A stretch of DNA of 64,000 bases from Escherichia phage Ecwhy_1, in sequence record MH791411.1. One strand, given 5' to 3'. The notes under the pieces were generated by a model. The model did not search any database. It saw only the letters and a list, made by a program, of their open reading frames with translations, and was not told the origin of the DNA. Within the stretch, counting starts at the first letter, position 1; the number at the start of each line of letters is the position of its first letter. This document shows, one piece after another, positions 1 to 64,000 of this stretch. The position numbers were made by a program, and so were the translations under genes.

Positions 1-195
1 AAAAATACAATGATAGCAATATGATAGACATACATCCACTTATTGTGTCCATGTTTATTACCATTCCTGAATTCTCGGTATAAACATTTAGTATGATTGT
101 ATAACACCACACAAATAAACACAACTATGAAACAAAAAATCCACTCGTAAACTATGTATGCCATCAGATATACTCTCTCTTTATAATTATTATTC

Positions 196-789
196 TCAGT
201 ATTTCAAAATATCAAACTCTGGACTAACACTTGTTACATTATCACTGACAATTTTGAAAATAGACTCAACACGTTCATGTAACTGAACATTGGTTTCTTC
301 TTGAACTTCAATATACGCTGACATGGATGCAATTGCATGATAAGTCCCACTTCCGACAGCAGTAATTTGTGTTTTAGGTTGCAGTACTGAAAAGTCTTCT
401 TGAACTTCATAAATCGTATGATTATGAAGAATAATGAACTGACCACCACCAACGTCTTGTGATGCATCACGAGCACCCCATTCATCTTTAAACATTTGAC
501 GAATGATAGGAATAACTTTCAGTACTAGATACTGTGAAAAGGTTTCCCCTGCAACTTGTTCTGGTAGAGTTAGGTTGTAATTCAACAACTGTCCCATGCG
601 GAACGAGGTAGTATACCCCAACGCCATTACTTCTTTAGTGCGAGAAAGACCATCCTCATTGAGTTTAATGAACTCTTTCTCAAATACTTTAGGCTCAGTT
701 TGAACTGCTTTAGTGAAACCATTGCTTCCTAATTTATCACCAGCGATGAAGGAAGATGTGCCATTTGTGTGAGCGATAATACAAGTCAT
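196..789 (-). CDS. HslV-like N-terminal-nucleophile (proteasome-type) peptidase
   Basis: Track ORF 196..858 trimmed to internal ATG at 787-789 so product begins M-T-C-I-I-A (Thr right after Met as in HslV); AVGSGT motif; revcomp upstream has AGGAG RBS. Confidence 0.7.
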   Translation of the reverse strand: MTCIIAHTNGTSSFIAGDKLGSNGFTKAVQTEPKVFEKEFIKLNEDGLSRTKEVMALGYTTSFRMGQLLNYNLTLPEQVAGETFSQYLVLKVIPIIRQMFKDEWGARDASQDVGGGQFIILHNHTIYEVQEDFSVLQPKTQITAVGSGTYHAIASMSAYIEVQEETNVQLHERVESIFKIVSDNVTSVSPEFDILKY

Positions 790-1046
790 GAAATAACTCC
801 TTGTGCAAAAAGGGCCGTATACAACCAGTATATCAACAACCCTAGTGTAAGTAAACATGCTCCATAAGAAATTGATAGAACATAGTAAATTCCTGCTTCT
901 AACTTGGATGAAAATTTGTGTGTACTGGAATCCATAAAACCACGTTTGTAGTCTTTATAGATGAAACATGTTAAAACTAATGTAATGCAATATACAATAG
1001 TTGTTGCATAAAAAACAAGAGATGTTAAGTTTTGTAAATTTGTCAT
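786..1046 (-). CDS. small hydrophobic (membrane) protein
   Basis: 86 aa ORF with two hydrophobic stretches; AGGAG 8 nt upstream of ATG; 4-nt overlap with downstream gene. Confidence 0.45.
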   Translation of the reverse strand: MTNLQNLTSLVFYATTIVYCITLVLTCFIYKDYKRGFMDSSTHKFSSKLEAGIYYVLSISYGACLLTLGLLIYWLYTALFAQGVIS

Positions 1047-1138
1047 AGTTTATACACTCCTAGTGTATGTGAACTTATAACAAAGGATGTACCACTTTAT
1101 CATCCTCTTATTATAATATTATTATTTTGTATCTAATA

Positions 1139-1747
1139 CTAATGAATGATACTACCTAATTCGAGCAACTGATCTGGTGTAAGTCTTACAACTTCATTAC
1201 CACGAACCTTACTAACCTCCACTAACAATTCTGGAGGAATACCATTCGCTGCATATAACGCAAATAGAACACCAACCTTAGTTGATAGCTGTTCAGCAAA
1301 AATAGTCATTTGGCGAACTGATATGTATGTGTCATCACTATTTCGTGCTTTACTTTCGATTGACACATTATGTAGACCTAGAATTGAGTCCTTCATCATG
1401 TATCTGTTTTCTATATTAGCACTAAAGAATGCGATAGTGCAAGAAGAATTACAATATCTTTCAACAATAATTGTTAAATTGTTATCATTGACAAAATTTC
1501 CTAGTGCCACTCCCGCATCAAAATCACCACCTGGTGACGTAATGATGATCGTGTCAAATGGGTGTGTTTCTCTAAAAACCATCAAACGGTTTACAGTATT
1601 TTCAGTTAAAGTTGAAATGAACTGAACTGTCTGTTTAGATTCATCATATCTAATGATACTTTTTCTTTCAACACCTGCACTTGCAGGAAAGTTAATTAAG
1701 AAAATAATAATAATAGATTGGATGATTTCTTTACATAATCGTACCAC
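1139..1747 (-). CDS. Clp-protease-superfamily (ClpP/SppA-like) serine peptidase with signal-peptide-like N-terminus
   Basis: 202 aa; ITSPGGDFDAG motif typical of ClpP/S49 fold; hydrophobic N-term ending ASAG; GTG start with AGAGGG RBS. Confidence 0.55.
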   Translation of the reverse strand: MVRLCKEIIQSIIIIFLINFPASAGVERKSIIRYDESKQTVQFISTLTENTVNRLMVFRETHPFDTIIITSPGGDFDAGVALGNFVNDNNLTIIVERYCNSSCTIAFFSANIENRYMMKDSILGLHNVSIESKARNSDDTYISVRQMTIFAEQLSTKVGVLFALYAANGIPPELLVEVSKVRGNEVVRLTPDQLLELGSIIH

Positions 1748-1787
1748 TGGTTAACCCTCTTAGTTGATTGTTGATTACATAAATAAT

Positions 1788-1814
1788 ATTATAGGAAGAT
1801 TTAACTTAAGTCAA
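1788..1814 (-). promoter_or_regulatory. sigma70-like promoter (TTGACT-N15-TATAAT on minus strand)
   Basis: Revcomp of 1788-1814 reads TTGACTtaagttaaatcttccTATAAT about 40 nt upstream of the 1747 start. Confidence 0.4.
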
Positions 1815-1882
1815 ATTGTTTTTTATATCACTTCACAAATTCCCTCGCAGAATCACCCCGCCTTTTTACCTTCTTTGGAATG

Positions 1883-1893
1883 ATTATATCACA
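1883..1893 (-). promoter_or_regulatory. extended -10 element TGTGATATAAT
   Basis: Revcomp of 1883-1893 is TGTGATATAAT; same 11-mer recurs upstream of clpP at 5409-5419. Confidence 0.3.
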
Positions 1894-2007
1894 CTAATGT
1901 ATAATGTCTATGCTTTTGTCAACAAATAACGTGGTAGTACTGAACTCGTTGTTGGTTCTAAGAGTTTTCCTGAAATTCAAACAAGTTGTGTACTAACAAA
2001 AGAAAAA

Positions 2008-2023
2008 GGAGCCTTATGGCTCC
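2008..2023. terminator. bidirectional intrinsic terminator hairpin
   Basis: GGAGCC-ttat-GGCTCC flanked by A-run (2002-2007) and T-run (2024-2030); immediately after stop of 2029..2295 gene. Confidence 0.55.
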
Positions 2024-2028
2024 TTTTT

Positions 2029-2295
2029 TTATTCTACCGTATTAAGTTTCTGACAAATCATGTCAGCTTCAACACGGTCTTTATAATAAATGGTAAAACC
2101 AAATTTACCAGTTACTTTATACTCTTTACAAGTTAAACAATTTACAATGTAGTACTTGTTGTTTTGTGCTGAAAATCGTACTTCATGATTACGCATCACT
2201 GGTGGAGTAGTATTATCATTTAATACCATCATCACTAAAAGTACAAGAATCACAACTGCAAATGGAATACCTAAAATCAAGAAAGTCAAAGTCAC
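2029..2295 (-). CDS. small membrane protein
   Basis: 88 aa; N-terminal 25-residue hydrophobic helix. Confidence 0.45.
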   Translation of the reverse strand: MTLTFLILGIPFAVVILVLLVMMVLNDNTTPPVMRNHEVRFSAQNNKYYIVNCLTCKEYKVTGKFGFTIYYKDRVEADMICQKLNTVE

Positions 2296-2768
2296 AACCC
2301 CTTATCATAAATGCAATTTACAATAATCCCAGCATCTTCCAGTACTTTAATAGCTTCTGGTGGAGTGCGAGGATAACTTTTGTGATAAATCACACGAGCA
2401 ATACCACTTCCCGCGATCAACTTAGAACAAGTATAGCATGGTTGTAGCGTTGTGTAAAGTGTTGCTCCCTGACGTTCAGTAGGTGAACTGTATAACAATG
2501 CATTCATTTCAGCATGGATTTCATGGATATTACTCCATTCATGGTGTTCATGCTTTGCGTCATCGCTAACCCAGTCTTGGAAACGTCCACCATTAACTAA
2601 GTGCTCATTAGCGTCACAGCAGTTAGGTTGTTTAGATGGAGTGCCATTATAACCAGTACTCAATACTCGGTTATTTTTAACAATAACACAACCAACTTTC
2701 TGTGAAATGCATTTACTCTCTTCAGCCACGACTTCGGCTATCTTCAACCACGTCAAGTGTTTCATCAT
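2292..2768 (-). CDS. dCMP deaminase (cytidine/deoxycytidylate deaminase family)
   Basis: 158 aa; zinc-binding H-A-E-x-N-A-L and P-C-x-x-C motifs. Confidence 0.85.
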   Translation of the reverse strand: MMKHLTWLKIAEVVAEESKCISQKVGCVIVKNNRVLSTGYNGTPSKQPNCCDANEHLVNGGRFQDWVSDDAKHEHHEWSNIHEIHAEMNALLYSSPTERQGATLYTTLQPCYTCSKLIAGSGIARVIYHKSYPRTPPEAIKVLEDAGIIVNCIYDKGL

Positions 2769-3249
2769 ATACTCCTAGGGATTGTAATTTGGCTTTACAG
2801 TTCGAATGTATTTTAAGAATACGAAGGTAGTTTAGCACATCTGATTCTTCAATGTCAAATGGTTTCGCTGCATAAACGTCCCATGCTCCCATTAATTCTG
2901 TACAGAACTTGATATCACCCGAACCCAGCAACTTGTCACGGAATTGTTTAAACTCGATTTCTTCATCGGATAATGAAAAACCCAAATCCATAAAGCACAT
3001 ACCACCAGCACTGAAGCATGACCCAGATGATGTACCAATTAAAATATCATCCATCCCATATAAGCCGTAAAAAATATTGGAGTACCAAGTACTAAGTTTA
3101 CTTCGGTGATGATATTTAAGAACATTCTTCTTGATATTTACATCTAATGAATTAGCTGTTGATATCACTTTTTTGGTTAAAATAATAGTTTTGTTCAAAT
3201 TACTCAACCATACTTTAGTATCAGTTGGGCTAAGAGCAGTGTATTTCAT
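2722..3249 (-). CDS. hypothetical protein
   Basis: 175 aa ORF in co-directional chain; GTSSGS motif only; 47-nt overlap with downstream gene. Confidence 0.45.
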   Translation of the reverse strand: MKYTALSPTDTKVWLSNLNKTIILTKKVISTANSLDVNIKKNVLKYHHRSKLSTWYSNIFYGLYGMDDILIGTSSGSCFSAGGMCFMDLGFSLSDEEIEFKQFRDKLLGSGDIKFCTELMGAWDVYAAKPFDIEESDVLNYLRILKIHSNCKAKLQSLGVYDETLDVVEDSRSRG

Positions 3250-3250
3250 G

Positions 3251-3775
3251 TTAATCCTCTAAATTCCATTCATCAACCATAGTTGAGCATAATTCCATGT
3301 GTCGGAAATATTTCTCATTAAGTGAATATGGACTCTTATAAAATTGTCGTACATCAGTGAATATATCATAGTTTCTATATATAAATGACATATTTTTATT
3401 CATGAATTCTATAATCTTCCATAACTTTTCTGTATCGTTTTGTATAGTTTCTGCACTCAATCCCGTCAATTTCATTAGACGCTTGATTTTGAAGCCTGAC
3501 TCTATTGACGTATTATTATGCTTAGTTAAGTAACTATAGCCGATAGAACTCTGTATTAGTTCGATACTATCAGTACTAGTTATTGTTCCTAGAAATGATT
3601 TTAAATTTCTATTCAACCAATACCATTTTTTGTTCTTGTTATAGCAAGAATACCACTTTTTAACTATAGCTATTGCCTCTGAATTTAAACTTTCGGCAAA
3701 TTCATCAATTAAAAACATGTGATTGAAAAATAAATCACTTTGATCTTCAGATAATTTATATTGCTGCATATCCAC
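3251..3775 (-). CDS. hypothetical protein
   Basis: 174 aa ORF in co-directional chain. Confidence 0.5.
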   Translation of the reverse strand: MDMQQYKLSEDQSDLFFNHMFLIDEFAESLNSEAIAIVKKWYSCYNKNKKWYWLNRNLKSFLGTITSTDSIELIQSSIGYSYLTKHNNTSIESGFKIKRLMKLTGLSAETIQNDTEKLWKIIEFMNKNMSFIYRNYDIFTDVRQFYKSPYSLNEKYFRHMELCSTMVDEWNLED

Positions 3776-3850
3776 CTACCCTATTAACAATTACACCTTG
3801 GGTATTTACCTCGTATGGATCAATTTTTGATCAATAATTTTTGATATGCA

Positions 3851-3881
3851 GCAAATAAAATGGGAATCATGAAAGATTCCC
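3851..3881 (-). terminator. intrinsic terminator
   Basis: Minus-strand hairpin GGGAATC-tttcat-GATTCCC followed by ATTTTATTTGC; directly after stop of 3889..4335. Confidence 0.45.
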
Positions 3882-3888
3882 TAAGTAA

Positions 3889-4335
3889 TTATTTCTGGAA
3901 TGGAGTGTACTGGTACTGCTCACAATCAGATACAGTTAGTACACCTTCATCATAACCGTACTGGAGAATAAGATCAAATGCTTTATCAACCATAGCTACA
4001 ACGTCTTTGTAACGAACGATGGTATGTGCCTGTTTCTCAACTGCTTTCATAATACCCATCAACATCCAGCGACCTTCATCAGTGTGAAGTTTAGCAAAAC
4101 GAGGACGTTTAGTTGCTGCCATAATGTCAGTCCATTCTGCTTTAAACACTGATGGACGTTTAGGAATATCATACAGAGTTGTTGGGAATGTTACGTTGTT
4201 TTTCTTCATAGCTTCAGCTTGTGCAGCACGATAACCTTGACGGAATAGTGGGTGCTGTGATTTTAGCTGTTCATTGTTAAAAACTACTTTGTTTTTAAAC
4301 GCGGCAGAACCTTCTTTGTATTGTGCATTAGACAT
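3889..4335 (-). CDS. hypothetical protein
   Basis: Track ORF trimmed to ATG at 4333-4335 (MSNAQYKEG) preceded by GAGGGGAAAGAATAAT. Confidence 0.5.
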   Translation of the reverse strand: MSNAQYKEGSAAFKNKVVFNNEQLKSQHPLFRQGYRAAQAEAMKKNNVTFPTTLYDIPKRPSVFKAEWTDIMAATKRPRFAKLHTDEGRWMLMGIMKAVEKQAHTIVRYKDVVAMVDKAFDLILQYGYDEGVLTVSDCEQYQYTPFQK

Positions 4336-4336
4336 A

Positions 4337-4666
4337 TTATTCTTTCCCCTCGTCAGTACTGATGAATTTTTTATCTGAGAATGTGCCATGTTCTTGACGC
4401 ATAGCTTCTGCGTGTTGAACTGCGTTAATTGGATTAATGTTCTTTTTAATAAGAACTTCTTGCATTAGTTCGAGAACAATAGAAAAACCATTGAGTACTC
4501 GTTCTGCCTCGTCAACACCTTTCAATTCAATAGCCACTGCACTAATCTGATCTAATGCGGTATTAATAAACTCTGAATCATCTAACACATCATTGACTTC
4601 AGTATTATTACGTACAAGAACTTTCATATAATCTCCAGAAATAAGATGCCCCAAATGAGGCATCAA
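4337..4666 (-). CDS. hypothetical protein
   Basis: 109 aa ORF in chain. Confidence 0.5.
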   Translation of the reverse strand: MMPHLGHLISGDYMKVLVRNNTEVNDVLDDSEFINTALDQISAVAIELKGVDEAERVLNGFSIVLELMQEVLIKKNINPINAVQHAEAMRQEHGTFSDKKFISTDEGKE

Positions 4667-4678
4667 ATGAAATTCAAA

Positions 4679-5374
4679 TTAGACCCACTCTTCCACGCCA
4701 CCGCGACGTTTGACGAGATACTTACCTTCTTCGTTGCGTGGACCAAGGATGATACCATCAATGAAACCATGTTCACCGTATTCGAGTGCTTCTTCAGCGT
4801 TCAACCACAGGTCACGATCCGCATCTTTCAGTAGTTGTTCGTGTGATACACCAACTGCTTCAGCAATTTCTTTAGTCAGTAGTGTGTTCAATGCATCAGA
4901 GTGTTTCAAGGAAATCTTCTGATCAGTAATCAGACCCTGAGTACCGGAACTTACTTGGTGACACATGAAGTAAGAACGCTTCCCGCCTAGACGGAAACCT
5001 TTAGTACCAACTACTGATTGTGTATAGCAACCCATTGATGCTGCATAACCCATTACTACTGTACGGATAGGAGATACACAAGACTTAGCAATGTCAGCGA
5101 TACCTAAACCTGCGTGTACTGAACCACCAGGAGAACTAATGTAGAAGGTAATTGGTTCAGAACCCTGAGAATCCAACCACACCAATTGTTGCTTGATGAT
5201 ATGTGCCATTTGGTCATTGAAGTCAGTATCAAGGAAAATGATACGGTCTTGCATCATACGAGATGCTAGATCATAAGTACGTTCTGCACCATTAACTTTT
5301 TCAACTACATAAGGAATAGAAATGTCGCGAACTTCACCACCAGCATAACCACCAAAATTGAATTGTTCAACCAT
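4679..5374 (-). CDS. clpP: ATP-dependent Clp protease proteolytic subunit ClpP
   Basis: 231 aa; YISSPGGSV, MGYAASMG (Ser nucleophile), downstream His and Asp; collinear with bacterial ClpP; AGAGGAAAATAACA RBS. Confidence 0.9.
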   Translation of the reverse strand: MVEQFNFGGYAGGEVRDISIPYVVEKVNGAERTYDLASRMMQDRIIFLDTDFNDQMAHIIKQQLVWLDSQGSEPITFYISSPGGSVHAGLGIADIAKSCVSPIRTVVMGYAASMGCYTQSVVGTKGFRLGGKRSYFMCHQVSSGTQGLITDQKISLKHSDALNTLLTKEIAEAVGVSHEQLLKDADRDLWLNAEEALEYGEHGFIDGIILGPRNEEGKYLVKRRGGVEEWV

Positions 5375-5408
5375 TGTTATTTTCCTCTATTGTTTCATTG
5401 ATGTGAGT

Positions 5409-5440
5409 ATTATATCACAGTGTTCGTATTTGTCTACAAG
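5409..5440 (-). promoter_or_regulatory. sigma70-like promoter with extended -10 (CTTGTAG ... TGTGATATAAT)
   Basis: Revcomp of 5409-5440 = cttgtagacaaatacgaacacTGTGATATAAT, about 35 nt upstream of clpP start. Confidence 0.4.
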
Positions 5441-5817
5441 TTTCTTAAAAAATCGAGTAAACCGCAAATTGTATGTTTATTAAACATATCGTGGTCAATC
5501 TTTAACAACTTAACCATAGCATTATCATACACCGTAGAGTCGGTAATGTCAAACAAAGAATTTGTGTAATAACGTTCATTTTCTACATAAATGTATAATT
5601 CATTTGATTTGTCAAGATCTTCATAGAAGTTAGCATCAAAGTACTCTGCATTTCCATCAATCCAAACCTCAACTGAATCATCATCTAAGCAGTAGTTTCT
5701 TGCTTCTTTTGAATATATTTCCAGCTTTCTGGCTGCACTGGAGTAATGTTTATAACCATTAATTACGTACTTTATTTCATCATTGTACTCAATTACATAC
5801 ACAACGATATTTTCCAT
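5434..5817 (-). CDS. hypothetical protein
   Basis: 127 aa ORF. Confidence 0.5.
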   Translation of the reverse strand: MENIVVYVIEYNDEIKYVINGYKHYSSAARKLEIYSKEARNYCLDDDSVEVWIDGNAEYFDANFYEDLDKSNELYIYVENERYYTNSLFDITDSTVYDNAMVKLLKIDHDMFNKHTICGLLDFLRNL

Positions 5818-6212
5818 CAGTACACCCCTATTGACGCAAGAGCATGAAGAAATTCATATCGTATACCAACTGGGATGTCATCAAAATCAATCTCAATCAT
5901 TCTTAGTGAATTTGAAAATTGTTCGTATTTAAAGAACGTATTAATTGATAAAGTACTGAATGGTAACACATCACCACGACTATCATCATGTACAAGAACA
6001 TACACCTTTCCCACAAATGAATCCAAATCGTCTGCTTGTCTTACATCACTGGTGAAGTTATACCTATCTTTCATCACAGTGCCAGTACCATCAGGATTGT
6101 AGTATTGGGTTTTATCACAAGAGTATAGTATACGCATACCCCATCGTCGATACAAATGACAGCTACCCAATATAACAAGCATTTTGTCTTTTATATGCAA
6201 TGTATATATCAT
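5817..6212 (-). CDS. hypothetical protein
   Basis: 131 aa ORF. Confidence 0.5.
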   Translation of the reverse strand: MIYTLHIKDKMLVILGSCHLYRRWGMRILYSCDKTQYYNPDGTGTVMKDRYNFTSDVRQADDLDSFVGKVYVLVHDDSRGDVLPFSTLSINTFFKYEQFSNSLRMIEIDFDDIPVGIRYEFLHALASIGVY

Positions 6213-6221
6213 AGTAATTCC

Positions 6222-7013
6222 TTAGATTTCAAATACAAATTTAGGATCGTAATCGAAGTTCTCACATGCACCACTGTAAGATTCATAACCTCTTGGATTA
6301 CAAATGATACGAGTTTTCCCAATGTTGTAGTCAAAGCTACTATGAACGTGACCATGAATCCAAACATCAGCACCCAAATCTTCGATGTACTGGTCCATAT
6401 CAGAACAATAACATCCATTCAGTGAGTCATTCTTGTATCTCGGAGATACACTCTGATAACTTGGTGCATGATGTGTTACCACCACAACCTTGAAATCATT
6501 ATCATTCATTAGACGAACTGTGTTAACTGAATTTTTGATAAATTGTTTATCCTGATGATGCATGAACTCAACATCATCAGGTTTGAGCTTACGTTTCCAC
6601 GGTTCTGATGTTGTTCCATGACGAATGTGTTTATAATCATTCATCTTTTGTTGAGCATCAAACTTAACCAGTGCGTTGCCTTTATCAAAGTCAGTCCACA
6701 GTGTACTACCAACCAGCAGTACACCATCCAGCCATACAAATTTGTTTTGCAAAAAGATGAAATTTGGAATCTCATCTTGCATATCGGACAGTACTTTATT
6801 AGTCTTGTGAATGTTTGAACCGTAGTACTCATGATTACCAGGAACCAGTACTACATTCTTGAACTGCTTGCACAGGGATTCGATGCCAGTACGATAACGA
6901 CTACGTTTAACTTCATCAAAATCCCCAGCAATAATCAGTACTGTATCACTGTAATCACCACTATGGAGGTAATCAGTGCCACCGTGTACGTCTGACGTTA
7001 CAACAAATTTCAT
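6222..7013 (-). CDS. calcineurin-like metallophosphoesterase
   Basis: 263 aa; D-V-H-G, G-D-F-D and G-N-H-E metal-binding motifs in canonical order. Confidence 0.75.
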   Translation of the reverse strand: MKFVVTSDVHGGTDYLHSGDYSDTVLIIAGDFDEVKRSRYRTGIESLCKQFKNVVLVPGNHEYYGSNIHKTNKVLSDMQDEIPNFIFLQNKFVWLDGVLLVGSTLWTDFDKGNALVKFDAQQKMNDYKHIRHGTTSEPWKRKLKPDDVEFMHHQDKQFIKNSVNTVRLMNDNDFKVVVVTHHAPSYQSVSPRYKNDSLNGCYCSDMDQYIEDLGADVWIHGHVHSSFDYNIGKTRIICNPRGYESYSGACENFDYDPKFVFEI

Positions 7014-7032
7014 AATTACCTCCTATAAATGA

Positions 7033-8451
7033 TTAACCGAGTGATTCAAGAATACTATTAGAGAACACCTCAACAGCACTATCACGAATTTCTAAGATAC
7101 GAGTATAGTCGTCACAGGTGTTTTTGTCAAATCTAAATTCAATAAACACTGGTAAAAATAGTGATGGCTCGCCAGTTCGCTTATCGAACACAATATCATT
7201 GCACTCTACTGTCACTACTTGACCAATGAGTTCTTGCATTCTTTCCCAAATGGTTTTAAACGTCCATTCTGCGTCTTTCTCTTTAATTCCAGTGCCTACA
7301 TTAACTTTCAATGTACCACAAGCACTTTCCAGTTGTAAAGAACCAAGGCTACCTTTACGCTTACCTTCACCTTCATTGAAACCAACAATACGCAAGTCCA
7401 ATTGCATTTTAAGTTTCATTTTCAACTGCTTAGGAGAAGTGTGAGATTTCCAGATACCATCTTCACATTTCAGTACTGAACCCTCTTCACCTTCGTTCAT
7501 TAGTTCACTATTGTACTCAAATGCTTCTTTGATGTTTAGAACTTTACGGAATCCAACCATACGAACAAAATCACTACCGAGTTCGTTAATTGCATCTACT
7601 AAGATCTCGCGGCGTTCTTTGCGTTTTACATTCCATACACCTTCACAAAATGCATCATATGGAACAACATCCCAGAGAACGAATACAGTACGCATTGCTT
7701 CATTCTGACTGATGCTATCTTTACCAGCTTTCTGAATGATACCGTTACCAGTAGTGCGTGGGAGAATGGTTTCTCCATCATTGTCCAGTACTACACCTTC
7801 ACCCATAAAGACTACACCACTACTAAAACGTTCATCTTTACTTTGGATAATGTGAGCAAGACCTGCCATCTCACCATCACGACAACCTAGGAAGTCGTAT
7901 AGTTTACCATTACGGGATGTAGAAGTTAATGAACCATTAATGACAACGTGGTTCAAGTACTGACCATCCATTTTAACTTCTGATATAGCATAACCATAAT
8001 CTTTGAAGTTAATGTTCTTTGCAGTCTTTTTGTCAATCAAAGAACAACGCATGTATGGTTCGTCTTTGATGAAACCTTTCCCGAACACATCATTACAGTT
8101 CTTTTCTTGGATACCACAATCAAGGTTCTTCGTGAGCATTTTACGAAGAACTTCTTGGTCATCTTCTGATACAGAACCCAGTACTGAAGCAATGAAGTCA
8201 CGTCCAGCATTTCCGGTCACACCACGTTTGTAAATGCATTCTAGCTTATCAATTGCTTCGTCTAATGTCATATGTTGGTATAGATCATCAGCTTGTGGTA
8301 GCTTTTTATATCCACTTACAATTGAAGGGTCTAGTGTATATTTCAGTACTTTTTGTAATGTTTGATTATCTTTGTTTTGTTCAAGGATAGCTTTTTTACC
8401 CAGAGTACTGCTAGTATTTTTAATGCTTTCAAGAATTGCTAAAATGCTCAT
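7033..8451 (-). CDS. ATP-dependent DNA ligase
   Basis: 472 aa; adenylation motif I K-M-D-G, later G-E-G-V-V-L motif; size matches T4-type DNA ligase. Confidence 0.8.
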   Translation of the reverse strand: MSILAILESIKNTSSTLGKKAILEQNKDNQTLQKVLKYTLDPSIVSGYKKLPQADDLYQHMTLDEAIDKLECIYKRGVTGNAGRDFIASVLGSVSEDDQEVLRKMLTKNLDCGIQEKNCNDVFGKGFIKDEPYMRCSLIDKKTAKNINFKDYGYAISEVKMDGQYLNHVVINGSLTSTSRNGKLYDFLGCRDGEMAGLAHIIQSKDERFSSGVVFMGEGVVLDNDGETILPRTTGNGIIQKAGKDSISQNEAMRTVFVLWDVVPYDAFCEGVWNVKRKERREILVDAINELGSDFVRMVGFRKVLNIKEAFEYNSELMNEGEEGSVLKCEDGIWKSHTSPKQLKMKLKMQLDLRIVGFNEGEGKRKGSLGSLQLESACGTLKVNVGTGIKEKDAEWTFKTIWERMQELIGQVVTVECNDIVFDKRTGEPSLFLPVFIEFRFDKNTCDDYTRILEIRDSAVEVFSNSILESLG

Positions 8452-8462
8452 TGTATATTCCC

Positions 8463-9665
8463 TTATAGATAATACTTTCCAATGTAAAGTTTATTACTTA
8501 GTGATAGCTGGACGTGACAAGGTTTTTCTTGGTAGTAACGAGTTGATGCTGTTTTATTTTCAGTTGGTGGGAAGAAAGGAGAACGGTATCCATTCCATGT
8601 ACCAAATGATACATGTTCGTTTAAATCCACATCCATTGTCATAATACCATTAGCATCAATTTCAACTGGATACGCACTGTATCGTTCAAATACATCAGTG
8701 TATTGAAGAATATAATCACCATTGCGACCATAATAACTTCTGGTTGTATTGTTCTTTACACCAAAGAAAACACGATATGCCTGTTCATCAACTTTACACA
8801 TGAACGGTACGTTCTCATTGAATCGTCCATTACTCATTATATCATCAGGATTGATTTCTTCGTACTTTACTTTCAAATCTTGTGCTTTAAACGACTTATC
8901 ACTTATCAGTACTGGAATATTGCTTTCACATAATGGGTTACTGCGATTTCGTTGGATATTTTGCCAAAATGCATTAGCTTTAACAATTTCATCTTGAACT
9001 GTAGTTTTTACATTCAGTGCAGCACTTGGTTCTAACGCATAAGTTTCAAGACGAGCATTAAGAGCATATGTCCCACGAGTAGTATTATATACTAAGTGAT
9101 ACTTGGAACTCTTATCAGAAAATGAAAACTCTTTAGTTTTCTTGATACAAATAGCATTTACTTTACCACAATAATAGTAATCTTCCTTATTGTGTCTAAA
9201 ACCATCACCCACTTTCAATTTAGAAACAACTTCTTTTTGATGTTCTTTCTTATTCTCCTTCTCAACCAATTTAGCAAAGGTTTTAGTTTTACCGTTAATT
9301 AGTTCTAAACTATTATTAAAGAACATAGGTTCAACAAATACACCCTTAACAATATCATTGTTGATGATAAGGTCGTTCATGTTTTTAGCACTCACCAAGA
9401 ACTCGAAACCTTCAGGGTGACGTATGGTGAAGTATGTTTCGCGAGCATGAACAGTGAGCTTATGTACCACAGAAAACCCAATTGTAGGCACATTATCAAT
9501 CCATAGTGAAGGTAGATTGTTTTTCTTAGCCCAGTACTCGGCCTTTTCTTTTTTAGTCTCAAACGCTTTTGTGTGTGATTTTGTGGCATCTATAATGTAA
9601 CCAGTAACTTGGTTATGATTTACATATGAACGAGCCACAAATAACTTCTCTGGAAAATCCATCAA
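8463..9665 (-). CDS. hypothetical protein (400 aa)
   Basis: Long uninterrupted ORF; no motif recognised. Confidence 0.55.
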   Translation of the reverse strand: MMDFPEKLFVARSYVNHNQVTGYIIDATKSHTKAFETKKEKAEYWAKKNNLPSLWIDNVPTIGFSVVHKLTVHARETYFTIRHPEGFEFLVSAKNMNDLIINNDIVKGVFVEPMFFNNSLELINGKTKTFAKLVEKENKKEHQKEVVSKLKVGDGFRHNKEDYYYCGKVNAICIKKTKEFSFSDKSSKYHLVYNTTRGTYALNARLETYALEPSAALNVKTTVQDEIVKANAFWQNIQRNRSNPLCESNIPVLISDKSFKAQDLKVKYEEINPDDIMSNGRFNENVPFMCKVDEQAYRVFFGVKNNTTRSYYGRNGDYILQYTDVFERYSAYPVEIDANGIMTMDVDLNEHVSFGTWNGYRSPFFPPTENKTASTRYYQEKPCHVQLSLSNKLYIGKYYL

Positions 9666-10081
9666 ACAGTCCTCATTGTGCTAATTGCTTTTAATGTGTT
9701 AAACAATGCACCATATTTTACTTGCATTAGTTGATCCCCAGCAGGAAGATTCATACGCATAACAGACATGTCTTCAACCATTTCAGATGTACATAGTACT
9801 GCTACACATGTAGTTGCATCATTTAATCCGGCTTCATTGAATTTAGCGAATGGCACTTTTCCCTGCTTACAAAGGTCATCATAATAAGAATTTAACTTAT
9901 CATGACCACCAGCATTTAGTACTACAATAGTTTCGTGGTCATAATACCATTCATCAATAATAGTACTGAAAGCAGTACCTTCATATTCTTTAATTAGTTT
10001 TATGCCAGCATGAAATGCTTGAATGCCAGCTTGGACACCTTGACAGTACATGTTTGTTAAGCAATATAATTTCATTTCCAT
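9662..10081 (-). CDS. hypothetical protein (weak resemblance to PTH2-type peptidyl-tRNA hydrolase)
   Basis: 139 aa; pattern K-x-hydrophobic ... Q-x-x-H-A followed by hydrophobic strand resembles PTH2, by eye only. Confidence 0.45.
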   Translation of the reverse strand: MEMKLYCLTNMYCQGVQAGIQAFHAGIKLIKEYEGTAFSTIIDEWYYDHETIVVLNAGGHDKLNSYYDDLCKQGKVPFAKFNEAGLNDATTCVAVLCTSEMVEDMSVMRMNLPAGDQLMQVKYGALFNTLKAISTMRTV

Positions 10082-10299
10082 ACCTCTTGTTTTTCTACAA
10101 ACCCTTTACCATCACAATGTGGACAAGCATAATAACTGCGATAGTCTTCAGATGGAACTTGTTGTGTACCATTACATGTAGGGCACACTTTACGTGCTCC
10201 AGAAATAATACGTTCATGGTGTTCAGCTTGTTTTGCTGAATCAAAAATACGACCATCTTCAGTTTGGTATTTTTCTACCATAACTTGAATTACTTTCAT
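10072..10299 (-). CDS. zinc-ribbon protein
   Basis: 75 aa; C-P-T-C ... C-P-H-C pair. Confidence 0.45.
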   Translation of the reverse strand: MKVIQVMVEKYQTEDGRIFDSAKQAEHHERIISGARKVCPTCNGTQQVPSEDYRSYYACPHCDGKGFVEKQEVWK

Positions 10300-10309
10300 T
10301 TCTATTTCC

Positions 10310-10615
10310 TTATAAAAATGTTAAATCTTCAGTACTTAATTGTAATAATTTACCATCATATTCAATTTCAACATATACATTTTGGTCATAAACAGCAACT
10401 ACACGACTAATAACTCCACTCTTCACCACATTCTTTTTGTAGTTGAATTCAACTGAGCAACCAATAAGTTTCTTTGATAGAATCTCACGTATTTGATTAG
10501 CATGGTCTTTTAGGATAGAATTAATAGATTTTTTCACAACATATCTATCATTTAAGTATTTTTTAACTACATCATGCATATTATTACCTTTTGAAGCGGT
10601 TAAATGAGTACTCAT
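10310..10615 (-). CDS. hypothetical protein
   Basis: 101 aa ORF. Confidence 0.45.
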   Translation of the reverse strand: MSTHLTASKGNNMHDVVKKYLNDRYVVKKSINSILKDHANQIREILSKKLIGCSVEFNYKKNVVKSGVISRVVAVYDQNVYVEIEYDGKLLQLSTEDLTFL

Positions 10616-11342
10616 CTTTTTCTTTACGTAAGTATCTCATCCCACCACTTTGGGGAGTTGCAAGAGTCAAATCACCAGTTAAGAACTGACTATCAATCCA
10701 GATACGATTACCATAAATGAGTGGGTCGGATACTGCGGTATGACCACTAAAGACGCAATGGATACCATCAAGTCTAGGGACGTAATATGTGTTATTTTTC
10801 TTGCAGTAGTCGAATGTATCACGGTCCCACAAGCACTTCTCAATTATATCAGCACTAAGTGATTTTGTCCCACTAACGAAACGTTCCCATGTGGTATATT
10901 CCAAAGGAACACCAGCATGAACCAGTCCAATCTTCAATCCTCGGTGATTGATTTGGATAATCATAGGGAGATCCTTTAAGTACTGACGGAAGAACTGTAT
11001 ACCTGTCTCACCAACTTCATCAATGAACTTATCTCCACCATTTTGTACCCAACAGTGATGCCAGTCACGGTGAGTTTCAGAATCAACGCACATGATCTCG
11101 TGGTTACCAGCAATCATAAAACGGTTTTCACCGAAAAGGAATTCAAACAGTAGTTTGGAATTCTGGTCACCACGGTCAATAACATCACCTACACAAAAAA
11201 CATAGTCATTATTGGTGATACCAAATTCTTTCTTGGTAGCATCCCACAGTTTTCCATTGCCGTGTAAATCACCAACGATATATAAATCTTTATCATCCGG
11301 TACTGTAACTTCCAAAAAATGTTTCATTATTGTTCCAACCAT
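10584..11342 (-). CDS. Ser/Thr protein phosphatase (lambda PPase / PPP family)
   Basis: 252 aa; G-D-L-H-G, G-D-V-I-D-R-G, G-N-H-E motifs. Confidence 0.8.
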   Translation of the reverse strand: MVGTIMKHFLEVTVPDDKDLYIVGDLHGNGKLWDATKKEFGITNNDYVFCVGDVIDRGDQNSKLLFEFLFGENRFMIAGNHEIMCVDSETHRDWHHCWVQNGGDKFIDEVGETGIQFFRQYLKDLPMIIQINHRGLKIGLVHAGVPLEYTTWERFVSGTKSLSADIIEKCLWDRDTFDYCKKNNTYYVPRLDGIHCVFSGHTAVSDPLIYGNRIWIDSQFLTGDLTLATPQSGGMRYLRKEKDEYSFNRFKR

Positions 11343-11581
11343 ATAATGTTAGTGTGTTTTGTAACTTGTGTACCTGCAAAAGAACCATCTTTAAGATACG
11401 TATTAACTTTGAAACGCCATTCACCACCGCTAATATACATATCAGCGATAATGTACTTCCCATAACCCCTTGAGTTTATCAAACGTACTTCTTGTCCAAT
11501 ATACTTCGGCTTCAAATCATTAATAAAATCATCAGCCAAAGACATAAGATATCGCAAATGTGAATAGTCGGTGTTGAACAT
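11327..11581 (-). CDS. hypothetical protein
   Basis: Track ORF trimmed to ATG at 11579-11581 (MFNTDY) giving TAATG overlap with upstream gene. Confidence 0.4.
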   Translation of the reverse strand: MFNTDYSHLRYLMSLADDFINDLKPKYIGQEVRLINSRGYGKYIIADMYISGGEWRFKVNTYLKDGSFAGTQVTKHTNIIWLEQ

Positions 11582-11796
11582 TATTTCTTTCTCTTGAAGT
11601 GGGATATGATATCTTTTGTTATTGAGATAAAAAGATACACCATAGTTACAGGCCAAATTATAGCCATTAGTGCTGCTGATTGTAGACTCATTGCAGTTAT
11701 GATTTCATCTTTGAAACATTTCCAATTCAGTACTAGAAAGTTACATATAAATGAGCAAAACGCAACAAATCCATATATTGCAAAAAAGGTAGTCAT
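11581..11796 (-). CDS. small membrane protein
   Basis: 71 aa, two hydrophobic segments. Confidence 0.4.
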   Translation of the reverse strand: MTTFFAIYGFVAFCSFICNFLVLNWKCFKDEIITAMSLQSAALMAIIWPVTMVYLFISITKDIISHFKRKK

Positions 11797-11798
11797 TA

Positions 11799-12131
11799 TT
11801 ATTCCTCATCAACTTGAATAAGATATTCTAAACTTATTTCATCACCAAAGGCAGCGGCATCAATTGCATCGTGATTGATGTATTCTACTTGTGCAATTAA
11901 ACGTATACCGTATTTTAGAATTTCAATAATTCTCATTCTTGTATTGGAATTTATGTACTGGTAGTATGATTCATACTCTGGATCATCGTCCATTTCCGCA
12001 TATCGGTTGATGTACTCGTCAGTAAATTTTACTATCTTACCGACGAGTTCTGTTTCTGCACTTTTATAGAAATCATCTTTCATTTGATGCAACGCAATCA
12101 AGTACTGATTATATTGTGCAAGATGTTTCAT
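11799..12131 (-). CDS. hypothetical acidic protein
   Basis: 110 aa ORF. Confidence 0.45.
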   Translation of the reverse strand: MKHLAQYNQYLIALHQMKDDFYKSAETELVGKIVKFTDEYINRYAEMDDDPEYESYYQYINSNTRMRIIEILKYGIRLIAQVEYINHDAIDAAAFGDEISLEYLIQVDEE

Positions 12132-12133
12132 TG

Positions 12134-12730
12134 TTAATCACAGCTACCGGAACTTGAACTAGAGCTTGAATCACAGCTAGAGCTATCATATGAACCAGTA
12201 TCAGCAGAAGAGATATATGGCGTTACGATTGCTGCGGTGGTGGCTGCTGTAATAATATGGGAAGTATGGTCGTGTGTACCTTGTTGTGGTTCATCTTGGA
12301 CTTTGTTTTTATTCTTCCCTTTAGTATAGCGAGCTTTCTTTGTAGTTTTGGTGTTCTTTGGTGCTTTAGTACTTTTCGGTGCTGCTTTAGGCTTTACTTC
12401 ATTAACTACAGGAACAACAGTAACATTAACTTTAGGGTCAGATTCATCAAGTGCATTGTGAACATTCACTTGCATTTGAACTTCAACTTTAAGTTCTTCT
12501 TGTTCTTCAGGAATAACTTTTTCAGGTTCTGGTGTAACCTGATCACGTTTATCATTAATCATGAAGTTGATATTACGTTCACCTAGCACTAATAAAGTAA
12601 CGATGGTGAGTACTGGGGTTAGTACTAGACTAAGTAGTACATAGCCGATAACACTACGATTGTAATTGTATGCAAGCATACCTGCAATAACTACACCAAG
12701 TACACTAATAACTGCTGCGATTGTTAACAT
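12134..12730 (-). CDS. membrane protein with Lys-rich linker and Ser/Cys-rich tail
   Basis: 198 aa; two N-terminal TM helices, KPKAAPKSTKAPKNTKTTKK segment, C-terminal SSCDSSSSSSSGSCD. Confidence 0.5.
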   Translation of the reverse strand: MLTIAAVISVLGVVIAGMLAYNYNRSVIGYVLLSLVLTPVLTIVTLLVLGERNINFMINDKRDQVTPEPEKVIPEEQEELKVEVQMQVNVHNALDESDPKVNVTVVPVVNEVKPKAAPKSTKAPKNTKTTKKARYTKGKNKNKVQDEPQQGTHDHTSHIITAATTAAIVTPYISSADTGSYDSSSCDSSSSSSSGSCD

Positions 12731-13034
12731 ATTCTACTCCTTTGTATATAAATTTACCAATATCTTCGATGTATAAACAGATTCCACCTCGATCATTTAA
12801 CACAAGCCAATCACCAAAACCACAACTGATGTTGCATATATTAAATTCTTCAATACCATCCGGTGAATACGCAATGAATGGACATATTTCATCTGATATA
12901 CCATTTACATAGTTATTACATATTAAATCAAATATATGTGAACTATAAGAATTATCAGTACTGAAAATGTGCATTAATGAACTAGATAGAATTACTATTG
13001 TTTTTTCCCACATTTTTAAAAAATCGTTATTCAC
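12705..13034 (-). CDS. hypothetical protein
   Basis: 109 aa ORF. Confidence 0.35.
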   Translation of the reverse strand: MNNDFLKMWEKTIVILSSSLMHIFSTDNSYSSHIFDLICNNYVNGISDEICPFIAYSPDGIEEFNICNISCGFGDWLVLNDRGGICLYIEDIGKFIYKGVEYVNNRSSY

Positions 13035-13091
13035 AACAACTACTCCATGTCAGTGTTGTAATGAAATTATATCACCGAATCAAGATATGTC

Positions 13092-13397
13092 TCATGAGAT
13101 TCGCATTTCATCCAGATATAAACTACATGCTTCGAAATTGTTGTCAGCACTTAAACCTAAATCAACCATCAGACCACAATGCGTTCCACAGAATTTCTTT
13201 ATGTATAGTTTCTTATTGTTTGTACCTAAGTCGTATACATATTCATTTTCGAAAATAGTTTTTAAATCATTACAAATACTTTTTACTATCTTCATTACAT
13301 CATTATGATACTCATATGGTATTCCATCTAGTTCATCAATGATAATAGCAAAACCATTGTCATAGTACTTTAGTTTATTGAATGTTTGTATATCCAT
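13092..13397 (-). CDS. hypothetical protein
   Basis: 101 aa ORF. Confidence 0.45.
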   Translation of the reverse strand: MDIQTFNKLKYYDNGFAIIIDELDGIPYEYHNDVMKIVKSICNDLKTIFENEYVYDLGTNNKKLYIKKFCGTHCGLMVDLGLSADNNFEACSLYLDEMRIS

Positions 13398-13694
13398 TTA
13401 ATATATAATCTCACTTACTTCTATGGTGTAGACACCATCATCAGTCATTAATCTAACTGCAACTTTAATATTACTAGACATTCGTGTAACTATCAATCCA
13501 ATAATTATACCATTCTTTAAAGTACCATTATGGTATCTAACTTTTACTTCAGTTTTATTATCAATTAAGTATCTTCTAATTATGTGTATTTCCGTTCTAA
13601 ACAGTTCTAAATAAACTTCACTATACTCCTTATCAGAACCATCAGCACAGCTATACAATAAATGTACCTGTTCTAACAAAAGTTTTAAATTCAT
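13398..13694 (-). CDS. hypothetical protein
   Basis: 98 aa ORF. Confidence 0.45.
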   Translation of the reverse strand: MNLKLLLEQVHLLYSCADGSDKEYSEVYLELFRTEIHIIRRYLIDNKTEVKVRYHNGTLKNGIIIGLIVTRMSSNIKVAVRLMTDDGVYTIEVSEIIY

Positions 13695-14050
13695 AAGAAC
13701 CTCACAGATTTAATATTACTTGTTACATGTTTAAACACAGTGTTATCGAACTTGTAAACAATTGTATTAAGTGATTTATGAAAATTAACCTCGCACACTA
13801 ATGCCTTGGAACCATTGATTGTACAGACCGTGGATGGTAAGTTGTTTGCTAATATCTCTTTTTCATCTAAACATAGTGAACTAATACAATCATAATAGAG
13901 AGGTTCAAGAACTTTTTCAGTACTAAGAAAATCGAAAGCAAGATCATCTATTTGTTTTATGTAATTGAATAAATTTTGATAGTACTCATTCATGGTCGAT
14001 CCTCTTGAATTTAGCATTATTCGAATAAGTATATGAATGTCCAAAATCAT
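13691..14050 (-). CDS. hypothetical protein
   Basis: 119 aa ORF, ATGA-type overlap. Confidence 0.45.
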   Translation of the reverse strand: MILDIHILIRIMLNSRGSTMNEYYQNLFNYIKQIDDLAFDFLSTEKVLEPLYYDCISSLCLDEKEILANNLPSTVCTINGSKALVCEVNFHKSLNTIVYKFDNTVFKHVTSNIKSVRFL

Positions 14051-14240
14051 TTACACCATGCACATTCAATACACCGTCAATGAAATAGATTCGGTCGATT
14101 GTTAGTTCACGTTTATAATCCGAATCATCATACCAGCACAGAACACGAATACCTTTATACTTTGTAGTTAGCTCTTTTTCTAATGTAACTAAGTACTCGA
14201 TATAACTTTTGAATAGCTCTAAGTCCTGCTCAAACATCAT
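13986..14240 (-). CDS. hypothetical protein
   Basis: 84 aa ORF. Confidence 0.4.
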   Translation of the reverse strand: MMFEQDLELFKSYIEYLVTLEKELTTKYKGIRVLCWYDDSDYKRELTIDRIYFIDGVLNVHGVNDFGHSYTYSNNAKFKRIDHE

Positions 14241-14497
14241 TGTTCCTCGTATAATTCCATGTCATCAACTCCAACTTGGCGAATTGCAGTACTTCTTTTA
14301 AATGTACCTTTTTCATATAAACATACAGTTAAACGTATTTCACACTTCAATGCACTGTAATAAATCATATCAATAACACCATATGTTTCATACATTTCTA
14401 AGTATACATTTCGTCCTAAGTACTTTTCTTCTAAATCAGTAATTAGACTATTGATAAGATTACCTATCTGTGATATATCTGTGTGAAATTTATCCAT
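14237..14497 (-). CDS. hypothetical protein
   Basis: 86 aa ORF. Confidence 0.45.
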   Translation of the reverse strand: MDKFHTDISQIGNLINSLITDLEEKYLGRNVYLEMYETYGVIDMIYYSALKCEIRLTVCLYEKGTFKRSTAIRQVGVDDMELYEEQ

Positions 14498-14742
14498 TAC
14501 AATAATCCTCTCACATAAAACATTGATGAAAATAGATAATCTTCAGTACTAGAATTTAGTAGTTTATCAAAACTATATTTTTTATGCTTATTTTTATACA
14601 AAGACATTCTATAGAATCTTTCTATATTTTCTAAGTATTCATTTCGTAATAACATCTGTGTTGTTACATTCACTATAATGTACCTTAAAAGAAAAAGGGA
14701 CCAATATATGATCCCTTTTGTATTAGAAATTACCTTCAGCAA
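14497..14742 (-). CDS. hypothetical protein (start uncertain)
   Basis: 81 aa ORF overlapping 3' end of the kinase gene. Confidence 0.3.
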   Translation of the reverse strand: MLKVISNTKGIIYWSLFLLRYIIVNVTTQMLLRNEYLENIERFYRMSLYKNKHKKYSFDKLLNSSTEDYLFSSMFYVRGLL

Positions 14743-15655
14743 CTTGCATTACTTTCAACCCAAGTAGCTTACGCCACATGAATACAACTTGTGATCTATC
14801 ATCATAAACCTTTTTAACATCGTAATGATCAACCACATTTTTCATGTACAGGTCGAATTTTACAACATCATCAGGACGTTTGTCATCGATGCCTCGCATA
14901 AACAACGCATCATAAGGAACACCCCAATTCTTAAGCCACTGTTCGGTATCAGCACGACACCCTTCAGTACGCCCACTCATGACGATAATCTTGCGTTTAT
15001 GAAAAACTGCTTCAGCGATAACAGATAAAATAACTTCTTCGTCTGGTGTATCCTGGAGTACAGTACTTTCATCGAACGGGTTACGTCCCCATTTATGAGC
15101 AAGAGTACCGTCGATATCAACGATAATAGCAGCTTCTCGTGAATTACCATAGTAACCAATGTGTAATGCCTTACTATAATAGTACGTATCTGCCATAGTG
15201 TCAATGATATTATCTTGTACTGAACGCTCACGCTGGAGGTTATATTTCTTACAAAGTTTTACGAACTCTTTAATCTTAAAGAATTCATGAACATCTGCAC
15301 CACGGTCTTCATTAGGTACAAAATCATCATAGAAGTTCTTTTCTTTGTAATCATAACCATTATCTATAGCCCATACTTTCCATAGATTACGGAAATGTTG
15401 TTTAAGGTTCGTATCGGATATGATGATGTTCCAACCATTCTCTGCTGCTGAATTTGCTGCACTGAACTGTAAATTAGTTACGTACTGCTCATTAGCATCG
15501 TTGAATTTGTAAGCATCATGTGACCCAGCCATAGATTCACGAATATCATCACGGTTGATGTTGATAGTCTTGGATTTGGCTTTTTTAATCTCTTGCACTG
15601 CCCATGTAGTTTTACCACACCCAGGCAATCCAACTGTTAGTGTGATAGTTGGCAT
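14723..15655 (-). CDS. polynucleotide 5'-kinase/3'-phosphatase (T4 Pnk-like)
   Basis: 310 aa; N-terminal Walker A G-L-P-G-C-G-K-T-T, C-terminal HAD motif V-D-I-D-G-T-L. Confidence 0.85.
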   Translation of the reverse strand: MPTITLTVGLPGCGKTTWAVQEIKKAKSKTININRDDIRESMAGSHDAYKFNDANEQYVTNLQFSAANSAAENGWNIIISDTNLKQHFRNLWKVWAIDNGYDYKEKNFYDDFVPNEDRGADVHEFFKIKEFVKLCKKYNLQRERSVQDNIIDTMADTYYYSKALHIGYYGNSREAAIIVDIDGTLAHKWGRNPFDESTVLQDTPDEEVILSVIAEAVFHKRKIIVMSGRTEGCRADTEQWLKNWGVPYDALFMRGIDDKRPDDVVKFDLYMKNVVDHYDVKKVYDDRSQVVFMWRKLLGLKVMQVAEGNF

Positions 15656-15658
15656 CCA

Positions 15659-15988
15659 TTAATCCTCTAAAAATTTAACATGCTCTATATTATGATAGGT
15701 GAGCCATTCCTGTGGTGTTCCCTTGCGTATTAAAACACCAATATACGCAATACCATTAATTAGACCATTACTATCAGTATTCACATCAACTTTCACAATC
15801 TCGGAATCGTACCAGTGTTTGAATGTGTAATCCCAACATCTGACTTTCTTTCCAATAAGATTGCTCTTGTATTTGTCAATCATTTCATCGACGATAGTTT
15901 GTACTGAATTTTTAATTTCAGCTTCTACTGACTTTATATATAGTAAATTACTTTGTGCATTGTTTATCATTGTATTTCCCAATCCCAA
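15659..15988 (-). CDS. hypothetical protein
   Basis: 109 aa ORF. Confidence 0.45.
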   Translation of the reverse strand: MGLGNTMINNAQSNLLYIKSVEAEIKNSVQTIVDEMIDKYKSNLIGKKVRCWDYTFKHWYDSEIVKVDVNTDSNGLINGIAYIGVLIRKGTPQEWLTYHNIEHVKFLED

Positions 15989-16184
15989 ATCGCTTGGAGA
16001 TTTTCACAAGTACAGATTCATCACAACGAATACTAGCAGTATCATTGGATGAACTGTACTTTAATGGGGTCCACTGTAATTGAGATTCTTCTAGGAACTT
16101 GATACATCTGAAATAATCTTTCAAGGAAAGAAATTTAACTACTGACATATCCTGAACAATACTATGCTGAACTTCAACTTTCAT
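15948..16184 (-). CDS. hypothetical protein
   Basis: 78 aa ORF. Confidence 0.4.
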   Translation of the reverse strand: MKVEVQHSIVQDMSVVKFLSLKDYFRCIKFLEESQLQWTPLKYSSSNDTASIRCDESVLVKISKRFGIGKYNDKQCTK

Positions 16185-16193
16185 ATGAACTCC

Positions 16194-16451
16194 TTATAGT
16201 GGGTCGAATTTATTTTCACGTTTTGATGTATAGCGAGTTACATCATGTATTCTCGGCTTAACACCTTTTGGTTTCCTTTTCTTCTTGTATTCAGTACTAC
16301 TACACCCGAAAGTATTCTCGATTCGTTTCTTACTAATCTTCACACCTTTCTTAGAGCGTTTGTGCTGTAATTCATCGATTTCTTCTTGTATTTTCCTGAA
16401 TTCTGTCGGAGAAAGGGAACCGTCATTTTTATACTTAGGTTTAGCCATCAC
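16194..16451 (-). CDS. small basic protein
   Basis: 85 aa, Lys/Arg-rich (KKKRKPKGVKPR). Confidence 0.45.
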   Translation of the reverse strand: MMAKPKYKNDGSLSPTEFRKIQEEIDELQHKRSKKGVKISKKRIENTFGCSSTEYKKKRKPKGVKPRIHDVTRYTSKRENKFDPL

Positions 16452-16477
16452 TTCTCCTTGTGCTAGGCTAGATAGTA

Positions 16478-17620
16478 CTAAAAATCCTTTAGTACAATTT
16501 TCATGTACTTAATAAGAGTCTCTTTGTAATCGACTTTCTTATTGTTGTACATTGCAAAGGCCAAGCCCTGACGATTCAGTTCATTAGTTAAACACTCCTG
16601 AACCTTCTTAGCGAATTCCTTTCGCTCCAAGTGCTTGTGTTCCTTGACGAAGCTTTCAACTTCATCTTGTAAAGCATTATAGCACGAAAAGACTAGTTGT
16701 TCCATTCTTAATATCTTTTGGGTAGCATATTCGTCAGTACTGAACAACTGTTTTAAATCATCACTCGAACCATTTAATACAGCTTCATATAAATGGGAAT
16801 CGAATATAATACTGTCTTTCGTTAAATGCAAAGAACAATACCAGTCGGTTTTGATTTTGCACATTGTACCATTATTTAGGATGCACACAAAACCTTCAAT
16901 GTCAAGCATTTTCTTAACTTCTTCAACACTTTCTTTGAATGTAGCACGAACAGGGAAAGTGTAATGAATATCTTTACCTGTCATGTTAGTACTGTACTGT
17001 GCAAGGCATGGAAACTTGTTACGTAATGCAGAACCACATAATAGTTCACCACTCTTGCGATGGCGAACGTTTAGTACAAATATTTGTTCAACCTGGTATG
17101 GTAATACAATACGGTACTCTGGACTTGTATACTCCAGATTAACAGTATAGCCCAAACGGTCTGCTTCGTCAATGTATTGATACAAATTTTGGTTCTCATT
17201 GAGAAGACGAGTACTGTTAATCGCATGGTCTGAATACAATGCAGTATGTGATTTACAACGAATTACACCATCATTATCACGGTAAGTACTGATTACTGAA
17301 CCATCCAACTTAGGCATCACTACTGCAATGTCATCGAATGTGGTATCAGCAGGGAACATTGTAGCAGGATTTTCGTAAGCATTGAAGAACTTTTTCATAG
17401 TACGAGCAGCACAACGAATCATATCACCGTCTTCATCAATTTCCCACATAGAACCACGGGTTTCTAATGCATTGGGTTGCATGAAATCGGTATATGATGC
17501 TAGACGATAACTGAATACACGATATGTTCCACCAGCAGGACTTTTATGATCCACATAAAAGAAAGCCTCACGAGTATTACATAAGTGCATTAAATCTTCA
17601 TATATTTGTAAAAGGGTCAT
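16478..17620 (-). CDS. rnlA: RNA ligase 1 (T4 Rnl1-like)
   Basis: 380 aa; collinear with T4 Rnl1 as I recall it: FFY-x-D, TYR-x-FSY-x-x-ASY, adenylation motif K-L-D-G-S-V-I-S-T-Y, IEGFV, K-I-K-T-D-W-Y-x-S-L-H, G-S-S-D-D-L-K. Confidence 0.88.
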   Translation of the reverse strand: MTLLQIYEDLMHLCNTREAFFYVDHKSPAGGTYRVFSYRLASYTDFMQPNALETRGSMWEIDEDGDMIRCAARTMKKFFNAYENPATMFPADTTFDDIAVVMPKLDGSVISTYRDNDGVIRCKSHTALYSDHAINSTRLLNENQNLYQYIDEADRLGYTVNLEYTSPEYRIVLPYQVEQIFVLNVRHRKSGELLCGSALRNKFPCLAQYSTNMTGKDIHYTFPVRATFKESVEEVKKMLDIEGFVCILNNGTMCKIKTDWYCSLHLTKDSIIFDSHLYEAVLNGSSDDLKQLFSTDEYATQKILRMEQLVFSCYNALQDEVESFVKEHKHLERKEFAKKVQECLTNELNRQGLAFAMYNNKKVDYKETLIKYMKIVLKDF

Positions 17621-17925
17621 TTTATTACCTCTATATCTACATCTGTGCCATAGTAGGAAACGTAACCATTATCTGAATTACATTGAATTGATAACTCTGA
17701 TTCATAGTATGTTACTTTGATCACTGTTAGAACTTTTTCATCAATTTTTCCCGTTAAATAATCCATTTCACGAACACGAACTTTGGTTCCTTTTGGGAGT
17801 TCTTGTGCAATTTTATTAACAAGTTCAAAAGCAGCTTCTTCAAGTGTGTGCAACAATTGCAATCTATCTTGGATATTCATATTATTTCCACCAAGTTGTA
17901 TCACGACCACCAGACAAAGATTCAT
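17617..17925 (-). CDS. hypothetical protein
   Basis: 102 aa ORF. Confidence 0.45.
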   Translation of the reverse strand: MNLCLVVVIQLGGNNMNIQDRLQLLHTLEEAAFELVNKIAQELPKGTKVRVREMDYLTGKIDEKVLTVIKVTYYESELSIQCNSDNGYVSYYGTDVDIEVIK

Positions 17926-18571
17926 TGTACTGATGCCTGAAATTAGTATTTGGATTATTTGTCATTGTACTAATAAAATCAAATTTAACATTCTCTTGAA
18001 TGTAATTAATAACATTATCTTTAAATTTAATAGTACTGAAATCTAAATCCAAATGTTCATACAATACCGGATGACAAAACTCATGTGTACGCAACGATGG
18101 CATGGTATCCTTAATGTATTGCACAGTGTTAATCATTGCATTGTATTCAGGCATAGCACGCATCATCATTAGCTGAAAGTGTTCTTCCTCTGACATTGAC
18201 TCATCCAAATCAATAACGACTTCATCATTTTTAGAGTCATATACTTTAATGGAACTCTTGGTTGGATCAAGCATAGCCCACTCTGGATACAGGCATGTTT
18301 TCCAAAAAGGATTATTGCACTGAAACATACTAATTAGATTTTGATTTTTATCAAAAATAGCAAACCCAAGATCCGAACTTGGCTGTACTTCACATACACA
18401 AATATCATAAGGGGAGTCTTCAGTACTGAATGAACCAACTACATTTGATATATGTGAATATGGAGTTTCTCTTGATTTTAATTCAAAGGCTCTCTCCATA
18501 CGATTAACCTGTGGTTGTAATGTAATTACACCCCTCAGTACATATAAAATTCTATCTAAATCTTTAATCAA
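17882..18571 (-). CDS. hypothetical protein with family-A-like EEEHFQLMMM segment
   Basis: 229 aa; S-E-E-E-H-F-Q-L resembles the family A core. Confidence 0.5.
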   Translation of the reverse strand: MIKDLDRILYVLRGVITLQPQVNRMERAFELKSRETPYSHISNVVGSFSTEDSPYDICVCEVQPSSDLGFAIFDKNQNLISMFQCNNPFWKTCLYPEWAMLDPTKSSIKVYDSKNDEVVIDLDESMSEEEHFQLMMMRAMPEYNAMINTVQYIKDTMPSLRTHEFCHPVLYEHLDLDFSTIKFKDNVINYIQENVKFDFISTMTNNPNTNFRHQYNESLSGGRDTTWWK

Positions 18572-18575
18572 AATT

Positions 18576-18875
18576 CTATCCTCTTAGTTTAATAGTACTG
18601 GCTGGATAATCTACCATAGTACTATCTGGTAATCCTATACAGTAATAAGGAAAATATCCCATCATATTAATACCAATTAACATTCCTGTTTTATATGAAG
18701 TATTAATTTCATAGTGGTCGTCTATATCAACCGCCAGTCCATATAAGGATATGTTACAATCCTTGATGTATCGTTCAAAGATTTTATACATTGATGGGTA
18801 TACAGTTCCATTGGATTCTCTCACTACATCAGCCAACAACTTTATAGTACTGTTAATTAAATCTATACTAATCAT
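18576..18875 (-). CDS. hypothetical protein
   Basis: 99 aa ORF. Confidence 0.45.
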   Translation of the reverse strand: MISIDLINSTIKLLADVVRESNGTVYPSMYKIFERYIKDCNISLYGLAVDIDDHYEINTSYKTGMLIGINMMGYFPYYCIGLPDSTMVDYPASTIKLRG

Positions 18876-18919
18876 CTTTGTACCTGCGAAAAAAGACCAG
18901 CAAACGCTGGCCTAAAAAT

Positions 18920-19201
18920 TTAAATTATTTCATATAGACAATATACACCATCAACGCCATCACAAGGAAAATCAACATAGAAATTCACACTAACAGTATC
19001 ATAATCAATCTCAGTGATGCGTCCGGTTTTACCTACACTCTTCACGAATAGGTCAGAGCCAAGATATACAAACTCAAACTCATCTGCATACTCTTTTATA
19101 ATATCAGCAAAATCACAACCATATCTGGGATCAGTATTAATAATCTCAAGATATAATGTAATGTATTGTTCGTATGACCATGTGTGTAGGTAAAAATCCA
19201 T
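18920..19201 (-). CDS. hypothetical acidic protein
   Basis: 93 aa ORF. Confidence 0.45.
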   Translation of the reverse strand: MDFYLHTWSYEQYITLYLEIINTDPRYGCDFADIIKEYADEFEFVYLGSDLFVKSVGKTGRITEIDYDTVSVNFYVDFPCDGVDGVYCLYEII

Positions 19202-19210
19202 AACAGTTCC

Positions 19211-19948
19211 TTAGAAATATACCATACCCATCAATTCTGAATCTTCAGGGCGAGTATAGCCTTGTTTCTTAACTTTAAAGTAGAAGGATTCATTGTCTTC
19301 TAAATTATAACGTTTCTTCAAGCAACGGGTATATGTCTGGCAATTAGGATGAACCCATTCATATATATGAACACCATCTTCATTATAACCATTTATACTA
19401 CAACGGTTGCCTTCATGTTTCTTGTAGTTCTTGCTTTTCTCGGTAAATTCTTTTACAGCAGTAGTACTTGGTGATTTATATTCAAAAGGAACTTCAGTCA
19501 TACGGAAATAATAATATTGATCGTCTTCATCATATCCCAAGAGCACTGTGTTAGTTTCACGTACATTGTAATGATTCTTACTTTTCAATTCATTTTCATA
19601 TATATCTTGAAGTACTTCTGCAAATACTGTAGTACTGTCAGCATTTGGGTTGGATACACCTGATACTCTTCGTTCAATAATAAAATCAGTATATTTGCGG
19701 TCTTCTGCAATGTCTTCATTCATATAAAGACTAACGAACTTATCCTTGTACGTCTTTACACTGTATTGTTTACTTTGAACTTCGCTATATACATCTGCTA
19801 ACATATTCTCCTGACCGCACTGCACACCACTTACAGAATAAGCACATGCATGTTCAGCCATCACTGATGTTAACATTTGAAAATTTGCCATGTTTAATTC
19901 ATTCGCCATCTCTGTAGCGAAACGGATACGGTCAAGCACTTTACACAC
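19211..19948 (-). CDS. hypothetical protein
   Basis: 245 aa ORF. Confidence 0.5.
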   Translation of the reverse strand: MCKVLDRIRFATEMANELNMANFQMLTSVMAEHACAYSVSGVQCGQENMLADVYSEVQSKQYSVKTYKDKFVSLYMNEDIAEDRKYTDFIIERRVSGVSNPNADSTTVFAEVLQDIYENELKSKNHYNVRETNTVLLGYDEDDQYYYFRMTEVPFEYKSPSTTAVKEFTEKSKNYKKHEGNRCSINGYNEDGVHIYEWVHPNCQTYTRCLKKRYNLEDNESFYFKVKKQGYTRPEDSELMGMVYF

Positions 19949-19997
19949 TCCTTGTGTTAGTTATTGTTCCTCATCCAATATTATATCACTACTTGAG

Positions 19998-20282
19998 CTA
20001 TTGTCCCGCTTTGTAACAATAAAGATTCTCAAATTTAAAGTTCTCTATATCACATTCCTCACGAACTCGGTTCTTGTTCCAGAACAGAATACGAATCCTT
20101 TCATAATCACGATAAACACTAATAATACTTTTGTGTTTAGATTTGTAGTACTGCTGTATAACCTGAAGAGTTATATCCCTCAACTTGGACTTAATTGGGT
20201 AAGACAAATCATTACTAGTTGTTATGGCATAAACCATCTTCATTGTTTCAGCAACAAGTACTTCATTCGATTTATTTGCCAT
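19998..20282 (-). CDS. hypothetical protein
   Basis: Track ORF (GTG at 20300) trimmed to ATG 20280-20282 (MANKSNEV) with AAGGA RBS. Confidence 0.45.
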   Translation of the reverse strand: MANKSNEVLVAETMKMVYAITTSNDLSYPIKSKLRDITLQVIQQYYKSKHKSIISVYRDYERIRILFWNKNRVREECDIENFKFENLYCYKAGQ

Positions 20283-20445
20283 TAAAATCCTTACAAACAC
20301 TATGTAAAGTAAATCCTAAACCAACACCTACGAATGGGAATAGTAAATTAATGTACCAGACATTCATTGTCGAAAGGAAACAAATCCCACTTACTGTCAG
20401 TACTGCTAGTGAGAAAAGACTCCAGATAAAAAATAATGCTCTCAT
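20272..20445 (-). CDS. small two-helix membrane protein (below track size cut-off)
   Basis: Hand-translated 57 aa MRALFFIWSLFSLAVLTVSG...; ATGA overlap with upstream stop; GAGGT upstream. Confidence 0.3.
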   Translation of the reverse strand: MRALFFIWSLFSLAVLTVSGICFLSTMNVWYINLLFPFVGVGLGFTLHSVCKDFNGK

Positions 20446-20732
20446 AAAAATGTTACCTCGTTAGATGGGTAGTTACGATATATTTGTGAATTATGTTCCA
20501 CACCATGAATTGTTATATGCCCGTTGTAGAAAAAAGTAATATCTACAACTTTGAGTTCTTTACGTTTTTTAGTACTGAAATATCTACCCACTAACGCAGC
20601 ATATATATAATCCCTGTACTCTTGAGTAATGAATTTATACATATTATGATTTGCACTACACTTTTCATCATAAGTATTAGTATATTCTTTCATCAGTATA
20701 GCATATGTTTTTTGTATCAATATAATATTCAT
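20442..20732 (-). CDS. hypothetical protein
   Basis: 96 aa ORF. Confidence 0.45.
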   Translation of the reverse strand: MNIILIQKTYAILMKEYTNTYDEKCSANHNMYKFITQEYRDYIYAALVGRYFSTKKRKELKVVDITFFYNGHITIHGVEHNSQIYRNYPSNEVTFL

Positions 20733-21115
20733 CTATAGTTTAATATTGAAATGGGTAGACTATATATATGTACGTAAAGTTTATCAACTCTTTCCATATT
20801 CACTTTTAAAGTACTTCCAAGACGACTGATGCTATCTATGCGATAAAGCACGTCATTCAGCATCATTACGGTATCGGTGTAATCTTCACTAAGAGATTCA
20901 ATGTAGATATCTTCAAGTTTCACATCCGTGCGTGGGATATCTAAATCCCTCAATAAACGCAGTGTTTGCACGATCAGTTCAGCTTTAGTCATGGATACGC
21001 TCACAATTAAGGCAATAAATGCACTCAATGTCAGGTCGCCATGATTTATCAAAATCTTTGTGCTGTTCTTCAGTGTATTCCGAATCATCATTGATGGGAA
21101 AGAAATCACCAGCAC
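20729..21115 (-). CDS. hypothetical protein (start uncertain, possibly ATG at 20992)
   Basis: 128 aa ORF; 5' part overlaps zinc-ribbon ORF in another frame. Confidence 0.4.
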   Translation of the reverse strand: MLVISFPSMMIRNTLKNSTKILINHGDLTLSAFIALIVSVSMTKAELIVQTLRLLRDLDIPRTDVKLEDIYIESLSEDYTDTVMMLNDVLYRIDSISRLGSTLKVNMERVDKLYVHIYSLPISILNYR

Positions 21116-21185
21116 CAGTGGCCCAGTCTGAATCTAAACGGAAACGAGCTAATTGAGTACTGTTGCAATATGGACATTTATTCAA
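20985..21185 (-). CDS. zinc-ribbon protein
   Basis: 66 aa; C-P-Y-C ... C-I-Y-C-L-N-C. Confidence 0.35.
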   Translation of the reverse strand: MNKCPYCNSTQLARFRLDSDWATGAGDFFPINDDSEYTEEQHKDFDKSWRPDIECIYCLNCERIHD

Positions 21186-21462
21186 AATTTATTCCTTCTA
21201 ACTGATATACGTTTAATGAAAATGACCCACTATTATTATCGCATCTGAAACACAGTGTTAAAGAACCATTAAAACTAACAACATCAGTACATATACATTT
21301 TTCACCATTGGATATGATAGATTTTCCTATATATAAATCTCTTACTATAGTACGGTAATGTTGCCATAAAAAATAATACACACTTTCATAGTACTCATCT
21401 TTTACATATGACAAGTATAAGAATTTATAAAATACTTGTATTTCCTTTAAGTTGTTTTTCAT
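21178..21462 (-). CDS. family C paralog
   Basis: 94 aa; N-term M-K-N-N-L-K-E-I-Q-V-F-Y-K-F-L-Y; one of five tandem paralogs. Confidence 0.5.
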   Translation of the reverse strand: MKNNLKEIQVFYKFLYLSYVKDEYYESVYYFLWQHYRTIVRDLYIGKSIISNGEKCICTDVVSFNGSLTLCFRCDNNSGSFSLNVYQLEGINFE

Positions 21463-21736
21463 TCTCCAACTCCAGTAAATTTACACCAATCCAATCAACA
21501 TCACTATCAGTACTTAATTCCAATCGTAGCTTACCGCTATGACTAACAATATCGCGGAATTTGTATATTTTATTATCACGAACTATACACAAATCATGGT
21601 AATATTCATGTAATTCATCCAAAAACTTTATCCATACCGAACGATAGATTTCACCGTAGAGATATTCTCCAGCATCAACCGTAGCGTATTGGATATACAA
21701 AAATTTGTATGTGAATTGTATATCATTAAGATTCAT
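21425..21736 (-). CDS. family C paralog
   Basis: 103 aa; N-term M-N-L-N-D-I-Q-F-T-Y-K-F-L-Y. Confidence 0.5.
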   Translation of the reverse strand: MNLNDIQFTYKFLYIQYATVDAGEYLYGEIYRSVWIKFLDELHEYYHDLCIVRDNKIYKFRDIVSHSGKLRLELSTDSDVDWIGVNLLELENEKQLKGNTSIL

Positions 21737-21746
21737 ATGTCAATCC

Positions 21747-22058
21747 TTATAGGTCCGTTAACTTCAAAACTTTGATCTCCATAAATTCCCTATCAGTTTT
21801 TTCAAGAAATTCTACATGGATAATACCTTGATAAGATTTGACACCTGAATATTCGAATATATCATCTCCATCAGTGTAAGTACTGTAATTCTTTTTTATA
21901 TATTCAGCAATAGAATCTAAGTAATCATAGTAATTATGAATAAATGGTGATTCTTTTGATTCTACATGTTCACCAATCTTCCCACTAAAAAGATACATGT
22001 CATACAAACCGTATATATTTTTATATGTGAATTGAACATCATTCAAATTTAATTTCAA
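21747..22058 (-). CDS. family C paralog
   Basis: 103 aa; N-term M-K-L-N-L-N-D-V-Q-F-T-Y-K. Confidence 0.5.
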   Translation of the reverse strand: MKLNLNDVQFTYKNIYGLYDMYLFSGKIGEHVESKESPFIHNYYDYLDSIAEYIKKNYSTYTDGDDIFEYSGVKSYQGIIHVEFLEKTDREFMEIKVLKLTDL

Positions 22059-22315
22059 GGGAATATCTCCAGAGGAACACTCGTAAATCCAAAATCTGTG
22101 AAGAACTGTACCTCAACTTTACCATCGAGCTTAATGATTATATCTGAAAATTCTGCATGATCGTTATTAATAATTACAGTACTGAATTTTTCTTTAATCC
22201 TCTCACGCACAGTATTAATCATTTCATTACATGTATCTTCTAAAAATATACTATTATTTTTATTTGCTAGGTCACGAATGCACTTGAATGTTAATTGGAA
22301 ATCTTTATAATTCAT
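22055..22315 (-). CDS. family C paralog
   Basis: 86 aa; N-term M-N-Y-K-D-F-Q-L-T-F-K. Confidence 0.5.
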   Translation of the reverse strand: MNYKDFQLTFKCIRDLANKNNSIFLEDTCNEMINTVRERIKEKFSTVIINNDHAEFSDIIIKLDGKVEVQFFTDFGFTSVPLEIFP

Positions 22316-22581
22316 ATATTCACCAAATCCACAGAGAATAGGTCGTTATCAAATTTATATGAAAGTACTAATCTACCACCGAAACTATCTACTCTAAGTA
22401 TCTTTCGTTTTTTTCCATTAATGACAATTTCAGTATTAACAAAATACTCACGTAATTCTTCTAGATAATTTGACCATATTTTATGGGTAAACGCATTTTT
22501 ATTAATTGTGTTAGTACTTCGGTGATTGTGGTGTAATTTAAATAATTCCATATAAGTGAATTGTATATGTTTGTAATTCAT
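22312..22581 (-). CDS. family C paralog
   Basis: 89 aa; N-term M-N-Y-K-H-I-Q-F-T-Y-M; AAGGGGAAAT RBS. Confidence 0.5.
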   Translation of the reverse strand: MNYKHIQFTYMELFKLHHNHRSTNTINKNAFTHKIWSNYLEELREYFVNTEIVINGKKRKILRVDSFGGRLVLSYKFDNDLFSVDLVNI

Positions 22582-22591
22582 ATTTCCCCTT

Positions 22592-22620
22592 ACAAAAATA
22601 GCCCGAACTTATGTCGGGCT
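22592..22620 (-). terminator. intrinsic terminator
   Basis: Minus-strand hairpin AGCCCGA-cataagt-TCGGGCT followed by ATTTTTGT; just after stop of 22628..23287. Confidence 0.4.
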
Positions 22621-22627
22621 ATATGTA

Positions 22628-23287
22628 TTATTCATCGTCATCATCGTCGTCGAGATCTAGGTAAATGTCACTATCACCATCATCGAAGTACTCAACCACT
22701 ACACCAGGAATGTTCAGTGCTGTGAACATCGCATCATATTTTTCATCAGATGGGATAAGAACAAACTCATCAATGCTTTGAATTTCAGGCATACGATCTT
22801 CAGGAATACCCATTTGCAATAAGGATTGGATGATTTTTTCTTTGTATTCTTGGAACTTCTCTTCTGATTCAAAATCCATAATAAGTTGTGCTACATAACC
22901 ATCTTCGTTACCAAATGCGATTGACATTTGTGCATCAGTACCGACATATGACCATGTACGCTTGCCAGTATTTTTCTCAATGAAGTTCTGAATTTCAAGA
23001 ACGATTTCATGACGAGAACTATTGGCAATGTTGTTAAGGTTAGCAACACCAGCAATAATTTCTGAACTGTCATTGGATTCTTCGAATGTGCCATAGTCAC
23101 CTAATACATATTGAACACCATCACAATGTAATGCATATGCATAATCCAAATCAGCAAGTGAATCACACTTACCACGGATTGGGCGTAGGGAAAGCCCTAG
23201 GCGAAGATAACGAAAATATGTATTAGTATTTGTATTTGTCAACGTAATGCTCCTTAACAATATAAAAGTAGTTGCTGTTGTTGTCAA
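22628..23287 (-). CDS. hypothetical protein with poly-Asp C-terminus (start uncertain)
   Basis: 219 aa ORF; N-terminal 40 aa low-complexity and probably not translated; C-term DLDDDDDDE. Confidence 0.4.
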   Translation of the reverse strand: MTTTATTFILLRSITLTNTNTNTYFRYLRLGLSLRPIRGKCDSLADLDYAYALHCDGVQYVLGDYGTFEESNDSSEIIAGVANLNNIANSSRHEIVLEIQNFIEKNTGKRTWSYVGTDAQMSIAFGNEDGYVAQLIMDFESEEKFQEYKEKIIQSLLQMGIPEDRMPEIQSIDEFVLIPSDEKYDAMFTALNIPGVVVEYFDDGDSDIYLDLDDDDDDE

Positions 23288-23531
23288 AAAAGATGACTAA
23301 TCCTTTGTAGACATTTACACCAATCTTGATTTGGCATATTTTATTCGATTTACAAGCCTCAGTCAATAACATTTTGTGCTCTTTACTGAAAGTGTGGAAG
23401 AGTGGTTTTACATGCCACATCTCCACACCATCTAGTACTGGAAAATGTTCACTGAATTTGATCATTGATTCTTGCAAAAAATAACCTGTTAGATTTGAAT
23501 CATCAGACATGTAAGTTCGCCAGGAAGTCAA
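23223..23531 (-). CDS. hypothetical protein
   Basis: 102 aa ORF. Confidence 0.4.
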   Translation of the reverse strand: MTSWRTYMSDDSNLTGYFLQESMIKFSEHFPVLDGVEMWHVKPLFHTFSKEHKMLLTEACKSNKICQIKIGVNVYKGLVIFFDNNSNYFYIVKEHYVDKYKY

Positions 23532-23796
23532 TTACTTCGTCATGTGTTAACTTATCACTACGCTCTAGAACATTGATGATGAATGGTGTTTGACTATATA
23601 ATTCAGCCAGAAACGCAACTTCATCAGATGTATAAGAATATCCCATAGGAACAACTTGTGCAGTCCAGTTTCCTAAAGTTTTGTTTGCAATGATTGCAAC
23701 CACCGTATTACCTTTGAATTCAACATGGATTGAACGGAAACCCGAATCCTCATTCTGATCCCAAAGTACTGGGTTAGTTTTAAACAGTACTGACAT
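23503..23796 (-). CDS. hypothetical protein
   Basis: 97 aa ORF. Confidence 0.45.
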   Translation of the reverse strand: MSVLFKTNPVLWDQNEDSGFRSIHVEFKGNTVVAIIANKTLGNWTAQVVPMGYSYTSDEVAFLAELYSQTPFIINVLERSDKLTHDEVIDFLANLHV

Positions 23797-23798
23797 AG

Positions 23799-24332
23799 TT
23801 ATTTCCTCATGTATTTTATTACATCTTCAAATAGTTTAGTTTTCAGTGCATCATCATTACCAGGTAGAAAAGTACTGAAGCTATTAAAATCTTCATTCTT
23901 GGCAAACTCACGCATCTGTGTGGAACTGTAGCGACTTATATTTCGGTCAATTCCAGCTTGAACTGCCTTGATTGAACAAAAATTATATAACTTCCCATTG
24001 TACGTGTCAAGTGTTTTTTGGAATGGTTCAAGTCTATCTGAACCACATATGAAAAGAACATCTAAGTACTTTCCATCCAGTTCTCTCATTATATCAAACA
24101 GATTATCTTCTGTATAGATATTTTCTTGTACAGATGGGTAAAATCCTTCTGTATAGTACATTTTCAGTTCAGGAGGTAATGGGTTTTTGATGGCATCAGT
24201 ACTGGTACTAAGGAATATTTTCAAATCAGCATTGTACTGTTCTTGTAGTGCTTGAGCTTTTTCAAACACTAAACCATGACCTCGATGTACAGGGTTAATT
24301 CTTCCGAATGTCACTACGCATGTTTCTTTCAT
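23799..24332 (-). CDS. HxGH-motif nucleotidyltransferase (cytidylyltransferase-like; possibly NMN adenylyltransferase type)
   Basis: 177 aa; N-terminal T-F-G-R-I-N-P-V-H-R-G-H. Confidence 0.65.
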   Translation of the reverse strand: MKETCVVTFGRINPVHRGHGLVFEKAQALQEQYNADLKIFLSTSTDAIKNPLPPELKMYYTEGFYPSVQENIYTEDNLFDIMRELDGKYLDVLFICGSDRLEPFQKTLDTYNGKLYNFCSIKAVQAGIDRNISRYSSTQMREFAKNEDFNSFSTFLPGNDDALKTKLFEDVIKYMRK

Positions 24333-24853
24333 ATGTTCTTCATCACCTGACCAATAGATTTAAGATGGTTGATTTTAGCTGGAGTCAAATACTTATCCAG
24401 TACTATTAAACAACTAGGGAATGGAGCACTGTCAGTCTTTTTATCTGGTTCTTCAGGGATACCGAACTTTAAGCGACCTTTTATAAAACAAATACAATCA
24501 CAAACTTTCGCAGCATAATCCTGAAAGGCTATAGTATCAGTTCTTGATGGTACGAGAATCAGTACTGTAGCACCTTTGTTATATGCATCAACTGCCTTAG
24601 ATAACCACGTTTTCAAATCACTGTACGGTGGGTTGAGCCACACGATATTGTTTCCCCAGTCCTGTTCAAGTGAATTGTCTTCTGGTGTAAAGAAATTATC
24701 ACACAATGCTGTTTCTTTAACACATGCTGCATCTAGTGTAAATCCCCAGAGTTCATCCAAATCTTCAAAGAAATCCTTTGGAGTAGTCCAGTTATCTTTC
24801 CCAGTACTGAAATGTACTGATTGTTTTTTCTTCGAAGCATCCTTCTTCGACAT
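24329..24853 (-). CDS. phage Dam-type DNA N6-adenine methyltransferase
   Basis: 174 aa; D-N-W-T-T-P-K-D-F-F and W-L-N-P-P-Y-S catalytic motif. Confidence 0.8.
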   Translation of the reverse strand: MSKKDASKKKQSVHFSTGKDNWTTPKDFFEDLDELWGFTLDAACVKETALCDNFFTPEDNSLEQDWGNNIVWLNPPYSDLKTWLSKAVDAYNKGATVLILVPSRTDTIAFQDYAAKVCDCICFIKGRLKFGIPEEPDKKTDSAPFPSCLIVLDKYLTPAKINHLKSIGQVMKNI

Positions 24854-24869
24854 ACATAATTTCCTTTGA

Positions 24870-25415
24870 TTATAGACAGTTAAGTACTATGTCATCAAAA
24901 GTACTACTGTCAATGTTGTATTCATATAAAAATTTAAAATGTGATCCATAACGCATCATCAGATTAAACTCTTCTTCAGTATTAAATTTGTAATCATGAA
25001 GAGTTTCAAGGGTACATGTTAAACCTAAAAACTCAATAATTTCTGATGTTACATCATTTCCTGAATTGAAGTATTTAACCCAAACACATTTTCCTTGTGG
25101 GTTGAATTTTCTATATTCTCCTTCTAGTTCTCCATTGACGATATGTGCTTTCGCACTGATTAGATTATTACTATAACGCTCTTCGTAGTAGTTCCCATAA
25201 CGAGCTTTAAGAATTGTAGGCTTCTTGGTTGGGAATAACTTAATGGAAGTTAATTCAAAACCGCACTGCAACTCTTTGATGTACGAAATACATCCCTTTT
25301 CTTTAATCACAACAAAACCAGTAAAATTCTCTTGGTCTTGGTTCTGATTGTCTGAATCAACAAATTCTAGTGTTTTATAAGTGACGCTTTTAGATTTTTT
25401 AATAAATGACATCAT
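24870..25415 (-). CDS. hypothetical protein (family-A-like TEEEFNLMMRYG segment)
   Basis: 181 aa ORF. Confidence 0.5.
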   Translation of the reverse strand: MMSFIKKSKSVTYKTLEFVDSDNQNQDQENFTGFVVIKEKGCISYIKELQCGFELTSIKLFPTKKPTILKARYGNYYEERYSNNLISAKAHIVNGELEGEYRKFNPQGKCVWVKYFNSGNDVTSEIIEFLGLTCTLETLHDYKFNTEEEFNLMMRYGSHFKFLYEYNIDSSTFDDIVLNCL

Positions 25416-26097
25416 TATTCCTATGGAAACATCAATGACTGTACATGGCGTTGACTACATCAACACCAGTCGAATTATACACGCTTCGCATGTCTAATTC
25501 GACGAAAGTACTATGATTTGTTTTAATTAATATTGACGGGGTTTGCTTGAGCATATTTCATCCCCCCCGCAGGGGAAAGAACAAAAAAAGTTTGACGCTG
25601 GTGGCCTTCACATAGTTCATATCACGAATTCTCTTACGAGGCGAAAGCGGGTTGCTCTGTTTCTCTCTATCGCGGTTCTTGTAGCAACGGTCGTCGGTCT
25701 TAAACATCCCGACACATAATACAAATACCATATGACCAGTACTTGTATTTGATTTCACGAATTTTGGACGCAACTATATTGTATAAATTACGACCGCAAA
25801 TTTCTCATGAAATCTCCCTTAGATAATTGGTAAGGTGCGATCCTTATATGTCTATCGAGGAACTCTCTTTATCCTATTGGAGTTCTTTATACAGCCGCAT
25901 TGCCGTGAGTGGTTCAAACTATGCCATCATCTAACGGGTTTCATTTGCTGTTCGTACTGAAAGGACTACTCATCTACCCTCTACTTTTCGAGTGGATTAG
26001 GCTTTAATCATTTCCATATGGAACCTTTCAGGATTAAAAAAAGGCGACAACATATTCTGCTGTCACCTTACATTATATCATAAACTTATGGTATGTC
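25416..26097. other. ORF-free island, apparently G+C-richer than flanks; candidate structured RNA / regulatory region
   Basis: About 680 bp with no credible ORF on either strand; 9-bp inverted repeat 25469-25477/25495-25503; direct repeat TCACGAATT at 25622 and 25755; runs such as tcccccccgcagggg. Confidence 0.4.
26034..26067 (-). terminator. intrinsic terminator
   Basis: Minus-strand hairpin GGTGACA-n11-TGTCGCC (one G-U) followed by TTTTTTTAA; directly after stop of 26098..26946. Confidence 0.5.
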
Positions 26098-26946
26098 TCA
26101 GTTGTATTCTGTTTTTTCAGTGAAATTAGTTAAGATATCTGCACTTAAGCTTCTCATAACCTCAATCTTACTTGGCATGAACCTGTGCTTGTTTTTTACA
26201 TACAACTCATCATCTTCAATGAAAGATGTGAACATGAATACCATATCTTCACGTGGAATTGAGAGAATATTACAGTTTTCATTTTCAGCAACAGGGGAAT
26301 CATTGTAGTACTTAGAGAATGCAGTACTTTGACGACCGATTATGATAGAATTTCGGATTAGAAAATTACTACAGTACTGAAAATCTTTGTAGTACTTGTC
26401 AAGGATATATGGCATTATCGCTTCTTTCACTTCTTCATATCCATTGGTACTATCAATTTCAGTACAATAATCTTCTCGGTCTTTTTTCCCTCGATGATTA
26501 TCAAACTCGTACTCAAAGAATAAATTTTTATTTAATGAATCATTTGAACCAACTGATCCACTATAGTATGATTTTCTATCATTCATTCGATCATCCGGGC
26601 ATGATGCATACATAGAAATGTCATGTGTTGACGTACCGATATAAATTTTCTTAGTAATGTGATTGTACGCGATGTAATCATAATCTTGTACTCCAGTTAG
26701 CATTAACTGGAACATCAATTCATCAGGAACATCAATTAACGGGTACTCAAACTTCGAATATCTACTACGACAGAAATTCTTTTCAAATGCTCGATATGCG
26801 ATGAAATCTTTTAGGTTTGTAATAGATTCATGCTCATGTGTACTACTGGTGCGTACATTGACATTAGTAGACGAGCAATACCCTTCAGATTCTTCTGCGT
26901 AGTCATAATAACCCTTACTGTAGTCAACGATTAGATAAAGTTTCAT
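26098..26946 (-). CDS. hypothetical protein (282 aa)
   Basis: Long ORF; no motif recognised. Confidence 0.55.
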   Translation of the reverse strand: MKLYLIVDYSKGYYDYAEESEGYCSSTNVNVRTSSTHEHESITNLKDFIAYRAFEKNFCRSRYSKFEYPLIDVPDELMFQLMLTGVQDYDYIAYNHITKKIYIGTSTHDISMYASCPDDRMNDRKSYYSGSVGSNDSLNKNLFFEYEFDNHRGKKDREDYCTEIDSTNGYEEVKEAIMPYILDKYYKDFQYCSNFLIRNSIIIGRQSTAFSKYYNDSPVAENENCNILSIPREDMVFMFTSFIEDDELYVKNKHRFMPSKIEVMRSLSADILTNFTEKTEYN

Positions 26947-26997
26947 ATATCTCCAGACAAAAAAAAGACGAGATATTATATCCCGTCCTTTGGTTTA

Positions 26998-27303
26998 TTA
27001 GTGGCTTGCCCAGCAGTAAACAGGACGTAGATTTTCCATTGGGTTTACTTCAGGCTTCAGTACTGTAACACGAACTTCATACGGAGTACCATCTGCATGA
27101 TGGAACGTTTCGTAATGAATACTCTCAATGAAGGTTTCATATTCTTCTTGAGAACGTGAACGAACTGATGGGGAATATTTCTTTTTGGTATCTGATTTTA
27201 GTGTAACACTTACTAGTTCTGATTCTTCACCATTTTCAAGTTTATTGAAATCGAACTCTGGTACACCTTCAAACATATCAAATTTCATTCCGTTGTCTTC
27301 CAT
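26998..27303 (-). CDS. hypothetical protein
   Basis: 101 aa ORF. Confidence 0.5.
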   Translation of the reverse strand: MEDNGMKFDMFEGVPEFDFNKLENGEESELVSVTLKSDTKKKYSPSVRSRSQEEYETFIESIHYETFHHADGTPYEVRVTVLKPEVNPMENLRPVYCWASH

Positions 27304-27354
27304 TTTAAATTCCTTTTTATATAATGTTAGTTAGATAGTTTTTAATAAATCAGA

Positions 27355-27741
27355 TTAGATTACGTCATACGGTAGAGTACCGTGACGGAATTTATCAAGT
27401 TGTGCTAGAACTTCTTTACGTTCGATAATCTCTGGCACATCTTCTTGCAGTTGGTCACATACTTCAACGATGAAATCCCAATCGCTCTCACAACTCACAC
27501 GTACTGCTTCAATTGTTTTCCAATCAGCACTAATTTCACCTTCAGGATTTACATACGAAGGCCATACCTTTCCATAGTCTTGTACTGATTTGTCGTTAAG
27601 AACACGAATAGCATTGAAAATCTGTCCAGTACTGAAGTGTTTAGTATTCTTCATGTCTTCTAAGCAACATAGCTTAGGTTCACCCTGGACTTCAATCAGA
27701 AGTACACCACCAATAGCTTTTAGAACAGAACTTGTATTCAT
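27355..27741 (-). CDS. hypothetical protein
   Basis: 128 aa ORF. Confidence 0.5.
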   Translation of the reverse strand: MNTSSVLKAIGGVLLIEVQGEPKLCCLEDMKNTKHFSTGQIFNAIRVLNDKSVQDYGKVWPSYVNPEGEISADWKTIEAVRVSCESDWDFIVEVCDQLQEDVPEIIERKEVLAQLDKFRHGTLPYDVI

Positions 27742-27812
27742 CTATATCTCCATTTATCAAAAAAAGATGTGAACATTATATCACAAGGAATTGTCATGTC
27801 CACAATATTTTA

Positions 27813-28106
27813 TCAAATAGTCAAACTTTCGTGCCAGTTATTGAAATCGTTAATAGCCAGCATAAACATATTCTCATCATTAAATTCTAGAATATGTTCA
27901 TTGTATAAGTAGCTAATGTACTTATTACTACAGTGTTTGCTATTCATAATTAGCATTTCAACTGCACGTTCATACGAACATGGGCTGAGATACAATTTTG
28001 TTCCATCAGGATGCTCAATCTCCACTGCACCAGGTGGAATAAAACGTTCACCAGTATAAGGGATATACGGCTCTGTTTTGAAAATAAGTTTGAATTTAGT
28101 ATCCAT
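27813..28106 (-). CDS. hypothetical protein
   Basis: 97 aa ORF. Confidence 0.5.
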   Translation of the reverse strand: MDTKFKLIFKTEPYIPYTGERFIPPGAVEIEHPDGTKLYLSPCSYERAVEMLIMNSKHCSNKYISYLYNEHILEFNDENMFMLAINDFNNWHESLTI

Positions 28107-28122
28107 ACCAAATCCTCCATAA

Positions 28123-28971
28123 TTACATTGTTTCTTTTATGTTGCGTAACATAGTATTAACTATGTTCATCTTCCCACCTAACTTGAAGTAATATTCCAA
28201 TTTATTAATAATATTACTTTTTAATATCTCAAATATTTGATATTCATTTGTTTCGAAACCAAGTTCGAATTGGAAAGTATATAAATTGTTGAATAGATGT
28301 ACCAACGATGCATCAGGTGATTCCATTGTAAATGTGTAGTTGGTACGATAACCAGTACTAATCACCACTTCCGATGATTCACCTTTCATGAATATGTCAA
28401 TATTATACATCATTGGGCGACCAGTTGCAATATCTTTCATTCGGAAGAATGCAGTACTACGATACACAACACCATCTTCGGTAACCTTTTCTTGTATAGT
28501 GATATTTGAAACTTCACTCTCTTTGAATTTGGATTCGAATGAATGAATACGATTTGATTTTTCATCATCCGTATACATAGTGCATGTATATTTTCCAAAA
28601 TCATCTCTAGATGTATATGATTTATCGCTGGCGGTTTTATAAAACGAAACCCCATTGATGTGTTCTTCTTTGTACATCATTGTGTCATTGGATTTGTAGT
28701 ATGAACAATTAGGTGTTGAAAGAGATTCAAAATTGTTCACATCATGACAGTAAGAAATAGAAGAATCGCTATACAGTACTACATCACGAATTGCAACTTC
28801 TTTTGAAGTACCTTTTTTGACAGAAATTTGAAAGTCATTGCATGGGAAGATTCTATATCCATCGTATGTATCTGATGTACTGATACCAAATGGTGTTGGG
28901 GAATTCAGAAATTCGTTGATATGTTCAAGTACTGAATACTTTTTGAAATTACGAAAATCTGTTGTATCCAT
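28123..28971 (-). CDS. hypothetical protein (282 aa)
   Basis: Long ORF. Confidence 0.55.
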   Translation of the reverse strand: MDTTDFRNFKKYSVLEHINEFLNSPTPFGISTSDTYDGYRIFPCNDFQISVKKGTSKEVAIRDVVLYSDSSISYCHDVNNFESLSTPNCSYYKSNDTMMYKEEHINGVSFYKTASDKSYTSRDDFGKYTCTMYTDDEKSNRIHSFESKFKESEVSNITIQEKVTEDGVVYRSTAFFRMKDIATGRPMMYNIDIFMKGESSEVVISTGYRTNYTFTMESPDASLVHLFNNLYTFQFELGFETNEYQIFEILKSNIINKLEYYFKLGGKMNIVNTMLRNIKETM

Positions 28972-28990
28972 AGTAATACAATCTCCTAAA

Positions 28991-29027
28991 TTTCGGACAA
29001 AAAATTAGTCGAGAATAAATCTCGACT
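28991..29027 (-). terminator. intrinsic terminator
   Basis: 8-bp stem AGTCGAGA/TCTCGACT (29007-29027) followed on minus strand by AATTTTTTGT. Confidence 0.45.
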
Positions 29028-29136
29028 TGTGTTTTACTTTACCATTCTTCATTGCTTTTTTACGGTCCACATGTGTTTGAGGTTTATTAAACTCATTCAT
29101 ATGCTTTTGTACAAAGTTGTTTACATTTTTAGCCAT
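29005..29136 (-). CDS. small basic protein (43 aa, below track cut-off)
   Basis: Hand-translated MAKNVNNFVQKHMNEFNKPQTHVDRKKAMKNGKVKHKSRFILD; GGAG RBS before ATG at 29134-29136. Confidence 0.35.
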   Translation of the reverse strand: MAKNVNNFVQKHMNEFNKPQTHVDRKKAMKNGKVKHKSRFILD

Positions 29137-29138
29137 AC

Positions 29139-29612
29139 TTACTCCAAATCGGGATCTTTAACTGTTAGGCTTTCAATATCACTTGCGTAAAGAACTACAT
29201 TAGTTTGTGTCTCTGATACTTTAAAATCATGATAACTATCTTTCACTTTAAAATTATCCAAAATAAACCCTTTACTACAACACATCATGATTTTATCATC
29301 TTTGATGGTGTATGTATTCTTTTTCTTACGTACTTCAGATTGTGGGGTAATATTATCATTGTTACGAATAACACAATCAATGTACTCGTCATTTGTACTC
29401 ATAGGCATACCCATGATAAACGAATTACTAGTACTGATTGTTAGTATGAAAACATTAGTATTTGGATTGTGAAAGAAGTCGTGCATAGTTTTACTGCATA
29501 AAAACAAGCACTGAATTATGTCCTTTACATTGAACATTATATCATGAACTTTGAATGCGTCCAACTCTAAAATGTCATCTATCTTTCCATTCTCAACAGT
29601 TTTAATCTCCAT
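29139..29612 (-). CDS. hypothetical protein
   Basis: 157 aa ORF. Confidence 0.5.
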   Translation of the reverse strand: MEIKTVENGKIDDILELDAFKVHDIMFNVKDIIQCLFLCSKTMHDFFHNPNTNVFILTISTSNSFIMGMPMSTNDEYIDCVIRNNDNITPQSEVRKKKNTYTIKDDKIMMCCSKGFILDNFKVKDSYHDFKVSETQTNVVLYASDIESLTVKDPDLE

Positions 29613-29654
29613 GATCTATCCTTGATCTTCAAAGGCACTCCATGTGCACATATA

Positions 29655-30155
29655 TTAGGTCACAGCTTTGTATTTCTCCATTGCTTCGGTGATATTCAAT
29701 ACTGCTTGCGGTACGTCACTTTTGTTGTATGCAATGGTTAGTTTTTCCATGTTATTGAGAAGACTTAGAAACAATGGAAGTACTTCTGCATTGTCACTGA
29801 AGTTACAATCATTGACAGTACTCAATTGAAATAACTCACCAGCATCAACATTGAGTGTGTTGTATTCTTTAACAATGTTTTCTTCAGTATTGAAGATGTA
29901 GAATACAGTCCCCATGTGGTGTAAGTATACACCAGTATCATTCTGAATATGACATGGGGTGATTACAATTGCTGTGTTATCAATATTATTTACTATTGTC
30001 AAACGCAGACTATGTAACCCAAAGATTACAGTACAATCCTTTGTACTGTGTTGGATCTGGTCACTAGTAAAGGAAGACCCACTATGATTTTTAGATCCAT
30101 TTAGTATTTCTTTGATAATTTTAAATGAATACTTCATCGAATTAGTTAAAAGCAT
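29655..30155 (-). CDS. hypothetical protein
   Basis: 166 aa ORF. Confidence 0.5.
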   Translation of the reverse strand: MLLTNSMKYSFKIIKEILNGSKNHSGSSFTSDQIQHSTKDCTVIFGLHSLRLTIVNNIDNTAIVITPCHIQNDTGVYLHHMGTVFYIFNTEENIVKEYNTLNVDAGELFQLSTVNDCNFSDNAEVLPLFLSLLNNMEKLTIAYNKSDVPQAVLNITEAMEKYKAVT

Positions 30156-30555
30156 GAACTTTACCTTTAAGTAAATTAATTAATGATCGCATAGATTCAG
30201 TACTGACAGTACCAAAATCAACACCTAAGCACTCGTATTGAAAGAACTCAATAGAATCAATTGAGTCCAAAGGAATCTCAACAACCTGATTCCCTATACC
30301 AGACATAGTAACATTGCTTTTATTAATCGTCAAGAAGTTTTTTGAATAAGTATTAAATTTTAGTGAAATCGCATCGGGGTGCTTTGTAACAATGCAGTAC
30401 TGGGAGCCATACACATATAGTACTTTACTTTCACTAAGATCCGTTTTAAAAAAATGAATCCCATTGAAGTATTTCTCATTGGCTCCCATCGCCGCGATTA
30501 GTTCATCTGTTGTTGTTAACCTTGTTTCGTTCTTCGTTAAACTGTTGAAAAGCAT
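30142..30555 (-). CDS. family A-like paralog
   Basis: 137 aa; S-I-E-F-F-Q-Y-E. Confidence 0.5.
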   Translation of the reverse strand: MLFNSLTKNETRLTTTDELIAAMGANEKYFNGIHFFKTDLSESKVLYVYGSQYCIVTKHPDAISLKFNTYSKNFLTINKSNVTMSGIGNQVVEIPLDSIDSIEFFQYECLGVDFGTVSTESMRSLINLLKGKVHAFN

Positions 30556-30976
30556 AGAATACTACCTTAACCATTTGTAGTGTTTCAGACATTACTTCTG
30601 ATGAAAATTCAACATCATTGAATTTCAGCATAGTGTTCTGTGTAAAGAAAGTTGCTTCTAAGTCTTCCAGATTGAAGGGTTCATCAAACAAATTAGTACT
30701 GAACATGTCAGTCTTCTTCTTGTATGTGAACAAGAATTTGGAATTATAACGAAGAACTATTTCATCTTTATTAACCAAAATACGTGCAATGTTTTGACGT
30801 GTCAATGTGGTAATGTTTAAATTGAACACGTTCTTGCGTGTTTCAGTGATATCAACAAAATACCCATCTCCCTGATGGATATTACATCGTACATCCAACC
30901 CTTTCTGTACTGTATTGAACAGTGCATCTTGAATAAAATAATTTGCTGTATCGATGTTTCCTAAAATGTCTAACAT
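30503..30976 (-). CDS. hypothetical protein
   Basis: 157 aa ORF. Confidence 0.45.
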   Translation of the reverse strand: MLDILGNIDTANYFIQDALFNTVQKGLDVRCNIHQGDGYFVDITETRKNVFNLNITTLTRQNIARILVNKDEIVLRYNSKFLFTYKKKTDMFSTNLFDEPFNLEDLEATFFTQNTMLKFNDVEFSSEVMSETLQMVKVVFYAFQQFNEERNKVNNNR

Positions 30977-31488
30977 AACTTCTCCTTGATTGCTGTCATA
31001 TTTAGAAGAAATTCTTCAAGCAATTCCTCTGTAACATACTCAACATACCAGAATATCACAATATCTTTTGAAAGTCGAGTATTCTTAAAAATATCTACTA
31101 ACTCTTTGTAGTACTCAAGATCATATACATCTTTTATAATTAGTGAGTACTGAAATAGTGATTCTTCAGTTAACTTAAATTCTGGATATAGTAAGTCATT
31201 AAATTCTAATGATTCTGATTGTACTTTTATTTTAGTGAAGTCATTTGTTAATCCACCATTACATCCATATAATGCAGCGTAATTCACGAACTTGGCTTTT
31301 GGATTAAAATCAAGAACAGTTTCACCATTATATGACAATCGGTGGAACGCCGTGAACTTTGTAATTTGCCACGGTTGCTTAATATCTAAGTCATTTATGT
31401 CTTTATTATTGTACATAAGAACAGTGAATATTTCAGCAATCTTCAATAATAATTTAGTACGTGCTAGTACTGTCATAGGTTCAATCAT
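30970..31488 (-). CDS. family A paralog
   Basis: 172 aa; T-E-E-S-L-F-Q-Y-S-L-I. Confidence 0.55.
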   Translation of the reverse strand: MIEPMTVLARTKLLLKIAEIFTVLMYNNKDINDLDIKQPWQITKFTAFHRLSYNGETVLDFNPKAKFVNYAALYGCNGGLTNDFTKIKVQSESLEFNDLLYPEFKLTEESLFQYSLIIKDVYDLEYYKELVDIFKNTRLSKDIVIFWYVEYVTEELLEEFLLNMTAIKEKLC

Positions 31489-31901
31489 TATACACCTTCA
31501 TATTCATCAAGGAAATCTTCGATGATCATTTCTGCGTCATCCATGTGCATAGCATCAACTTCGACAATGCGAACCTTAGACGTATCCCAAATCATATAGC
31601 TAGAAACTGTATCTGGTTCGTAATCGTTTTTGTACTGAACTGCATCATAGCCGTTAATTTCGCAGTACTCAATCACTCCACGCCATTCGTCATCACTGCC
31701 CATATCCGTCCACAGAAGCACGTTATCAACATCAACTTCTAAGGTATGTAAGTATACTGTATCAGCGTCAACAACGTTCAGTGGGCTTCTAAGCTTGCGT
31801 AATGCAGCTTCTAAAGCACTGTGTTTACCTCCCATATGAAGACCACCATACGGGATATAAAAGTTATCAATTTTTACAGTACTCGCATGATACAGTTTCA
31901 T
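31488..31901 (-). CDS. hypothetical protein
   Basis: 137 aa ORF, no family motif. Confidence 0.5.
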   Translation of the reverse strand: MKLYHASTVKIDNFYIPYGGLHMGGKHSALEAALRKLRSPLNVVDADTVYLHTLEVDVDNVLLWTDMGSDDEWRGVIEYCEINGYDAVQYKNDYEPDTVSSYMIWDTSKVRIVEVDAMHMDDAEMIIEDFLDEYEGV

Positions 31902-31910
31902 AATTCATTC

Positions 31911-32495
31911 CTATTTCAGTACTTTGACCAGGGCTTTAACCGCTGTTTCAAGTTGTGCAAAGTCGTTGATTGTAAGATAATGAATACCCAATGTACTCAT
32001 TTCTGAATCTATTTTACTATACAAATCGAACATGTCAAGTAGATATTGATATGTATATGACTCCGATGACACACATGATTCTTGAAATAGACGTTCTTCC
32101 ATATCATTTACTACTTCATCATTTGCGTCTCGAATCACACCATCTTTGTATGTGTAGTAAATCTCATCCCATTCATCTGATAAGCGGAATAGTAAAGGTT
32201 TACCATTAAACATCTCAAGGTCATATGCATTGACTTCACTCAATAACATATCATCAGGATCAGGTGTGAAATCGAATTGAGCGAGTGAAGAACCATCATA
32301 ATCCTTAAGGAATACACCAATAGCATTCAATTTAACTTCGCCATAATTGCCATTCTTGAACTTTACACGAATATTAATATCAATGTTTTGAACAGTATCA
32401 TCATCTTGGAATTGATAATCAATTTTATACTTTTCCCAAAGTTTTTTAATATCTTTAAAGTACTTAATTTTACTTTCTATTTCTTTAAAGTTCAT
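31911..32495 (-). CDS. family A paralog
   Basis: 194 aa; E-E-R-L-F-Q-E-S-C-V. Confidence 0.55.
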   Translation of the reverse strand: MNFKEIESKIKYFKDIKKLWEKYKIDYQFQDDDTVQNIDINIRVKFKNGNYGEVKLNAIGVFLKDYDGSSLAQFDFTPDPDDMLLSEVNAYDLEMFNGKPLLFRLSDEWDEIYYTYKDGVIRDANDEVVNDMEERLFQESCVSSESYTYQYLLDMFDLYSKIDSEMSTLGIHYLTINDFAQLETAVKALVKVLK

Positions 32496-33123
32496 CTGGA
32501 ACCGCCATCTCTTGTATGTTCTTGCATTTTATCATTGCACAATTAGTATGTAAAATGATAGCGTACTTGTGTAATGATTTAATTTTATAACACTCATTAA
32601 GTACTGAAATGATGCCCCATAACTCTTCTACATCAATAGTGATAGGTTCACTAGTACTAAGTTGCATTAGTGCTGCTTCCACATCATCTTTGTTATTGAT
32701 TTTGAACTGCATACCACGTTTCAGTATTTTGGTTTTTGGGTTATACTCTGCCATTACATCACCTTCAGGGTAACCCTCGTGTAATAATAATGTAGTCTCA
32801 TAATCTCCACAATTGAAATTAATTTCATCATAGTCAGGAACACAAATCATTCCTTCACCATATTGATTATCTACTGATTCGATTGTTAAAATACGCTGAT
32901 GTTCATTACTCAGGATAATAGAATCATGCCAGTACTGCGTAGTGAATTTACTACGTTTCTTTTGACAGCACATACTTGACATGGGACCATACTTTTTATA
33001 TAGGGACTTCTTGAATGCTATCGCATCAGGAGCCACCTTAATAACTTCTCGAATTAGGTCAATAGCTTCTTGATAACTTTTTCTCATTTGTCGTACCCAT
33101 ATAAAATATGATCTAGTGTGCAT
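32485..33123 (-). CDS. hypothetical protein
   Basis: 212 aa ORF. Confidence 0.5.
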   Translation of the reverse strand: MHTRSYFIWVRQMRKSYQEAIDLIREVIKVAPDAIAFKKSLYKKYGPMSSMCCQKKRSKFTTQYWHDSIILSNEHQRILTIESVDNQYGEGMICVPDYDEINFNCGDYETTLLLHEGYPEGDVMAEYNPKTKILKRGMQFKINNKDDVEAALMQLSTSEPITIDVEELWGIISVLNECYKIKSLHKYAIILHTNCAMIKCKNIQEMAVPDEL

Positions 33124-33635
33124 TGTACTTCTTCATGGAAGAACAGTGGGTAAATTTGTATCAATTTTTCTTTAAGTTCAAGTGAATGGCATAATTCTAA
33201 TGCTTTGATACAATCTTCATATTGAACTAAGCTATGTATTGTACTTAACTGGAAATGTTGTTCTTCAGAGTAAGCTAAATCATATACCAAATTATCATCT
33301 AAAAGGTTTGATTTCTTTGAAGGATCAAGTACTGTGTTGCTATGACCTACCCAGAAAAAAGCATTGGTGTTCATATTATTACAACCCCAACCTGCCCCCA
33401 TTTTCTGGTGAATAGCAAAGACACAACTATCATAGAGATTAATACCAAGACGTTCTTCGTTGACATAAATCGTAACACCATCGATTGTCATGGTTATTTG
33501 GAAACGCATTGAACCTTCACTTCGTGAACGTGCACAGAAGCCAAGATAACGGTTAATAATTGTATTGATTTTATCTGCCCATCCTTCCACATCTTTGGAT
33601 GCACATAATTTAAAAAGATCATGACTTTGATTCAT
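33084..33635 (-). CDS. family A paralog
   Basis: 183 aa; E-E-Q-H-F-Q-L-S-T-I-H. Confidence 0.55.
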   Translation of the reverse strand: MNQSHDLFKLCASKDVEGWADKINTIINRYLGFCARSRSEGSMRFQITMTIDGVTIYVNEERLGINLYDSCVFAIHQKMGAGWGCNNMNTNAFFWVGHSNTVLDPSKKSNLLDDNLVYDLAYSEEQHFQLSTIHSLVQYEDCIKALELCHSLELKEKLIQIYPLFFHEEVQCTLDHILYGYDK

Positions 33636-33646
33636 GTAGTTCTCCG

Positions 33647-34228
33647 TTAATCAAGCATAAGTGGCATCATCGCCCATATCTTTTTCATAATCATATCTTC
33701 AGTAAAAACAAACGTTTTAGGTGCAGTATATGATATTGACAACCCAAATGGAAGTACGATTGCATCATCAATTATATTATGAATATCAAACCATGTTTTT
33801 ACACAATCATATGGTGGAAGTTCATGTATTGTACTTAACTGAAAGTATTGTTCTTCACCAAATGTACTGCAATCAATATCACAAATTTTAGTGAATTGAT
33901 GATTCCATTTAGATATAATACTGTTTTTATTATTGAACATATTAGTTCTATGCATGAAACCATTTCTGCTAATATGATTTGATATTGCGTTTTCTTCAAT
34001 ATCATTGCTTATTTTAAAATTCATGTCAAAGTTGTAGTGCGAACTCGACGATTCTTTGAATTTTAAATGAAAATAACGATTGTTATTAATTTCCATTTCA
34101 ATACAAAACACATCCGAATCAAAACGATTAAACTTGTAATCGTTGTCTTCAGGTAGAGTCTGTAGTTTTTTCATAACACCAAGCATAGGGTGCACTAAGC
34201 TTCTAATAAAATCATTAGTTATTTTCAT
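33647..34228 (-). CDS. family A paralog
   Basis: 193 aa; E-E-Q-Y-F-Q-L-S-T-I-H. Confidence 0.55.
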   Translation of the reverse strand: MKITNDFIRSLVHPMLGVMKKLQTLPEDNDYKFNRFDSDVFCIEMEINNNRYFHLKFKESSSSHYNFDMNFKISNDIEENAISNHISRNGFMHRTNMFNNKNSIISKWNHQFTKICDIDCSTFGEEQYFQLSTIHELPPYDCVKTWFDIHNIIDDAIVLPFGLSISYTAPKTFVFTEDMIMKKIWAMMPLMLD

Positions 34229-34721
34229 AGTATTCCTTTAGAACTTTAAATGATTCAACAATACAATCTTGTGTGTAATTAGAACTATATACAATTGCAT
34301 TTGATTTGATTGACCACAGATATGACATAAAGGTTATAACACTACTACATGAACTTAATGTATTGTTTTGGAATTCATTTTCTTCAATGTTATCAGTACT
34401 GGTATTGATGAATTGGATAGTATCTTGTTTCTGATTAGACATTGAAACTAAAGTACAATCAGTATAAGGAGTGTACAAAAACGTCTCATTACTAATTGAA
34501 CTATCATTAGTATATGATGGTTTGGTAATATAAATCAAACGCATGATATCACGCTCAATACCCGATTTACGACTTTCCACTAAAGAAATCATATCTATAT
34601 TTTTCATATGATCAACATTGACATGGAACTTTTTGTTTAGAATTACATCTTTTGGGGAATTTTTATATGAAGATAAGATCTCATACATCTCAACTAATTC
34701 TCGTGCATTTAATAAACTCAT
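34215..34721 (-). CDS. family A-like paralog
   Basis: 168 aa; E-E-N-E-F-Q-N-N-T-L. Confidence 0.5.
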   Translation of the reverse strand: MSLLNARELVEMYEILSSYKNSPKDVILNKKFHVNVDHMKNIDMISLVESRKSGIERDIMRLIYITKPSYTNDSSISNETFLYTPYTDCTLVSMSNQKQDTIQFINTSTDNIEENEFQNNTLSSCSSVITFMSYLWSIKSNAIVYSSNYTQDCIVESFKVLKEYYENN

Positions 34722-35146
34722 GTTTTGTCTCTTAATGAAAGAATATCCTTAGTATAAACTGAAACTGAAATATGATTATATTTCATCATTAATTTATACA
34801 CATAAGAAGCTAGTACTAAATCGTAAATTAATTTAGTATCATACAGTACTCCGTATTGTAAAGCAAGTGAATCAATATCATCTTTACTTTCAATATCCAG
34901 AAATGTGCCGAAATATGTAGTACCGTAGAGATGAAAATTGGAATTAATGCAATCAATGCATTCATTGTCCAACAGAGTAGATGATGATGCCCTCGGTGAA
35001 TCCCAAATAGTCACTGCGTGTATGCCCTCAACGAACAAATCTATCCATATTTTGTGTCGTTGTCTTTTTTTTGTTTTATAATTTTCTGGATTTGAAAGTG
35101 TAGTTTCAATTATATCCCATATGTATAAGCATTCATCTCTTGTCAT
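34718..35146 (-). CDS. family A-like paralog (degenerate)
   Basis: 142 aa; L-A-L-Q-Y-G-V-L-Y-D. Confidence 0.45.
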   Translation of the reverse strand: MTRDECLYIWDIIETTLSNPENYKTKKRQRHKIWIDLFVEGIHAVTIWDSPRASSSTLLDNECIDCINSNFHLYGTTYFGTFLDIESKDDIDSLALQYGVLYDTKLIYDLVLASYVYKLMMKYNHISVSVYTKDILSLRDKT

Positions 35147-35724
35147 TATAGCACCTTATCCATTGCTGCATTTAATGCTTTTAAACGATCAACATTCAAA
35201 GTATTGAAGATGTACGTTCCTAAAATGTGGAAATCGAACTGGTACTTTTTGTATGTGTGATAAATTAAACTACAAAAAATAACAGTACTAAGAACCTCTT
35301 CAGGTATAACGGTGCTCATCTGAAACAGTTCTTCATCAACTGTACTTGATTCTGGATTGATAGCTTTTAACTCATACTCTTTATCACCGAATAGTACTTT
35401 AATATTATATAAAACACCAACAGTACTAATATGAAATGGATGGTGTGAAAAACTTCCATCATCATTAATTTGGATATCGGATCTAATCTCGCACTCTTCA
35501 TTACTTTTACTATTATTTTTTACAATACAAATATTCCTGGCACCAGAAATAGTAAGAATACCGTGATCGTAATATTCTTTGGACATACATTTAGATGAAA
35601 ATGACACATCACGAATGAGGTAATGTTTGTTAATTTCTTTGGCACTACCAACAATGTGTAGCATCTTTGTACTGATATCATATAGCTGTTGGTGTCGGGC
35701 TGTCATATAACTATAAGCGTTCAT
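35146..35724 (-). CDS. family A paralog
   Basis: 192 aa; D-E-E-L-F-Q-M-S-T-V. Confidence 0.55.
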   Translation of the reverse strand: MNAYSYMTARHQQLYDISTKMLHIVGSAKEINKHYLIRDVSFSSKCMSKEYYDHGILTISGARNICIVKNNSKSNEECEIRSDIQINDDGSFSHHPFHISTVGVLYNIKVLFGDKEYELKAINPESSTVDEELFQMSTVIPEEVLSTVIFCSLIYHTYKKYQFDFHILGTYIFNTLNVDRLKALNAAMDKVL

Positions 35725-36295
35725 ATGTATCCTTGATGTTTTTGATTGCCGTGTGTAGCTCTTTTAATGTATCGGATTCACAGTTAATGAACTTACTATA
35801 CATTACCAATTCACCAGTGTCAATAGCTTTTGCAGTTTCATAGCAAAGCATCATGTACTCAAACTCCTTGAAGTTGTCAAGTACTGATCTCTGGAAAATG
35901 TATGCTTCACGAATGTCTTCACTTTGATCTAGTTCTGGTGGAATTTCCAAATATGTATCATTCTCTACGTCATCAAAATTAGATTCAACAATTCGATTAA
36001 TATCTTCGTGTAAAGCATTGACAAATATCATGTTTGGAGTAATGGAACCAATTCGCTCACTATGCCTTGATGTACGGATATACATTGCCATAGTATCCCA
36101 TGAACCTTTTTTTGTCGTTCCATAATCGTAAACTTTATAAGACTCCAGTACTACTGAACCAAAACGATATGGTGATTTGCATTCAACTTTAAGACGATAA
36201 TTTCCAATAGGCTCATGTTCAGTAATGTTGTGCTTTTCAGATAGTTCTGCAATGTCATGCATCAATTTCATAATTTGAATGTGTTCAGCTTGCAT
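35711..36295 (-). CDS. family A paralog
   Basis: 194 aa; E-A-Y-I-F-Q-R-S-V-L-D. Confidence 0.55.
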   Translation of the reverse strand: MQAEHIQIMKLMHDIAELSEKHNITEHEPIGNYRLKVECKSPYRFGSVVLESYKVYDYGTTKKGSWDTMAMYIRTSRHSERIGSITPNMIFVNALHEDINRIVESNFDDVENDTYLEIPPELDQSEDIREAYIFQRSVLDNFKEFEYMMLCYETAKAIDTGELVMYSKFINCESDTLKELHTAIKNIKDTYERL

Positions 36296-36858
36296 TATAA
36301 GTCCTCTAATTTAACAGGTACATGTTCATTGATGAACGTCTTAAGAGCCAGTACTAGATCTTCTAATTCTTCTGTACTGAATTTTAATATAGTTTTAAAG
36401 ATTATCAATTCATTTCTTTCTATAATCTTTGGAATTTCATATGCTAACATAAGATTGCGAACAGTACCAGCGTTGTGTATGAGGTTCGCATTGAATAAAA
36501 GTACATCGTACTCGTCTTTTTTAATTTTATAATTGTACTCTTCAATTACTTCATGTGTGTATGTATTCTTATAAGCAATTTTATTTTTATGAAATTTATA
36601 ACCAACAGTAACACTATCATCATAAAATGTAGAACGATAATCTTGTTTTCTATCGCCGGACGAAATGATGTGTAATGCGGTGTATTTGTCCTCAACATCT
36701 AACTCAATGTTTGCATAACTGTTAACAGTTTCATTCTTTAGGACATTAATGTTATATTTCTCATTAACTTTAATGTACTGGCGTGCACCATTATCATCAA
36801 TGAACTTAAAACAATGCTTTATCAACAATGTGATTTCTTTAATTAATTCAGTGCTCAT
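36295..36858 (-). CDS. hypothetical protein
   Basis: 187 aa ORF; AGGAG RBS; first gene after internal promoter. Confidence 0.5.
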   Translation of the reverse strand: MSTELIKEITLLIKHCFKFIDDNGARQYIKVNEKYNINVLKNETVNSYANIELDVEDKYTALHIISSGDRKQDYRSTFYDDSVTVGYKFHKNKIAYKNTYTHEVIEEYNYKIKKDEYDVLLFNANLIHNAGTVRNLMLAYEIPKIIERNELIIFKTILKFSTEELEDLVLALKTFINEHVPVKLEDL

Positions 36859-36885
36859 ATCTTCTCCTGTACTCTGTTAAAAGCG

Positions 36886-36914
36886 ATTATAACACACCTG
36901 AATGCTCATGTAAA
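36886..36914 (-). promoter_or_regulatory. sigma70-like promoter TTTACA-N17-TATAAT with TG extension
   Basis: Revcomp of 36886-36914 = TTTACAtgagcattcaggtgtgtTATAAT; AGGAG RBS and ATG of 36295..36858 follow. Confidence 0.55.
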
Positions 36915-36920
36915 GCACTA

Positions 36921-36945
36921 AACACAAAAAGACCCATAAGGGTCT
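36921..36945. terminator. intrinsic terminator hairpin (usable on both strands)
   Basis: AGACCC-ataa-GGGTCT with A-run upstream and T-rich run downstream; abuts stop of 36946 gene. Confidence 0.5.
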
Positions 36946-37464
36946 TTATTTTGGTAAAACGCTGTCAATGTACGCTAGAGCCTCATCTCGGAGGTACGTT
37001 CCATCTATTGTTATGTAATAATTCTTAGGGATATCACTCCCAATCTTCTCGTAAATTTTCATACATGATATCACATCTTCATCACAAATGGTACTCAATT
37101 GAAACTGTACTTCATCAGTTAAAGGTACGATATCATGTTTAGATGGGGGGTTGGTATTTTCATTCAAAACAATATCAAACAAATTAGGAGTATTCTTTGA
37201 CGAAATGTAACGATGTTTACTACGAATTACCATTCTCGACAGAGAAATACTGGAACTCCATCTTTGGTCCACATCTTCGTATGTTAACGCAATTAACATT
37301 TCATAATAATCTTGGAATTTCATTGATGCATAATATGTTTTGTCCTCACCGTACATTCCAAATGATTTGAATTCAATGTCACCTACATTGTGTGTATCGC
37401 TATCACTATTCACGAATTTTAAAAGACTGTTGATTAGTCTGATTAGAATATCATCTTTATTCAT
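36946..37464 (-). CDS. family A paralog
   Basis: Track ORF (TTG at 37530) trimmed to ATG 37462-37464; E-V-Q-F-Q-L-S-T-I. Confidence 0.5.
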   Translation of the reverse strand: MNKDDILIRLINSLLKFVNSDSDTHNVGDIEFKSFGMYGEDKTYYASMKFQDYYEMLIALTYEDVDQRWSSSISLSRMVIRSKHRYISSKNTPNLFDIVLNENTNPPSKHDIVPLTDEVQFQLSTICDEDVISCMKIYEKIGSDIPKNYYITIDGTYLRDEALAYIDSVLPK

Positions 37465-38023
37465 TATCAGATAACTCCCTGTGCATGTTGTATAAATCTC
37501 TAAAGTCCTGATAGAAATCTTTTTCTTCAAGAATATCTTTTAAACTAGGAATCTCATCCATAATCTCATCGATATCAGTTTCAATAGTAAAACCTGATTT
37601 ATAATTTTGTAAGAGATAACTAAAAGCAACAAGATAAAGAATTTCATTTGGTTTATGAATTAACATGTGTTGGAACATAACTGATTCTAAATCAGATTCA
37701 GTACTAAGGTCAGCATAACATGTATCGTTGGTGTCAATTCGTACTGTACTTGAATTTGGATTCCATGTAAAGCAATGTGTTCCAACTGTTCCCAAACATC
37801 CTACTCTTGTACTATCATTTGTTCCCAAAAAGATATAAAAATACGTTTCATCTGTATAATCGTATTTTTGTACTTTACCTTTTTTAAGGCATAAATCATT
37901 ATCCTTTCGAAAAGTTTTAGATGATAGTGTATCAATGATGCACATTAATGTTTTTGCAAATGCAATACAATGACGTAATTCAAGTCTATGGAAATTATAA
38001 TTAGTAAAATTCATAAAATTCAT
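37457..38023 (-). CDS. family A paralog
   Basis: 188 aa; E-S-V-M-F-Q-H-M-L-I. Confidence 0.5.
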   Translation of the reverse strand: MNFMNFTNYNFHRLELRHCIAFAKTLMCIIDTLSSKTFRKDNDLCLKKGKVQKYDYTDETYFYIFLGTNDSTRVGCLGTVGTHCFTWNPNSSTVRIDTNDTCYADLSTESDLESVMFQHMLIHKPNEILYLVAFSYLLQNYKSGFTIETDIDEIMDEIPSLKDILEEKDFYQDFRDLYNMHRELSDNE

Positions 38024-38562
38024 AATTGTACCTTCAATATTTTATCAGCAATTGATATAACCTTATCACTGAATACATTACCAATCTCAATTCTTATATA
38101 CATCGCAGGTGGAATCTTTCCCTGAAGTGCATAATATGTTTGTATACCTAAGTACTCATTATTTGATAATGAAAATTTGATTCTCTCCATATCTATGTCT
38201 GATGTTGGTAAATCTAGTAGTTCATGGTTGTAGTCAACATTTTCAGTGTATATCTGTTCGACGTAATTTGAATGATCACTACTAATGTAGATACTATCAT
38301 CACGAATAATTACTTTATAATCAGAAGGTTCAAACTTATCTTTAGGAGAAAAGAAGACATCATCTATCTTCTCTTCTCGGACACCGAATAACAATTTACC
38401 ATCGTACTTTACATCAAGCATACTACCTAGAATAGTAATTACACAATGATCATCAATATTATGACGTAAAGAACGAGTCTTGTATTTTGGGTTAATGAAA
38501 ATTTTCATTAATTTTATACAAATGTCGGCAATGCATTTTACATTATCATTTTCTATGTACAT
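38020..38562 (-). CDS. hypothetical protein
   Basis: 180 aa ORF. Confidence 0.5.
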   Translation of the reverse strand: MYIENDNVKCIADICIKLMKIFINPKYKTRSLRHNIDDHCVITILGSMLDVKYDGKLLFGVREEKIDDVFFSPKDKFEPSDYKVIIRDDSIYISSDHSNYVEQIYTENVDYNHELLDLPTSDIDMERIKFSLSNNEYLGIQTYYALQGKIPPAMYIRIEIGNVFSDKVISIADKILKVQL

Positions 38563-39040
38563 CGTAAATCCTCTTTAATTCTTTTACATTTTTAATGAAT
38601 ACTTTCATTGCAGAGATCTCAAAAGCTAATGATTTAAATTTGCAGTACTTTTTAAAGTACGACATAATGAATAGCATTTTGAGTTCTTTTTCTGTGTAAA
38701 TTAAACTATTTTGAAAGTAACTTTCTTCTGATAAATCATCAAGAAAAGGATATACAACTCCATTTGGAGTCAAGAACATGACACGTTCACTCCAAGATCT
38801 AAATGAAATGTAATCAGTCTTACCACATTCATATAAGGAGTTTATCATGCCATCAATCATTAAGGAGAACTCAATACTGTATCCTAATCGTTGACACTTG
38901 TATCTCTTATCTTCTTTCTTTGTAATTACAAAGTGACGACCCAATGCGTCTTTGTTATCGAAAATGAAATCAACTGTCTCTAAACACTCCTTAGCGAACT
39001 TCATAGTTTCTCTGTACTTTCGGTTCATTAGTCTCTCCAA
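38546..39040 (-). CDS. family A paralog
   Basis: 164 aa; E-E-S-Y-F-Q-N-S-L-I-Y. Confidence 0.55.
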   Translation of the reverse strand: MERLMNRKYRETMKFAKECLETVDFIFDNKDALGRHFVITKKEDKRYKCQRLGYSIEFSLMIDGMINSLYECGKTDYISFRSWSERVMFLTPNGVVYPFLDDLSEESYFQNSLIYTEKELKMLFIMSYFKKYCKFKSLAFEISAMKVFIKNVKELKRIYDVHRK

Positions 39041-39441
39041 ACTTTACCAGGGAAGTGTTTCTCGTAGAACTCATCATCACTTAACATATAATCAGGTGTT
39101 TCTACTTCTATGGGTTTGTAGAATGTTTCTGGAATGTGTGTAATTTTATTGGGTAGTACTTTATGTTCGCGTAAAACCTTCTGTATAGCTCCTAGACGTT
39201 GTAAATCAATACAGCCCGGCAGAACTAAGCTGTACTGAAATAGCTCATCAGGGGTCATTATAGATACATCCTTGGCTTGTTTGATTTTATTGTTGGCATC
39301 AATGAATATATCAAATCCAAGTACTGCATTATAGCTTACATATGTTGTTTTGTTTTTGTCAATAGCTGCACTTAAACTATATCCATATATTCCATGTTGG
39401 TCAACAATGCATCGTTGCATAATTTTAATCATTTCGAACAT
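39028..39441 (-). CDS. family A paralog
   Basis: 137 aa; D-E-L-F-Q-Y-S-L-V. Confidence 0.55.
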   Translation of the reverse strand: MFEMIKIMQRCIVDQHGIYGYSLSAAIDKNKTTYVSYNAVLGFDIFIDANNKIKQAKDVSIMTPDELFQYSLVLPGCIDLQRLGAIQKVLREHKVLPNKITHIPETFYKPIEVETPDYMLSDDEFYEKHFPGKVWRD

Positions 39442-39784
39442 AATTTACCTCGTATGTGTTATAATTCCACGTTTTAACACTATCCATTTGTATATCCTGA
39501 ACTTCATGGAAATATTTAAGTACCTTCTGGTATTCCATTAGTTCGTACACATCTTCAGTATTGACAGTGCTCTCCTGAAACAATTCCTCTTCTGATAAAG
39601 TACTATAATCAGGGATTTTTATTTCAGAATATATCTCATTCATATATGAATCATTTTGGTAAATCTGTAGATAAAACTGATTATATTCAGGGATATAGGT
39701 TACGAAATGGTTCTTGATGAATTCATATCTTGAAGCAAAGCAATCATTGCCATCCGTCATGTACTGAATTGTTGTATTATGCAT
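39425..39784 (-). CDS. family A paralog
   Basis: 119 aa; S-E-E-E-L-F-Q-E-S-T-V. Confidence 0.55.
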   Translation of the reverse strand: MHNTTIQYMTDGNDCFASRYEFIKNHFVTYIPEYNQFYLQIYQNDSYMNEIYSEIKIPDYSTLSEEELFQESTVNTEDVYELMEYQKVLKYFHEVQDIQMDSVKTWNYNTYEVNYVRND

Positions 39785-40259
39785 TCAAATAATCCACACA
39801 TTTATAGTATACTGCTAAATCTAAAAAGAATCGTTGTTTGTATTTGTAATGATGAAGTAGTGCACCATAAAGTAATATAGCATTAAGTACTTTTGCATCA
39901 TGAATACAAGACCCTTGGAAGTACATTTCTTCTGTCATGAAAACTAACTCATTGTACGGGATAAGCACTGAATCTCTAAATGTATCAATGTTAATCTTCA
40001 AATCGGACCCTTGGCAATATGAAATATATTCACCTCGGTAATGAAAGTCATTATCGTCAAAGTACTCAGCATATACTTGATTGTCCCTATTATTTTTAAA
40101 GGCAAGTCTTCCTTTGGTTGAACTGAATTGGTCATATTGGAACATTCCACCAAAAGGCATTCCACCGAAAGGTTGGGGACTTCTGAACTCCTTTGCAATG
40201 CGATGAATGTTAGATGCAAATTCTAAAACACCATCGTAATCATATTCTGTTGTAATCAT
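39777..40259 (-). CDS. family A paralog
   Basis: 160 aa; E-E-M-Y-F-Q-G-S-C-I. Confidence 0.55.
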   Translation of the reverse strand: MITTEYDYDGVLEFASNIHRIAKEFRSPQPFGGMPFGGMFQYDQFSSTKGRLAFKNNRDNQVYAEYFDDNDFHYRGEYISYCQGSDLKINIDTFRDSVLIPYNELVFMTEEMYFQGSCIHDAKVLNAILLYGALLHHYKYKQRFFLDLAVYYKCVDYLNA

Positions 40260-40738
40260 AGACCATTTTTCTCCATGTACTCAATGATTTCATCTACGAA
40301 GTTTAAATCCATATAGAATCTATCATCTGCGTCATTGAGTTCATCTTTAAGTACTGTAAAAATTGTAGAACTAAACACGATTCTCTCATTGTACAAAGTA
40401 CTGTACTGGAAGAATTCTTCTTCTGATCTAACATTAAATGTGTCATATTCATATTCATCATCATTAAATCTAGGATGATAGTACTTAAAACTATCAGATG
40501 TATGGAAACAATATGAGATAAAATCCCCTGATGGTGCATCGTCAAGTACACGAATACCACAGAAATTCTCATCTGTAGTATGCAACAAATTGCTATTCAT
40601 TGACAAATAATTTTTGTACGCATAAAGTGTGCATCGTGGGAGAATTATATTCTCTTTAACTGTTACAAAGAACTTATGAAGTTTAATGATATTTTGTGCG
40701 ATTTTTTGTGCATTGCTAAATGATAGGTCTTTGGACAT
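40256..40738 (-). CDS. family A paralog
   Basis: 160 aa; E-E-E-F-F-Q-Y-S-T-L-Y. Confidence 0.55.
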   Translation of the reverse strand: MSKDLSFSNAQKIAQNIIKLHKFFVTVKENIILPRCTLYAYKNYLSMNSNLLHTTDENFCGIRVLDDAPSGDFISYCFHTSDSFKYYHPRFNDDEYEYDTFNVRSEEEFFQYSTLYNERIVFSSTIFTVLKDELNDADDRFYMDLNFVDEIIEYMEKNGL

Positions 40739-40797
40739 TGTGATATAACCCTTTACAATTAATATAAAGAGATTATATCACAAAGATTTGGAGGGTG

Positions 40798-41388
40798 TCA
40801 AGAGTTCTCACGAAGTTCTACCATTTCTTTCCATACTAAATGGTAATCTTCTAAGTCCAGATAGAAGTCTTCATTTAAGTGCTCATATAAGTACTTGTAC
40901 ATGAATAGTACACCTAAATTGTATTCAGTATTAAGTAATGATTGTTGGAAGTAGTTTTCTTCATTTAGTTCTATATCCATGAACTCAAATCTACCTAGAC
41001 CTTTTAATGTACGTATCTCAACATGTGAAGTATCTGTTTTACTGAAGCACATGAATCCACCTCTAAATTCGGGATCATATTCACATTCATACTGTCCACT
41101 GTTATTATAGAAATCTCTATTACCATCCTTATCTTTTGGCTTAACAACTGATACGTGAAGGTCGTCATCTTTGTACATTGTACGTTCTGGCGTTTTCACA
41201 CATTTTAACTTATTTTCTTTAATGTACTTGATAATATCAATTATATCTTGTGCAGTACTGATTGCTGCCTCGAACGTATCCAACTTAAGATGATTGTATT
41301 GTGTACCCTTGTTCTTTATTTTATCTAACATACTAACCTCATAATTCATACATCTTTGATTTGAATTGCATTGGTCCACCAACTTCAC
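40798..41388 (-). CDS. family A paralog
   Basis: 196 aa; E-E-N-Y-F-Q-Q-S-L-L. Confidence 0.55.
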   Translation of the reverse strand: MKLVDQCNSNQRCMNYEVSMLDKIKNKGTQYNHLKLDTFEAAISTAQDIIDIIKYIKENKLKCVKTPERTMYKDDDLHVSVVKPKDKDGNRDFYNNSGQYECEYDPEFRGGFMCFSKTDTSHVEIRTLKGLGRFEFMDIELNEENYFQQSLLNTEYNLGVLFMYKYLYEHLNEDFYLDLEDYHLVWKEMVELRENS

Positions 41389-41677
41389 ATGGATAATTTT
41401 CCATAATACGATTCAAAAGTATCTGGTACTGTTGTAGTACTTCAATTTCCAAATGTATACTACTATCCAGTACTAATGACTCCTGGAACAATTCACCTGT
41501 ATCTAAACATGAAAAATCATTTATAGTTAGCATTGGCTTATCATTGGTACGCAATGTAAATGATTCCTCATTTCGGATTAATGTACAGAATTCATTATGT
41601 TTTCTGTTATAATCCATTTTAACCAATAATAACTTAGTGTGAGTTGCGTACATTATTTTTACTAATTCAGTCTTCAT
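41339..41677 (-). CDS. family A paralog
   Basis: 112 aa; T-G-E-L-F-Q-E-S-L-V. Confidence 0.55.
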   Translation of the reverse strand: MKTELVKIMYATHTKLLLVKMDYNRKHNEFCTLIRNEESFTLRTNDKPMLTINDFSCLDTGELFQESLVLDSSIHLEIEVLQQYQILLNRIMENYPCEVGGPMQFKSKMYEL

Positions 41678-42026
41678 AACGGAATAAAATTCTCCTGTAC
41701 TGCTCCGGCTTAGTACTCAATCTCTTCACCGGATAATTGTCGAAGATCCTTTTCATTTCTTTCTGGATTAAACAAAGAAAATCAAAATCACAATAGTATT
41801 TTTTATCCCATACTAAACTTTCTTGAAATAACTCATCTTCTTGCATTAGCGTAGTATCAATTGTATCTTCACGTGTATTTGAGTACGCTTCATGACATTG
41901 AAAACCATCTTCTGATAATTCTAATGTATATGCCGCCATTTCAAACATATCATCATTTGTCTTTAACGAAAGTAAACAACAAACGTATTTTTTCGTTGTG
42001 TAGTACGTAATACTAATGGTATTCAT
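41667..42026 (-). CDS. family A paralog
   Basis: 119 aa; E-D-E-L-F-Q-E-S-L-V-W-D. Confidence 0.55.
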   Translation of the reverse strand: MNTISITYYTTKKYVCCLLSLKTNDDMFEMAAYTLELSEDGFQCHEAYSNTREDTIDTTLMQEDELFQESLVWDKKYYCDFDFLCLIQKEMKRIFDNYPVKRLSTKPEQYRRILFRYED

Positions 42027-42031
42027 GGCAT

Positions 42032-42634
42032 TTAAACCTCAGTATAAAGCTTACAATAGCTTTCATCGAAATCAAAAATACTTCTCAAGAACTGACAAAG
42101 GTCAGTAAAAATATTTACATTTGCTATATACACATTATCAAATTCTGTTCTTTCGAAGAATGTATGCATAGAATTTGTAATATATCTCATTGCAGATTCA
42201 CGCTGCATTGTTATATCATTTGTGAACATTGCATCTTCATCAGTACTGACTAATTCAATATCAAATGATTGCATATATGGGATACTCTTCCCTAGTGCAA
42301 AGCTATCACCGTATGATGCTTCAACTGCACCTTTAGAATACACCAATTGATATAAGTCCGAAATAGGGTTATAAAAAGTACGACATATTGATGAACATAA
42401 TTTATTATCTATCCAAAAGAAAACCCTATTTGTATTACCGTCAAATGCTATACGCAATCCATCACCATCTAACGATATATCACCATCGAGATTAAAAGAG
42501 AACTGAACTAATGCTTTTTCTAAGTCCATTCTTTTGTGATAAATGATTTCTTGCATATAGATAATATCATTTACTAATTTCTTAAAATACAAATGAACCT
42601 CAGTACTACAACATTTATTTGCATTTAATAACAT
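42032..42634 (-). CDS. family A-like paralog (degenerate)
   Basis: 200 aa; E-D-A-M-F-T-N-D-I. Confidence 0.5.
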   Translation of the reverse strand: MLLNANKCCSTEVHLYFKKLVNDIIYMQEIIYHKRMDLEKALVQFSFNLDGDISLDGDGLRIAFDGNTNRVFFWIDNKLCSSICRTFYNPISDLYQLVYSKGAVEASYGDSFALGKSIPYMQSFDIELVSTDEDAMFTNDITMQRESAMRYITNSMHTFFERTEFDNVYIANVNIFTDLCQFLRSIFDFDESYCKLYTEV

Positions 42635-43221
42635 AGTAGATCCTTATACATTGCATGTATTCTTACAATGTCTCTGTAATAACTCATATCTTCACGATTA
42701 TCATTAAAAACAGTAACACTGAATACAGCAGTACTAATTGAACTATCAACAATGTACTCTTTTAATTTATTATAAAGATATATGCACTTAGTAGATGTAT
42801 CATCCCACATAAGACTATTTTGAAAGATGTTTTCTTCTGTGTTAGGATATAAGTACTGCTCAATCTTGTACTCCAATGAACTATCACAGTTTTTATATAC
42901 AGAAATAGATGGGACATTCATATTGCACATAATACTAATAACATTATCATTGTATGTAGAAATTAAACTGGTACTGGATGCTACACTTTCATCATAATTC
43001 AGTACTGAAATTCTTGCATTATCTGTGCAGTACAGATGTTTCATTCCACCTCTCATAGCCATAGTAAGAAATTTATCAGTGAACCATATTCCTTTTGTTT
43101 TCAGTATAGTTTCATGCATAAGATAAGTTTCAATGAAGATTTTTACACGCTCAAATGCCAAGTCAAGTTCATTGTACATAACGGATATCCTTCTGTAAAG
43201 AATCAATATATTCTTTAACAA
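42625..43221 (-). CDS. family A paralog
   Basis: 198 aa; E-E-N-I-F-Q-N-S-L-M-W-D. Confidence 0.55.
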   Translation of the reverse strand: MLKNILILYRRISVMYNELDLAFERVKIFIETYLMHETILKTKGIWFTDKFLTMAMRGGMKHLYCTDNARISVLNYDESVASSTSLISTYNDNVISIMCNMNVPSISVYKNCDSSLEYKIEQYLYPNTEENIFQNSLMWDDTSTKCIYLYNKLKEYIVDSSISTAVFSVTVFNDNREDMSYYRDIVRIHAMYKDLLCY

Positions 43222-43360
43222 CTTGTTCCTGATACTGTGTGCCCAAATACATCAGTACTTTTAATTCTTTGAATTCAGTACTATATGAGTCAATTTGCAT
43301 CATTTTAGAAGAATATATATTGAATAGTTTAGCAATATCATCTTGGTCTATTATTTTCAT
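43169..43360 (-). CDS. family B paralog (interspersed copy)
   Basis: 63 aa; Y-L-G-T-Q-Y-Q-E-Q-V-V. Confidence 0.45.
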   Translation of the reverse strand: MKIIDQDDIAKLFNIYSSKMMQIDSYSTEFKELKVLMYLGTQYQEQVVKEYIDSLQKDIRYVQ

Positions 43361-43556
43361 ATATTCTCTTCTGGATTAGTTCCTGTAAGTGCTGAATATA
43401 ACCCTTCATTGCAACATCCTGTTTGTTAGAGCCAACGAAGAACAATAGCTTAAAGTCATGGTAATCCATTTTTGGTTTAGTAGTGAACCATATGTCCCAC
43501 ACTGCACTCACAGTTCTCATGTATTCAATTCGATTAAATGTTTTTGAATACTTCAT
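43338..43556 (-). CDS. family B paralog (interspersed copy)
   Basis: 72 aa; F-V-G-S-N-K-Q-D-V. Confidence 0.45.
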   Translation of the reverse strand: MKYSKTFNRIEYMRTVSAVWDIWFTTKPKMDYHDFKLLFFVGSNKQDVAMKGYIQHLQELIQKRIYENNRPR

Positions 43557-44070
43557 CGATGTTCATCGCCAATAAGTTAATATACAAATTACTGTTAAAT
43601 GCAATCTGCAATTCCATATAGAACTGAATGATAGCATAGTCAGGGTCAGTACACGATAGTTGAAAACACTGTTCGTCAAATGCATTGTAACTGTACTTAG
43701 GGATGTGAATTTCACGCTTCAAATCAGGTTGACCCCACTTCATCGCATACACACCAATGTTATTGTTCTTTTTCCTTTTCTTAAATGTTAATTGTTGAAT
43801 ATTTCCAGCGTTGTCTAGGAAAATAGTATTATTCGACACAGGTGCACCAATAGAAAACAATGATGTATCAATGACGTGTTTCTCACGTATCTCACACTTC
43901 TGGAATGCACCATTCCCTTGTAACAGTTTATGGAAATCGTACTTCTCATTAACAACAGTACTAGGATCAATTAATCCAGTACTGCATTTTTTCAGTACTG
44001 GTACGATAGTGCGAATCTTTTTTGATAAATCTTGTAATGCATCATAATCATTAATGTTAATTTTTCTCAA
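43534..44070 (-). CDS. family A paralog
   Basis: 178 aa; D-E-Q-C-F-Q-L-S-C-T. Confidence 0.55.
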   Translation of the reverse strand: MRKININDYDALQDLSKKIRTIVPVLKKCSTGLIDPSTVVNEKYDFHKLLQGNGAFQKCEIREKHVIDTSLFSIGAPVSNNTIFLDNAGNIQQLTFKKRKKNNNIGVYAMKWGQPDLKREIHIPKYSYNAFDEQCFQLSCTDPDYAIIQFYMELQIAFNSNLYINLLAMNIDEVFKNI

Positions 44071-44513
44071 AAGGATGCCTCTTCTATAGTAACGAAATCA
44101 ACTAACCTATCAAGTTTTTCAGTGTCTAGATAAAATATATCCAGTACTGACTTCTGATATAGTACACTAAATGTACATAGATTGTCAAGTGTTCCTTCAT
44201 TATAAACAGTACTTCCCTGGAAGTACCCTTCTTCTGTACTCAGAGATAAAATATCAGAAATTTTAAAAGATTCTTCATTCTCATGACGCTCTATCGTAAC
44301 TTCATCATATTTTCTGTTCAATGAAATATAATCGTATGCTAATTCAATAGTACTACAGTTGTTGTTGCTAGTGTCAAATAAAGAATCAATTGTAATCTTC
44401 GTACCATTAGAAACTTCTCTGCGTTCATCATCTACGTATTCAGGATTTTCTTTGAAGAACTTAACAACTTTTAGAATATCATTTGCTTTCTTGATTGCAC
44501 TTTCATAACTCAT
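44067..44513 (-). CDS. family A paralog
   Basis: 148 aa; E-E-G-Y-F-Q-G-S-T-V-Y. Confidence 0.6.
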   Translation of the reverse strand: MSYESAIKKANDILKVVKFFKENPEYVDDERREVSNGTKITIDSLFDTSNNNCSTIELAYDYISLNRKYDEVTIERHENEESFKISDILSLSTEEGYFQGSTVYNEGTLDNLCTFSVLYQKSVLDIFYLDTEKLDRLVDFVTIEEASF

Positions 44514-44952
44514 TTTTTCTGGACTCCATATATATCACCTGATTTAGTTCATATACATAATCTAAATCAATGAATATAGAATTATTAAAGTTCTCTTTCA
44601 GGAATGCATTAAAAACTACTAAAGCTCTTAACGCCCCATTTGGGTATATAGTACTGTACTGGAAGTAAGCATCTTCTGAATTTAAAAATAGTACTTCTTC
44701 TTCTGTGAATTCAAAATATTTGCCATCTTCCTCTATAGAATAGAAAGTTCCAGAATCCCATACGAAGTACTTGAATTCCAAATCATAATCATGGGACTCG
44801 TACTTATATTCATTACCTAATCCTAGTATATCTGTACCAACACTTATAGTACTAATATATGCCCCTTTATAGTCTAAGTACTTTACATTATTTTGAAAGA
44901 ACTTTACTATATTAACTAATTCTTCAGCGTGCTTAAGATCACTTTCGTACAT
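44503..44952 (-). CDS. family A paralog
   Basis: 149 aa; E-D-A-Y-F-Q-Y-S-T-I-Y. Confidence 0.6.
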   Translation of the reverse strand: MYESDLKHAEELVNIVKFFQNNVKYLDYKGAYISTISVGTDILGLGNEYKYESHDYDLEFKYFVWDSGTFYSIEEDGKYFEFTEEEVLFLNSEDAYFQYSTIYPNGALRALVVFNAFLKENFNNSIFIDLDYVYELNQVIYMESRKNEL

Positions 44953-45266
44953 TATATTTCAATCTCTATATATTTTTGGGTAATTAAGTAATCCCAGTAG
45001 TACTTCACTTGTTTTTGTATCTCAAGTAAAGCATAAAAATTAATTCTCTTATCCCATACAAGTGATTCCTGAAAAAGAAATGTTTCATGATCATCTCTGT
45101 AATCACATTCAAGGAAGTCAGGAATATAATCACAATCGTGAAGATATTCAATCATTAAAGATTCATTACATCTTCTAACGGCAAGGTGCTGGAAATTATC
45201 ATGATCGAAGAAATACATTAAACTAATTGTACCTGGAATGTACTGAATACTGTATAATAATTTCAT
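44952..45266 (-). CDS. family A paralog
   Basis: 104 aa; E-T-F-L-F-Q-E-S-L-V-W-D. Confidence 0.55.
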   Translation of the reverse strand: MKLLYSIQYIPGTISLMYFFDHDNFQHLAVRRCNESLMIEYLHDCDYIPDFLECDYRDDHETFLFQESLVWDKRINFYALLEIQKQVKYYWDYLITQKYIEIEI

Positions 45267-45706
45267 CGTTTACCCTTATGTGCTGCACGTACATATTCAT
45301 AATCCAAATAAAATCTTGTGCTATCAATACTTTTAAAGTACCACATAATAACTAAAGTATCTAGTACTTCATCATCATACAAAGTACTATTCTGAAAGTA
45401 ATACTCTTCACTATCCCACGGACCTTTCAGTACTTCAAAGTTCAATTTTAAAGGTCTGCTGCGATTATAAAAACGGATTTCACCACCATAAGCATAACTG
45501 ATAAATTCTGCATCTGGATTGTATTGTGAAAAATCTGCGGGACTTTTGGAATTCAGCCCAAGAATAACTGTAGTTGTGGTAAAATCACTATCCTTGTAGT
45601 AGTTACCATTCTCGGCTTTGTATACTTCTTCGAACTTCCCAGCCTTGATATCTTCAATATATACCTGTAGTTCTTTTGCTTTATCCAGAGCACTTTGTAA
45701 TGACAT
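45263..45706 (-). CDS. family A paralog (MSLxSAL subgroup)
   Basis: 147 aa; G-P-W-D-S-E-E-Y-Y-F-Q-N-S-T-L-Y-D. Confidence 0.6.
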   Translation of the reverse strand: MSLQSALDKAKELQVYIEDIKAGKFEEVYKAENGNYYKDSDFTTTTVILGLNSKSPADFSQYNPDAEFISYAYGGEIRFYNRSRPLKLNFEVLKGPWDSEEYYFQNSTLYDDEVLDTLVIMWYFKSIDSTRFYLDYEYVRAAHKGKR

Positions 45707-46172
45707 TATCTTCCCCTACAGTATTCTCTACGTATTCATAATCGAAATAGAAACTATCAGAACCAATACTTTTAAAGTACCACATAATTACAATAACATC
45801 TAATTCTTCTTCATTGTACACAGTACTGTTCTGGAAGTAATATTCTTCACTATCCCACGGACCTTCCAGTACTGAATACGGAATGATTGTGTCATAATCA
45901 TCGTAATCAGGACTGTAAATTATAATATCTTCATCTCTACAATAACTAATGTACTGATTGTACATATGATATTCACAGTCATCAGTATCACCCGTATCAG
46001 TGTGTAGTACTAACGTTTCTGCACATATCTCTGACTCATCATAATCGTCGCGGTCTTTTACAAAAAATTCAGTATCAGATGTTTTATACACACCAGGCAC
46101 TGAACCTTCTTGTACCATAATCATGTACTCATGAATCTTCTTTGCTTCTTTCAATGCACTTTCTAATGACAT
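45681..46172 (-). CDS. family A paralog (MSLxSAL subgroup)
   Basis: 163 aa; G-P-W-D-S-E-E-Y-Y-F-Q-N-S-T-V-Y. Confidence 0.6.
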   Translation of the reverse strand: MSLESALKEAKKIHEYMIMVQEGSVPGVYKTSDTEFFVKDRDDYDESEICAETLVLHTDTGDTDDCEYHMYNQYISYCRDEDIIIYSPDYDDYDTIIPYSVLEGPWDSEEYYFQNSTVYNEEELDVIVIMWYFKSIGSDSFYFDYEYVENTVGEDNVITKCSG

Positions 46173-46174
46173 TA

Positions 46175-46615
46175 CTAATCCCCTGTACTTAAATATTCAC
46201 ATGCTCCCCAGTCAAGGAAGAAGGGTTCAAAATTCAATTCCTTAAAGTACCACAAAACAACCAAGGAATCAAGCATTTCTTGGTTAAAAATAAGACTCTG
46301 TTGGAAGTAATACTCTTCAGTACCCCACGGCCCATCAAGTACCCCGAAGTCAACAGGTGTATTTGATGTGTCAAAAGTAATCTTAGTACCTGGAATATAT
46401 ACAAAAAAACTAGTATATTGACTACATGAAGAGTACTGTATAGTATTGTCTTTATCATGGCCCATAAGTAAAATATCATCAGAGTATGTCTTTATACCTG
46501 ATAGATAATACTCATTACCAAATGCACTTACTTTATCACCATAGAAACCACTTTTTATGTTATCGTGGAAGTGATGTATTTTGTGTGCCAGTTTAAGTGC
46601 ACTTGCTAAACTCAT
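46175..46615 (-). CDS. family A paralog (MSLxSAL subgroup)
   Basis: 146 aa; G-P-W-G-T-E-E-Y-Y-F-Q-Q-S-L-I. Confidence 0.6.
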   Translation of the reverse strand: MSLASALKLAHKIHHFHDNIKSGFYGDKVSAFGNEYYLSGIKTYSDDILLMGHDKDNTIQYSSCSQYTSFFVYIPGTKITFDTSNTPVDFGVLDGPWGTEEYYFQQSLIFNQEMLDSLVVLWYFKELNFEPFFLDWGACEYLSTGD

Positions 46616-47082
46616 ATATCCTCTTTAATAACTCGTAGTAGATCCAAGTCCAAATAGAAGCTAGGACAATCTGTATTATTAAAGTACCACAGAATGACAA
46701 GCTTGTCAAGCACATATTCCTCGTAGATAGTATTCTGCTGGAAGTAGAACTCTTCACTTCCCCAGTCATTATCCAGTACTGAATACGGAAGATGTTTCTC
46801 TGCTGCACCAGTTATAATGTCAGTATATTGTATTAAAATATCAGCATCACGACAGAAGTACATGTAATTATCTTCCAGATTAACATCACACCCAGTGAGT
46901 GTTGTTTCAGAAGAATCTAAGTTTTCTTCGTACATGTGAATGTACTCACTACTGTCATCGTATATCATTCGACAATAAGCTTTACCTTCCTTGAATAGAT
47001 ACCCATTGAGTTGATTGAGTACTATTTCCTTTTTACATAAATCAATTAACTTAGCAATTTCTAATGCTCTTTCTAAACTCAT
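46612..47082 (-). CDS. family A paralog (MSLxSAL subgroup)
   Basis: 156 aa; W-G-S-E-E-F-Y-F-Q-Q-N-T-I-Y. Confidence 0.6.
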   Translation of the reverse strand: MSLERALEIAKLIDLCKKEIVLNQLNGYLFKEGKAYCRMIYDDSSEYIHMYEENLDSSETTLTGCDVNLEDNYMYFCRDADILIQYTDIITGAAEKHLPYSVLDNDWGSEEFYFQQNTIYEEYVLDKLVILWYFNNTDCPSFYLDLDLLRVIKEDI

Positions 47083-47083
47083 T

Positions 47084-47575
47084 TTAACCCCTGTTAATAC
47101 CGTTATCTACAGTTTTCTTTACGTATTTGTAATCGAAATAGAAGTTCCCAGAACCAATACTTTTAAAGTACCACATAATTATAATAACATCAAGTACTTC
47201 ATCATCGTAAACAGTACTTTGTTGGAAGTAATACTCTTCACTATCCCACGGACCTTCCAGTACTTCACTCGGAATTATAATGTCATCGGAATCGCTATCA
47301 GTACTGTAGATGGTATCTGTATCATTAATATAGACCATGTACTCATTATGCATATTAATGAAGCATTCATAATCATTAGGGTCGGTATCCAGTACACACG
47401 TTTCTGTATCCAGTACGCACGTTTCTGTATCTGAGTCGTCATTATTAAGGAGGTTATCCGGTACATAATATTGAGTACTTGTGTCTTTGAAAACACCGTA
47501 AACTGAACCTTCTTTTGCCATATTCATGTACTCATGAATCTTCTTTGCTTTTTCCAATGAACTCTGTAATGTCAT
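47084..47575 (-). CDS. family A paralog (MSLxSAL subgroup)
   Basis: 163 aa; G-P-W-D-S-E-E-Y-Y-F-Q-Q-S-T-V-Y-D. Confidence 0.6.
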   Translation of the reverse strand: MTLQSSLEKAKKIHEYMNMAKEGSVYGVFKDTSTQYYVPDNLLNNDDSDTETCVLDTETCVLDTDPNDYECFINMHNEYMVYINDTDTIYSTDSDSDDIIIPSEVLEGPWDSEEYYFQQSTVYDDEVLDVIIIMWYFKSIGSGNFYFDYKYVKKTVDNGINRG

Positions 47576-47584
47576 TTTATAATC

Positions 47585-47944
47585 TCATATATTGAAATAA
47601 TAATTACTTGTTGTTGGTGTAGATGTATCAAAGGTGTTTTCTTTAACATATCTCTTCATTTCATTTTGTATAAAAATCATATCTTCTATTGTACATGAGT
47701 ACTTATTCTTGTCAAACACCAAAGAAGCTTGAAATAGTTCAACATCATCCAGTACTGTATAATCTGTAATACTTTCAGAGTTATAGTCGAAGTCATCATG
47801 CAATACATCAATGAAATTAAAACACAAATCCGAGTACTGAATATATAAACTCAACTCATGTTCCGAGTCACCCTTGACAAGATTACAGCACAAATCCCAC
47901 CCCGTTCTGGACTTGCAAACGTACATCGAATAATCAAATGTCAT
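47585..47944 (-). CDS. family A paralog (short YTVLD subgroup)
   Basis: 119 aa; Y-T-V-L-D-D-V-E-L-F-Q-A-S-L-V-F-D-K. Confidence 0.6.
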   Translation of the reverse strand: MTFDYSMYVCKSRTGWDLCCNLVKGDSEHELSLYIQYSDLCFNFIDVLHDDFDYNSESITDYTVLDDVELFQASLVFDKNKYSCTIEDMIFIQNEMKRYVKENTFDTSTPTTSNYYFNI

Positions 47945-48300
47945 TCTGGAATTCCTATATTGAATTTGTATTCTTGATTAATACTGACATTGCCTTTATT
48001 CAAAGCAGCATACTCTTTCATTTCATTTTGTATTGCAATAACTTCTTCAAATGTACACAAGTACTTCTTATCAAATACTAATGACTCCTGAAATAGTTCA
48101 GCCTCATCAAGTACTGTATAATCCGGCATATCCTGATGCGGATACTGTAATGAATTGTAATCAATGAATGTAAATTTACCCTGAGTGAAATGAATATACT
48201 CATTTGCACTGTGCATTAAATCACCTTTGTTTAAATTACAAAAGTACTGAAAACTGTTCTTAAAAGAATGTACTGATATTACAAAATCAAATTCCATCAC
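47941..48300 (-). CDS. family A paralog (short YTVLD subgroup)
   Basis: 119 aa; Y-T-V-L-D-E-A-E-L-F-Q-E-S-L-V-F-D-K-K. Confidence 0.6.
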   Translation of the reverse strand: MMEFDFVISVHSFKNSFQYFCNLNKGDLMHSANEYIHFTQGKFTFIDYNSLQYPHQDMPDYTVLDEAELFQESLVFDKKYLCTFEEVIAIQNEMKEYAALNKGNVSINQEYKFNIGIPE

Positions 48301-48710
48301 TCTTCCCCTAGATTGAAATGATTACAAAAATCAACTTCACCAGTACTGCACCAGATATCTATACATTCCCTGTGAATACATTTAATTCTACGCTGTAATT
48401 CAATCATCTCTTCTAATGTACAGATGTACTTCTTATCAAATACTAATGCCTCCTGAAACAGTGCAGCATCATCAAGTACTGTATAGTCCAACATCTCGGT
48501 TGCTTTACCCCTAAACCCAGTATTAAAATCCATCAAATAAAAGTCAGCATTTTCGTATTTTATAAGCTTGTCCCTTGTGTAGTTTAAATCACCCTTGTAT
48601 AAGTTAGAGTGCGTAACTAACTCACCAGTGTACATCCATGTCCTTGCACAAAATTCATTATATTTTATTTCCATCTTAATCTCTACTATAATTAATAAGG
48701 TAAACTCCAA
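48297..48710 (-). CDS. family A paralog (short YTVLD subgroup)
   Basis: 137 aa; Y-T-V-L-D-D-A-A-L-F-Q-E-A-L-V-F-D-K-K. Confidence 0.6.
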   Translation of the reverse strand: MEFTLLIIVEIKMEIKYNEFCARTWMYTGELVTHSNLYKGDLNYTRDKLIKYENADFYLMDFNTGFRGKATEMLDYTVLDDAALFQEALVFDKKYICTLEEMIELQRRIKCIHRECIDIWCSTGEVDFCNHFNLGEE

Positions 48711-48868
48711 TATAAGGAGAACGTTCGCGGCGGGGTATTTTTTGTTTCAGGAAACATGAACTGTACTCTGAAAACACATTTTAAAACTTTATATTAAACA
48801 TATACCTTAACATGTTTTTCAGCGAAAATTTTTTTGACCCCCCAGCGGCCTGTGAAAATGAAACGTCT

Positions 48869-49084
48869 CTATTTATTCAGCCTAGAAAGCTTGATTTCTT
48901 CAATCCTTTTCATCGCACAAAGCCTTCGACTCGTCTTCTCGTATATATTCAATACTCGTTGTACTGCATCATCTGCAACTGCAATCTGAACCAAATATGT
49001 ATCCTTCAAAATCGAATCCATCATGTATTCAAAACCTTTCACACTATAACAATATACCACTTCCGGCTCTTCAAACGTAATCAT
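48869..49084 (-). CDS. hypothetical small protein
   Basis: 71 aa ORF. Confidence 0.4.
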   Translation of the reverse strand: MITFEEPEVVYCYSVKGFEYMMDSILKDTYLVQIAVADDAVQRVLNIYEKTSRRLCAMKRIEEIKLSRLNK

Positions 49085-49274
49085 AACTCCAATCCCCTAT
49101 TCCATCTAACCTTCTAAGATATCTTGCGTAAATTATTTCGAAATATCTGTGCAACGAAATTACGGATTGCTCATAATCATCATTCCTGTACATTGTGCAT
49201 GTAAGAAAATCATTTAAACCGTAATCTAAACTGCACTTGAACTTCTCCTTTGCAACATCTCTAAAATTATCCAT
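49071..49274 (-). CDS. hypothetical small protein
   Basis: 67 aa ORF; AGAGGA RBS. Confidence 0.4.
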   Translation of the reverse strand: MDNFRDVAKEKFKCSLDYGLNDFLTCTMYRNDDYEQSVISLHRYFEIIYARYLRRLDGIGDWSYDYV

Positions 49275-49437
49275 AATATGTCCTCTGCACAGCGTAGGTG
49301 TACTGTGAACTCAGCACCGTTAATAGGTAATCTATGTTGTAAGCACGATTTCCTCGTTGACTAGCACGACTAGAATAAAGAATATTATCCACATATGTAT
49401 CGAACTGTTCTTCAAATAACTCTTTCATCAGCACCCT

Positions 49438-50064
49438 TTAGCACCCTTTAACAACTTTTGAAATGTAATCTTCTAATGCACCAATGTTCTTTGTATTCGT
49501 TCGAACTAAAAGATAACTTAAATTCTCGAACTCCTGAACATAATGCTTAACAGCGTACATGCATCGTAATTCAAAATCTGTATGAACCGTTTTGTACTGA
49601 AATAACATCTCTTCTGAAGCCTCTAAAAGCTCTGTAGCTTGTTCTGTACTGAACTTAAAGGGATTCTGTACTCCTGAACTAAAACACTTTTGTTCGTTCG
49701 TCTGGACACCCTGTGATAGATATAATCCTGTACTACCATCTTGTGTTGATATCGAATTGAAACCATTACTTGCAACCATTAAATCTGAACTCAATACAAA
49801 TAATAATTTATCTTCCTTATGAATTAATAAATCTGACTTCAGGGATTTTATTCCTGTACTGGTTATATCACCTATACTAAGATTGTCACTGAACTTCTCA
49901 GCGTTGTTCGCAATGCTCTGGACAAGATTTTTTAATCTCTTAATGGCACTTCTGTCTTTTTCTAATGTATCTAATAAACTCATTGAACTCATTGTACTTT
50001 CCTTACATATTTGTACCGAACAAAACGGAACTTTGAATGCCATTAATCGACACTTCATGTACAT
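49438..50064 (-). CDS. family A paralog
   Basis: 208 aa; E-E-M-L-F-Q-Y-K-T-V. Confidence 0.55.
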   Translation of the reverse strand: MYMKCRLMAFKVPFCSVQICKESTMSSMSLLDTLEKDRSAIKRLKNLVQSIANNAEKFSDNLSIGDITSTGIKSLKSDLLIHKEDKLLFVLSSDLMVASNGFNSISTQDGSTGLYLSQGVQTNEQKCFSSGVQNPFKFSTEQATELLEASEEMLFQYKTVHTDFELRCMYAVKHYVQEFENLSYLLVRTNTKNIGALEDYISKVVKGC

Positions 50065-50347
50065 ATATATTTTGTCTGAATACCTGAAGCAATTGAACTA
50101 AACTCTGTTGCATAATAATATGCATCGCTAAATTATCAAAGGCCGTTTCGTGTTGGAATCGTGCAGCTTCATCTTCTATGAAATTCGGAACTTGGACTGG
50201 ATTCTCAAAATTTGTCCTTGTACTGAACTGTACATCATTGTCCTGTACCTTAATACCATATGAATTATCATTGTTATCAACTACATCAAATTCAATTAAA
50301 CTACCATCTTTACTGACGTTTACTATATAAACTGAAAATCTACTCAT
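50003..50347 (-). CDS. family A paralog
   Basis: 114 aa; E-A-A-R-F-Q-H-E-T-A. Confidence 0.5.
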   Translation of the reverse strand: MSRFSVYIVNVSKDGSLIEFDVVDNNDNSYGIKVQDNDVQFSTRTNFENPVQVPNFIEDEAARFQHETAFDNLAMHIIMQQSLVQLLQVFRQNIYVHEVSINGIQSSVLFGTNM

Positions 50348-50862
50348 AATCCTATTTCCTTTAAATCTTCCAAAAATGTTTCATAATCACTTAAGGAAAA
50401 AAAGATATCCGTATCGATGTTCGCATCTAATACATTATACAAATTCTGCATCTGTAACACATCAGGAGCATCAATCAATGATTGCTGGAAATATGCAGCT
50501 TCATCTTCTAAAATATCCCTGAATGTTCTCTCTCGTACTCTGTGGTGTACTGAATTGAATATTGATTTCTCATCCTTAAGCATTGGTAGGTATCGAATGT
50601 ACATGTGTTCTCTTAGCTCAGGACTGATGGAACCCCTGAACTGTAACACGTATTCGAAGCACATAGCAACATCCTGAAGGTAATTGGCACTGTAATTATT
50701 GCTGTAAACAATCTTATGACTTCTGAACTCATCATCATTTCTGAACCAATTGTCACCTACTTTGGTGTACTTATGACTAAGCAATCCACCCTCTAACGCT
50801 TTGATGATCTTCAAAATGTTGTGTGCAAATGCATATGATGTATTGTACTTGGCCTGATACAT
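50344..50862 (-). CDS. family A paralog
   Basis: Track ORF trimmed to ATG 50860-50862 (MYQAKYN) with GAGG RBS; E-A-A-Y-F-Q-Q-S-L-I. Confidence 0.5.
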   Translation of the reverse strand: MYQAKYNTSYAFAHNILKIIKALEGGLLSHKYTKVGDNWFRNDDEFRSHKIVYSNNYSANYLQDVAMCFEYVLQFRGSISPELREHMYIRYLPMLKDEKSIFNSVHHRVRERTFRDILEDEAAYFQQSLIDAPDVLQMQNLYNVLDANIDTDIFFSLSDYETFLEDLKEIGL

Positions 50863-50875
50863 GTGTGCCTCAACC

Positions 50876-51070
50876 TTATCTTGTGTTAAAATATTCACTG
50901 AAATGATTATAACACAAAAGCACCACGATGTTAAGCACTCTGTTGTCAAAATCATCTTGTGATGTAGGATGCAATGACGCATTGATGTTAAAATTCACTA
51001 TATCATTGTGGAATTGGTATGTGAACAAATCAAACTTCGTATGCCTTTGTTTGATATCATAGGCGGTCAT
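50876..51070 (-). CDS. hypothetical small protein
   Basis: 64 aa ORF between two family A genes. Confidence 0.3.
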   Translation of the reverse strand: MTAYDIKQRHTKFDLFTYQFHNDIVNFNINASLHPTSQDDFDNRVLNIVVLLCYNHFSEYFNTR

Positions 51071-51071
51071 A

Positions 51072-51680
51072 TTATATATTCAACCCTTTAACAATGGAAA
51101 TAAATTCTTTGTAAACATTTTCAGGTAAAGCTCTACTACCATAAAGAACACTAAATTCAGGTAACATATCCGAAATCTCTTTCGCTAAATTTATTTCATC
51201 CCTGAACATTTGCACAGGCATGATATCCTGTACCAATGATAACTGAAAGAAAAATGATTCAATATCTTCATGCACCTCTGAATTTAAATAAATCTCTTCT
51301 GGAAACTGGGCTGTACTGTAATAATAAAATACGTCAATTCTTTTTTCATTATTTTGTACAAGAGGTAAATTTCTTTCGTCTCTCTTATTAATATTTGTTT
51401 TCCATGACTCAATGTTATTCGGAACCCAAAACTCATAAGGTGTCTTCTCTCCTGAAATATTATCCAGCTTCAATCCATAATATTCACTTTCGCCGTACTT
51501 TTGCTTCAAAACAATACCTGTACTACTAATGTTTACAATGTACGTATCAACAATCCCTTCTGTGGTAAAAGGAATATTTAACTCTGAACCTTCAGGGTAC
51601 TTAGCATTGAATGCATCTAATGCTTTACTTAGCACTGGAATTGCACTTGCACTGTACTTCATTAATTGGTCTATGTTCAT
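51072..51680 (-). CDS. family A paralog
   Basis: 202 aa; E-S-F-F-F-Q-L-S-L-V. Confidence 0.55.
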   Translation of the reverse strand: MNIDQLMKYSASAIPVLSKALDAFNAKYPEGSELNIPFTTEGIVDTYIVNISSTGIVLKQKYGESEYYGLKLDNISGEKTPYEFWVPNNIESWKTNINKRDERNLPLVQNNEKRIDVFYYYSTAQFPEEIYLNSEVHEDIESFFFQLSLVQDIMPVQMFRDEINLAKEISDMLPEFSVLYGSRALPENVYKEFISIVKGLNI

Positions 51681-52321
51681 TTTAATTCCCCTGTAATCAC
51701 TGCATTTACTGCACTTGATGCAAATAAACTGATATTTGAACGATACATATCGTACACTGTACTTTCTTTCTTGTGCACAATGAAATCATAAAGATCAACA
51801 AATGCAGGAATAATAATCTTGAATGATTTATTTGGGTACGTCCCAAAATCAACTGTACTCAATTTTGCAACGAGCATAACAACAAAGATTTCTTCTGGAC
51901 TATACACTGTACTGTACTGAAAATAATCCTCTGCACTCATGGCACTCATTGCATTTATATCTTGTGTTTGTAATGTAATATTAAGACAATCAAAAATATA
52001 ATAAAACTCTGATTTGTTTTGTATTTTGTATTTGTCAATTGGGGTATCTCTCATGAACCATAAACGATCTTGTCCATAAAAAGGAATGATTGAATTTGGG
52101 GAAGCCAGAAATACTTCTTCTCTATCAATATCCTTTAACTCAATTTGCATACCGGATGAATTGGCAATAATTAATTCATTAAAAATATAATGAACCTTGT
52201 GTACAATCTCTTGTACTGAATTGAAATCATCTGGTATTTTAAAATTTTCCATAGGTATCTCCTTAAAATGATTACACATTGTACCATGCATTTGTACTCG
52301 TGTCAAACAAAAAAAGCCCAT
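51677..52321 (-). CDS. family A paralog (start uncertain)
   Basis: 214 aa; A-E-D-Y-F-Q-Y-S-T-V-Y. Confidence 0.55.
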   Translation of the reverse strand: MGFFCLTRVQMHGTMCNHFKEIPMENFKIPDDFNSVQEIVHKVHYIFNELIIANSSGMQIELKDIDREEVFLASPNSIIPFYGQDRLWFMRDTPIDKYKIQNKSEFYYIFDCLNITLQTQDINAMSAMSAEDYFQYSTVYSPEEIFVVMLVAKLSTVDFGTYPNKSFKIIIPAFVDLYDFIVHKKESTVYDMYRSNISLFASSAVNAVITGELK

Positions 52322-52324
52322 ATC

Positions 52325-52822
52325 TTACGATACAGGCATGTTTATTTGAATTTCATTGTACAAATCATCAATATATAGACATGAAAACGATAAACTTTCT
52401 TTAACTATATTGTTGTGATAAAGCATTTTAAATGCAATATAGAAAAATAAATCAATATCATCATGTACTAAATTCTGCTGGAACCACCACTCTTCTGTTA
52501 AATCTTGTGCATTAAAATCATCAGGAACTACAATTGACGACATATCAGCATCTTCTTTGTACTCAAACCACATGTCGTCATTTGGATAACGTTCATGCTT
52601 CTCTGGGTAACAATTGCTGGGATTAAATGCTAAAATATAAAATGCCGTCGCAGAATGTTCTTTATTATAAAATGAATTATTCCACACCTGATACCTTTCA
52701 CCAACATCAAACTCTTTTGATACTGATGTTATTGCACATAATGTACGATATATTGTTTCTATTTTGTGAACAAATTTAAAGGCTGCATCTAAACTGAACT
52801 CTAAATCAGACATGCGGTGCAT
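52325..52822 (-). CDS. family A paralog
   Basis: 165 aa; T-E-E-W-W-F-Q-Q-N-L-V. Confidence 0.55.
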   Translation of the reverse strand: MHRMSDLEFSLDAAFKFVHKIETIYRTLCAITSVSKEFDVGERYQVWNNSFYNKEHSATAFYILAFNPSNCYPEKHERYPNDDMWFEYKEDADMSSIVVPDDFNAQDLTEEWWFQQNLVHDDIDLFFYIAFKMLYHNNIVKESLSFSCLYIDDLYNEIQINMPVS

Positions 52823-53142
52823 AAAATTACCTCAACTAAAATAAGAACGGTATTGAATTCGATGCAACCTTTGATACCTTGATTGTACATGTACTTTGCT
52901 ACTACATATTTCTGTACTAAATTATAATTATTAAATTCCTCAAAATTGTAATTTAGAATGAAATTTGTACTCAAAAATAACTTATGCATCTCTAATGCAC
53001 TCTGATAATATTTGTACAACTCTCTGATATCAATACTTTGTAAATCACTTTGTTCATATCTATGATAAGGAATGGCTTCAATTTCAATACTATAAAACCA
53101 TTCTCTTAACTTCTTAATATCAAATGTATTATTCAGCTTCAT
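52801..53142 (-). CDS. hypothetical protein
   Basis: 113 aa ORF, no family motif. Confidence 0.45.
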   Translation of the reverse strand: MKLNNTFDIKKLREWFYSIEIEAIPYHRYEQSDLQSIDIRELYKYYQSALEMHKLFLSTNFILNYNFEEFNNYNLVQKYVVAKYMYNQGIKGCIEFNTVLILVEVILCTACLI

Positions 53143-53698
53143 AACTCAATACCTCCATTAAGCACTCATAAACACCATCAATCGCATAAGCACAAAAACT
53201 GAAATTAATTTTGTTATTCTTGTGTAATGGACTATTGTATACTGTACTCAACATAACACTATAAAACAAAGAACGTTCATGTGTAAATAATGATTCCTGA
53301 AAAAATGCTTCCTCTGATTTAATTTTATTATATTCAATCGATTGATCATTAGAATAAAATGAATCTTGATTTGAATTGTACCATGTGTAATCCAAATCAT
53401 TCTTTGATATAACTGGTGTTGGATTAAACTGTAAAAGACTAATAACACTACGGGCATTTGGGGTATCAGGTGTATTGAATCGTTTGTCAAAATAACTTGT
53501 GCACGCAATATGTGAATCAAAATCAGATGGTTTAAACCCCATGAATGCGTTAATGATTCTTGTATATGGTTTTTTATTATGTGCTGCTTTCTGTACATTA
53601 TATAAGGCTGCAACAATACAAGCTAACTTTTGTCCCATTAGGATTGCATTAGCGTAGGTGTACTGAATTTCATTGCTGGTACGGTACTTCGAGATCAT
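53129..53698 (-). CDS. family A paralog
   Basis: 189 aa; S-E-E-A-F-F-Q-E-S-L-F. Confidence 0.55.
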   Translation of the reverse strand: MISKYRTSNEIQYTYANAILMGQKLACIVAALYNVQKAAHNKKPYTRIINAFMGFKPSDFDSHIACTSYFDKRFNTPDTPNARSVISLLQFNPTPVISKNDLDYTWYNSNQDSFYSNDQSIEYNKIKSEEAFFQESLFTHERSLFYSVMLSTVYNSPLHKNNKINFSFCAYAIDGVYECLMEVLSYEAE

Positions 53699-53996
53699 GG
53701 AACAGCCTCACTTTGCCTAACTCGTCATTGGATATTAATTCGTTAACAGCTTTCTGTATATTCTTTAATAATAGCACATCAAATCCTTTTGTGTCAAGCA
53801 CACATTGCATTTGGAAGAATTCTTCTTCTGATAATGTATTAAAATCCACAAAATTGTCTAATATTACGTCATTATCCAAATGTGCCATGTACCATGTATT
53901 TCTTTCGGAGCGTTTGATAAAATTCCATCCATCTGGATAATCGGGTTCTAATTCTACATATATCCCTGATAATGTATAAAGCATTTTATACTTCAT
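53670..53996 (-). CDS. family A paralog (MKYKMLYTL pair)
   Basis: Track ORF (GTG at 54020) trimmed to ATG 53994-53996 by paralog comparison; S-E-E-E-F-F-Q-M-Q-C-V. Confidence 0.5.
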   Translation of the reverse strand: MKYKMLYTLSGIYVELEPDYPDGWNFIKRSERNTWYMAHLDNDVILDNFVDFNTLSEEEFFQMQCVLDTKGFDVLLLKNIQKAVNELISNDELGKVRLFHDLEVPYQQ

Positions 53997-54016
53997 AACT
54001 ATTGTACTCATTGCTT

Positions 54017-54328
54017 TCACTGTACGTCGATGTCATAATACGCTCCTACCTCATAATCTTTCTTGCTTTGGAATTCATTAACGGCTTTCTGTATATTTCT
54101 TAATGTTACCATGTCATGTCCGTACATGTCAACCACCAATTGCATTTGGAAAAATTCTTCTTCAGATAATGTATTAAAATCTATAAAATAATCCGTAACA
54201 ACCTGTGCGTCTAAATTTGCCATGTACCATTGATTGGTATCGACCTCTTTAACCAAATTCCATGCATCTGAATCGGATTCTAATTCTACATATATTAATG
54301 TTAATGTATACAGCATTTTATACTTCAT
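54017..54328 (-). CDS. family A paralog (MKYKMLYTL pair)
   Basis: 103 aa; S-E-E-E-F-F-Q-M-Q-L-V; AAGGA RBS. Confidence 0.55.
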   Translation of the reverse strand: MKYKMLYTLTLIYVELESDSDAWNLVKEVDTNQWYMANLDAQVVTDYFIDFNTLSEEEFFQMQLVVDMYGHDMVTLRNIQKAVNEFQSKKDYEVGAYYDIDVQ

Positions 54329-54878
54329 AACTATATCCTTGCATTAAAAGATCATAAGCAATATCAACTAATTCTAAACGAATGAAAAATTTTAAATTAT
54401 CTTTCAATGGATTCAAATGCATTGTACTAAACAACATAAGATACTTCATTTGATTTGTATTGTATATTAGGGATGTCTGAAATACTTCTGCTTCATTGTA
54501 AGGATCAATGAATTTTATACCTTCTTCACTATAATCCGTTTTGGAATTCTGATATATAAAATAATCATCACCATAATTGTACCACAAATAACCTTCAAAA
54601 CTGGAATCAAATTCTGAATTTTCATTTCGCATTAAAGGTGATACTGAAATTGGATTTGAACCAACTGTTGCACAAACCTCAATGAAAGCATCTTCATTTC
54701 CCTTAACTTCTTCTTTGATTTTATCATTGTACTGTCCTGCAAAACCAGCTTTTACTTCCAAATATAAACTACTCCCAACTTTATTAATTCTTAAAAGGGA
54801 ACTCTGTACTGTATTCGCATTGTCCAGCACTAACGATATTGTGCAAATCTTATGTACCAATAACTCAATATCATTCAT
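54318..54878 (-). CDS. family A paralog
   Basis: 186 aa; E-A-E-V-F-Q-T-S-L-I-Y. Confidence 0.55.
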   Translation of the reverse strand: MNDIELLVHKICTISLVLDNANTVQSSLLRINKVGSSLYLEVKAGFAGQYNDKIKEEVKGNEDAFIEVCATVGSNPISVSPLMRNENSEFDSSFEGYLWYNYGDDYFIYQNSKTDYSEEGIKFIDPYNEAEVFQTSLIYNTNQMKYLMLFSTMHLNPLKDNLKFFIRLELVDIAYDLLMQGYSYEV

Positions 54879-54889
54879 ATTGGTATTCC

Positions 54890-55072
54890 TTAATTTGGTG
54901 GATTTGGATGTAATAACTGATCTATATAATTTAAATGTTCTATTGTAACTAATGAAAGATAATAATTGTAATTATCTATACCACCCTTTAAATGTATATT
55001 GTAATACATCTTGATACTTACTAATAAAGAATCATTTAAATCATTTATTGCTTTTGTATTAACGGTTTTCAT
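54890..55072 (-). CDS. hypothetical small protein
   Basis: 60 aa ORF. Confidence 0.35.
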   Translation of the reverse strand: MKTVNTKAINDLNDSLLVSIKMYYNIHLKGGIDNYNYYLSLVTIEHLNYIDQLLHPNPPN

Positions 55073-55211
55073 TAATGTTCTTCTCTTAAAAAACGCTTAA
55101 TGGCACAATCTAAATAAAAATCATAATACATCATATCTCTATTCTTAACCCATACACAATAATCTGCATTAATATTTCTTAATAATATATTCATATTATA
55201 ATCTTCACACC

Positions 55212-55622
55212 CTAATCGTGCCATTTAATAGGATACTCCGTTCCATTTATTGTATAAGATATAATCCATCCGTAATGAATAGGATGATTTTTGTCTGAAA
55301 CAGGAATAAAATATAAAGATGTACTGGGGTTATAACTGAATAAATCGTTGTTACCAATTGTAAAATGTGATAACTCAATCTTCCTTGTACCTGTACTTGG
55401 ACGAAGAACATTCTTAACACCGAAGACTGTACCTTGATATTTCTCGGAAAATTCAAACAATGCATCTGCAATTAAATCACGAAACTCCGCATGTATGGTT
55501 TCAAAAAAATCTATATTACACGATGTTTTAATATCCTTGAACTCCTTATATAAAGAGCTTCTTGTATTCAAAAGAAATATTACTTTTTTAAGATCCTGAA
55601 CTATTTCTGGATTCATATTCAT
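55212..55622 (-). CDS. hypothetical protein
   Basis: 136 aa ORF. Confidence 0.5.
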   Translation of the reverse strand: MNMNPEIVQDLKKVIFLLNTRSSLYKEFKDIKTSCNIDFFETIHAEFRDLIADALFEFSEKYQGTVFGVKNVLRPSTGTRKIELSHFTIGNNDLFSYNPSTSLYFIPVSDKNHPIHYGWIISYTINGTEYPIKWHD

Positions 55623-55872
55623 TTATCTCATTCTGTAACTTAAGCATCAAAATTTGCATATTAATTTTTTGTACAAGATGATTGAGAAATTTCTGTACTG
55701 TATCTTCTTGTTCTTTTGTACCAAGATAAAATAACATATTAAATTCAGATAATCTCAGAGCGAAATCTTCCTCTCCCCCTCGTAAACAAAAATCCCTGTA
55801 CTTTGAAGCATACAAATAAGCATCTATCTTTTTATACCTTTGGGTCTGCATTGTATCTCCTTTTTCATGCAC
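55588..55872 (-). CDS. family B paralog (interspersed copy)
   Basis: 94 aa; F-Y-L-G-T-K-E-Q-E-D-T-V. Confidence 0.5.
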   Translation of the reverse strand: MHEKGDTMQTQRYKKIDAYLYASKYRDFCLRGGEEDFALRLSEFNMLFYLGTKEQEDTVQKFLNHLVQKINMQILMLKLQNEINEYESRNSSGS

Positions 55873-56036
55873 CTTATTAGATTATCAACGTATTGATCCT
55901 GTACTATTGTCCCTAGATAAAATGATACTTCGAACTCTGATAATTTTATATTGAAAGGATCTACATATACATCTTTAATAAACTCTTTGTACTTCAACAT
56001 ATATGCATTAGGTATATTCTTATATATCGATTTCAA
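55824..56036 (-). CDS. family B paralog (interspersed copy)
   Basis: 70 aa; F-Y-L-G-T-I-V-Q-D-Q-Y-V. Confidence 0.5.
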   Translation of the reverse strand: MKSIYKNIPNAYMLKYKEFIKDVYVDPFNIKLSEFEVSFYLGTIVQDQYVDNLIRCMKKEIQCRPKGIKR

Positions 56037-56331
56037 TGATCCTCCCTGACATACCTTGTATTAGCTTATCATACATATCGAGCATCACTTTTTGAATACT
56101 AATTAATACTGGCATCGTGCAAATATCAATGTCGTATATTAAGCTGTACTGGAATAATTCCTCTTCCTGCATGTGTACTAAATTAGGTAAAAGATAATTG
56201 TCTGCCTCTTCATCCTGGTACTTGAAATGCATAACACCATCCTTTTTGTACAAAAGAATGTCAATATCACCTAACTCTTCTGCATAACCAAAAATACATA
56301 TACTCGATGTTTTTGCTATATTAAATTTCAT
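56020..56331 (-). CDS. family A paralog
   Basis: 103 aa; E-E-E-L-F-Q-Y-S-L-I-Y-D. Confidence 0.55.
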   Translation of the reverse strand: MKFNIAKTSSICIFGYAEELGDIDILLYKKDGVMHFKYQDEEADNYLLPNLVHMQEEELFQYSLIYDIDICTMPVLISIQKVMLDMYDKLIQGMSGRIIEIDI

Positions 56332-56340
56332 ATTCTTCTC

Positions 56341-56691
56341 TTATATGTAGAATTCACATACGCGTTGAACAAAATTCTTTGGAAGATGACAATGTGCAAT
56401 CATCTGCTTTTGTACTTCCTTCATGTCTTCGAATGTAAATCCTAAAGAATCATCATGTACTAACAAGTACTGAAACTCTTCTTCTTCAGAGATAGAACAT
56501 AAATTCGGTACTGAAATTGTTTTTGCTTTTCTTGCACCCAATTTCCAATGAAAAGAATTATTGCATTTTCTGTACTCAAATATCTTCAACCCAGAACCTG
56601 TATTAAAATCAGCTACTACAATGTAACATGAATTCTTACGTACAATACAATTGAACTTACGCATTATCTCCACCTCTCTCCGTCTGTACAA
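56341..56691 (-). CDS. family A paralog
   Basis: 116 aa; S-E-E-E-E-F-Q-Y-L-L-V-H-D. Confidence 0.55.
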   Translation of the reverse strand: MYRRREVEIMRKFNCIVRKNSCYIVVADFNTGSGLKIFEYRKCNNSFHWKLGARKAKTISVPNLCSISEEEEFQYLLVHDDSLGFTFEDMKEVQKQMIAHCHLPKNFVQRVCEFYI

Positions 56692-56909
56692 GAGTACTGG
56701 TACGTTGTCGTTAGGGTAGGGACCATGTTGGTAATGGGCATATTATTAACAATAACGGTAACAGGCATAAGTATCGTCTCTACTCTACTCTGTCCTGTCC
56801 TTGTGCAATTCATCTTTTGCATTTCATCGGACTCCATGAAATACAATACAAATGGTGCAATCCCAAGAACAATACACAAGACGATAAGGAAATTTAAAAA
56901 ATTCAACAT
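56664..56909 (-). CDS. hypothetical small membrane protein (strand ambiguous)
   Basis: 81 aa with hydrophobic N-term; a plus-strand ORF 56725..56931 with a TM helix covers the same DNA. Confidence 0.3.
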   Translation of the reverse strand: MLNFLNFLIVLCIVLGIAPFVLYFMESDEMQKMNCTRTGQSRVETILMPVTVIVNNMPITNMVPTLTTTYQYSCTDGERWR

Positions 56910-56970
56910 AATTTTCTACCCTAATGATTAACGTACAGGTACTATATCAGTAATGAAAAGTACTGTCAAG

Positions 56971-57345
56971 CTAGTATTGCACTGTTCTAATGAAAGTACC
57001 TTTACTCATGGATTTAAGCTTATGAACCTCTTCCTGTATACCCTTGATTAACCCTAAAGGTATAGGTACATCATGTACTAAGCTGTACTGAAAGTATTCT
57101 TCTTCAGATAAAGTACTAACATCTGGAATACCAATTTTAGTTATATAATCTTGATGTGTTGACCAATAAATTATATCTTCAGTACTATTGTACTCCCCAT
57201 ATACTGAACAATATTGATGAATATCTTTCATGTATCCTTGAGCAATAAAGAACTTATCTACTGCATTACCAGCATTAATAGAATTCACTTCGATTGTCAC
57301 AGTACTTGAGCTTGTTTTTCCTTTACTATGCATATTAATCCCCAA
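56971..57345 (-). CDS. family A paralog
   Basis: 124 aa; S-E-E-E-Y-F-Q-Y-S-L-V-H-D. Confidence 0.55.
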   Translation of the reverse strand: MGINMHSKGKTSSSTVTIEVNSINAGNAVDKFFIAQGYMKDIHQYCSVYGEYNSTEDIIYWSTHQDYITKIGIPDVSTLSEEEYFQYSLVHDVPIPLGLIKGIQEEVHKLKSMSKGTFIRTVQY

Positions 57346-57521
57346 ATTAGATATCGAACACTATCAGCTTGATAGTTAGTTCCTACTGTGTGTTTTAATA
57401 TTAACTCATCTTTCAGTACTGAACATTCTGCATTAGATATAGGAAGAGAATTAATTCTTTGAATTTCTGGTCGCAAAATACCGCGAAGCTTGCGGTAATC
57501 TTCGTATGATAATATTTTCAT
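57297..57521 (-). CDS. family B paralog (interspersed copy)
   Basis: 74 aa; V-G-T-N-Y-Q-A-D-S-V. Confidence 0.5.
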   Translation of the reverse strand: MKILSYEDYRKLRGILRPEIQRINSLPISNAECSVLKDELILKHTVGTNYQADSVRYLIWGLICIVKEKQAQVL

Positions 57522-57524
57522 TGT

Positions 57525-57866
57525 TTAGTACTCAACGATGTGTTCTTCATAACCATTAAACTCCGGTTTAGTTTCTTTCATTAGGACTACCATTTTATGT
57601 ACTAATGGCATAGGAAATTCTAAATCCCATACTAATGATTCTTGAAAGTATTCTTCTTCAGATAAAGTACTTAAATCTTTAATATCAACGTGCTTGTATA
57701 TTTTATTTTCGTAATTAAGAAATGATATATATAAATCATTAACATCAGAATCATAAGTAATTGTGAATGGCTTACCCTTGTAGTCCATTACATCTTTACA
57801 TAGACTGCATTTGATATATGTATGTTCTTCTGAACTGTATACATTGAGTTGTATATTAGTTTTCAT
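57525..57866 (-). CDS. family A paralog
   Basis: 113 aa; S-E-E-E-Y-F-Q-E-S-L-V-W-D. Confidence 0.55.
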   Translation of the reverse strand: MKTNIQLNVYSSEEHTYIKCSLCKDVMDYKGKPFTITYDSDVNDLYISFLNYENKIYKHVDIKDLSTLSEEEYFQESLVWDLEFPMPLVHKMVVLMKETKPEFNGYEEHIVEY

Positions 57867-58140
57867 ATTTCTCTTTATTAGCTTGTTTAGATTGTGTGGT
57901 TTTATAGTGAATTAAATCTATTAATGTAATCAAGTACAACGTCAAATAGTACTCTTGTTGATCTGTACCTAATGATACAAAGAACTTGTGCTCATAGATT
58001 AAAACCTGTTTCTCATAACAAGAACACTTAATCCTATGTATAGGTTTCAGTAAATGTGAGTACTTATTAAATCTCATACCCATTTCTATTTCAGATAGTA
58101 CTTTCATATTAAACATGTACTCCATTAGCTGTAGCATCAC
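57856..58140 (-). CDS. family B paralog
   Basis: 94 aa; S-L-G-T-D-Q-Q-E-Y-Y-L. Confidence 0.5.
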   Translation of the reverse strand: MMLQLMEYMFNMKVLSEIEMGMRFNKYSHLLKPIHRIKCSCYEKQVLIYEHKFFVSLGTDQQEYYLTLYLITLIDLIHYKTTQSKQANKEKYEN

Positions 58141-58330
58141 GTAAAGCTCTCAAATACTTCTGTACTGCTTGCTCTTGATGATCTGTACCTAAAAGTATAT
58201 ACATCCATAATTCACTGTAATGTACATCTTGTGTATAAGGGTTGTTGTAACTTTTTGATAATATAGCATCAAATTCAGATGCATGAACCCTTGCGAACTT
58301 AAGCATATCTTGTTGTGTTATGATTCTCAT
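58109..58330 (-). CDS. family B paralog
   Basis: 73 aa; L-G-T-D-H-Q-E-Q-A-V. Confidence 0.55.
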   Translation of the reverse strand: MRIITQQDMLKFARVHASEFDAILSKSYNNPYTQDVHYSELWMYILLGTDHQEQAVQKYLRALRDATANGVHV

Positions 58331-58542
58331 ATCTTTTCCTGTACTATCTGCATAAGAATCTCTATGTGTGAATTAACAGTTCTCTCTTGATGCTGTGTTC
58401 CTAAGAGTGTCAGTACTATCATATCTGAACGCAAAAGATTTTTTTCAAGTTCACTTATATCAGTTCTTGAATCAAGTGCCATATATTTGTGATTATTCTT
58501 CCTGAATAGTGCCAAGTACTCTTGATTTGATATTTCCTTCAT
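58327..58542 (-). CDS. family B paralog
   Basis: 71 aa; L-G-T-Q-H-Q-E-R-T-V. Confidence 0.55.
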   Translation of the reverse strand: MKEISNQEYLALFRKNNHKYMALDSRTDISELEKNLLRSDMIVLTLLGTQHQERTVNSHIEILMQIVQEKI

Positions 58543-58778
58543 AGTTTATCCCTGATGCCATTTAAAAGTGCTCTAATATGCTCCTGTACGAATTTGTACT
58601 GACTGTCTGTTCCTAGAGTGAGTAGTAATCTTAAATCTGAACTTTTGATATGATATTCTAAATCATTATTTGATTCTTGCATCAGTTTCTTAAAGGATGA
58701 GAAGTTTGCAGCCATTAGTTCAATGTATTCTGCTGTTCCTAGGGGTTTGTGTATTGGCTGTTTGTGCTGTCTGTGCAT
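58539..58778 (-). CDS. family B paralog
   Basis: 79 aa; L-G-T-D-S-Q-Y-K-F-V. Confidence 0.55.
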   Translation of the reverse strand: MHRQHKQPIHKPLGTAEYIELMAANFSSFKKLMQESNNDLEYHIKSSDLRLLLTLGTDSQYKFVQEHIRALLNGIRDKL

Positions 58779-58990
58779 TTTAATTTTATTACCCTTTTGA
58801 GTGTATTAATGTAATTATACACATTGGCTTCTTGATAGTTTGTTCCTAGAGTAGCTTGAACGTAGATTTCATTTAACTTAATAATTTTATCAGTATCTGG
58901 AAGTTTTGATGTGTTAATGGCAAATAACTTCGAAAACAGTCCATTTATGATTGTTAGGTATTCTTCGTCGGTAATGATTCGCATTTGCAT
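58739..58990 (-). CDS. family B paralog
   Basis: 83 aa; L-G-T-N-Y-Q-E-A-N-V. Confidence 0.55.
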   Translation of the reverse strand: MQMRIITDEEYLTIINGLFSKLFAINTSKLPDTDKIIKLNEIYVQATLGTNYQEANVYNYINTLKRVIKLKCTDSTNSQYTNP

Positions 58991-59196
58991 TGGATAAACC
59001 TTTTTAGTTCTTTGATGTAATCATTAATATTACATTCTTGATAGTTAGTCCCTAGGGTAGAATTAACATAGATTTCACTCATTAGAATATTTTTTTCTTC
59101 ATCAGGTAAATCTGTGGTCTTTGCTATATACAATTTTAGAATTAAACTACTTAATAGTTCGTGGTATTCACTTGGTGAAAGGATTTTCATTTGCAT
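58954..59196 (-). CDS. family B paralog
   Basis: 80 aa; L-G-T-N-Y-Q-E-C-N-I. Confidence 0.55.
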   Translation of the reverse strand: MQMKILSPSEYHELLSSLILKLYIAKTTDLPDEEKNILMSEIYVNSTLGTNYQECNINDYIKELKRFIQCKCESLPTKNT

Positions 59197-59402
59197 GTTC
59201 TCAGTACAGATTCTTTAAGTTCATCGATGTAGTCCTCAACGAATTGCTCTTGGAAGTTAGTTCCAACATATAAAAGAACTCTTAAATCTGCTCTAAGTAA
59301 CTCTTTTTCATCCTCATCTATATCAGACAATGTTATGTTTAAGAATTTACTTGTATTAAAGATTAACAATTCTGTTTGTTCACTGTGGCTTAAAATTTTC
59401 AT
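59187..59402 (-). CDS. family B paralog
   Basis: 71 aa; V-G-T-N-F-Q-E-Q-F-V. Confidence 0.55.
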   Translation of the reverse strand: MKILSHSEQTELLIFNTSKFLNITLSDIDEDEKELLRADLRVLLYVGTNFQEQFVEDYIDELKESVLRTCK

Positions 59403-59610
59403 AATCTCTTTTTGCTTTCCTCGACAGTAGGTACAAATACGATTCTTCGTATTGTGCTTGGAAGTTTGTGTTTAAGAGTCGAAACAACTTCTGTTCTGCT
59501 AGAACGAGTTGCTTATCTTCATAACAACGGTAGCGTATCAACTTTTTGTATTCGATGTTGATTACATCCATTACTATAAGCCCATGTTCATCATCTGTCA
59601 AGTGCTTCAT
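59380..59610 (-). CDS. family B paralog
   Basis: 76 aa; L-N-T-N-F-Q-A-Q-Y. Confidence 0.5.
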   Translation of the reverse strand: MKHLTDDEHGLIVMDVINIEYKKLIRYRCYEDKQLVLAEQKLFRLLNTNFQAQYEESYLYLLSRKAKRDYENFKPQ

Positions 59611-59848
59611 GCTTTTTTCTTTTCCTGATGTGTTTAGTTAAAAGGTATATTAGTTTTCTGATGTATTCTTCTTGATAGTTTGTTCCTAGGAGTGCCAGAA
59701 GTTTTGCTTCAACTAAAGCTAATTGACGTTCTTCAAATGTGTGTTCCAGTATGTACTTTGGGTTTGATTTTTTAGATATTGCACTATTAGTTTTCATTAC
59801 AATCTTATGATATTCATTAACTGTTAGGATTTTTAAATTCTTGAGCAT
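59591..59848 (-). CDS. family B paralog
   Basis: 85 aa; L-G-T-N-Y-Q-E-E-Y-I. Confidence 0.55.
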   Translation of the reverse strand: MLKNLKILTVNEYHKIVMKTNSAISKKSNPKYILEHTFEERQLALVEAKLLALLGTNYQEEYIRKLIYLLTKHIRKRKKHEALDR

Positions 59849-60074
59849 GTACCTTTTCCTTTATAGAGAATTTAAGATATCGAAGCATACTTTCAATGTA
59901 ATACTCTTGTCTGTCAGTGCCAAGAAAGTACATGAGTTGAATGTATAAAACTTCTGCACTCCTTTCGGCATGTGACTTGTTTGTGTCGTTTGGAAGTTGA
60001 TTTGTAAGTTTTCTGGATTTAATTAGTCGTTCTTTTAACTCATCGTCTGTTAAGTATTTCATTTCATTTTGCAT
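59817..60074 (-). CDS. family B paralog (MQNEM trio)
   Basis: 85 aa; F-L-G-T-D-R-Q-E-Y-Y-I. Confidence 0.55.
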   Translation of the reverse strand: MQNEMKYLTDDELKERLIKSRKLTNQLPNDTNKSHAERSAEVLYIQLMYFLGTDRQEYYIESMLRYLKFSIKEKVHAQEFKNPNS

Positions 60075-60294
60075 TTACTTTTTCCTTAATACTCATTACA
60101 AGATGTTCAATCATATTTTGAACCATAAATTCTTGTTTATCAGTTCCAAGAACGTATGGTAGCTTCTGAAACAATACATTCGCAGACATTTCATATATTG
60201 ATTGATTTGGAACGAACTTAAGAGTAATGTTATTGGCTTTTAACATCTTCTCTTGAAATTCTTCATTCGTTAAGTATATCATTTCACTTTGCAT
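60064..60294 (-). CDS. family B paralog (MQNEM trio)
   Basis: 76 aa; V-L-G-T-D-K-Q-E-F-M-V. Confidence 0.55.
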   Translation of the reverse strand: MQSEMIYLTNEEFQEKMLKANNITLKFVPNQSIYEMSANVLFQKLPYVLGTDKQEFMVQNMIEHLVMSIKEKVNAK

Positions 60295-60520
60295 TTACTT
60301 TTTCCATAATAGTAATTTTGAGATATTTAATTATACGTTCAATGTGATACTCTTGCCTATCAGTTCCAAGAATGTATGGTAATCTTTGGAATAAAACTTC
60401 TGCACTCCTTTCCGCTGGGGTTTGGTTTGGGTTGTGTGGAAGATATTTTGTAAGTTTTTTGGATTTATCTAGTCTTTCTGTTAACTCATCATGTGTTAAG
60501 TATATCATTTCATTTTGCAT
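60284..60520 (-). CDS. family B paralog (MQNEM trio)
   Basis: 78 aa; I-L-G-T-D-R-Q-E-Y-H-I. Confidence 0.55.
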   Translation of the reverse strand: MQNEMIYLTHDELTERLDKSKKLTKYLPHNPNQTPAERSAEVLFQRLPYILGTDRQEYHIERIIKYLKITIMEKVNAK

Positions 60521-60756
60521 TTAATGTTCCTTACGTAAATTGTCTGGATTAAACAATCAATCCAAGTTTGAATATATTGGTTTTGATACTGTGTGCCTAA
60601 GAGACTCTGCATTTTAAACTCTGCTTCAAGTTCATATCTCTTTTCTATAGAAAAGCTCAAATGACCATATTCTTTATCGTATCTTCTCAGTGCTTCCCCA
60701 ATTCTATCAAATCTTTCTGCTAATCTGATGTTATTCACAATATTCATCGCATTCAT
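60505..60756 (-). CDS. family B paralog
   Basis: 83 aa; L-G-T-Q-Y-Q-N-Q-Y-I. Confidence 0.55.
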   Translation of the reverse strand: MNAMNIVNNIRLAERFDRIGEALRRYDKEYGHLSFSIEKRYELEAEFKMQSLLGTQYQNQYIQTWIDCLIQTIYVRNIKCKMK

Positions 60757-61031
60757 CGATCAGTACACCTCAGTGGTTGGGTCATTTGATGAAAGTACAG
60801 CTTACCTCTGATTTCCAGTAGTAACTCAGCAATTAAGCGATTTACTTCTGGCTCTTGATAGTTTGTTCCTAAGAATACACCCATCTTTAACTCACGCATC
60901 ATAATCATTTTCTTACTGTGTTGAATTTCTGGGTTGTGATAGATTGTATTACGTTTGTGCGTAATTTTTGTCATACGCTCGGTATATTCATCTTTACTTA
61001 AATTGATCATTTGCATGTTCATCAACCTCAC
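60753..61031 (-). CDS. family B paralog
   Basis: 92 aa; L-G-T-N-Y-Q-E-P-E-V. Confidence 0.55.
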   Translation of the reverse strand: MRLMNMQMINLSKDEYTERMTKITHKRNTIYHNPEIQHSKKMIMMRELKMGVFLGTNYQEPEVNRLIAELLLEIRGKLYFHQMTQPLRCTDR

Positions 61032-61242
61032 ATTTATTTTCGATACAAATCATGAGTTCTCTAAGATAGTTTTTTACCTTACCTGCCTGATAGTTCGTCC
61101 CCAGGAAGTTGCATAACTCTGCTTCTATCATTTTGATTCTTCTGTTATCAGGTTTCAATTTTTTGTTATTGAAGATTTGAATCCTTATATCCCTTGATGC
61201 ATTTAAACGTTTTTGATATTCATGGAAAGATAAATTAATCAT
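60994..61242 (-). CDS. family B paralog
   Basis: 82 aa; L-G-T-N-Y-Q-A-G-K-V. Confidence 0.55.
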   Translation of the reverse strand: MINLSFHEYQKRLNASRDIRIQIFNNKKLKPDNRRIKMIEAELCNFLGTNYQAGKVKNYLRELMICIENKCEVDEHANDQFK

Positions 61243-61457
61243 TTACTTTGTATCTCTCTCTTGAGGGCATCAATTAACAACAGTACAGCATTCTCTTGAT
61301 AGTTTGTTCCTAAGACTGAAAGCATCTTAATCTCATTTACTACGATCAACTTCTTTGAGCGTTCAATAATGTTACTATTATAAACGGCGTTACGTGCTGG
61401 ATAAGTTTTTGCAAGACGTTCATAATATTCATCTTTACTTAAATTAATCATTTGCAT
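61239..61457 (-). CDS. family B paralog
   Basis: 72 aa; L-G-T-N-Y-Q-E-N-A-V. Confidence 0.55.
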   Translation of the reverse strand: MQMINLSKDEYYERLAKTYPARNAVYNSNIIERSKKLIVVNEIKMLSVLGTNYQENAVLLLIDALKREIQSK

Positions 61458-61666
61458 TTACTTTTGACCTCCTTGACTAATGCATCAACCCACATGTCTA
61501 TATACATTTGTTGATAGTTTGTCCCTATGAGTGCCCCTGCATAGAGTTCAGCTATCAATGCATGTTTTAGGTTGGCAGGGATGCTCTTATCAGATTGAAT
61601 CTTTACTCTTCTGTTGGCACATGTTTTCAGGAGTCTGATGTATTCAAAGCCTTGTAATTTTCTCAT
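61448..61666 (-). CDS. family B paralog
   Basis: 72 aa; I-G-T-N-Y-Q-Q-M-Y-I. Confidence 0.55.
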   Translation of the reverse strand: MRKLQGFEYIRLLKTCANRRVKIQSDKSIPANLKHALIAELYAGALIGTNYQQMYIDMWVDALVKEVKSKCK

Positions 61667-61878
61667 TCTTTTGATATCACCTTGTTACGTAAGGCACTTA
61701 ACAATACGTCAGTGTAGATGTTTTGATAGTTTGTTCCTACGAATACACCCAACTTCATTTCAGCTATTATAACACATTTGTCCTCTTGTGCAATAGACTT
61801 GTCTAAAGAAATACTAACAACTTTCCTTCTTATAGCTTGTAACCTCCAATGATACTGAAACTCATTTAGGGTTATCAT
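61663..61878 (-). CDS. family B paralog
   Basis: 71 aa; V-G-T-N-Y-Q-N-I-Y. Confidence 0.55.
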   Translation of the reverse strand: MITLNEFQYHWRLQAIRRKVVSISLDKSIAQEDKCVIIAEMKLGVFVGTNYQNIYTDVLLSALRNKVISKE

Positions 61879-62113
61879 TCTCTCGCCTCCATATCTCGGT
61901 TCTAATGTGTTGACATTGTGCTTCGATGAACATATCTATTGATTTGGCAATTGCTTTTTTATCAGTGCCTGTCATCAGTACAAGCATCTCGGCCTCACAG
62001 TGAAGTAAACGCATGATATCATAGGGTAATATTCCAGATACCGTGTCATAGTGTTTCTGTGCCAGTGTCTGTAATAGTTTACAATACATTTTGTGATTTA
62101 GTCTTTGTCGCAT
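61862..62113 (-). CDS. family B paralog (degenerate core)
   Basis: 83 aa; M-T-G-T-D-K-K-A-I. Confidence 0.45.
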   Translation of the reverse strand: MRQRLNHKMYCKLLQTLAQKHYDTVSGILPYDIMRLLHCEAEMLVLMTGTDKKAIAKSIDMFIEAQCQHIRTEIWRRENDNPK

Positions 62114-62370
62114 TGTCTATTCCATTCTTTTTTGGCCTTGATGGTTTTATATTGGATTTGGTTTCTTAATGCTGATAAGTATCGTTGAATGAACAGATCT
62201 TGATAGTTTGTTCCAATGAATTTCATAAGATAAAGTTCACCGTTGATAACATCCACTTCAGGTGCACCATATAAGGCATTGTTTTTTCTAAGGGCATGGA
62301 TTAAAGAGAATAGGGCAGTTTGATACTCAACTCCTGATAAAGTCTTCATGTTTTGTGAGCCAATAATCAT
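62098..62370 (-). CDS. family B paralog
   Basis: 90 aa; I-G-T-N-Y-Q-D-L-F-I. Confidence 0.55.
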   Translation of the reverse strand: MIIGSQNMKTLSGVEYQTALFSLIHALRKNNALYGAPEVDVINGELYLMKFIGTNYQDLFIQRYLSALRNQIQYKTIKAKKEWNRQCDKD

Positions 62371-62590
62371 CTAGTTTATCCTGTATAACATTCATTAATT
62401 GTTCGACATATTCTGTGCAAAACTTATCTTGATATTGAGTCCCCATAAAGTACAGCAACCATAGCTCATTAACTTTAGCTCGCATTTGGTTCCATGTAAG
62501 GCTGGGGTCATCGTAGACTATCCTTGCTATAGGGGTTAGTTTACGGACTATAGTTTCATATTCATCTAGTGTTAAGTGTTTCATTTGCAT
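62327..62590 (-). CDS. family B paralog
   Basis: 87 aa; M-G-T-Q-Y-Q-D-K-F. Confidence 0.55.
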   Translation of the reverse strand: MQMKHLTLDEYETIVRKLTPIARIVYDDPSLTWNQMRAKVNELWLLYFMGTQYQDKFCTEYVEQLMNVIQDKLDDYWLTKHEDFIRS

Positions 62591-62799
62591 TTGTCCCTTA
62601 TTAAATCAGTGAGGGCAACTATGTGTGCAACAACATACTCTTCCTGAAAGTTCGTCCCCAGTACAGCCATCATGCGTATATCGGTGGTGTTTATTCTGTG
62701 TTCCCTTACACATAAACCTTCTGTGTGAGGAAGTGTAAAATATTTGTTTATTGCAGCAACGATAATTTTATTCTTCTCGTAATTACTTAAATGTTTCAT
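62581..62799 (-). CDS. family B paralog
   Basis: 72 aa; L-G-T-N-F-Q-E-E-Y-V. Confidence 0.55.
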   Translation of the reverse strand: MKHLSNYEKNKIIVAAINKYFTLPHTEGLCVREHRINTTDIRMMAVLGTNFQEEYVVAHIVALTDLIRDKCK

Positions 62800-63008
62800 A
62801 GTTTGCTCTTAATGTATTTCTGGAGTGCAATTATATACTCATTCAAGAAGTGCTCCTGATAATCTGTGCCGAGGAATGCACCCAATAGTATATCATTTTC
62901 CAATACTAATGCTAAGTTTAAATCATCAGTCTCTTCATATACTATGAGAATTTCAAGTTGTCTGGCAGCGACGCGTTCGGTATATAGATTTGAGTTAATG
63001 CTATTCAT
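62796..63008 (-). CDS. family B paralog (near-identical pair)
   Basis: 70 aa; L-G-T-D-Y-Q-E-H-F-L; C-term Y-I-I-A-L-Q-K-Y-I-K-S-K-L. Confidence 0.55.
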   Translation of the reverse strand: MNSINSNLYTERVAARQLEILIVYEETDDLNLALVLENDILLGAFLGTDYQEHFLNEYIIALQKYIKSKL

Positions 63009-63217
63009 AGTTTACTCTTAATGTAATTCTGGAGTGCAATTAAGTATTCCCCTACATAATACACCTGAAAGTCTGTATCCAAAAATGCACCCATAAGTAA
63101 ATCTTTTTCTAATACCCTTGATAAGTTAAGGTCTGCATTTGAATTGTATATAATTAAGATTTTATTCTGGACAGAAACAAAACGTATCTTATATTCTTCT
63201 GGTGTTAAAAAAATCAT
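63005..63217 (-). CDS. family B paralog (near-identical pair)
   Basis: 70 aa; L-D-T-D-F-Q-V-Y-Y-V; C-term Y-L-I-A-L-Q-N-Y-I-K-S-K-L. Confidence 0.55.
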   Translation of the reverse strand: MIFLTPEEYKIRFVSVQNKILIIYNSNADLNLSRVLEKDLLMGAFLDTDFQVYYVGEYLIALQNYIKSKL

Positions 63218-63423
63218 AGTTTACTCTTAATATCTTCTATTAAAAAATGAATCCAATCATCAACATACTCTTCCTGATGGTTTGTGTTCAGTACAGCCAA
63301 CATGCGGATCTCTGCTCTTGCAACTTGGATTTCAGTTTTAGAAAGGTCTTTGCTGATATCAAACATTAAGTCCATGTATTTCAAGATAAGACCGAATGAT
63401 TGGGTTCGTGTTATAGTTTTCAT
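63214..63423 (-). CDS. family B paralog
   Basis: 69 aa; L-N-T-N-H-Q-E-E-Y-V. Confidence 0.55.
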   Translation of the reverse strand: MKTITRTQSFGLILKYMDLMFDISKDLSKTEIQVARAEIRMLAVLNTNHQEEYVDDWIHFLIEDIKSKL

Positions 63424-63620
63424 TGTTTCCTCGTGGACAATATTTCATTTTTCAATGCATCCATATATTGAATCACCCATCTTCCCTGATAGCTTGTACC
63501 CAATGTAATCAAAAGGTATAACTCAATTCGTTCTAAGTTTGTGTCTGTGTTATAAATCTTTACCATGTTTTTACGTAACAGTTCTTGATAATCTTCTTTA
63601 TTTAAAATACGCATTTTCAT
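63420..63620 (-). CDS. family B paralog
   Basis: 66 aa; L-G-T-S-Y-Q-G-R-W-V. Confidence 0.55.
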   Translation of the reverse strand: MKMRILNKEDYQELLRKNMVKIYNTDTNLERIELYLLITLGTSYQGRWVIQYMDALKNEILSTRKQ

Positions 63621-63814
63621 AGTCTACCTTTTATGTCCCTTCGTAATTCTTGTAAGTATAGTTCGATATACTTTTCTTGATAGTTAGTTCCTATGAAAAG
63701 TTTCATAACCAATTCACGCTTATATGCAATACCACGGATATGTGACATATGTAAGATATATGCCATGTTGGATATGAGTGTGTGGTTGTGCTCTTCTTGA
63801 GTTAAAATACGCAT
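63617..63814 (-). CDS. family B paralog (first gene of array)
   Basis: 65 aa; I-G-T-N-Y-Q-E-K-Y-I; GGAG RBS 7 nt before ATG at 63812-63814. Confidence 0.55.
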   Translation of the reverse strand: MRILTQEEHNHTLISNMAYILHMSHIRGIAYKRELVMKLFIGTNYQEKYIELYLQELRRDIKGRL

Positions 63815-63844
63815 AGGGACTCCATTAAAAATAATATCAATCCA

Positions 63845-63872
63845 ATAATATACGATTCATATAAAAAGTCAA
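63845..63872 (-). promoter_or_regulatory. sigma70-like promoter TTGACT-N16-TATTAT heading the family B array
   Basis: Revcomp of 63845-63872 = TTGACTttttatatgaatcgtaTATTAT, about 30 nt upstream of the first family B start. Confidence 0.45.
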
Positions 63873-64000
63873 TAACATTTTATAAGTAATACCCCTTTAT
63901 CGAAGTCGCTAAGGTTACCCGCCCTTTAGCCCCCTACGCATTTTGCCATAGTCCAATCCCTTTTTATTCATAAAAGTCAAGGGATTACCTATGCATTTTT

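Follow-up and report, generated by a model that had tools for sequence, protein, structure and literature searches.

T4-type phages reportedly carry hyperplastic regions in which promoter-stem-loop (PeSL) cassettes mediate modular shuffling. The locus described here resembles these regions in several respects: small, probably early ORFs of unknown function lie on one strand and vary between relatives, breakpoints fall at short conserved sequences at gene boundaries, and a conserved stem-loop is present, here flanking the array. It differs from them in that its genes are mutually paralogous and in that one of the mapped breakpoints lies at a conserved sequence that is coding and specifies an N-terminal protein motif. 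PeSL cassettes in the T4 sense were considered for this array and set aside, as a single hairpin lies upstream with no promoter after it, and the gene junctions are overlaps or a 10-nt spacer.

A second point of comparison is provided by the tandem gene arrays of jumbo phages. Paralogues have been reported in phage CBB (PMC5259590), and tandem duplication has been proposed for 121Q-like phages (Hua et al., as cited in PMC7247149). Within the window, i.e., the whole 64,000-nucleotide stretch analysed here, two such arrays (families A and B) comprise 33 and 31 members. The family under study (family C) shares with these arrays the arrangement of short, diverged, head-to-tail duplicates on one strand in the same genome region. 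However, it has 5-7 copies against 31-33, it shows allele replacement between phages, and its sequence is unrelated to either large family (hhalign probability below 1 %), as the first-pass annotation had held. Family C fits the known kind of small accessory paralogue families of large phages and nothing places it outside; it is a lineage-specific family without assigned function, not a new kind of system.

Bases 20500-23500 of the window are 100 % identical to phage fEgEco12 (PP777464.1, 374.7 kb) and to phage WPEC3; identity is 97-98 % with six more phage records and about 85 % with the 121Q/PBECO4 group. All are jumbo phages, and the related records compared belong to the genus Asteriusvirus. 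Jumbo phages 121Q, PBECO4 and fEgEco12 have been proposed for therapy, and more than 80 % of their genes are without known function. The five consecutive minus-strand ORFs of 86-103 aa that the first-pass annotation had placed at 21178-22581 are borne out with exactly these coordinates by the ORF listing and the sequence (Table 1), although the family reaches further than these five genes, with one probable and one possible additional member downstream. C1-C5 correspond to g167-g171 of fEgEco12, every one annotated only as a hypothetical protein, and the fEgEco12, phAPEC6 and CBB papers make no mention of the family. All five ORFs carry variants of the expected N-terminal motif MN(L/Y)(N/K)D(I/F/V)Q(F/L)T(Y/F)K, namely MNYKHIQFTYM in C1, MNYKDFQLTFK in C2, (MK)LNLNDVQFTYK in C3, MNLNDIQFTYK in C4 and (MK)NNLKEIQVFYK in C5.

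Table 1 Features of the family C locus (positions in the window).
Feature	Coordinates	Strand	Description
Promoter, sigma70-type, near-consensus	23259..23287	-	TTGACA-17-TATATT, just 5' of g166; nearest upstream
Hairpin, intrinsic-terminator-like	22593..22622	-	Between g166 and C1; stem 22622-22598, T-run to 22593
C1 (g167)	22312..22581	-	89 aa, basic, pI 9.5; first of the array
C2 (g168)	22055..22315	-	86 aa; most divergent of the five
C3 (g169)	21747..22058	-	103 aa; TTG start
C4 (g170)	21425..21736	-	103 aa; central member
C5 (g171)	21178..21462	-	94 aa; family motif from codon 3
g172	20985..21185	-	66 aa, CxxC...CxxCxxC zinc-ribbon-like; conserved anchor gene
g173	20729..20992	-	87 aa; possible seventh member, strongly diverged, two very different alleles
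g174	20442..20732	-	96 aa, starts MNIILIQKTYAIL; probable sixth, diverged member

The genes are tightly packed, with overlaps of 4-38 nt or a 10-nt spacer, and have their own Shine-Dalgarno sequences. The stop codon of C1 overlaps the start of C2 (ATGA) and that of C2 overlaps the TTG start of C3 (TTGA); C3 and C4 are separated by the 10-nt spacer, and C4 and C5 overlap by 38 nt in different frames, such that a 12-residue C-terminal tail of C4 covers the start of C5. C5 overlaps the next gene, g172, by 8 nt. No terminator-like sites were found inside the array, and Rfam returned no RNA families between 19500 and 24500 on either strand. Located between C5 and g173, g172 interrupts the array and is not a member of the family; across phages it retains 97-98 % amino acid identity with a dN/dS of 0.02-0.07.

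Pairwise comparison links four of the five proteins, with BLASTP E values of 2e-6 (C4-C5), 1e-5 (C1-C5), 4e-5 (C1-C4) and 3e-4 (C3-C4), and leaves C2 unlinked (E about 1); an all-against-all phmmer comparison agrees. Profile methods place C2 in the family as well. The independent PHROG profile phrog_21004 matches all five proteins, including C2 over residues 26-78 (E 3.7e-4). An HMM built from 35 family sequences, with every C2 orthologue excluded, recovered C2 among the 366 ORFs of the window at E 1.7e-7, and hhalign of the C2 group against the remaining members gave a probability of 96.7 % and an E value of 3.6e-10 over 73 columns of 86 residues. The similarity thus spans the helices as well as the beta region described below, extending beyond the N-terminal decapeptide on which kinship might otherwise have hinged. 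C1-C5 are diverged tandem paralogues of one ancestral gene; profile tests, structure prediction and comparison of related phages all support the five-member tandem family proposed in the first-pass annotation, and we regard the homology of the family, together with its evolutionary dynamics, as very nearly certain. PHROGs distributes the same proteins over separate families, assigning C3 and C4 to phrog_21004 (E 1e-35 to 1e-44), C1 to phrog_32291, C2 to phrog_35943 and g174 to phrog_28826, all four labelled 'unknown function'; here, these paralogues are joined by cross-hits and profile-profile comparison, together with g174 and g173.

Beyond the zinc-ribbon-like gene, g174 matches the family HMM at E 1.5e-5, with an hhalign E value of 5.9e-5 at a probability of only 65 %, and its orthologue in phage Turkey5 matches the HMM at E 6.3e-8. 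Residues N2, Q7, T9 and Y10, which are among the most conserved positions of family C, are invariant across g174 orthologues. An AlphaFold model computed from g174 orthologues alone (pLDDT 88.7, pTM 0.76) contains H3-19, H27-47, E51-53, E60-67, E73-79 and E85-89, the same order of elements as in C4. On the basis of this profile similarity, the shared invariant residues and the matching element order, g174 is probably a family C member. For g173, the allele found in 121Q and A4 aligns with the family profile at a probability of 86.6 % and E 4.4e-6 over 45 columns, whereas the fEgEco12 allele reaches only E 0.016 and a probability of 2.9 %; the two alleles are only 27 % identical and are linked to each other at a probability of 85.8 %. 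Given this allele split, g173 is a possible member, as judged from its sequence. In Pfam, g174 gave a match to PF25742 (Phage_Gene33) at 17.6 bits (E 0.0047), under the gathering threshold of 27 bits, and C1-C5 gave no match to this family. Another trio of genes at 13092-14050 was considered as kin of family C and is not claimed as such, its HMM matches being weak (E 0.001-0.3).

The searches located family C in Asteriusvirus jumbo phages and a small number of uncultured relatives, and nowhere else. Among 5.8 billion proteins, a word-seeded profile search yielded 26 clusters, all of them orthologues from E. coli or Salmonella jumbo phages, and HMMER run over the whole of a set of 1.84 billion representative proteins yielded 19 matches. 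The latter are proteins of 85-105 aa with the same motif and architecture, except for one 52-aa fragment and a 1243-aa repeat protein (P0030), which accumulates its score from 13 weak matches of its repeats to the barrel half and is not demonstrably related. Two divergent matches (P0032 and P0038) are without a close counterpart among GenBank phages, indicating that some uncultured diversity exists. In IMG/VR (one contig) and a metagenome collection (two contigs), only 121Q-like contigs were recovered. Neither Pfam, NCBIfam, PADLOC nor a sequence profile against the PDB returned a significant relative: NCBIfam matches were far under the curated cut-offs, and PADLOC, which covers defence-system proteins, gave none.

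The AlphaFold model of C4 (pLDDT 83.9, pTM 0.73) contains H3-18, H22-45, E50-53, E56-66, E69-75 and E82-86, and each member is predicted to be a small soluble two-domain protein in which an N-terminal helical hairpin packs on a C-terminal beta-barrel. In the models, the motif M-N-x-x-D-x-Q-F-T-Y-K sits in the first helix of the hairpin, and the barrel is five-stranded and SH3/Tudor/KOW-like, with an invariant Gly in a hairpin turn. This predicted barrel is antiparallel and strongly bent and superposes on known members of the SH3-like/Tudor-KOW fold. BFVD contains models of proteins that, judged from length and source phage, are probably the C1, C5 and C2 orthologues; the C4 model matches them with TM scores of 0.55-0.82 normalised by target length, and the structural expectation of a shared fold is thereby supported. 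Besides family members, the BFVD search returned a weak match to a RaK2 protein (E 0.04). The conserved positions of the family are N2, D5, Q7, F8, T9, Y10, W35, S65 and G68, and its members range in pI from 4.6 to 9.5 and in net charge from -7 to +4. By eye, the members showed no hydrophobic stretch long enough to suggest a membrane segment.

The list of structures matching C4 is dominated by the helical hairpin and also includes CarD, Mfd and Spt5-KOW. A rival reading makes the proteins RNA-polymerase-binding transcription modulators: like the Tudor-like domains of CarD, Mfd and UvrD/PcrA, their barrels would dock on the beta lobe of RNAP, and they would thereby redirect or inhibit host transcription early in infection. 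However, the same searches match unrelated SH3-like domains equally well (chromo, PWWP, BAH, PsaE, NdhS and R67 DHFR), and the modelled likeness to CarD, Mfd and UvrD is confined to the level of the fold, with identities of 4-19 % and no sequence similarity. Five to seven divergent copies spanning such a range of pI are, moreover, hard to square with a single conserved site on RNAP, and we consider this role improbable. The fold class also includes nucleic-acid binders (KOW, PWWP, Tudor and KIN17), and KOW/Sm/SH3-type binding to phage or host RNA or DNA, e.g., as RNA chaperones or translational regulators, would suit the basic character of C1 and g174 (pI 9.5 and 9.0) and the RNA-repair genes nearby: annotated genes near the array, in this or related records, encode a Dam-type methyltransferase, a cytidylyltransferase, a polynucleotide kinase and an RNA ligase. 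Most members, however, are acidic (pI 4.6-5.8), and the conserved positions show no evident conserved basic patch, such that general nucleic-acid binding, too, has a low probability.

Among Asteriusvirus genomes, the locus is a hot spot of mosaicism and of variable copy number. Between the conserved genes g166 and g172, five copies are present in fEgEco12, 121Q, ph0011, UE-S1 and A4, four in a Salmonella phage and three in Turkey5; the comparison of related phages thus finds the family kept, at 3-5 copies per phage, in all seven genomes. Identity between alleles at one position can be as low as 30-60 %, and for four of the five A4 genes, as for each of the three Turkey5 genes, identity to any fEgEco12 member is only 27-42 %. 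Between fEgEco12 and 121Q, the flanks are about 80 % identical and C1-C3 67-84 %; identity then rises to 100 % at codon 4 of C4, stays there as far as the zinc-ribbon gene and falls to about 55 % in g173; the comparison of fEgEco12 with ph0011 shows the inverse pattern. The points of exchange coincide with gene boundaries, one of them the conserved 5' motif of C4. At base resolution, the bases that encode this motif contain or adjoin both identity switches at C4, and the remaining switches map to the overlap of C4 with C5 and to the stop codon of C5. Their position at gene boundaries could reflect selection on recombinants instead of mechanism.

These breakpoints bear on whether the decapeptide is conserved mainly as a DNA element, i.e., as a recombination anchor or regulatory site, and not for protein function. 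Codons Q7-F8 are almost fixed as CAA-TTC (13/13 and 10/11, versus background frequencies of 62 % and 44 %), Turkey5 has a partly duplicated motif at one gene junction, and the ATACAATTC of the motif coincides with the -10-like hexamer of a promoter-like site at 21743-21715, which would also fit such an element. This internal site, however, is not conserved in 121Q, and we treat it as a chance or lineage-specific match. The codons of T9, Y10, K11, N2 and D5 vary synonymously, with all four Thr codons and both Tyr, Lys, Asn and Asp codons in use and the amino acids kept, so the motif is conserved as protein; it is also kept as protein in members whose DNA is unalignable, and in the models it makes up helix 1 of a core predicted with confidence. 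A primarily DNA-level role is accordingly assigned a probability as slim as that of nucleic-acid binding.

dN/dS is 0.19-0.26 in C1-C3 and, against ph0011, 0.5-0.6 in C4/C5, compared with 0.02-0.13 in the flanking genes. All members are under purifying selection and are thus real protein-coding genes; the selection is relaxed and possibly partly diversifying, and as dN/dS is below 1 in every member, positive (arms-race) selection is not demonstrated. Such values, at 2-6 times those of the flanking genes, together with a copy number varying from 3 to 5, would also be expected if tandem duplication, which inflated jumbo-phage genomes, had left copies that are nearly neutral, largely redundant and individually devoid of a specific role. 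The far larger tandem families in the same window fit this reading, as does the genome expansion by tandem duplication attributed to Hua et al. in PMC7247149. Against it, every member remains clearly below a dN/dS of 1, members only 15-30 % identical still share the motif, the invariant Gly and the predicted fold, and at least three copies are kept at the locus in each of the seven genomes. We consider near-neutrality unlikely, if less so than either of the two binding roles discussed above.

Upstream of C1, the terminator hairpin noted in the first-pass annotation was found, consisting of nine pairs (five G-C) with a 7-nt loop followed by TTTTT. Its core (GCCCGA/TCGGGC) and T-run are kept in 121Q, ph0011, A4 and Turkey5, with differing loops and flanks. 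The Shine-Dalgarno sequence of C1 (AAGGGGA, 22591-22585) follows directly, leaving no room for a promoter, and no promoter-like site was found between the hairpin and the C1 start codon. The sigma70-type site 5' of g166 is a candidate source of transcripts that would read through the hairpin into the array; equally, a terminator that directly precedes the array and is followed by no promoter could point to low expression or to a different control. Near-consensus sigma70 sites, defined by at least 11 of 12 matching positions, number 20 on the coding (minus) strand of the window, where dinucleotide shuffles give 2.9 +/- 1.9, and one on the other strand, where 2.5 are expected. This enrichment fits the situation in CBB, whose authors suspect early host-take-over genes in a block of short ORFs with RpoD-like promoters (PMC5259590). 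A search of the literature returned no transcriptomic work on any Asteriusvirus. The array is probably an early operon, and early, non-structural expression of the family is somewhat favoured overall.

The same evidence bears on a role as virion or morphogenesis components, e.g., as assembly chaperones or decoration proteins. Many structural proteins of phages contain SH3-like barrels, and jumbo phages have many uncharacterised virion proteins (PMC7247149). In phAPEC6, however, where 62 virion proteins were detected by mass spectrometry (PMC7247149, Table 1), the orthologues gp386c-gp389c are missing from the virion proteome and appear nowhere in the text of the paper, including Table 1, an absence that weighs little for proteins of about 10 kDa. 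In addition, the array lies in a short-ORF block rich in sigma70 promoters, and in the records examined none of the surrounding genes has a structural annotation. A structural role is the least probable of the alternatives, and very improbable in its own right.

As a plausible model, we propose that the paralogues are co-transcribed early and act as diversified host-factor binders whose genes are exchanged as cassettes, an account that, taken as a whole, we hold at slightly below even probability. The array genes would be co-transcribed and translationally coupled, with transcription initiating at upstream early promoters recognised by host sigma70 and reading through the conserved hairpin. 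The proteins would be non-structural and early-acting, serving as diversified binding modules for host factors in host take-over or counter-defence. In this arrangement, the conserved helical hairpin may provide a scaffold or common interface, the variable barrel surface and charge may set target specificity (pI 4.6-9.5), and the diversity of the set would be maintained by duplication and then by recombination that swaps cassettes between co-infecting relatives. Early, non-structural host-factor binding is the likeliest function of the family; this role, which is suggested by genomic context with its annotated neighbours, by fold class and by evolutionary behaviour, is more tentative than the account of which it forms a part. 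DNA-mimic anti-restriction proteins of the Ocr/Arn type were also considered and rejected, since the pI values are not uniformly acidic and the fold is not comparable.

A more elaborate version would regard the locus as a hypervariable cassette locus of Tudor/SH3-fold effectors directed against different host factors, defence systems or RNA polymerase, in which the motif acts both as a helix and as a DNA homology anchor that would let related jumbo phages swap and delete cassettes. If true, the locus would be a small counter-defence 'island' with a built-in shuffling mechanism; we rate this as unlikely, on a par with near-neutral duplication. Returning to the simpler model of early, diversified binders, the pattern of family C is one of duplication, fast divergence and cassette exchange, traits commonly tied to host-range and counter-defence genes. 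Five to seven 'hypothetical proteins' are thereby gathered into a single defined family, predicted to have a two-domain fold and narrow in phylogenetic range, and the 3-5 genes per phage form a compact candidate set with natural allele swaps between genomes that are otherwise about 80-98 % identical.

Two local features of the array deserve mention. A CxC...CxxC pattern in C5 was considered as a zinc site and discarded, the orthologues being without the cysteines. The TTG start of C3 is preceded by GGAG 8 nt upstream, and codon 3, which aligns with the start ATG of other members, is TTA; both the start and its Shine-Dalgarno sequence are kept in four orthologous loci.

In the window, we observe a strand bias of near-consensus sigma70-type promoters, defined as matches at at least 11 of 12 positions. 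The coding (minus) strand carries 20 of them, where dinucleotide shuffles give 2.9 +/- 1.9, and the plus strand carries one, with 2.5 expected. The minus-strand excess suggests that the region is under early transcription by the host RNA polymerase. A promoter-like site, TTGACA-17-TACAAT, lies within the array of the five tandem family C genes (C1 to C5): the C3/C4 spacer supplies the -35 element, and C4 codons 6-8 (ATA CAA TTC) form the -10 element. The related phage ph0011 has the site too, but in 121Q its -35 is degraded. Codons 7-8 of the family C genes, which encode Q7-F8 of the N-terminal motif (e.g., 21716-21711), are nearly always CAA-TTC (13/13 and 10/11); window-wide, CAA and TTC account for 62 % and 44 % of the usage, and several synonymous codons are in use for the conserved family C residues adjoining Q7-F8.

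Features of the window discussed here (gene numbers follow phage fEgEco12)
Feature	Coordinates	Strand	Remarks
g163	23799-24332	minus	fEgEco12 label 'ribonucleotide reductase A'
Promoter-like site	21715-21743	minus
g172	20985-21185	minus	zinc-ribbon-like, CxxC...CxxCxxC, 66 aa; 97-98 % conserved, dN/dS 0.02-0.07
g173	20729-20992	minus	allelic replacement; identity compared with related phages
g175	20272-20445	minus	57 aa, hydrophobic; directly downstream of g174
Trio of adjacent ORFs	13092-14050	minus	~100-120 aa each; helix-helix-beta layout similar to family C, judged by eye
Larger tandem paralog family	17882-57866	minus	33 members, ~100-210 aa each
Second large tandem paralog family	43169-63814	minus	31 members, ~65-95 aa each

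Beside the array, g172 stands as a conserved anchor amid a hypervariable block. The possible seventh family member, g173, shows allelic replacement: it shares 99 % identity with its ph0011 counterpart, against only 27 % with the gene that takes its place in 121Q, UE-S1 and A4; the likeness to family C is seen in the other allele, that of the 121Q/UE-S1/A4 type. By eye, the hydrophobic sequence of g175, next to the probable sixth member g174, looks like two putative transmembrane segments. The fEgEco12 label of g163 looks like a mis-annotation, because the orthologues in A4, 121Q, ph0011 and Turkey5 are labelled cytidylyltransferase or phosphopantetheine adenylyltransferase.

In Turkey5 (locus L003, 4720-4770), the N-terminal motif is partly duplicated where the first two family C genes meet: gene 1 ends in NLNDIQ-stop, and gene 2 starts directly after it, in another frame, with MIFSDLQFTYK; the duplication is possibly a scar left by recombination or deletion. 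Salmonella phages SD-6_S16 and SD-15_S21 (proteins P0025 and P0026; locus L006) have a four-gene array with chimeric or truncated members, in which C3-like fragments are joined to a C2-like N-terminus; these members may be assembly errors, since both records contain many tiny ORFs.

Much of the window is occupied by the 33-member and 31-member tandem families, presumably families A and B of the first-pass annotation, and family C has no relationship to either. Against the family C profile, the ORF trio gives weak matches only (E 0.001-0.3). P0030, a long repeat protein of 1243 aa whose N-terminal segment is signal-like, has 13 matches to the barrel half of that profile (total E 1.9e-13), probably beta-hairpin similarity inflated by the repeats.

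What the first reader, a model, noticed from the sequence alone, without database searches (positions are those of the whole stretch)
25416..26097. About 680 bp ORF-free island that looks G+C-richer than its surroundings, between two minus-strand gene blocks
This is the only long stretch without a credible ORF in a genome otherwise packed at near 95 percent coding. It is visibly richer in G and C (runs like tcccccccgcaggggaaag, ggcgaaagcgggttgctc, gcggttcttgtagcaacggtcgtcgg). It contains a 9-bp inverted repeat (25469-25477 / 25495-25503, 17-nt loop), a direct repeat TCACGAATT (25622, 25755) and a plus-strand TTGACT-N19-TATACA near 25451-25481. It ends in a clean intrinsic terminator for the upstream gene (26034-26067). 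Candidates: a structured non-coding RNA, a replication origin with iteron-like repeats, or a decayed gene.
Basis: seen in the sequence. Interest (0 to 1): 0.5.

Follow-up and report, generated by a model that had tools for sequence, protein, structure and literature searches.

The report
New large structured RNA gene family
The gene-free island is a gene for a roughly 500-nucleotide, intricately folded non-coding RNA that matches no described RNA family, occurs four to five times in each genome of a group of giant phages, and also occurs once in some mobile islands of bacterial chromosomes.

Summary
The window is Escherichia jumbo phage fEgEco12 (Asteriusvirus). In detail: 25416-26097 is the longest ORF-free stretch, and its G+C (0.40 vs 0.33) is in the top 1.5% of windows.

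It is neither a decayed gene nor an iteron array. It is a minus-strand gene for a structured RNA of about 480-530 nt (about 26065 to 25533), with its own promoter (TGAGAC-N17-TGATATAAT, 26100-26072).

fEgEco12 has four paralogues about 70% identical. GAP32 has five, and RaK2 has at least one. Between species the core is 97-98% conserved while flanking genes are about 85%.

On 22 non-redundant copies, 51 of 77 predicted pairs show compensatory changes (95% paired vs 36-45% in shifted controls). Two pseudoknots are supported. G·U outnumbers A·C about 56:16 on the minus sense.

There is no Rfam, tRNA or tmRNA match, no conserved ORF, and no paper describing it.

Intact copies also lie next to integrases in chromosomal defence islands of E. 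coli, Citrobacter, Enterobacter and Klebsiella.

Function is not established. I favour a protein-partnered RNA acting in trans. The main rival is a replication-origin or primer RNA that works at its own locus and has been pirated by satellite-like islands.

The parts
26095..26100 (-). -35-type hexamer TGAGAC of the RNA's promoter. It overlaps the TGA stop codon of the upstream ORF (26098-26946).
   Evidence: TGRRAC lies 17-18 nt upstream of TAYAAT in 18 of 22 copies. This is the same class as the 'divergent RpoD-like' TGAAACG promoters described for phages CBB and GAP32 (PMC5259590). The promoter scan gives 10 of 12.
26072..26080 (-). Extended -10 element TGATATAAT.
   Evidence: TGnTAYAAT is present at this place in 21 of 22 non-redundant copies, and also in RaK2 and the E. 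coli island.
26034..26069 (-). Hairpin plus T7. It is an intrinsic terminator for the upstream gene that sits inside the RNA's leader. It is an insertion specific to Asteriusvirus copy A.
   Evidence: 12-pair stem plus T-run. It is conserved with compensatory changes in 121Q. If transcription starts 6-8 nt after the -10 element, the 5' arm is truncated and the fold energy rises from -17.6 to about -9 kcal/mol. This last step is inferred.
25533..26065 (-). The RNA itself. The start is inferred at about 26065. The end is at the U-tract 25582-25589 or, with read-through, at 25533.
   Evidence: nhmmer E = 4e-142 against the paralogue profile. Alignment A3. Covariation.
25959..26029 (-). 5' domain: helix H1 (26024-26029 / 25959-25964) encloses hairpins H2 and H3 (25990-26000 / 25974-25981).
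   Evidence: H1 has 5 of 6 pairs with double changes, H2 has 3 of 3, and H3 has 7 of 8.
25860..25951 (-). Central domain: H4 (25947-25951 / 25891-25895), H5 (25934-25937 / 25903-25906) with a variable insert, and hairpin H6 (25880-25885 / 25860-25865).
   Evidence: H4 and H5 are 100% paired. H6 has 6 of 6 pairs with compensatory changes.
25616..25846 (-). 3' core domain. It holds H8; the invariant CUAAGGGAG; H9; H9b, whose loop forms H10 with 25616-25622 (pseudoknot 1); H11; GUUGC 25684-25688 pairing with GCAAC 25651-25655 (pseudoknot 2, crossing H12); the invariant GAGAGAAAC...CCCGCUUUC (H13); and H14 capped by GUAA.
   Evidence: 93.4% paired vs 35-44% in slid controls. H10 is 99% paired with 4 covarying pairs. 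PK1 is 100% paired with 3 covarying pairs. H12 is 100% paired with 4 covarying pairs. RaK2 supplies a compensatory change in H13.
25590..25604 (-). First copy of the conserved motif AUC-N-K-CGUCAR (here CCAGCGUCAA).
   Evidence: Nearly invariant in alignment A3. It changes in concert with the second copy: CGUCAA in Asteriusvirus, CGUCAG elsewhere.
25582..25589 (-). U-tract. In 19 of 22 other copies it follows an A/U-rich hairpin to form an intrinsic terminator. That hairpin is missing in copies A and D.
   Evidence: and helix 15 (4 of 4 pairs covary).
25556..25582 (-). G+C-rich hairpin UUUCCCC-UGCG-GGGGGGA.
   Evidence: Helix 16. An internal U·G in 17 of 22 copies would be a C·A mismatch on the plus sense.
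25533..25555 (-). Conserved tail ending in the second CGUCAA motif.
   Evidence: It is also retained in RaK2 and in the chromosomal islands.
25416..25532 (-). Spacer to the next gene (24870-25415). It contains the 9-bp inverted repeat 25469-25503 around GACA-N11-TATAAT. It is not part of the conserved RNA.
   Evidence: It is not conserved outside Asteriusvirus (distant matches start at about 25527).

Best explanation
**Shown.** The island is a stand-alone gene, on the minus strand, for a large structured non-coding RNA of about 480-530 nt.

- It has its own promoter (TGRRAC-N17-TGnTATAAT). In most copies it has its own intrinsic terminator.
- It belongs to a family with 4 copies in fEgEco12 and 5 in GAP32. 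At least one copy is present in every Rak2-like genome examined, including RaK2.
- The RNA has three domains, about 16 helices and two pseudoknots.
- These hold together several invariant, purine-rich single-stranded segments: CUAAGGGAG, GAUAGACAUAUAAGG, GACCGUUG and GAGAGAAAC..CCCGCUUUC.

**Inferred.** Host RNA polymerase makes the RNA early to mid infection, alongside the DNA-synthesis genes that use the same promoter class. The dispersed copies supply a high dose. The RNA acts as a folded molecule through a protein partner, as an RNP scaffold or ribozyme-like core, in the manner of the large 'ornate' phage RNAs GOLLD and ROOL. The copies kept in integrase-bearing chromosomal islands would then tap into that partner or interfere with it.

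My confidence that this is a functional minus-strand structured RNA gene is about 0.9. My confidence that it acts in trans, rather than at its own locus, is about 0.5. The single confidence figure given for this explanation (0.5) is for the whole statement including the inferred trans-acting step.
For: - **Multi-copy family.** Four paralogues about 70% identical lie in one genome, all in one orientation. GAP32 has five. RaK2 has a full divergent copy at E = 3e-46.
- **Purifying selection.** The core is 97.6% identical to PBECO4, while the surrounding 12 kb is 85.3% identical.
- **Covariation.** 51 of 77 pairs have compensatory changes. Cells paired: 95.4% vs 36-45% when partners are slid. Double-change cells: 279 vs 23-54. 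0 of 500 shuffles reach the observed values.
- **Pseudoknots.**
- **Strand.**
  - An extended -10 promoter is present in 21 of 22 copies and TGRRAC in 18 of 22.
  - A hairpin plus U-tract is on the minus sense in 19 of 22 copies.
  - G·U vs A·C is 121:19 overall and about 56:16 in covariation-supported helices.
  - GUAA and UGCG loops appear only on the minus sense.
- **Not coding.**
- **Not a cis leader.** Copy C is antisense to both neighbouring genes in fEgEco12 and in GAP32.
- **No known family.**
- **Precedent.** The related jumbo phage PA5oct makes abundant ORF-free transcripts of 236-619 nt (PMC7318152).
Against: - There are no transcript data for any phage of this group. The start, the end and expression itself are all inferred.
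- The fold energy of the single sequence is only modestly better than shuffles (z = -1.9).
- Several features fit a locus-bound role better than a diffusible RNA:
  - regular spacing of the five GAP32 copies (P about 0.0045);
  - fixed orientation;
  - conserved genomic sites across genera;
  - a conserved module that lies downstream of the terminator.
- No protein partner has been identified.
- The covariation counts are not phylogenetically independent.
- Part of the alignment comes from metagenomic and island copies.
Confidence: 0.5

Rival explanations
1. Locus-bound origin RNA. Each copy marks a replication-initiation site of the 350-kb genome.

- The promoter-driven, folded transcript would form or organise an R-loop or primer at the conserved 3' module: repeat, terminator, G+C hairpin, repeat, then A+T-rich DNA.
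- This would work like ColE1 RNA II or the T4 oriF/oriG transcripts.
- Small integrative islands would carry one copy so that the phage replisome amplifies them.
For: - The five GAP32 copies lie 64, 79, 84, 79 and 53 kb apart. P that the minimum gap is at least 53 kb by chance is 0.0045.
- All copies are co-oriented, even where the neighbouring genes are opposite.
- The sites are syntenic across genera.
- The post-terminator module, with two concertedly evolving CGUCAR motifs, is kept in phages and in islands.
- The promoter class is shared with DNA-synthesis genes (PMC5259590).
- There is a single copy beside the integrase in islands that have no recognisable replication gene.
- Islands with an integrase and defence genes are known to be transduced by jumbo phages (PMC12595487).
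Against: - A primer or R-loop RNA does not need two pseudoknots and invariant loops spread over 450 nt.
- A terminator that releases the RNA sits before the G+C hairpin.
- Spacing in fEgEco12 is less regular (P = 0.08). The spacing test is post hoc, and the genomes are not independent.
- The tree does not group copies by position.
- No start of DNA synthesis, R-loop or initiator protein is shown.
Confidence: 0.3
2. Conflict RNA. The RNA is a decoy, sponge or anti-defence molecule in phage-host or phage-island warfare. The island copies would be a mimic that poisons or senses the phage.
For: - Intact copies sit in defence islands next to a retron (RVT_1 + STM3845), SIR2_2 and PDC-M45 (DuOB/DUF488).
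- The island copies are closest (81-84%) to one phage paralogue type.
Against: - The defence cargo varies while the RNA and orf118 stay constant.
- No target is known.
- This idea does not explain the 4-5 position-conserved copies in the phages.
Confidence: 0.1
3. Purely DNA-level element, such as an iteron origin or a protein-binding or packaging site. The apparent helices would be irrelevant.
For: - Two conserved direct CGUCAR motifs and a G+C-rich inverted repeat.
- Dispersed, co-oriented copies.
Against: - Compensatory changes in 51 pairs, some between strands up to 170 nt apart, have no DNA-duplex rationale.
- The strong G·U over A·C asymmetry points to one folded strand.
Confidence: 0.04
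4. Cis-regulatory leader of the downstream genes, such as a riboswitch or a processive antiterminator like the HK022 put RNA.
For: In copies A, B and D the next gene is co-oriented.
Against: - Copy C has no co-oriented downstream gene in two genera.
- Most copies end in a terminator that is followed by a fresh promoter-like site.
- The downstream genes differ at every site.
Confidence: 0.03
5. Member of a known catalytic or housekeeping RNA class (group I or II intron, RNase P, tmRNA) that is too diverged for the models. Or a decayed gene, or a gene for a small protein.
For: - The size and the pseudoknots resemble ribozymes.
- GenBank records call small ORFs here: g160 in fEgEco12, ORF245 in RaK2, GAP32_503A.
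Against: - No Rfam match at E up to 10 in ten copies. No tRNA or tmRNA.
- It is not inside a gene, it has its own promoter, and the flanks differ at each copy.
- No ORF is conserved in position.
Confidence: 0.03

Closest known systems
Large 'ornate' bacterial and phage non-coding RNAs (GOLLD, ROOL, OLE, raiA; Rfam families)
   Same: - RNAs several hundred nucleotides long with many covariation-supported helices, pseudoknots and invariant loops.
- Carried by phages, prophages and other mobile elements.
- Function unknown when discovered.
   Different: - No match to any of their covariance models.
- Found in jumbo myoviruses of Enterobacteria.
- 4-5 dispersed paralogues per genome, each with its own promoter and terminator.
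- A conserved module follows the terminator.
ColE1 RNA II and the phage T4 oriF/oriG origin transcripts (my own knowledge of these systems)
   Same: - A promoter-driven transcript of about 0.5 kb whose fold matters (RNA II).
- Several origins per genome that depend on transcripts (T4).
- A G/C-rich stretch near the 3' end, then A+T-rich DNA.
   Different: - No sequence relationship.
- No evidence here for R-loops, RNase H processing or a start of DNA synthesis.
- The fold is far more elaborate.
- A terminator precedes the G+C hairpin.
ncRNA001-004 of Pseudomonas jumbo phage PA5oct (PMC7318152)
   Same: - A related jumbo myovirus.
- ORF-free regions of 236-619 nt, transcribed on the gene strand. 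Two of them are abundant throughout infection.
   Different: No detectable sequence similarity for ncRNA001 and ncRNA002 (nhmmer). ncRNA003 and ncRNA004 were not examined. No structure has been described for any of them.
Group I introns of T4-like phages (td, nrdB, nrdD)
   Same: Pseudoknotted RNA of similar size in T4-related genomes.
   Different: - Not inserted in a gene.
- Has its own promoter and terminator.
- Different flanks at each copy.
- No Intron_gpI match.
Cis elements that phage satellites share with their helpers (for example the P4 cos site, or PICI origins), and islands transduced by jumbo phages (PMC12595487)
   Same: A non-coding element common to a virulent phage and to small integrase-bearing islands that lack transfer genes and carry defence systems.
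   Different: - Satellite behaviour of these enterobacterial islands is not shown.
- The shared element is a structured RNA gene, not a cos or pac site or an iteron origin.

Membership tests
Any Rfam 15 family (4227 covariance models) | A score at or above the family's gathering threshold, or at least a consistent sub-threshold match across copies. | tested here: not met
   There are 0 matches at gathering score in the whole window. At E up to 10, the only matches in 25200-26300 are the terminator and the flanking coding sequence. No match falls inside the element in 9 other copies.
tRNA / tmRNA | Cloverleaf, or a tRNA-like domain with a tag reading frame. | tested here: not met
   ARAGORN finds 0 genes in the window.
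Group I intron | Interrupts a gene whose exons flank it. | tested here: not met
   Each copy has a promoter upstream and usually a terminator downstream. The flanking genes are unrelated at the four sites.
Group I intron | Conserved P3-P9 core recognised by the Intron_gpI model. | tested here: not met
   No match at E up to 10.
Primer / R-loop origin RNA (ColE1 RNA II type, T4 oriF/oriG type) | A promoter that drives a transcript towards the initiation site. | tested here: met
   Conserved TGRRAC-N17-TGnTAYAAT.
Primer / R-loop origin RNA (ColE1 RNA II type, T4 oriF/oriG type) | A persistent RNA-DNA hybrid, and an RNA-to-DNA transition at the 3' end. | not testable with these tools
   Needs DRIP-seq, primer mapping or marker-frequency analysis.
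Iteron-type origin | An array of three or more direct repeats of about 17-22 bp. | tested here: not met
There are only two 10-11-nt CGUCAR motifs about 60-100 bp apart.
Protein-coding gene or pseudogene | A reading frame conserved in position, or a related intact ORF in relatives. | tested here: not met
   No ORF of 30 aa or more is shared in position among 22 copies on either strand. Insertions and deletions of any length lie between the conserved blocks.
The new family defined here (Rak2-like jumbo-phage large RNA) | A full-length match to the paralogue profile, with promoter, three domains and 3' module. | tested here: met
   The window copy scores E = 4e-142. All helices map onto it.
Phage satellite (for the chromosomal islands that carry a copy) | Integrase, a repressor switch, and dependence on a helper phage for replication and transfer. 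| tested here: inconclusive
   An integrase, a CI-like S24 repressor and an HTH_35 protein are present. No replication or packaging genes are recognised. Helper dependence cannot be tested here.

The most novel reading that the evidence does not exclude
The RNA family marks the replication-initiation sites of Rak2-like jumbo phages. On this reading, a pseudoknotted origin RNA is made at 4-5 regularly spaced, co-oriented loci. Small integrase-bearing defence islands of Enterobacteriaceae have pirated one copy, so that the phage replisome amplifies them and they spread with the phage. That would make these islands satellites of virulent jumbo coliphages whose only hijacking device is an RNA gene.
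Probability: 0.25. Interest if true: 0.92.

Novelty: categorically new. Interest (0 to 1): 0.8.

Why it matters
Large RNAs with this much conserved architecture are rare. Almost all of them turned out to be ribozymes or the cores of important RNPs, and new classes are still found only a few at a time.

This class has three features that make it worth pursuing:

- It sits in cultivable coliphages with a tractable host, so its function can be tested directly.
- It comes in 4-5 position-conserved copies per genome.
- It is shared with integrative defence islands of E. coli, Citrobacter, Enterobacter and Klebsiella.

That sharing points to an RNA-centred interaction between jumbo phages and mobile islands. 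Either outcome would be new biology: a new RNP or ribozyme, or RNA-defined origins that satellites pirate.

There is also a practical consequence. GenBank records of these phages annotate spurious small ORFs across the element.

Whether the mechanism itself is new is not known. What is new is the RNA class. A large unnamed screen of viral RNA structures (PMC10690425) could not be checked for it, because its supplement is not held.

Tried and rejected
- **First strand test was uninformative.** Counting G·U vs A·C only in pairs predicted on both strands gave 50:54. The design excludes exactly the wobble-rich pairs. One search replaced it.
- **Fold energies did not separate the strands.** Plus vs minus averaged -138 vs -141 kcal/mol. 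A shuffle-based z-score script timed out.
- **PA5oct.** Its ncRNA001 and ncRNA002 are not homologous.
- **IMG/VR.** It holds only 121Q and fHe-Yen9-04 for this element.
- **Possible phage promoter motif.** The idea that the hairpin module 'GACA-N10-13-TAWAAT' is a general phage promoter failed: 3 matches vs 4.8 expected. My regex for it also found nothing.
- **Known motifs.**
  - The apparent hammerhead-like CUGANGA was dismissed: the first base varies (C or T), and there is no Rfam match.
  - The resemblance of ACAGAGCAACCCGCUU to RNase P CR-V was dismissed as coincidence.
- **SD-like CUAAGGGAG.** It is followed by a 6-codon ORF in copy A only. The ORF is not conserved.
- **Positional orthology by tree.** It is only partly supported: fEgEco12 copies A, B and C cluster together.
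- **PICMI satellites.** They turned out to encode their own primase, and their helper phage is about 48 kb, so they are not a close precedent.
- **Covariance model.** None was built. The core exceeds the practical size limit, and nhmmer already gave E-values below 1e-40.
Full report
**Identity of the window and check of the observation.**

The window is the reverse complement of Escherichia jumbo phage fEgEco12 (PP777464.1, 374,733 bp, Asteriusvirus). Window position x corresponds to record position 85917 - x.

- 25416-26097 holds only ORFs of 71 aa or less. At a threshold of 80 aa it is the longest uncovered stretch in the first 58 kb.
- Its G+C is 0.397, and 0.418 for 25527-26005. The window averages 0.334 +/- 0.028, and only 1.5% of equal-sized windows reach the island's value.
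- The plus-strand 'promoter' is a 9-of-12 consensus match, which is no better than chance.

**It is a repeated, strongly conserved element.**

- The core 25527-26005 is 97.6% identical to PBECO4 and 96.8% to 121Q. The surrounding 12 kb is about 85% identical.
- It is still 66-76% identical in GAP32, CBB, Serratia phage BF, 7t3, fHe-Yen9-04, and in Xanthomonas and Erwinia phages.
- I fetched the rest of the fEgEco12 genome. It holds four paralogues about 70% identical, at about 60.2, 110.9, 196.0 and 307.4 kb, all in the same absolute orientation.
- GAP32 has five copies, at about 35, 99, 178, 262 and 341 kb.
- RaK2 has a full-length but divergent copy at E = 3e-46.
- A pattern scan of metagenomes returned 29 loci, and a scan of reference genomes returned one full copy.
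- After removing near-duplicates, 22-24 distinct copies were available.

**It is a structured RNA.**

On a 22-sequence alignment of the minus sense (A3), RNAalifold predicts 77 pairs in 16 helices. Of these, 51 have compensatory double changes.

| Measure | Structure | 3' partners slid 1-3 columns |
|---|---|---|
| Cells paired | 95.4% | 36-45% |
| Pairs with double changes | 51 | 12-26 |
| Double-change cells | 279 | 23-54 |

None of 500 column shuffles reaches the observed values.

A covariation scan that ignores nesting found two further helices that cross accepted ones:

- The loop of hairpin H9b pairs with a strand about 110-170 nt downstream, depending on the copy. This is helix H10. It is 99% paired, and 4 of 7 pairs covary.
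- GUUGC pairs with GCAAC inside the loop of H13. This helix crosses H12. It is 100% paired, and 3 of 5 pairs covary.

With both pseudoknots written in, the 3' core is 93.4% paired, against 35-44% in the controls. RaK2 adds a compensatory change in the otherwise invariant H13: GAGAG/CUUUC becomes GGACG/CGUUC.

No ORF is conserved in position on either strand.

Nothing in Rfam 15 matches, either at gathering thresholds in the window or at E up to 10 in ten copies. ARAGORN finds nothing.

**Which strand.**

My first wobble test and raw fold energies were uninformative. Four independent lines then point to the minus strand.

1. Every copy has an extended -10 element TGnTAYAAT (21 of 22 copies). 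Eighteen of 22 have TGRRAC 17-18 nt upstream of it. In the window this is TGAGAC at 26100-26095 and TGATATAAT at 26080-26072. This is the 'divergent RpoD-like' promoter class (-35 TGAAACG) reported for CBB and GAP32, mostly in front of DNA-synthesis genes (PMC5259590).
2. Nineteen of 22 copies have an A/U-rich hairpin followed by U6-7 on the minus sense.
3. Within covariation-supported helices, G·U outnumbers A·C by about 56:16, and by 121:19 over all helices.
4. Loops of the GNRA and UNCG types (GUAA on H14 of copy A, UGCG on the G+C hairpin) exist only on the minus sense.

**Anatomy of the window copy.**

- **Promoter:** 26100-26072.
- **Leader hairpin plus T7:** 26069-26034. It terminates the upstream gene, whose stop codon overlaps the -35 element.
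  - The hairpin is specific to Asteriusvirus copy A and is conserved with compensatory changes in 121Q.
  - If transcription starts 6-8 nt after the -10 element, its 5' arm is not transcribed. In that case it would stop only read-through from upstream. This is inferred.
- **5' three-way junction:** 26029-25959.
- **Central domain:** 25951-25860.
- **Pseudoknotted 3' core:** 25846-25616.
- **3' module:** CCAGCGUCAA at 25604-25595 (within the part listed as 25590-25604), a U-tract at 25589-25582, the G+C hairpin at 25582-25556, and a tail ending in CGUCAA at 25533.

The 3' module lies downstream of the terminator, yet it is conserved everywhere. Its two CGUCAR motifs change together: A in Asteriusvirus, G elsewhere.

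**Genomic behaviour.**

- **Synteny.**
  - Copy A lies beside the same hypothetical gene, DNA methyltransferase and cytidyltransferase in GAP32.
  - Copy B lies beside a Dps-like gene in both phages.
  - Copy C lies beside EndoVII and gp46/47 in both.
  - Copy D follows a sigma-factor gene in both fEgEco12 and RaK2.
- **Copy C.** It is antisense to both of its neighbours in two genera. The RNA is therefore not a leader of downstream genes.
- **Spacing.**
  - The GAP32 copies are 64, 79, 84, 79 and 53 kb apart. A minimum gap this large has P about 0.0045 for random placement.
  - For fEgEco12, P is 0.08.
  - These tests are post hoc, and the genomes share ancestry.
- **Tree.** A neighbour-joining tree does not sort copies strictly by position.

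**An unexpected second habitat.**

A search of complete E. coli genomes found the element in 2 of 5426 genomes. The copy is intact (E = 8e-135, with promoter, terminator and 3' module). It lies in an island between ffs and ybaA that carries a P4-type integrase split by IS3, several hypothetical genes, and the candidate defence system PDC-M45 (DuOB, DUF488).

The copies I had taken for metagenomic phage turned out to be chromosomal as well:

- In Citrobacter, Enterobacter, Klebsiella and relatives, an island sits between ppdD and nadC. Its gene order is:
  - large serine recombinase
  - the RNA
  - orf165
  - a CI-like S24 repressor
  - an HTH_35 protein
  - orf186
  - orf118
  - a retron (RVT_1 + STM3845)
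  - a resolvase
  - SIR2_2 or other cargo
- The same recombinase-RNA-orf165 unit sits next to modC in another contig.

orf118 is shared with the E. coli island. The defence cargo varies. The island RNAs are closest (81-84%) to the C-type phage copy.

Islands of this make-up, with an integrase, defence genes and no transfer genes, have been shown to be transduced by a jumbo phage in Pseudomonas (PMC12595487).

**Interpretation.**

That this is a functional, minus-strand, structured RNA gene of a new family is well supported. I put it at about 0.9. What the RNA does is not established.

- **Favoured (about 0.5): trans-acting RNA.** An abundant RNA works through a protein partner, as an RNP scaffold or ribozyme-like core. 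The reason is that two pseudoknots and several invariant purine-rich loops held over about 450 nt are the signature of such RNAs.
- **Main rival (about 0.3): locus-bound origin or primer RNA.** It better explains the regular spacing, the fixed orientation, the site conservation, the conserved module after the terminator, the promoter class, and the capture of a single copy by islands that have no recognisable replication genes.
- **Minor rivals:** a conflict or decoy RNA, a purely DNA-level site, a cis leader, a known ribozyme class, or a decayed gene.

**Literature.**

Searches found no description of this element. The genome papers on fEgEco12 and CBB do not mention it. PA5oct has RNA-seq-defined ncRNAs, but ncRNA001 and ncRNA002 are not homologous; ncRNA003 and ncRNA004 were not examined. 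The supplement of a large screen of viral RNA structures is not held, so an unnamed prior listing cannot be excluded.

**Limits.**

- No transcript data exist for this phage group.
- The RNA ends are inferred.
- Covariation counts are not phylogenetically independent.
- MAFFT alignments of the variable inserts are imperfect. For example, the outer part of H9b is only 79% paired in A4.
- The single-sequence fold z-score is only -1.9.

Noticed in passing
L056:8961-9541 (E. coli LR-29-1 NZ_AP027515.1); L045:3512-4112; L035:2534-3133; L057-L060 about 9175-9773: Intact copies of the RNA gene lie in integrase-bearing chromosomal islands of Enterobacteriaceae, at ffs-ybaA, ppdD-nadC and next to modC. 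These islands carry a retron, SIR2, PDC-M45 and a CI/Cro-like switch. They have no recognisable replication or packaging genes.
   Followed up: partly
window 26034-26100: In copy A the promoter overlaps the stop codon of the upstream gene, so that gene's terminator hairpin lies inside the RNA leader. A start 6-8 nt after the -10 element would truncate the hairpin's 5' arm. The hairpin would then stop only read-through from upstream.
   Followed up: partly
GAP32 NC_019401.1 at about 35.4, 98.9, 177.8, 261.8 and 340.9 kb; fEgEco12 at 60.2, 110.9, 196.0 and 307.4 kb: The copies are regularly dispersed and all co-oriented. The GAP32 gaps are 64, 79, 84, 79 and 53 kb (P about 0.0045). At least four of the sites are syntenic across genera.
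   Followed up: partly
window 25558-25731 (g160); L055:1488-1694 (RaK2 ORF245); L054:2984-3097 (GAP32_503A); fHe-Yen9-04 g347/g348: GenBank records annotate small hypothetical proteins across the RNA element. None of them is conserved in position, so they are probably spurious calls.
   Followed up: yes
alignment A3 columns about 320-380 and 505-543; window 25760-25800: Optional hairpin modules of about 40 nt (for example UACAAUAUAGUUGCGUCCAAAAU) are inserted in the loops of H9 and H14 in some copies. They resemble each other and also a motif found upstream of the next gene. As a general promoter motif it is not enriched in the window (3 matches vs 4.8 expected).
   Followed up: partly
L015, L035, L036, L045 upstream of the RNA: The chromosomal-island clade has two tandem extended -10 promoters (TGGTATAAT) about 65 nt apart in front of the RNA.
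   Followed up: no
L056:9545-10259: In the E. coli island, a 700-bp unannotated stretch follows the RNA. It holds repeated TATCGATCGTT motifs and might be an operator or an origin.
   Followed up: no
window 26098-26946 and about 28127-28975 (L001:6799-7647 and 8824-9672): Two hypothetical genes of identical length (849 bp, g159 and g155) lie 1.2 kb apart. They may be paralogues.
   Followed up: no
window 23799-24853: The fEgEco12 record names g163 'ribonucleotide reductase A' and g162 'type I R-M methyltransferase subunit'. The orthologues in GAP32, PBECO4 and others are annotated as cytidyltransferase and DNA N6-adenine methyltransferase.
   Followed up: no
window 58000-64000: Towards the terminal-repeat side, the window becomes a run of very small ORFs with many gaps when the ORF threshold is 80 aa. 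This is the early small-gene region. It is not a second RNA locus (nhmmer finds no further copy in the window).
   Followed up: partly

Follow-up and report, generated by a model that had tools for sequence, protein, structure and literature searches.

The window analysed here, a stretch of 64,000 nucleotides of record MH791411.1, raises the question of what a phage could gain from a 28.2-kb run of small, mutually diverged paralogous genes. Using profile Hidden Markov Models (HMMs) built from the window, we delineated a family of 42 ORFs (family A; 103-214 aa), all on the minus strand and arranged head to tail between positions 29655 and 57866. They share the signature [ST]-E-E-x-[YLF]-F-Q-x-S-[LT]-[VIL], represent 76% of the 55 ORFs of ≥100 aa in this interval and cover 19.8 of its 28.2 kb. 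A strict regular expression for the motif matched 32 ORFs on the minus strand but not one of the 83 on the plus strand. The iterated HMM of the C-terminal module converged at 40 ORFs (E<1e-3, best 3e-19), all within 30970-57866, and two full-length HMMs added 37457-38023 and 29655-30155. None of the three HMMs matched reversed sequences. The regular expression, the HMMs and both controls thus confirm the tandem array with a common C-terminal motif described in a first-pass annotation of the window, although its count of 45-50 copies was slightly high for the 42 with statistical support and its start at 30142 moves to 29655, since 30142-30555 is not supported as a member. The motifs it quoted lie where it placed them, except that 47084-47575 reads EEYYFQQSTVYDD rather than ...FQNST...

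The long-type members, given with motif and module-HMM E-value, begin with the most promoter-distal copy, 29655-30155 (GELFQLSTVND, 2e-3; full-length HMM A3 E=1.5e-4), whose best RaK2 counterpart sits at the same end of the RaK2 array. They continue with 30970-31488 (EESLFQYSLI, 8.5e-10), 31911-32495 (EERLFQESCV, 5.6e-14), 32485-33123 (EAALMQLSTS, the sole copy with M for F, 5.3e-12), 33084-33635 (EEQHFQLSTI, 1.1e-6), 33647-34228 (EEQYFQLSTI, 3e-14), 35146-35724 (DEELFQMSTV, 2.8e-16) and 36946-37530 (DEVQFQLSTI, 7.4e-11). The copy at 37457-38023 has a degenerate motif (full-length HMM A3 E=3.6e-6) and is the best match of RaK2 ORF L006 25007-25615 (53.5 bits). Further long copies are 38546-39040 (EESYFQNSLI, 8.1e-13), 39777-40259 (EEMYFQGSCI, 3.9e-14), 40256-40738 (EEEFFQYSTL, 2e-12), 40798-41388 (EENYFQQSLL, 1.2e-10), 42625-43221 (EENIFQNSLM, 1.9e-11), 44067-44513 (EEGYFQGSTV, 4.2e-12), 44503-44952 (EDAYFQYSTI, 4e-11), 46612-47082 (EEFYFQQNTI, 1.4e-13) and 47084-47575 (EEYYFQQSTV, 4.4e-17), along with the GPWDSEEYYFQ subgroup at 45263-45706 (1.4e-16) and 45681-46172 (2.3e-17) and the GPWGTEEYYFQ subgroup at 46175-46615 (2.3e-13). 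Towards the promoter-proximal end lie 49438-50064 (EEMLFQYKTV, 1.4e-8), 50344-50982 (EAAYFQQSLI, 2e-9), 51072-51680 (ESFFFQLSLV, 7.7e-12), 51677-52321 (AEDYFQYSTV, 7.3e-15), 52325-52822 (EEWWFQQNLV, 2.4e-13), 53129-53698 (EEAFFQESLF, 1.9e-10) and 54318-54878 (EAEVFQTSLI, 3.3e-10). Two of these probably start downstream of the longest-ORF start: 50344-50982 by about 40 codons, its PHROG alignment beginning at residue 41, and 51677-52321, whose alignment begins at residue 15.

Short-type members occur at 39028-39441 (PDELFQYSLV, 1.6e-15), 39425-39784 (EEELFQESTV, 1.3e-15), 41339-41677 (TGELFQESLV, 6.5e-8), 41667-42026 (EDELFQESLVWD, 5.9e-18), 44952-45266 (ETFLFQESLVWD, 3.2e-15), 47585-47944 (DVELFQASLVFD, 3.8e-16), 47941-48300 (2.9e-19), 48297-48710 (DAALFQEALVFD, 3.2e-12), 53670-54020 (EEEFFQMQCV, 5.1e-16), 54017-54328 (EEEFFQMQLV, 1.2e-14), 56020-56331 (EEELFQYSLI, 1.2e-17), 56341-56691 (EEEEFQYLLV, 6e-12), 56971-57345 (EEEYFQYSLV, 3.3e-16) and, most promoter-proximal, 57525-57866 (EEEYFQESLVWD, 2.6e-14).

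About five further array ORFs carry a degenerate motif and reach hhalign probabilities of just 14-47% (43534-44070, 30142-30555, 35711-36295, 34718-35146 and 34215-34721). Two of them, both on the minus strand, are possible degenerate members: 43534-44070 (DEQCFQLSCTD; orthologue alignment against the module profile P=47%, E=2e-4; HMM E=0.014-0.06) and 30142-30555 (IDSIEFFQYECL; P=33% against the short-type profile; HMM E>1). At least five interspersed array ORFs, at 31488, 36295, 38020, 42032 and 52801, showed no relationship to family A. Degenerate copies had also been proposed outside the array, and the HMM E-values support neither: 17882-18571 scores E=0.1-0.9, with one pairwise phmmer match to 33084-33635 at E=1e-4, and 24870-25415 is missing the Q and scores E>3.

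Across the 40 aligned sequences Q never varies and F is conserved at ≥90%. Among 134 copies from four phages the values are 100% for Q, 99% for F, 83% for S and 75% and 67% for the E residues, and the hydrophobic positions on either side of F-Q are likewise conserved, at an overall identity of just 16-20%. With Q invariant and the controls empty, the motif is alignable across members and is not a compositional artefact. The broader reading, that the array is a compositional or annotation artefact or a set of decaying non-functional duplicates, could draw on the AT-rich genome (31-34% GC) and on the degenerate motifs of some copies. We consider it refuted, with a residual probability close to nil: the opposite strand and reversed sequences gave no matches, HMM E-values reach 1e-19, dN/dS is well below 1 in almost all copies, orthologues are retained in four genera, and structures predicted independently are confident and agree with one another.

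By sequence, the window derives from an Asteriusvirus, a Rak2-like jumbo coliphage resembling fEgEco12. It aligns with fEgEco12 in reverse orientation at 100% identity over 5-12 kb and 97% over 44-50 kb, the latter within the array. Mapping on fEgEco12 puts the array at record positions ~28-56 kb, reading away from the left end, and the direct terminal repeats of that phage measure 20,993 bp (PMC13070987). The array would therefore adjoin the inner side of the left ~21-kb terminal repeat, in the left-arm region. Directly downstream of it on the minus strand lies a conserved gene that is not a member of family A (29139-29612) and marks the same locus in other genera. This anchor gene was found by tblastn in 71 phage records, is 53-63% identical in RaK2, GAP32, CBB, Erwinia and Yersinia phages, and has a dN/dS of 0.02 against 121Q.

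Family A was found only in Rak2-like jumbo phages, always upstream of the same anchor gene, and its copy number varies between genera: 34-41 in other Asteriusviruses, at least 28 in RaK2, and ~8-10 in GAP32 and the Yersinia phage fHe-Yen9-04. Comparison of these genomes shows growth, partly via local tandem duplication, from a putative ancestral set of ~8-10 copies, as in the latter two phages, to the 34-42 copies of Asteriusvirus and the 28 or more of RaK2. The best paralogue lies at most two positions away for 16 of the 42 members (random expectation 4.0, maximum 12 in 2000 trials), and the closest paralogue inside the window is mostly just 25-58% identical. Fifteen of the 28 RaK2 copies find their closest match, in syntenic order, in the window rather than among their RaK2 paralogues, although bit scores are low; this and the divergence between window paralogues fit distinct retained functions. 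Against colinear orthologues in 121Q, dN/dS ranges from 0.07 to 0.74 (median 0.26), compared with 0.09 for six flanking genes. These alignments show that purifying selection maintains the copies as one-to-one orthologues in colinear order. Evolution of the N-terminal part is only marginally faster than that of the module (dN/dS 0.27 vs 0.24), and an arms-race signature is absent at gene-wide resolution, where dN/dS is well below 1. Such long-term one-to-one conservation across genera argues against fast-changing targets.

Family A matched no known domain or solved structure (the first-pass annotation had recognised no described domain in the signature), and we found no relative of known function by structure or by sequence. 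AlphaFold models of one short member (47941-48300; pLDDT 85, pTM 0.81) and one long member (45681-46172; pLDDT 87.6, pTM 0.82) were confident along the whole chain. The signature is predicted to form an N-capped helix, after which come a second helix and a strand; the motif itself lies in a helical segment of pLDDT 96-98. Superposed on the independently predicted BFVD model of a 121Q paralogue with 30% identity, the long-member model matches globally (TM 0.77/0.86). The confidence scores and this superposition suggest one compact alpha/beta domain with a sequence-variable N-terminal beta-sheet, and favour it over an independent variable N-terminal region joined to a C-terminal module, as had been proposed. 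The N-terminal halves are indeed variable in sequence, as first described, but not unrelated, since an N-terminal helix and a predicted beta-sheet recur among the long-type members. The conserved part is probably the structural core, in which the motif helix would pack against the sheet.

The same features bear on a different reading, in which the array is an adaptor library: the F-Q helix and the next helix would dock one common partner (candidates are one of the phage's ClpP-like proteases, a host AAA+ protease or RNA polymerase) while the variable beta-sheet selects the target. An invariant Q and a 99% conserved F would then persist at 16-20% identity for docking; a polar residue that never varies is unusual where the role is purely structural, each of the 112 database clusters has the conserved part at its C-terminus, and the same window carries three ClpP/prohead-protease-like genes 25-57 kb downstream. 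We nevertheless regard this reading as unlikely. In the models the motif sits within a single confident globule, in the pLDDT 96-98 helix and with no separable tail, the conserved hydrophobic positions beside F-Q are those expected of a core helix, and the databases hold no free-standing module (two short matches, of 49 and 65 aa, are apparently truncated ORFs).

The proteins are predicted to be soluble and mostly acidic. Their median pI is 4.8, with 36 of 42 below pI 6 and net charge down to -30, although they are only modestly more acidic than the products of neighbouring genes (median pI 5.4). Just one copy has a segment whose hydrophobicity exceeds the usual transmembrane threshold of ~1.6, and this segment belongs to an N-terminal ORF extension that is probably not translated. 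In phAPEC6 the orthologues are gp404c-gp466c, and no protein between gp347 and gp549 appears in the virion proteome published for that phage (PMC7247149), so family A proteins are probably non-virion.

This absence weighs against processing or packaging, according to which E-E-x-Y-F-Q-x-S is a phage-protease cleavage site that releases the two halves, or the proteins are internal head proteins. The motif does resemble the TEV/NIa consensus E-x-x-Y-x-Q|G/S: many copies fit E-x-x-Y-x-Q at P6, P3 and P1, the full consensus with G at P1' occurs in 39777-40259 and 44067-44513, and protease genes are present in the same window. However, the residue at P1' differs between copies (Y, L, E, Q, N, M and others), being G or S in just 2 of 42, and the motif is predicted as a well-ordered helix (pLDDT >90) with no exposed linker. 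The proteases annotated in the window are of the ClpP and T4 gp21-like types, with no 3C or NIa-like protease seen there, and T4-type prohead proteases cut after Glu in L/I-x-E. We judge processing or packaging very improbable.

Promoter-like sequences point to the timing of expression. The total number of such sites is not above that in shuffled sequence; the information lies solely in the top-scoring ones, in the strand they occupy and in their location within gaps. All 11 sites scoring 11-12 of 12 are on the coding strand, and four of the five intergenic gaps of ≥59 nt inside the array contain a 10-12 of 12 match with an extended -10 TG. The best is a sigma-70-type TTGACA-18-TG-TATAAT (12/12) at 40772-40801, in the 59-nt gap upstream of 40256-40738. 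Other minus-strand sites of this type, all with the TG, are at 36886-36914 (11/12; 87-nt gap, just after a terminator-like hairpin at 36928-36947), 56941-56969 (11/12; 61-nt gap), 50997-51025 (10/12; 89-nt gap) and 52278-52306 (11/12; directly after a terminator-like hairpin and T-run at 52316-52337). The T4-late-type TATAAATA was absent from the whole window. Shine-Dalgarno-like 4-mers precede 23 of 42 member starts, compared with 11% of random positions, and operon-like overlaps of 1, 4 or 11 nt with the preceding gene are seen at many starts; both features support real genes. For the relative CBB, RpoD-like promoters have been described as concentrated along an extended series of short hypothetical ORFs, suspected by the authors to be early genes for host takeover, and additional ones occupy the terminal repeat that follows downstream (PMC5259590). 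Promoters of the form TTGACA-N15-17-TATAAT are annotated in the GAP32 record, further upstream in the corresponding arm and 7-14 kb ahead of its array. Near-consensus extended -10 sigma-70 promoters would be read by unmodified host RNA polymerase and so imply early genes; from this consensus and the analogy, the array is probably transcribed early.

Our preferred reading, to which we give a probability of about 45%, is that family A proteins are early, intracellular binders for host takeover or anti-defence, built on a common scaffold and directed at different targets. Unmodified host RNA polymerase would transcribe the array early from the extended -10 sigma-70 promoters. Each paralogue would then bind a different intracellular host protein through the common scaffold and neutralise or redirect it, the partners being targets of host takeover or components of anti-phage defence. 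The first-pass annotation had likened the family to modular effector, immunity or inhibitor families; a putative inhibitor or binder role fits the early-type promoters, virion absence, acidity and solubility. If true, the array is a repertoire of binders or inhibitors and not a dosage amplification of one function.

Cytoplasmic, acidic proteins whose copy number varies between genera could instead form an immunity- or antitoxin-like repertoire that shields the infected cell or the phage from toxins, namely bacteriocins, abortive-infection effectors or the effectors of competitors. Yet nothing toxin-like, whether gene or domain, turned up in the array ORFs scanned, Pfam immunity families (SUKH, Imm) gave no match at E≤0.01, PADLOC gave just two isolated marginal matches, and the copies are one-to-one between E. 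coli and Klebsiella phages rather than shuffled. We find this even less plausible than adaptors.

Known systems offer a counterpart to each of these two alternatives. Immunity gene clusters typically consist of tandem, small, diverged single-domain alpha/beta paralogues, and an immunity repertoire would resemble the tandem diverged immunity genes of bacterial polymorphic-toxin loci. Poxviruses have extensive paralogue families near their genome termini that keep a conserved docking motif at the C-terminus, and an adaptor library would be comparable to the poxvirus ankyrin/PRANC or BTB-kelch families, which feed many targets to one machine.

By Megablast, the window falls within the Asteriusvirus group of jumbo coliphages (121Q/PBECO4). 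Window positions 5-12 kb are 100% identical to phage fEgEco12 (PP777464.1) in reverse orientation, and the segment at 44-50 kb, within the tandem array of the small paralogues that we call family A, shares 97% identity with fEgEco12 and 85-87% with 121Q and PBECO4. A window position p converts roughly to the fEgEco12 record as 85,918 minus p. The direct terminal repeats of fEgEco12 are 20,993 bp long and experimentally supported (PMC13070987), so under this mapping the right end of the window lies about 1 kb inside the left repeat. The array occupies about 28-56 kb of the phage genome, where every gene is read away from the left end. The window has a GC content of 29-38%, and its substantial ORFs are all encoded by the minus strand. 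Towards the other end of the window are three neighbouring protease genes, annotated in fEgEco12 as protease (g216, 196-858), head maturation protease (g214, 1139-1747) and protease (g207, 4679-5374); related records label them ClpP-like.

We assessed the membership of family A using a strict regular expression for its motif, [ST]-E-E-x-[YLF]-F-Q-x-S-[LT]-[VIL], and then Hidden Markov Models (HMMs). The expression matched 32 minus-strand ORFs and none of the 83 plus-strand ORFs. An HMM built from these matches and iterated to convergence retrieved 40 ORFs at E<1e-3 (best 3e-19), all within 30970-57866. Full-length HMMs of the short type (A1, 14 sequences) and the long type (A3, 26 sequences) brought in 37457-38023 and 29655-30155, giving 42 members at E<1e-3. 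The reversed sequences of all 273 ORFs yielded no match with any of the three HMMs. The first-pass annotation had described a tandem array of motif-sharing paralogues, and the regular expression, the iterated HMM, and the strand and reversed-sequence controls bear this out; it had counted 45-50 copies, of which the HMMs support 42. Family A is thus a real family: its 42 members make up 76% of the 55 ORFs in 29655-57866 that reach 100 aa, and cover 19.8 of 28.2 kb. In the alignment of the 40 conserved C-terminal modules, the Q is invariant and the F is at least 90% conserved. The 134 copies drawn from the window, Turkey5, 121Q and RaK2 yield the consensus [ST](60%)-E(75%)-E(67%)-x-[YLF]-F(99%)-Q(100%)-x-S(83%)-[LT](91%)-[VIL](94%)-[YHFW]-[DN].

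About five more ORFs of the array carry a degenerate motif, and even profiles built from their orthologues reach hhalign probabilities of only 14-47%. At least five ORFs interspersed in the array are unrelated to family A. Two interspersed ORFs, 30503-30976 and 31488-31901, appear, when their C-termini are compared by eye, to correspond as conserved orthologues to different genes of GAP32 and fHe-Yen9-04. Degenerate copies had also been proposed outside the array, and these found no support: 17882-18571 scored E≥0.1 with the HMM (one pairwise comparison reached E=1e-4), and nothing supported 24870-25415. Together with 26098-26946, they are motif look-alikes within larger proteins (MSEEEHFQLMMM in 17882-18571, TEEEFNLMMRYG in 24870-25415 and PDELMFQLML at residues 73-83 of 26098-26946), none of them significant even with a five-phage HMM (HMM E from 0.1 to >3). 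Either distant kinship or chance may account for them. Each look-alike has an L-M-M/L tail, and one significant GAP32 member has a similar FQLMT.

The window holds other paralogue families. Family B, a second tandem family with the motif L-G-T-[ND]-[YF]-Q-[EN], comprises at least 31 ORFs of 63-94 aa at 57856-63814 and continues past the window end. It lies upstream of the family A array, towards the terminal repeat, and is interleaved with it at the boundary; interspersed copies are found at 43169-43360, 43338-43556, 55588-55872, 55824-56036 and 57297-57521. Family B corresponds to PHROG 4148 (unknown function) and lacks a Pfam match; its median dN/dS against 121Q is 0.35. All-against-all phmmer comparison delineated a third family of five ORFs of about 90-120 aa (13691-14050, 21178-21462, 21425-21736, 21747-22058 and 22312-22581), which corresponds to phrog_32291/21004 (unknown function). 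No paralogy links the two ORFs of 282 aa at 26098 and 28123.

We searched for known relatives of family A in several databases. For 10 members searched at E≤1, no Pfam family reached its cut-off, and 26 members searched at E≤0.01 gave none. PDB sequence profiles gave a best value of E=0.17, which is no match, and PADLOC gave two isolated marginal matches, at E=0.005 and E=0.009, with a single member of 26 in each case. The earlier remark that the signature was not recognized as any described domain agrees with these Pfam, PADLOC and PDB searches. PHROG matches fell into more than 15 families (including 12674, 9317, 13866, 15629, 28549, 28680 and 30978), none of which has a known function. Foldseek comparison against BFVD retrieved only uncharacterized proteins of 121Q, SP27, RaK2, Serratia phage BF, Yersinia phage fHe-Yen9-03, GAP32 and Erwinia phage pEa_SNUABM_47. 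A word-indexed protein search returned 17 matches, all to close relatives, and HMMER, run exhaustively against 1.84 billion cluster representatives, detected 112 clusters at E<1e-3. Their proteins are 49-241 aa long, the module is always C-terminal and none is fused to another domain. These clusters represent a narrow distribution, because one genome alone has about 40 mutually dissimilar copies. The weakest match (P0125) is a TPR-repeat protein that carries a repeated LDEAEGYFQQSLVI; we rejected it as the only clear false positive of the scan, and it indicates that the motif helix of family A resembles a TPR helix at the sequence level. Three NCBI proteins (P0002, P0004 and P0005) are family members that carry the label 'hypothetical protein [Escherichia coli]' and sit on 347-358 kb contigs, which are entire Asteriusvirus genomes filed under E. 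coli assemblies. A prophage, plasmid or carrier state in E. coli was considered and rejected, as the array DNA was unmatched in 5,426 complete E. coli genomes and PLSDB. Literature searches retrieved no published description of the family or its motif and no source that unites the split PHROGs, and databases annotate every copy as a hypothetical protein. As far as can be told, family A is undescribed; it is a new protein family and probably has a new fold.

The copies are conserved and under purifying selection. Their 121Q orthologues are colinear, one to one, and share 41-96% amino-acid identity, with dN/dS of 0.07-0.74 (median 0.26, IQR 0.17-0.34), compared with a median of 0.09 for six flanking non-array genes. 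SD-like tetramers precede 23 of the 42 starts, against 11% of random positions, and at many starts the gene overlaps its predecessor by 1, 4 or 11 nt, in an operon-like manner. That the array is an artefact or junk is hardly credible given these values. Synonymous divergence of adjacent orthologue pairs between the window and 121Q ranges from 0.04 to >2.3, a mosaic which suggests that individual array genes have often been exchanged by recombination between Asteriusvirus lineages.

We compared the locus across related phages, where copy number indeed varies. The window-derived HMMs detected 41 copies in 121Q and 34 in Turkey5; JNE01 has at least 30, its locus ending at the end of the record. 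In Klebsiella phage RaK2 (Alcyoneusvirus), 40 kb contain at least 28 copies sharing the core (e.g., TEEGYFQYST). The non-member gene just downstream of the array (29139-29612, minus strand) served as an anchor, with 53-63% identity throughout the Rak2-like jumbo-phage group, and in the related genomes a co-oriented array lies directly upstream of its orthologue. In GAP32 (Mimasvirus) there are about 10 genes of 140-207 aa immediately upstream of the anchor (GAP32_048-057), and Yersinia phage fHe-Yen9-04 (Eneladusvirus) has a comparable run (g027-g037). Most genes in these two runs carry the F-Q motif, amounting to about 8-10 copies per phage by motif and four at E<1e-3. The orthologous ranges, which include some non-members, are 342-408 in 121Q, gp404c-gp466c in phAPEC6 and ORFs 363-439 in RaK2. 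Family A is restricted to this one phage clade.

The history of the expansion is partly legible from the copies. For 16 of the 42 window members, the closest paralogue is at most two positions away, against 4.0 expected at random, so growth by local tandem duplication is visible, for instance at 45263-47575 (five GPW-D/G-S/T-EE-YYFQ copies) and at 47585-48710 (three copies). Most paralogue pairs in the window are only 25-58% identical, and 15 of the 28 RaK2 copies have their closest relative in the window rather than among the RaK2 paralogues and follow syntenic order, at low bit scores. A large part of the expansion thus seems older than the divergence of the E. coli and Klebsiella phage genera, and since then the copies seem to have been kept individually, which argues for distinct functions rather than dosage.

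The array adjoins the terminal repeat and lies behind host-type promoters. Sigma-70-like sites are in total no more frequent than in shuffled sequence; all 11 sites with scores of 11-12 of 12 are on the coding (minus) strand, and four of the five array intergenic gaps of at least 59 nt hold a 10-12 of 12 match with an extended -10 TG. Minus-strand promoters are predicted at 40772-40801 (a perfect TTGACA-18-TG-TATAAT), at 36886-36914 (after a terminator-like hairpin), and at 56941-56969 and 50997-51025 (both 10-12 of 12 with TG), and a strong one at 52278-52306 follows a hairpin with a T-run. The T4-late-type sequence TATAAATA does not occur in the window. The related phage CBB has a cluster of RpoD-like promoters with UP elements along an extended series of short hypothetical ORFs, which its authors suspect to be early host-takeover genes; more such promoters are located downstream, in the terminal repeat (PMC5259590). 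In the GAP32 record, TTGACA-N15-17-TATAAT promoters are annotated in the same arm, further upstream. Literature searches found no Asteriusvirus transcriptome. The published virion proteome of phAPEC6, a phage with about 88% DNA identity over the array segment tested, comprises 62 proteins, none of them between gp347 and gp549 (PMC7247149). The array orthologues gp404c-gp466c fall in this gap and were thus not found in phAPEC6 virions.

We propose, with a probability of roughly 45%, that the array genes form a repertoire of intracellular binders or inhibitors. They would be expressed early, and each paralogue would bind or inhibit a different host or defence protein inside the cell using a common scaffold. 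Soluble and for the most part acidic, the proteins have a median pI of 4.8 (36 of 42 are below pI 6), and the sole hydrophobic stretch above the transmembrane threshold is in a probably untranslated N-terminal ORF extension. The most acidic copies have net charges of -30, -23 and -19, and the family median pI is close to the 5.4 of neighbouring genes; neither fold nor sequence matches DNA-mimic anti-restriction proteins (Ocr/ArdA-like). The array could instead be a repertoire of immunity-type proteins, which we consider unlikely since the array ORFs scanned yielded no toxin gene and neither the members nor the interspersed ORFs scanned have a SUKH/Imm match in Pfam.

To model the shared scaffold, we used AlphaFold2 with an input alignment of the window paralogues alone. 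The model of a short member (47941-48300, 119 aa; mean pLDDT 85, pTM 0.81) has five strands, a motif helix (66-75, EAELFQESLV), a helix (84-100) and a last strand. In that of a long member (45681-46172, 163 aa; pLDDT 87.6, pTM 0.82, with pLDDT 96-98 in the conserved part), an additional N-terminal helix and seven strands come before the motif helix (109-115), which is followed by a helix (121-135), a strand and a short C-terminal helix. Globally, the long model can be superposed (TM 0.77/0.86) on the BFVD model, predicted independently, of a 121Q paralogue with 30% identity. We read the predicted structures as a single compact alpha/beta domain with the "C-terminal signature" as its conserved core. 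On the strength of model confidence and superposition, this one-domain reading would replace the first-pass view of a separable C-terminal module attached to unrelated, variable N-terminal halves. The fold predicted for both modelled members is without a solved relative. Judging from the models, S/T-E-E would act as an N-capping box, while the side facing the core would be that of F, Q and the L/T-V/I after them. The main rival to the binder repertoire takes the invariant F-Q helix as a shared docking handle, making the family an adaptor library; we hold this to be rather unlikely. Its more specific form, in which each of the approximately 40 paralogues delivers a different host protein to one machine, is less probable again. 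The machine would be, e.g., a phage ClpP-like protease or host RNA polymerase, and the library would be the bacterial-virus counterpart of poxvirus ankyrin/PRANC or BTB-kelch adaptors on a fold without a solved relative. A likeness of Q-x-S-L-x-F to clamp-binding (PIP-box) motifs was dropped, as the segment is predicted as an ordered helix and the +5 aromatic occurs in only one subgroup.

The motif also recalls the TEV/NIa protease site. The full consensus E-x-x-Y-x-Q-(G/S) occurs in 39777-40259 (EEMYFQGS) and 44067-44513 (EEGYFQGS), and in RaK2 (L006) at 20555-20977 and 22401-22892. These matches are probably coincidental because the segment is a predicted ordered helix, and they matter if family proteins are ever expressed with TEV-cleavable tags. 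A TEV-like cleavage site was rejected because of the variable P1' position (G in only 2 of the 42 copies), predicted burial of the motif in a helix with pLDDT >90, and the virion mass spectrometry data. That the members are protease substrates or packaged proteins is accordingly very improbable. The remaining probability falls to other functions, including roles in the phage's own replication or assembly.

Family A accounts for about 6% of the 670 genes of the phage and 20 kb, and has long been retained in four jumbo-phage genera infecting E. coli, Klebsiella, Cronobacter and Yersinia. Several of these phages are under development for therapy. If the members individually inhibit host proteins or defence systems, as in the binder-repertoire reading, they would provide about 40 natural binders, ready-made on a single small scaffold. 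They are easily cloned and screened singly in E. coli, and such screens could uncover new takeover targets or anti-defence mechanisms and offer a clue to the large genomes of these phages.

We compared family A to known paralogue expansions. Previous reports on its relatives include a generic remark that about 10% of RaK2 products are paralogues (PMC3622015) and a list of 22 paralogous ORFs in CBB (PMC5259590). A jumbo-phage survey called the approximately 35-copy zinc-ribbon expansion of Bacillus phage G unprecedented (Iyer et al. 2021, PMC7824862). Family A is likewise a very large jumbo-phage expansion, and with 42 copies equals or exceeds this largest phage example highlighted so far. In contrast to the zinc ribbons, it lacks zinc ligands and a conserved Cys/His pattern, has a different predicted fold and no DNA-binding prediction, and belongs to another phage group. 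The polo-box domain, the RNA-polymerase beta-lobe and p32/Mam33-like sheet-plus-helix folds were also considered among the closest systems. Two host-takeover modules of early genes, the terminal-redundancy module of Bacillus phage SPO1 and the T5 pre-early region, likewise lie beside or inside a terminal repeat with strong host-sigma promoters. They encode many small, non-structural proteins of unknown function; whereas these are unrelated to one another, the array comprises about 40 paralogues of one predicted fold. Dozens of diverged tandem paralogues also characterize the MGF110/360/505 families of African swine fever virus (ASFV) and the terminal Bcl-2-like, ankyrin/PRANC and kelch families of poxviruses, which act in host range and immune evasion. 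Like the array, these families lie by a terminal repeat, are read in one direction, are non-structural and have a lineage-dependent copy number. The array differs in its bacterial host, has no sequence or fold kinship with them and is more stable, with one-to-one orthologues across genera. The ASFV and poxvirus terminal families are nevertheless the closest analogy in organization, a likeness of architecture and not of membership.
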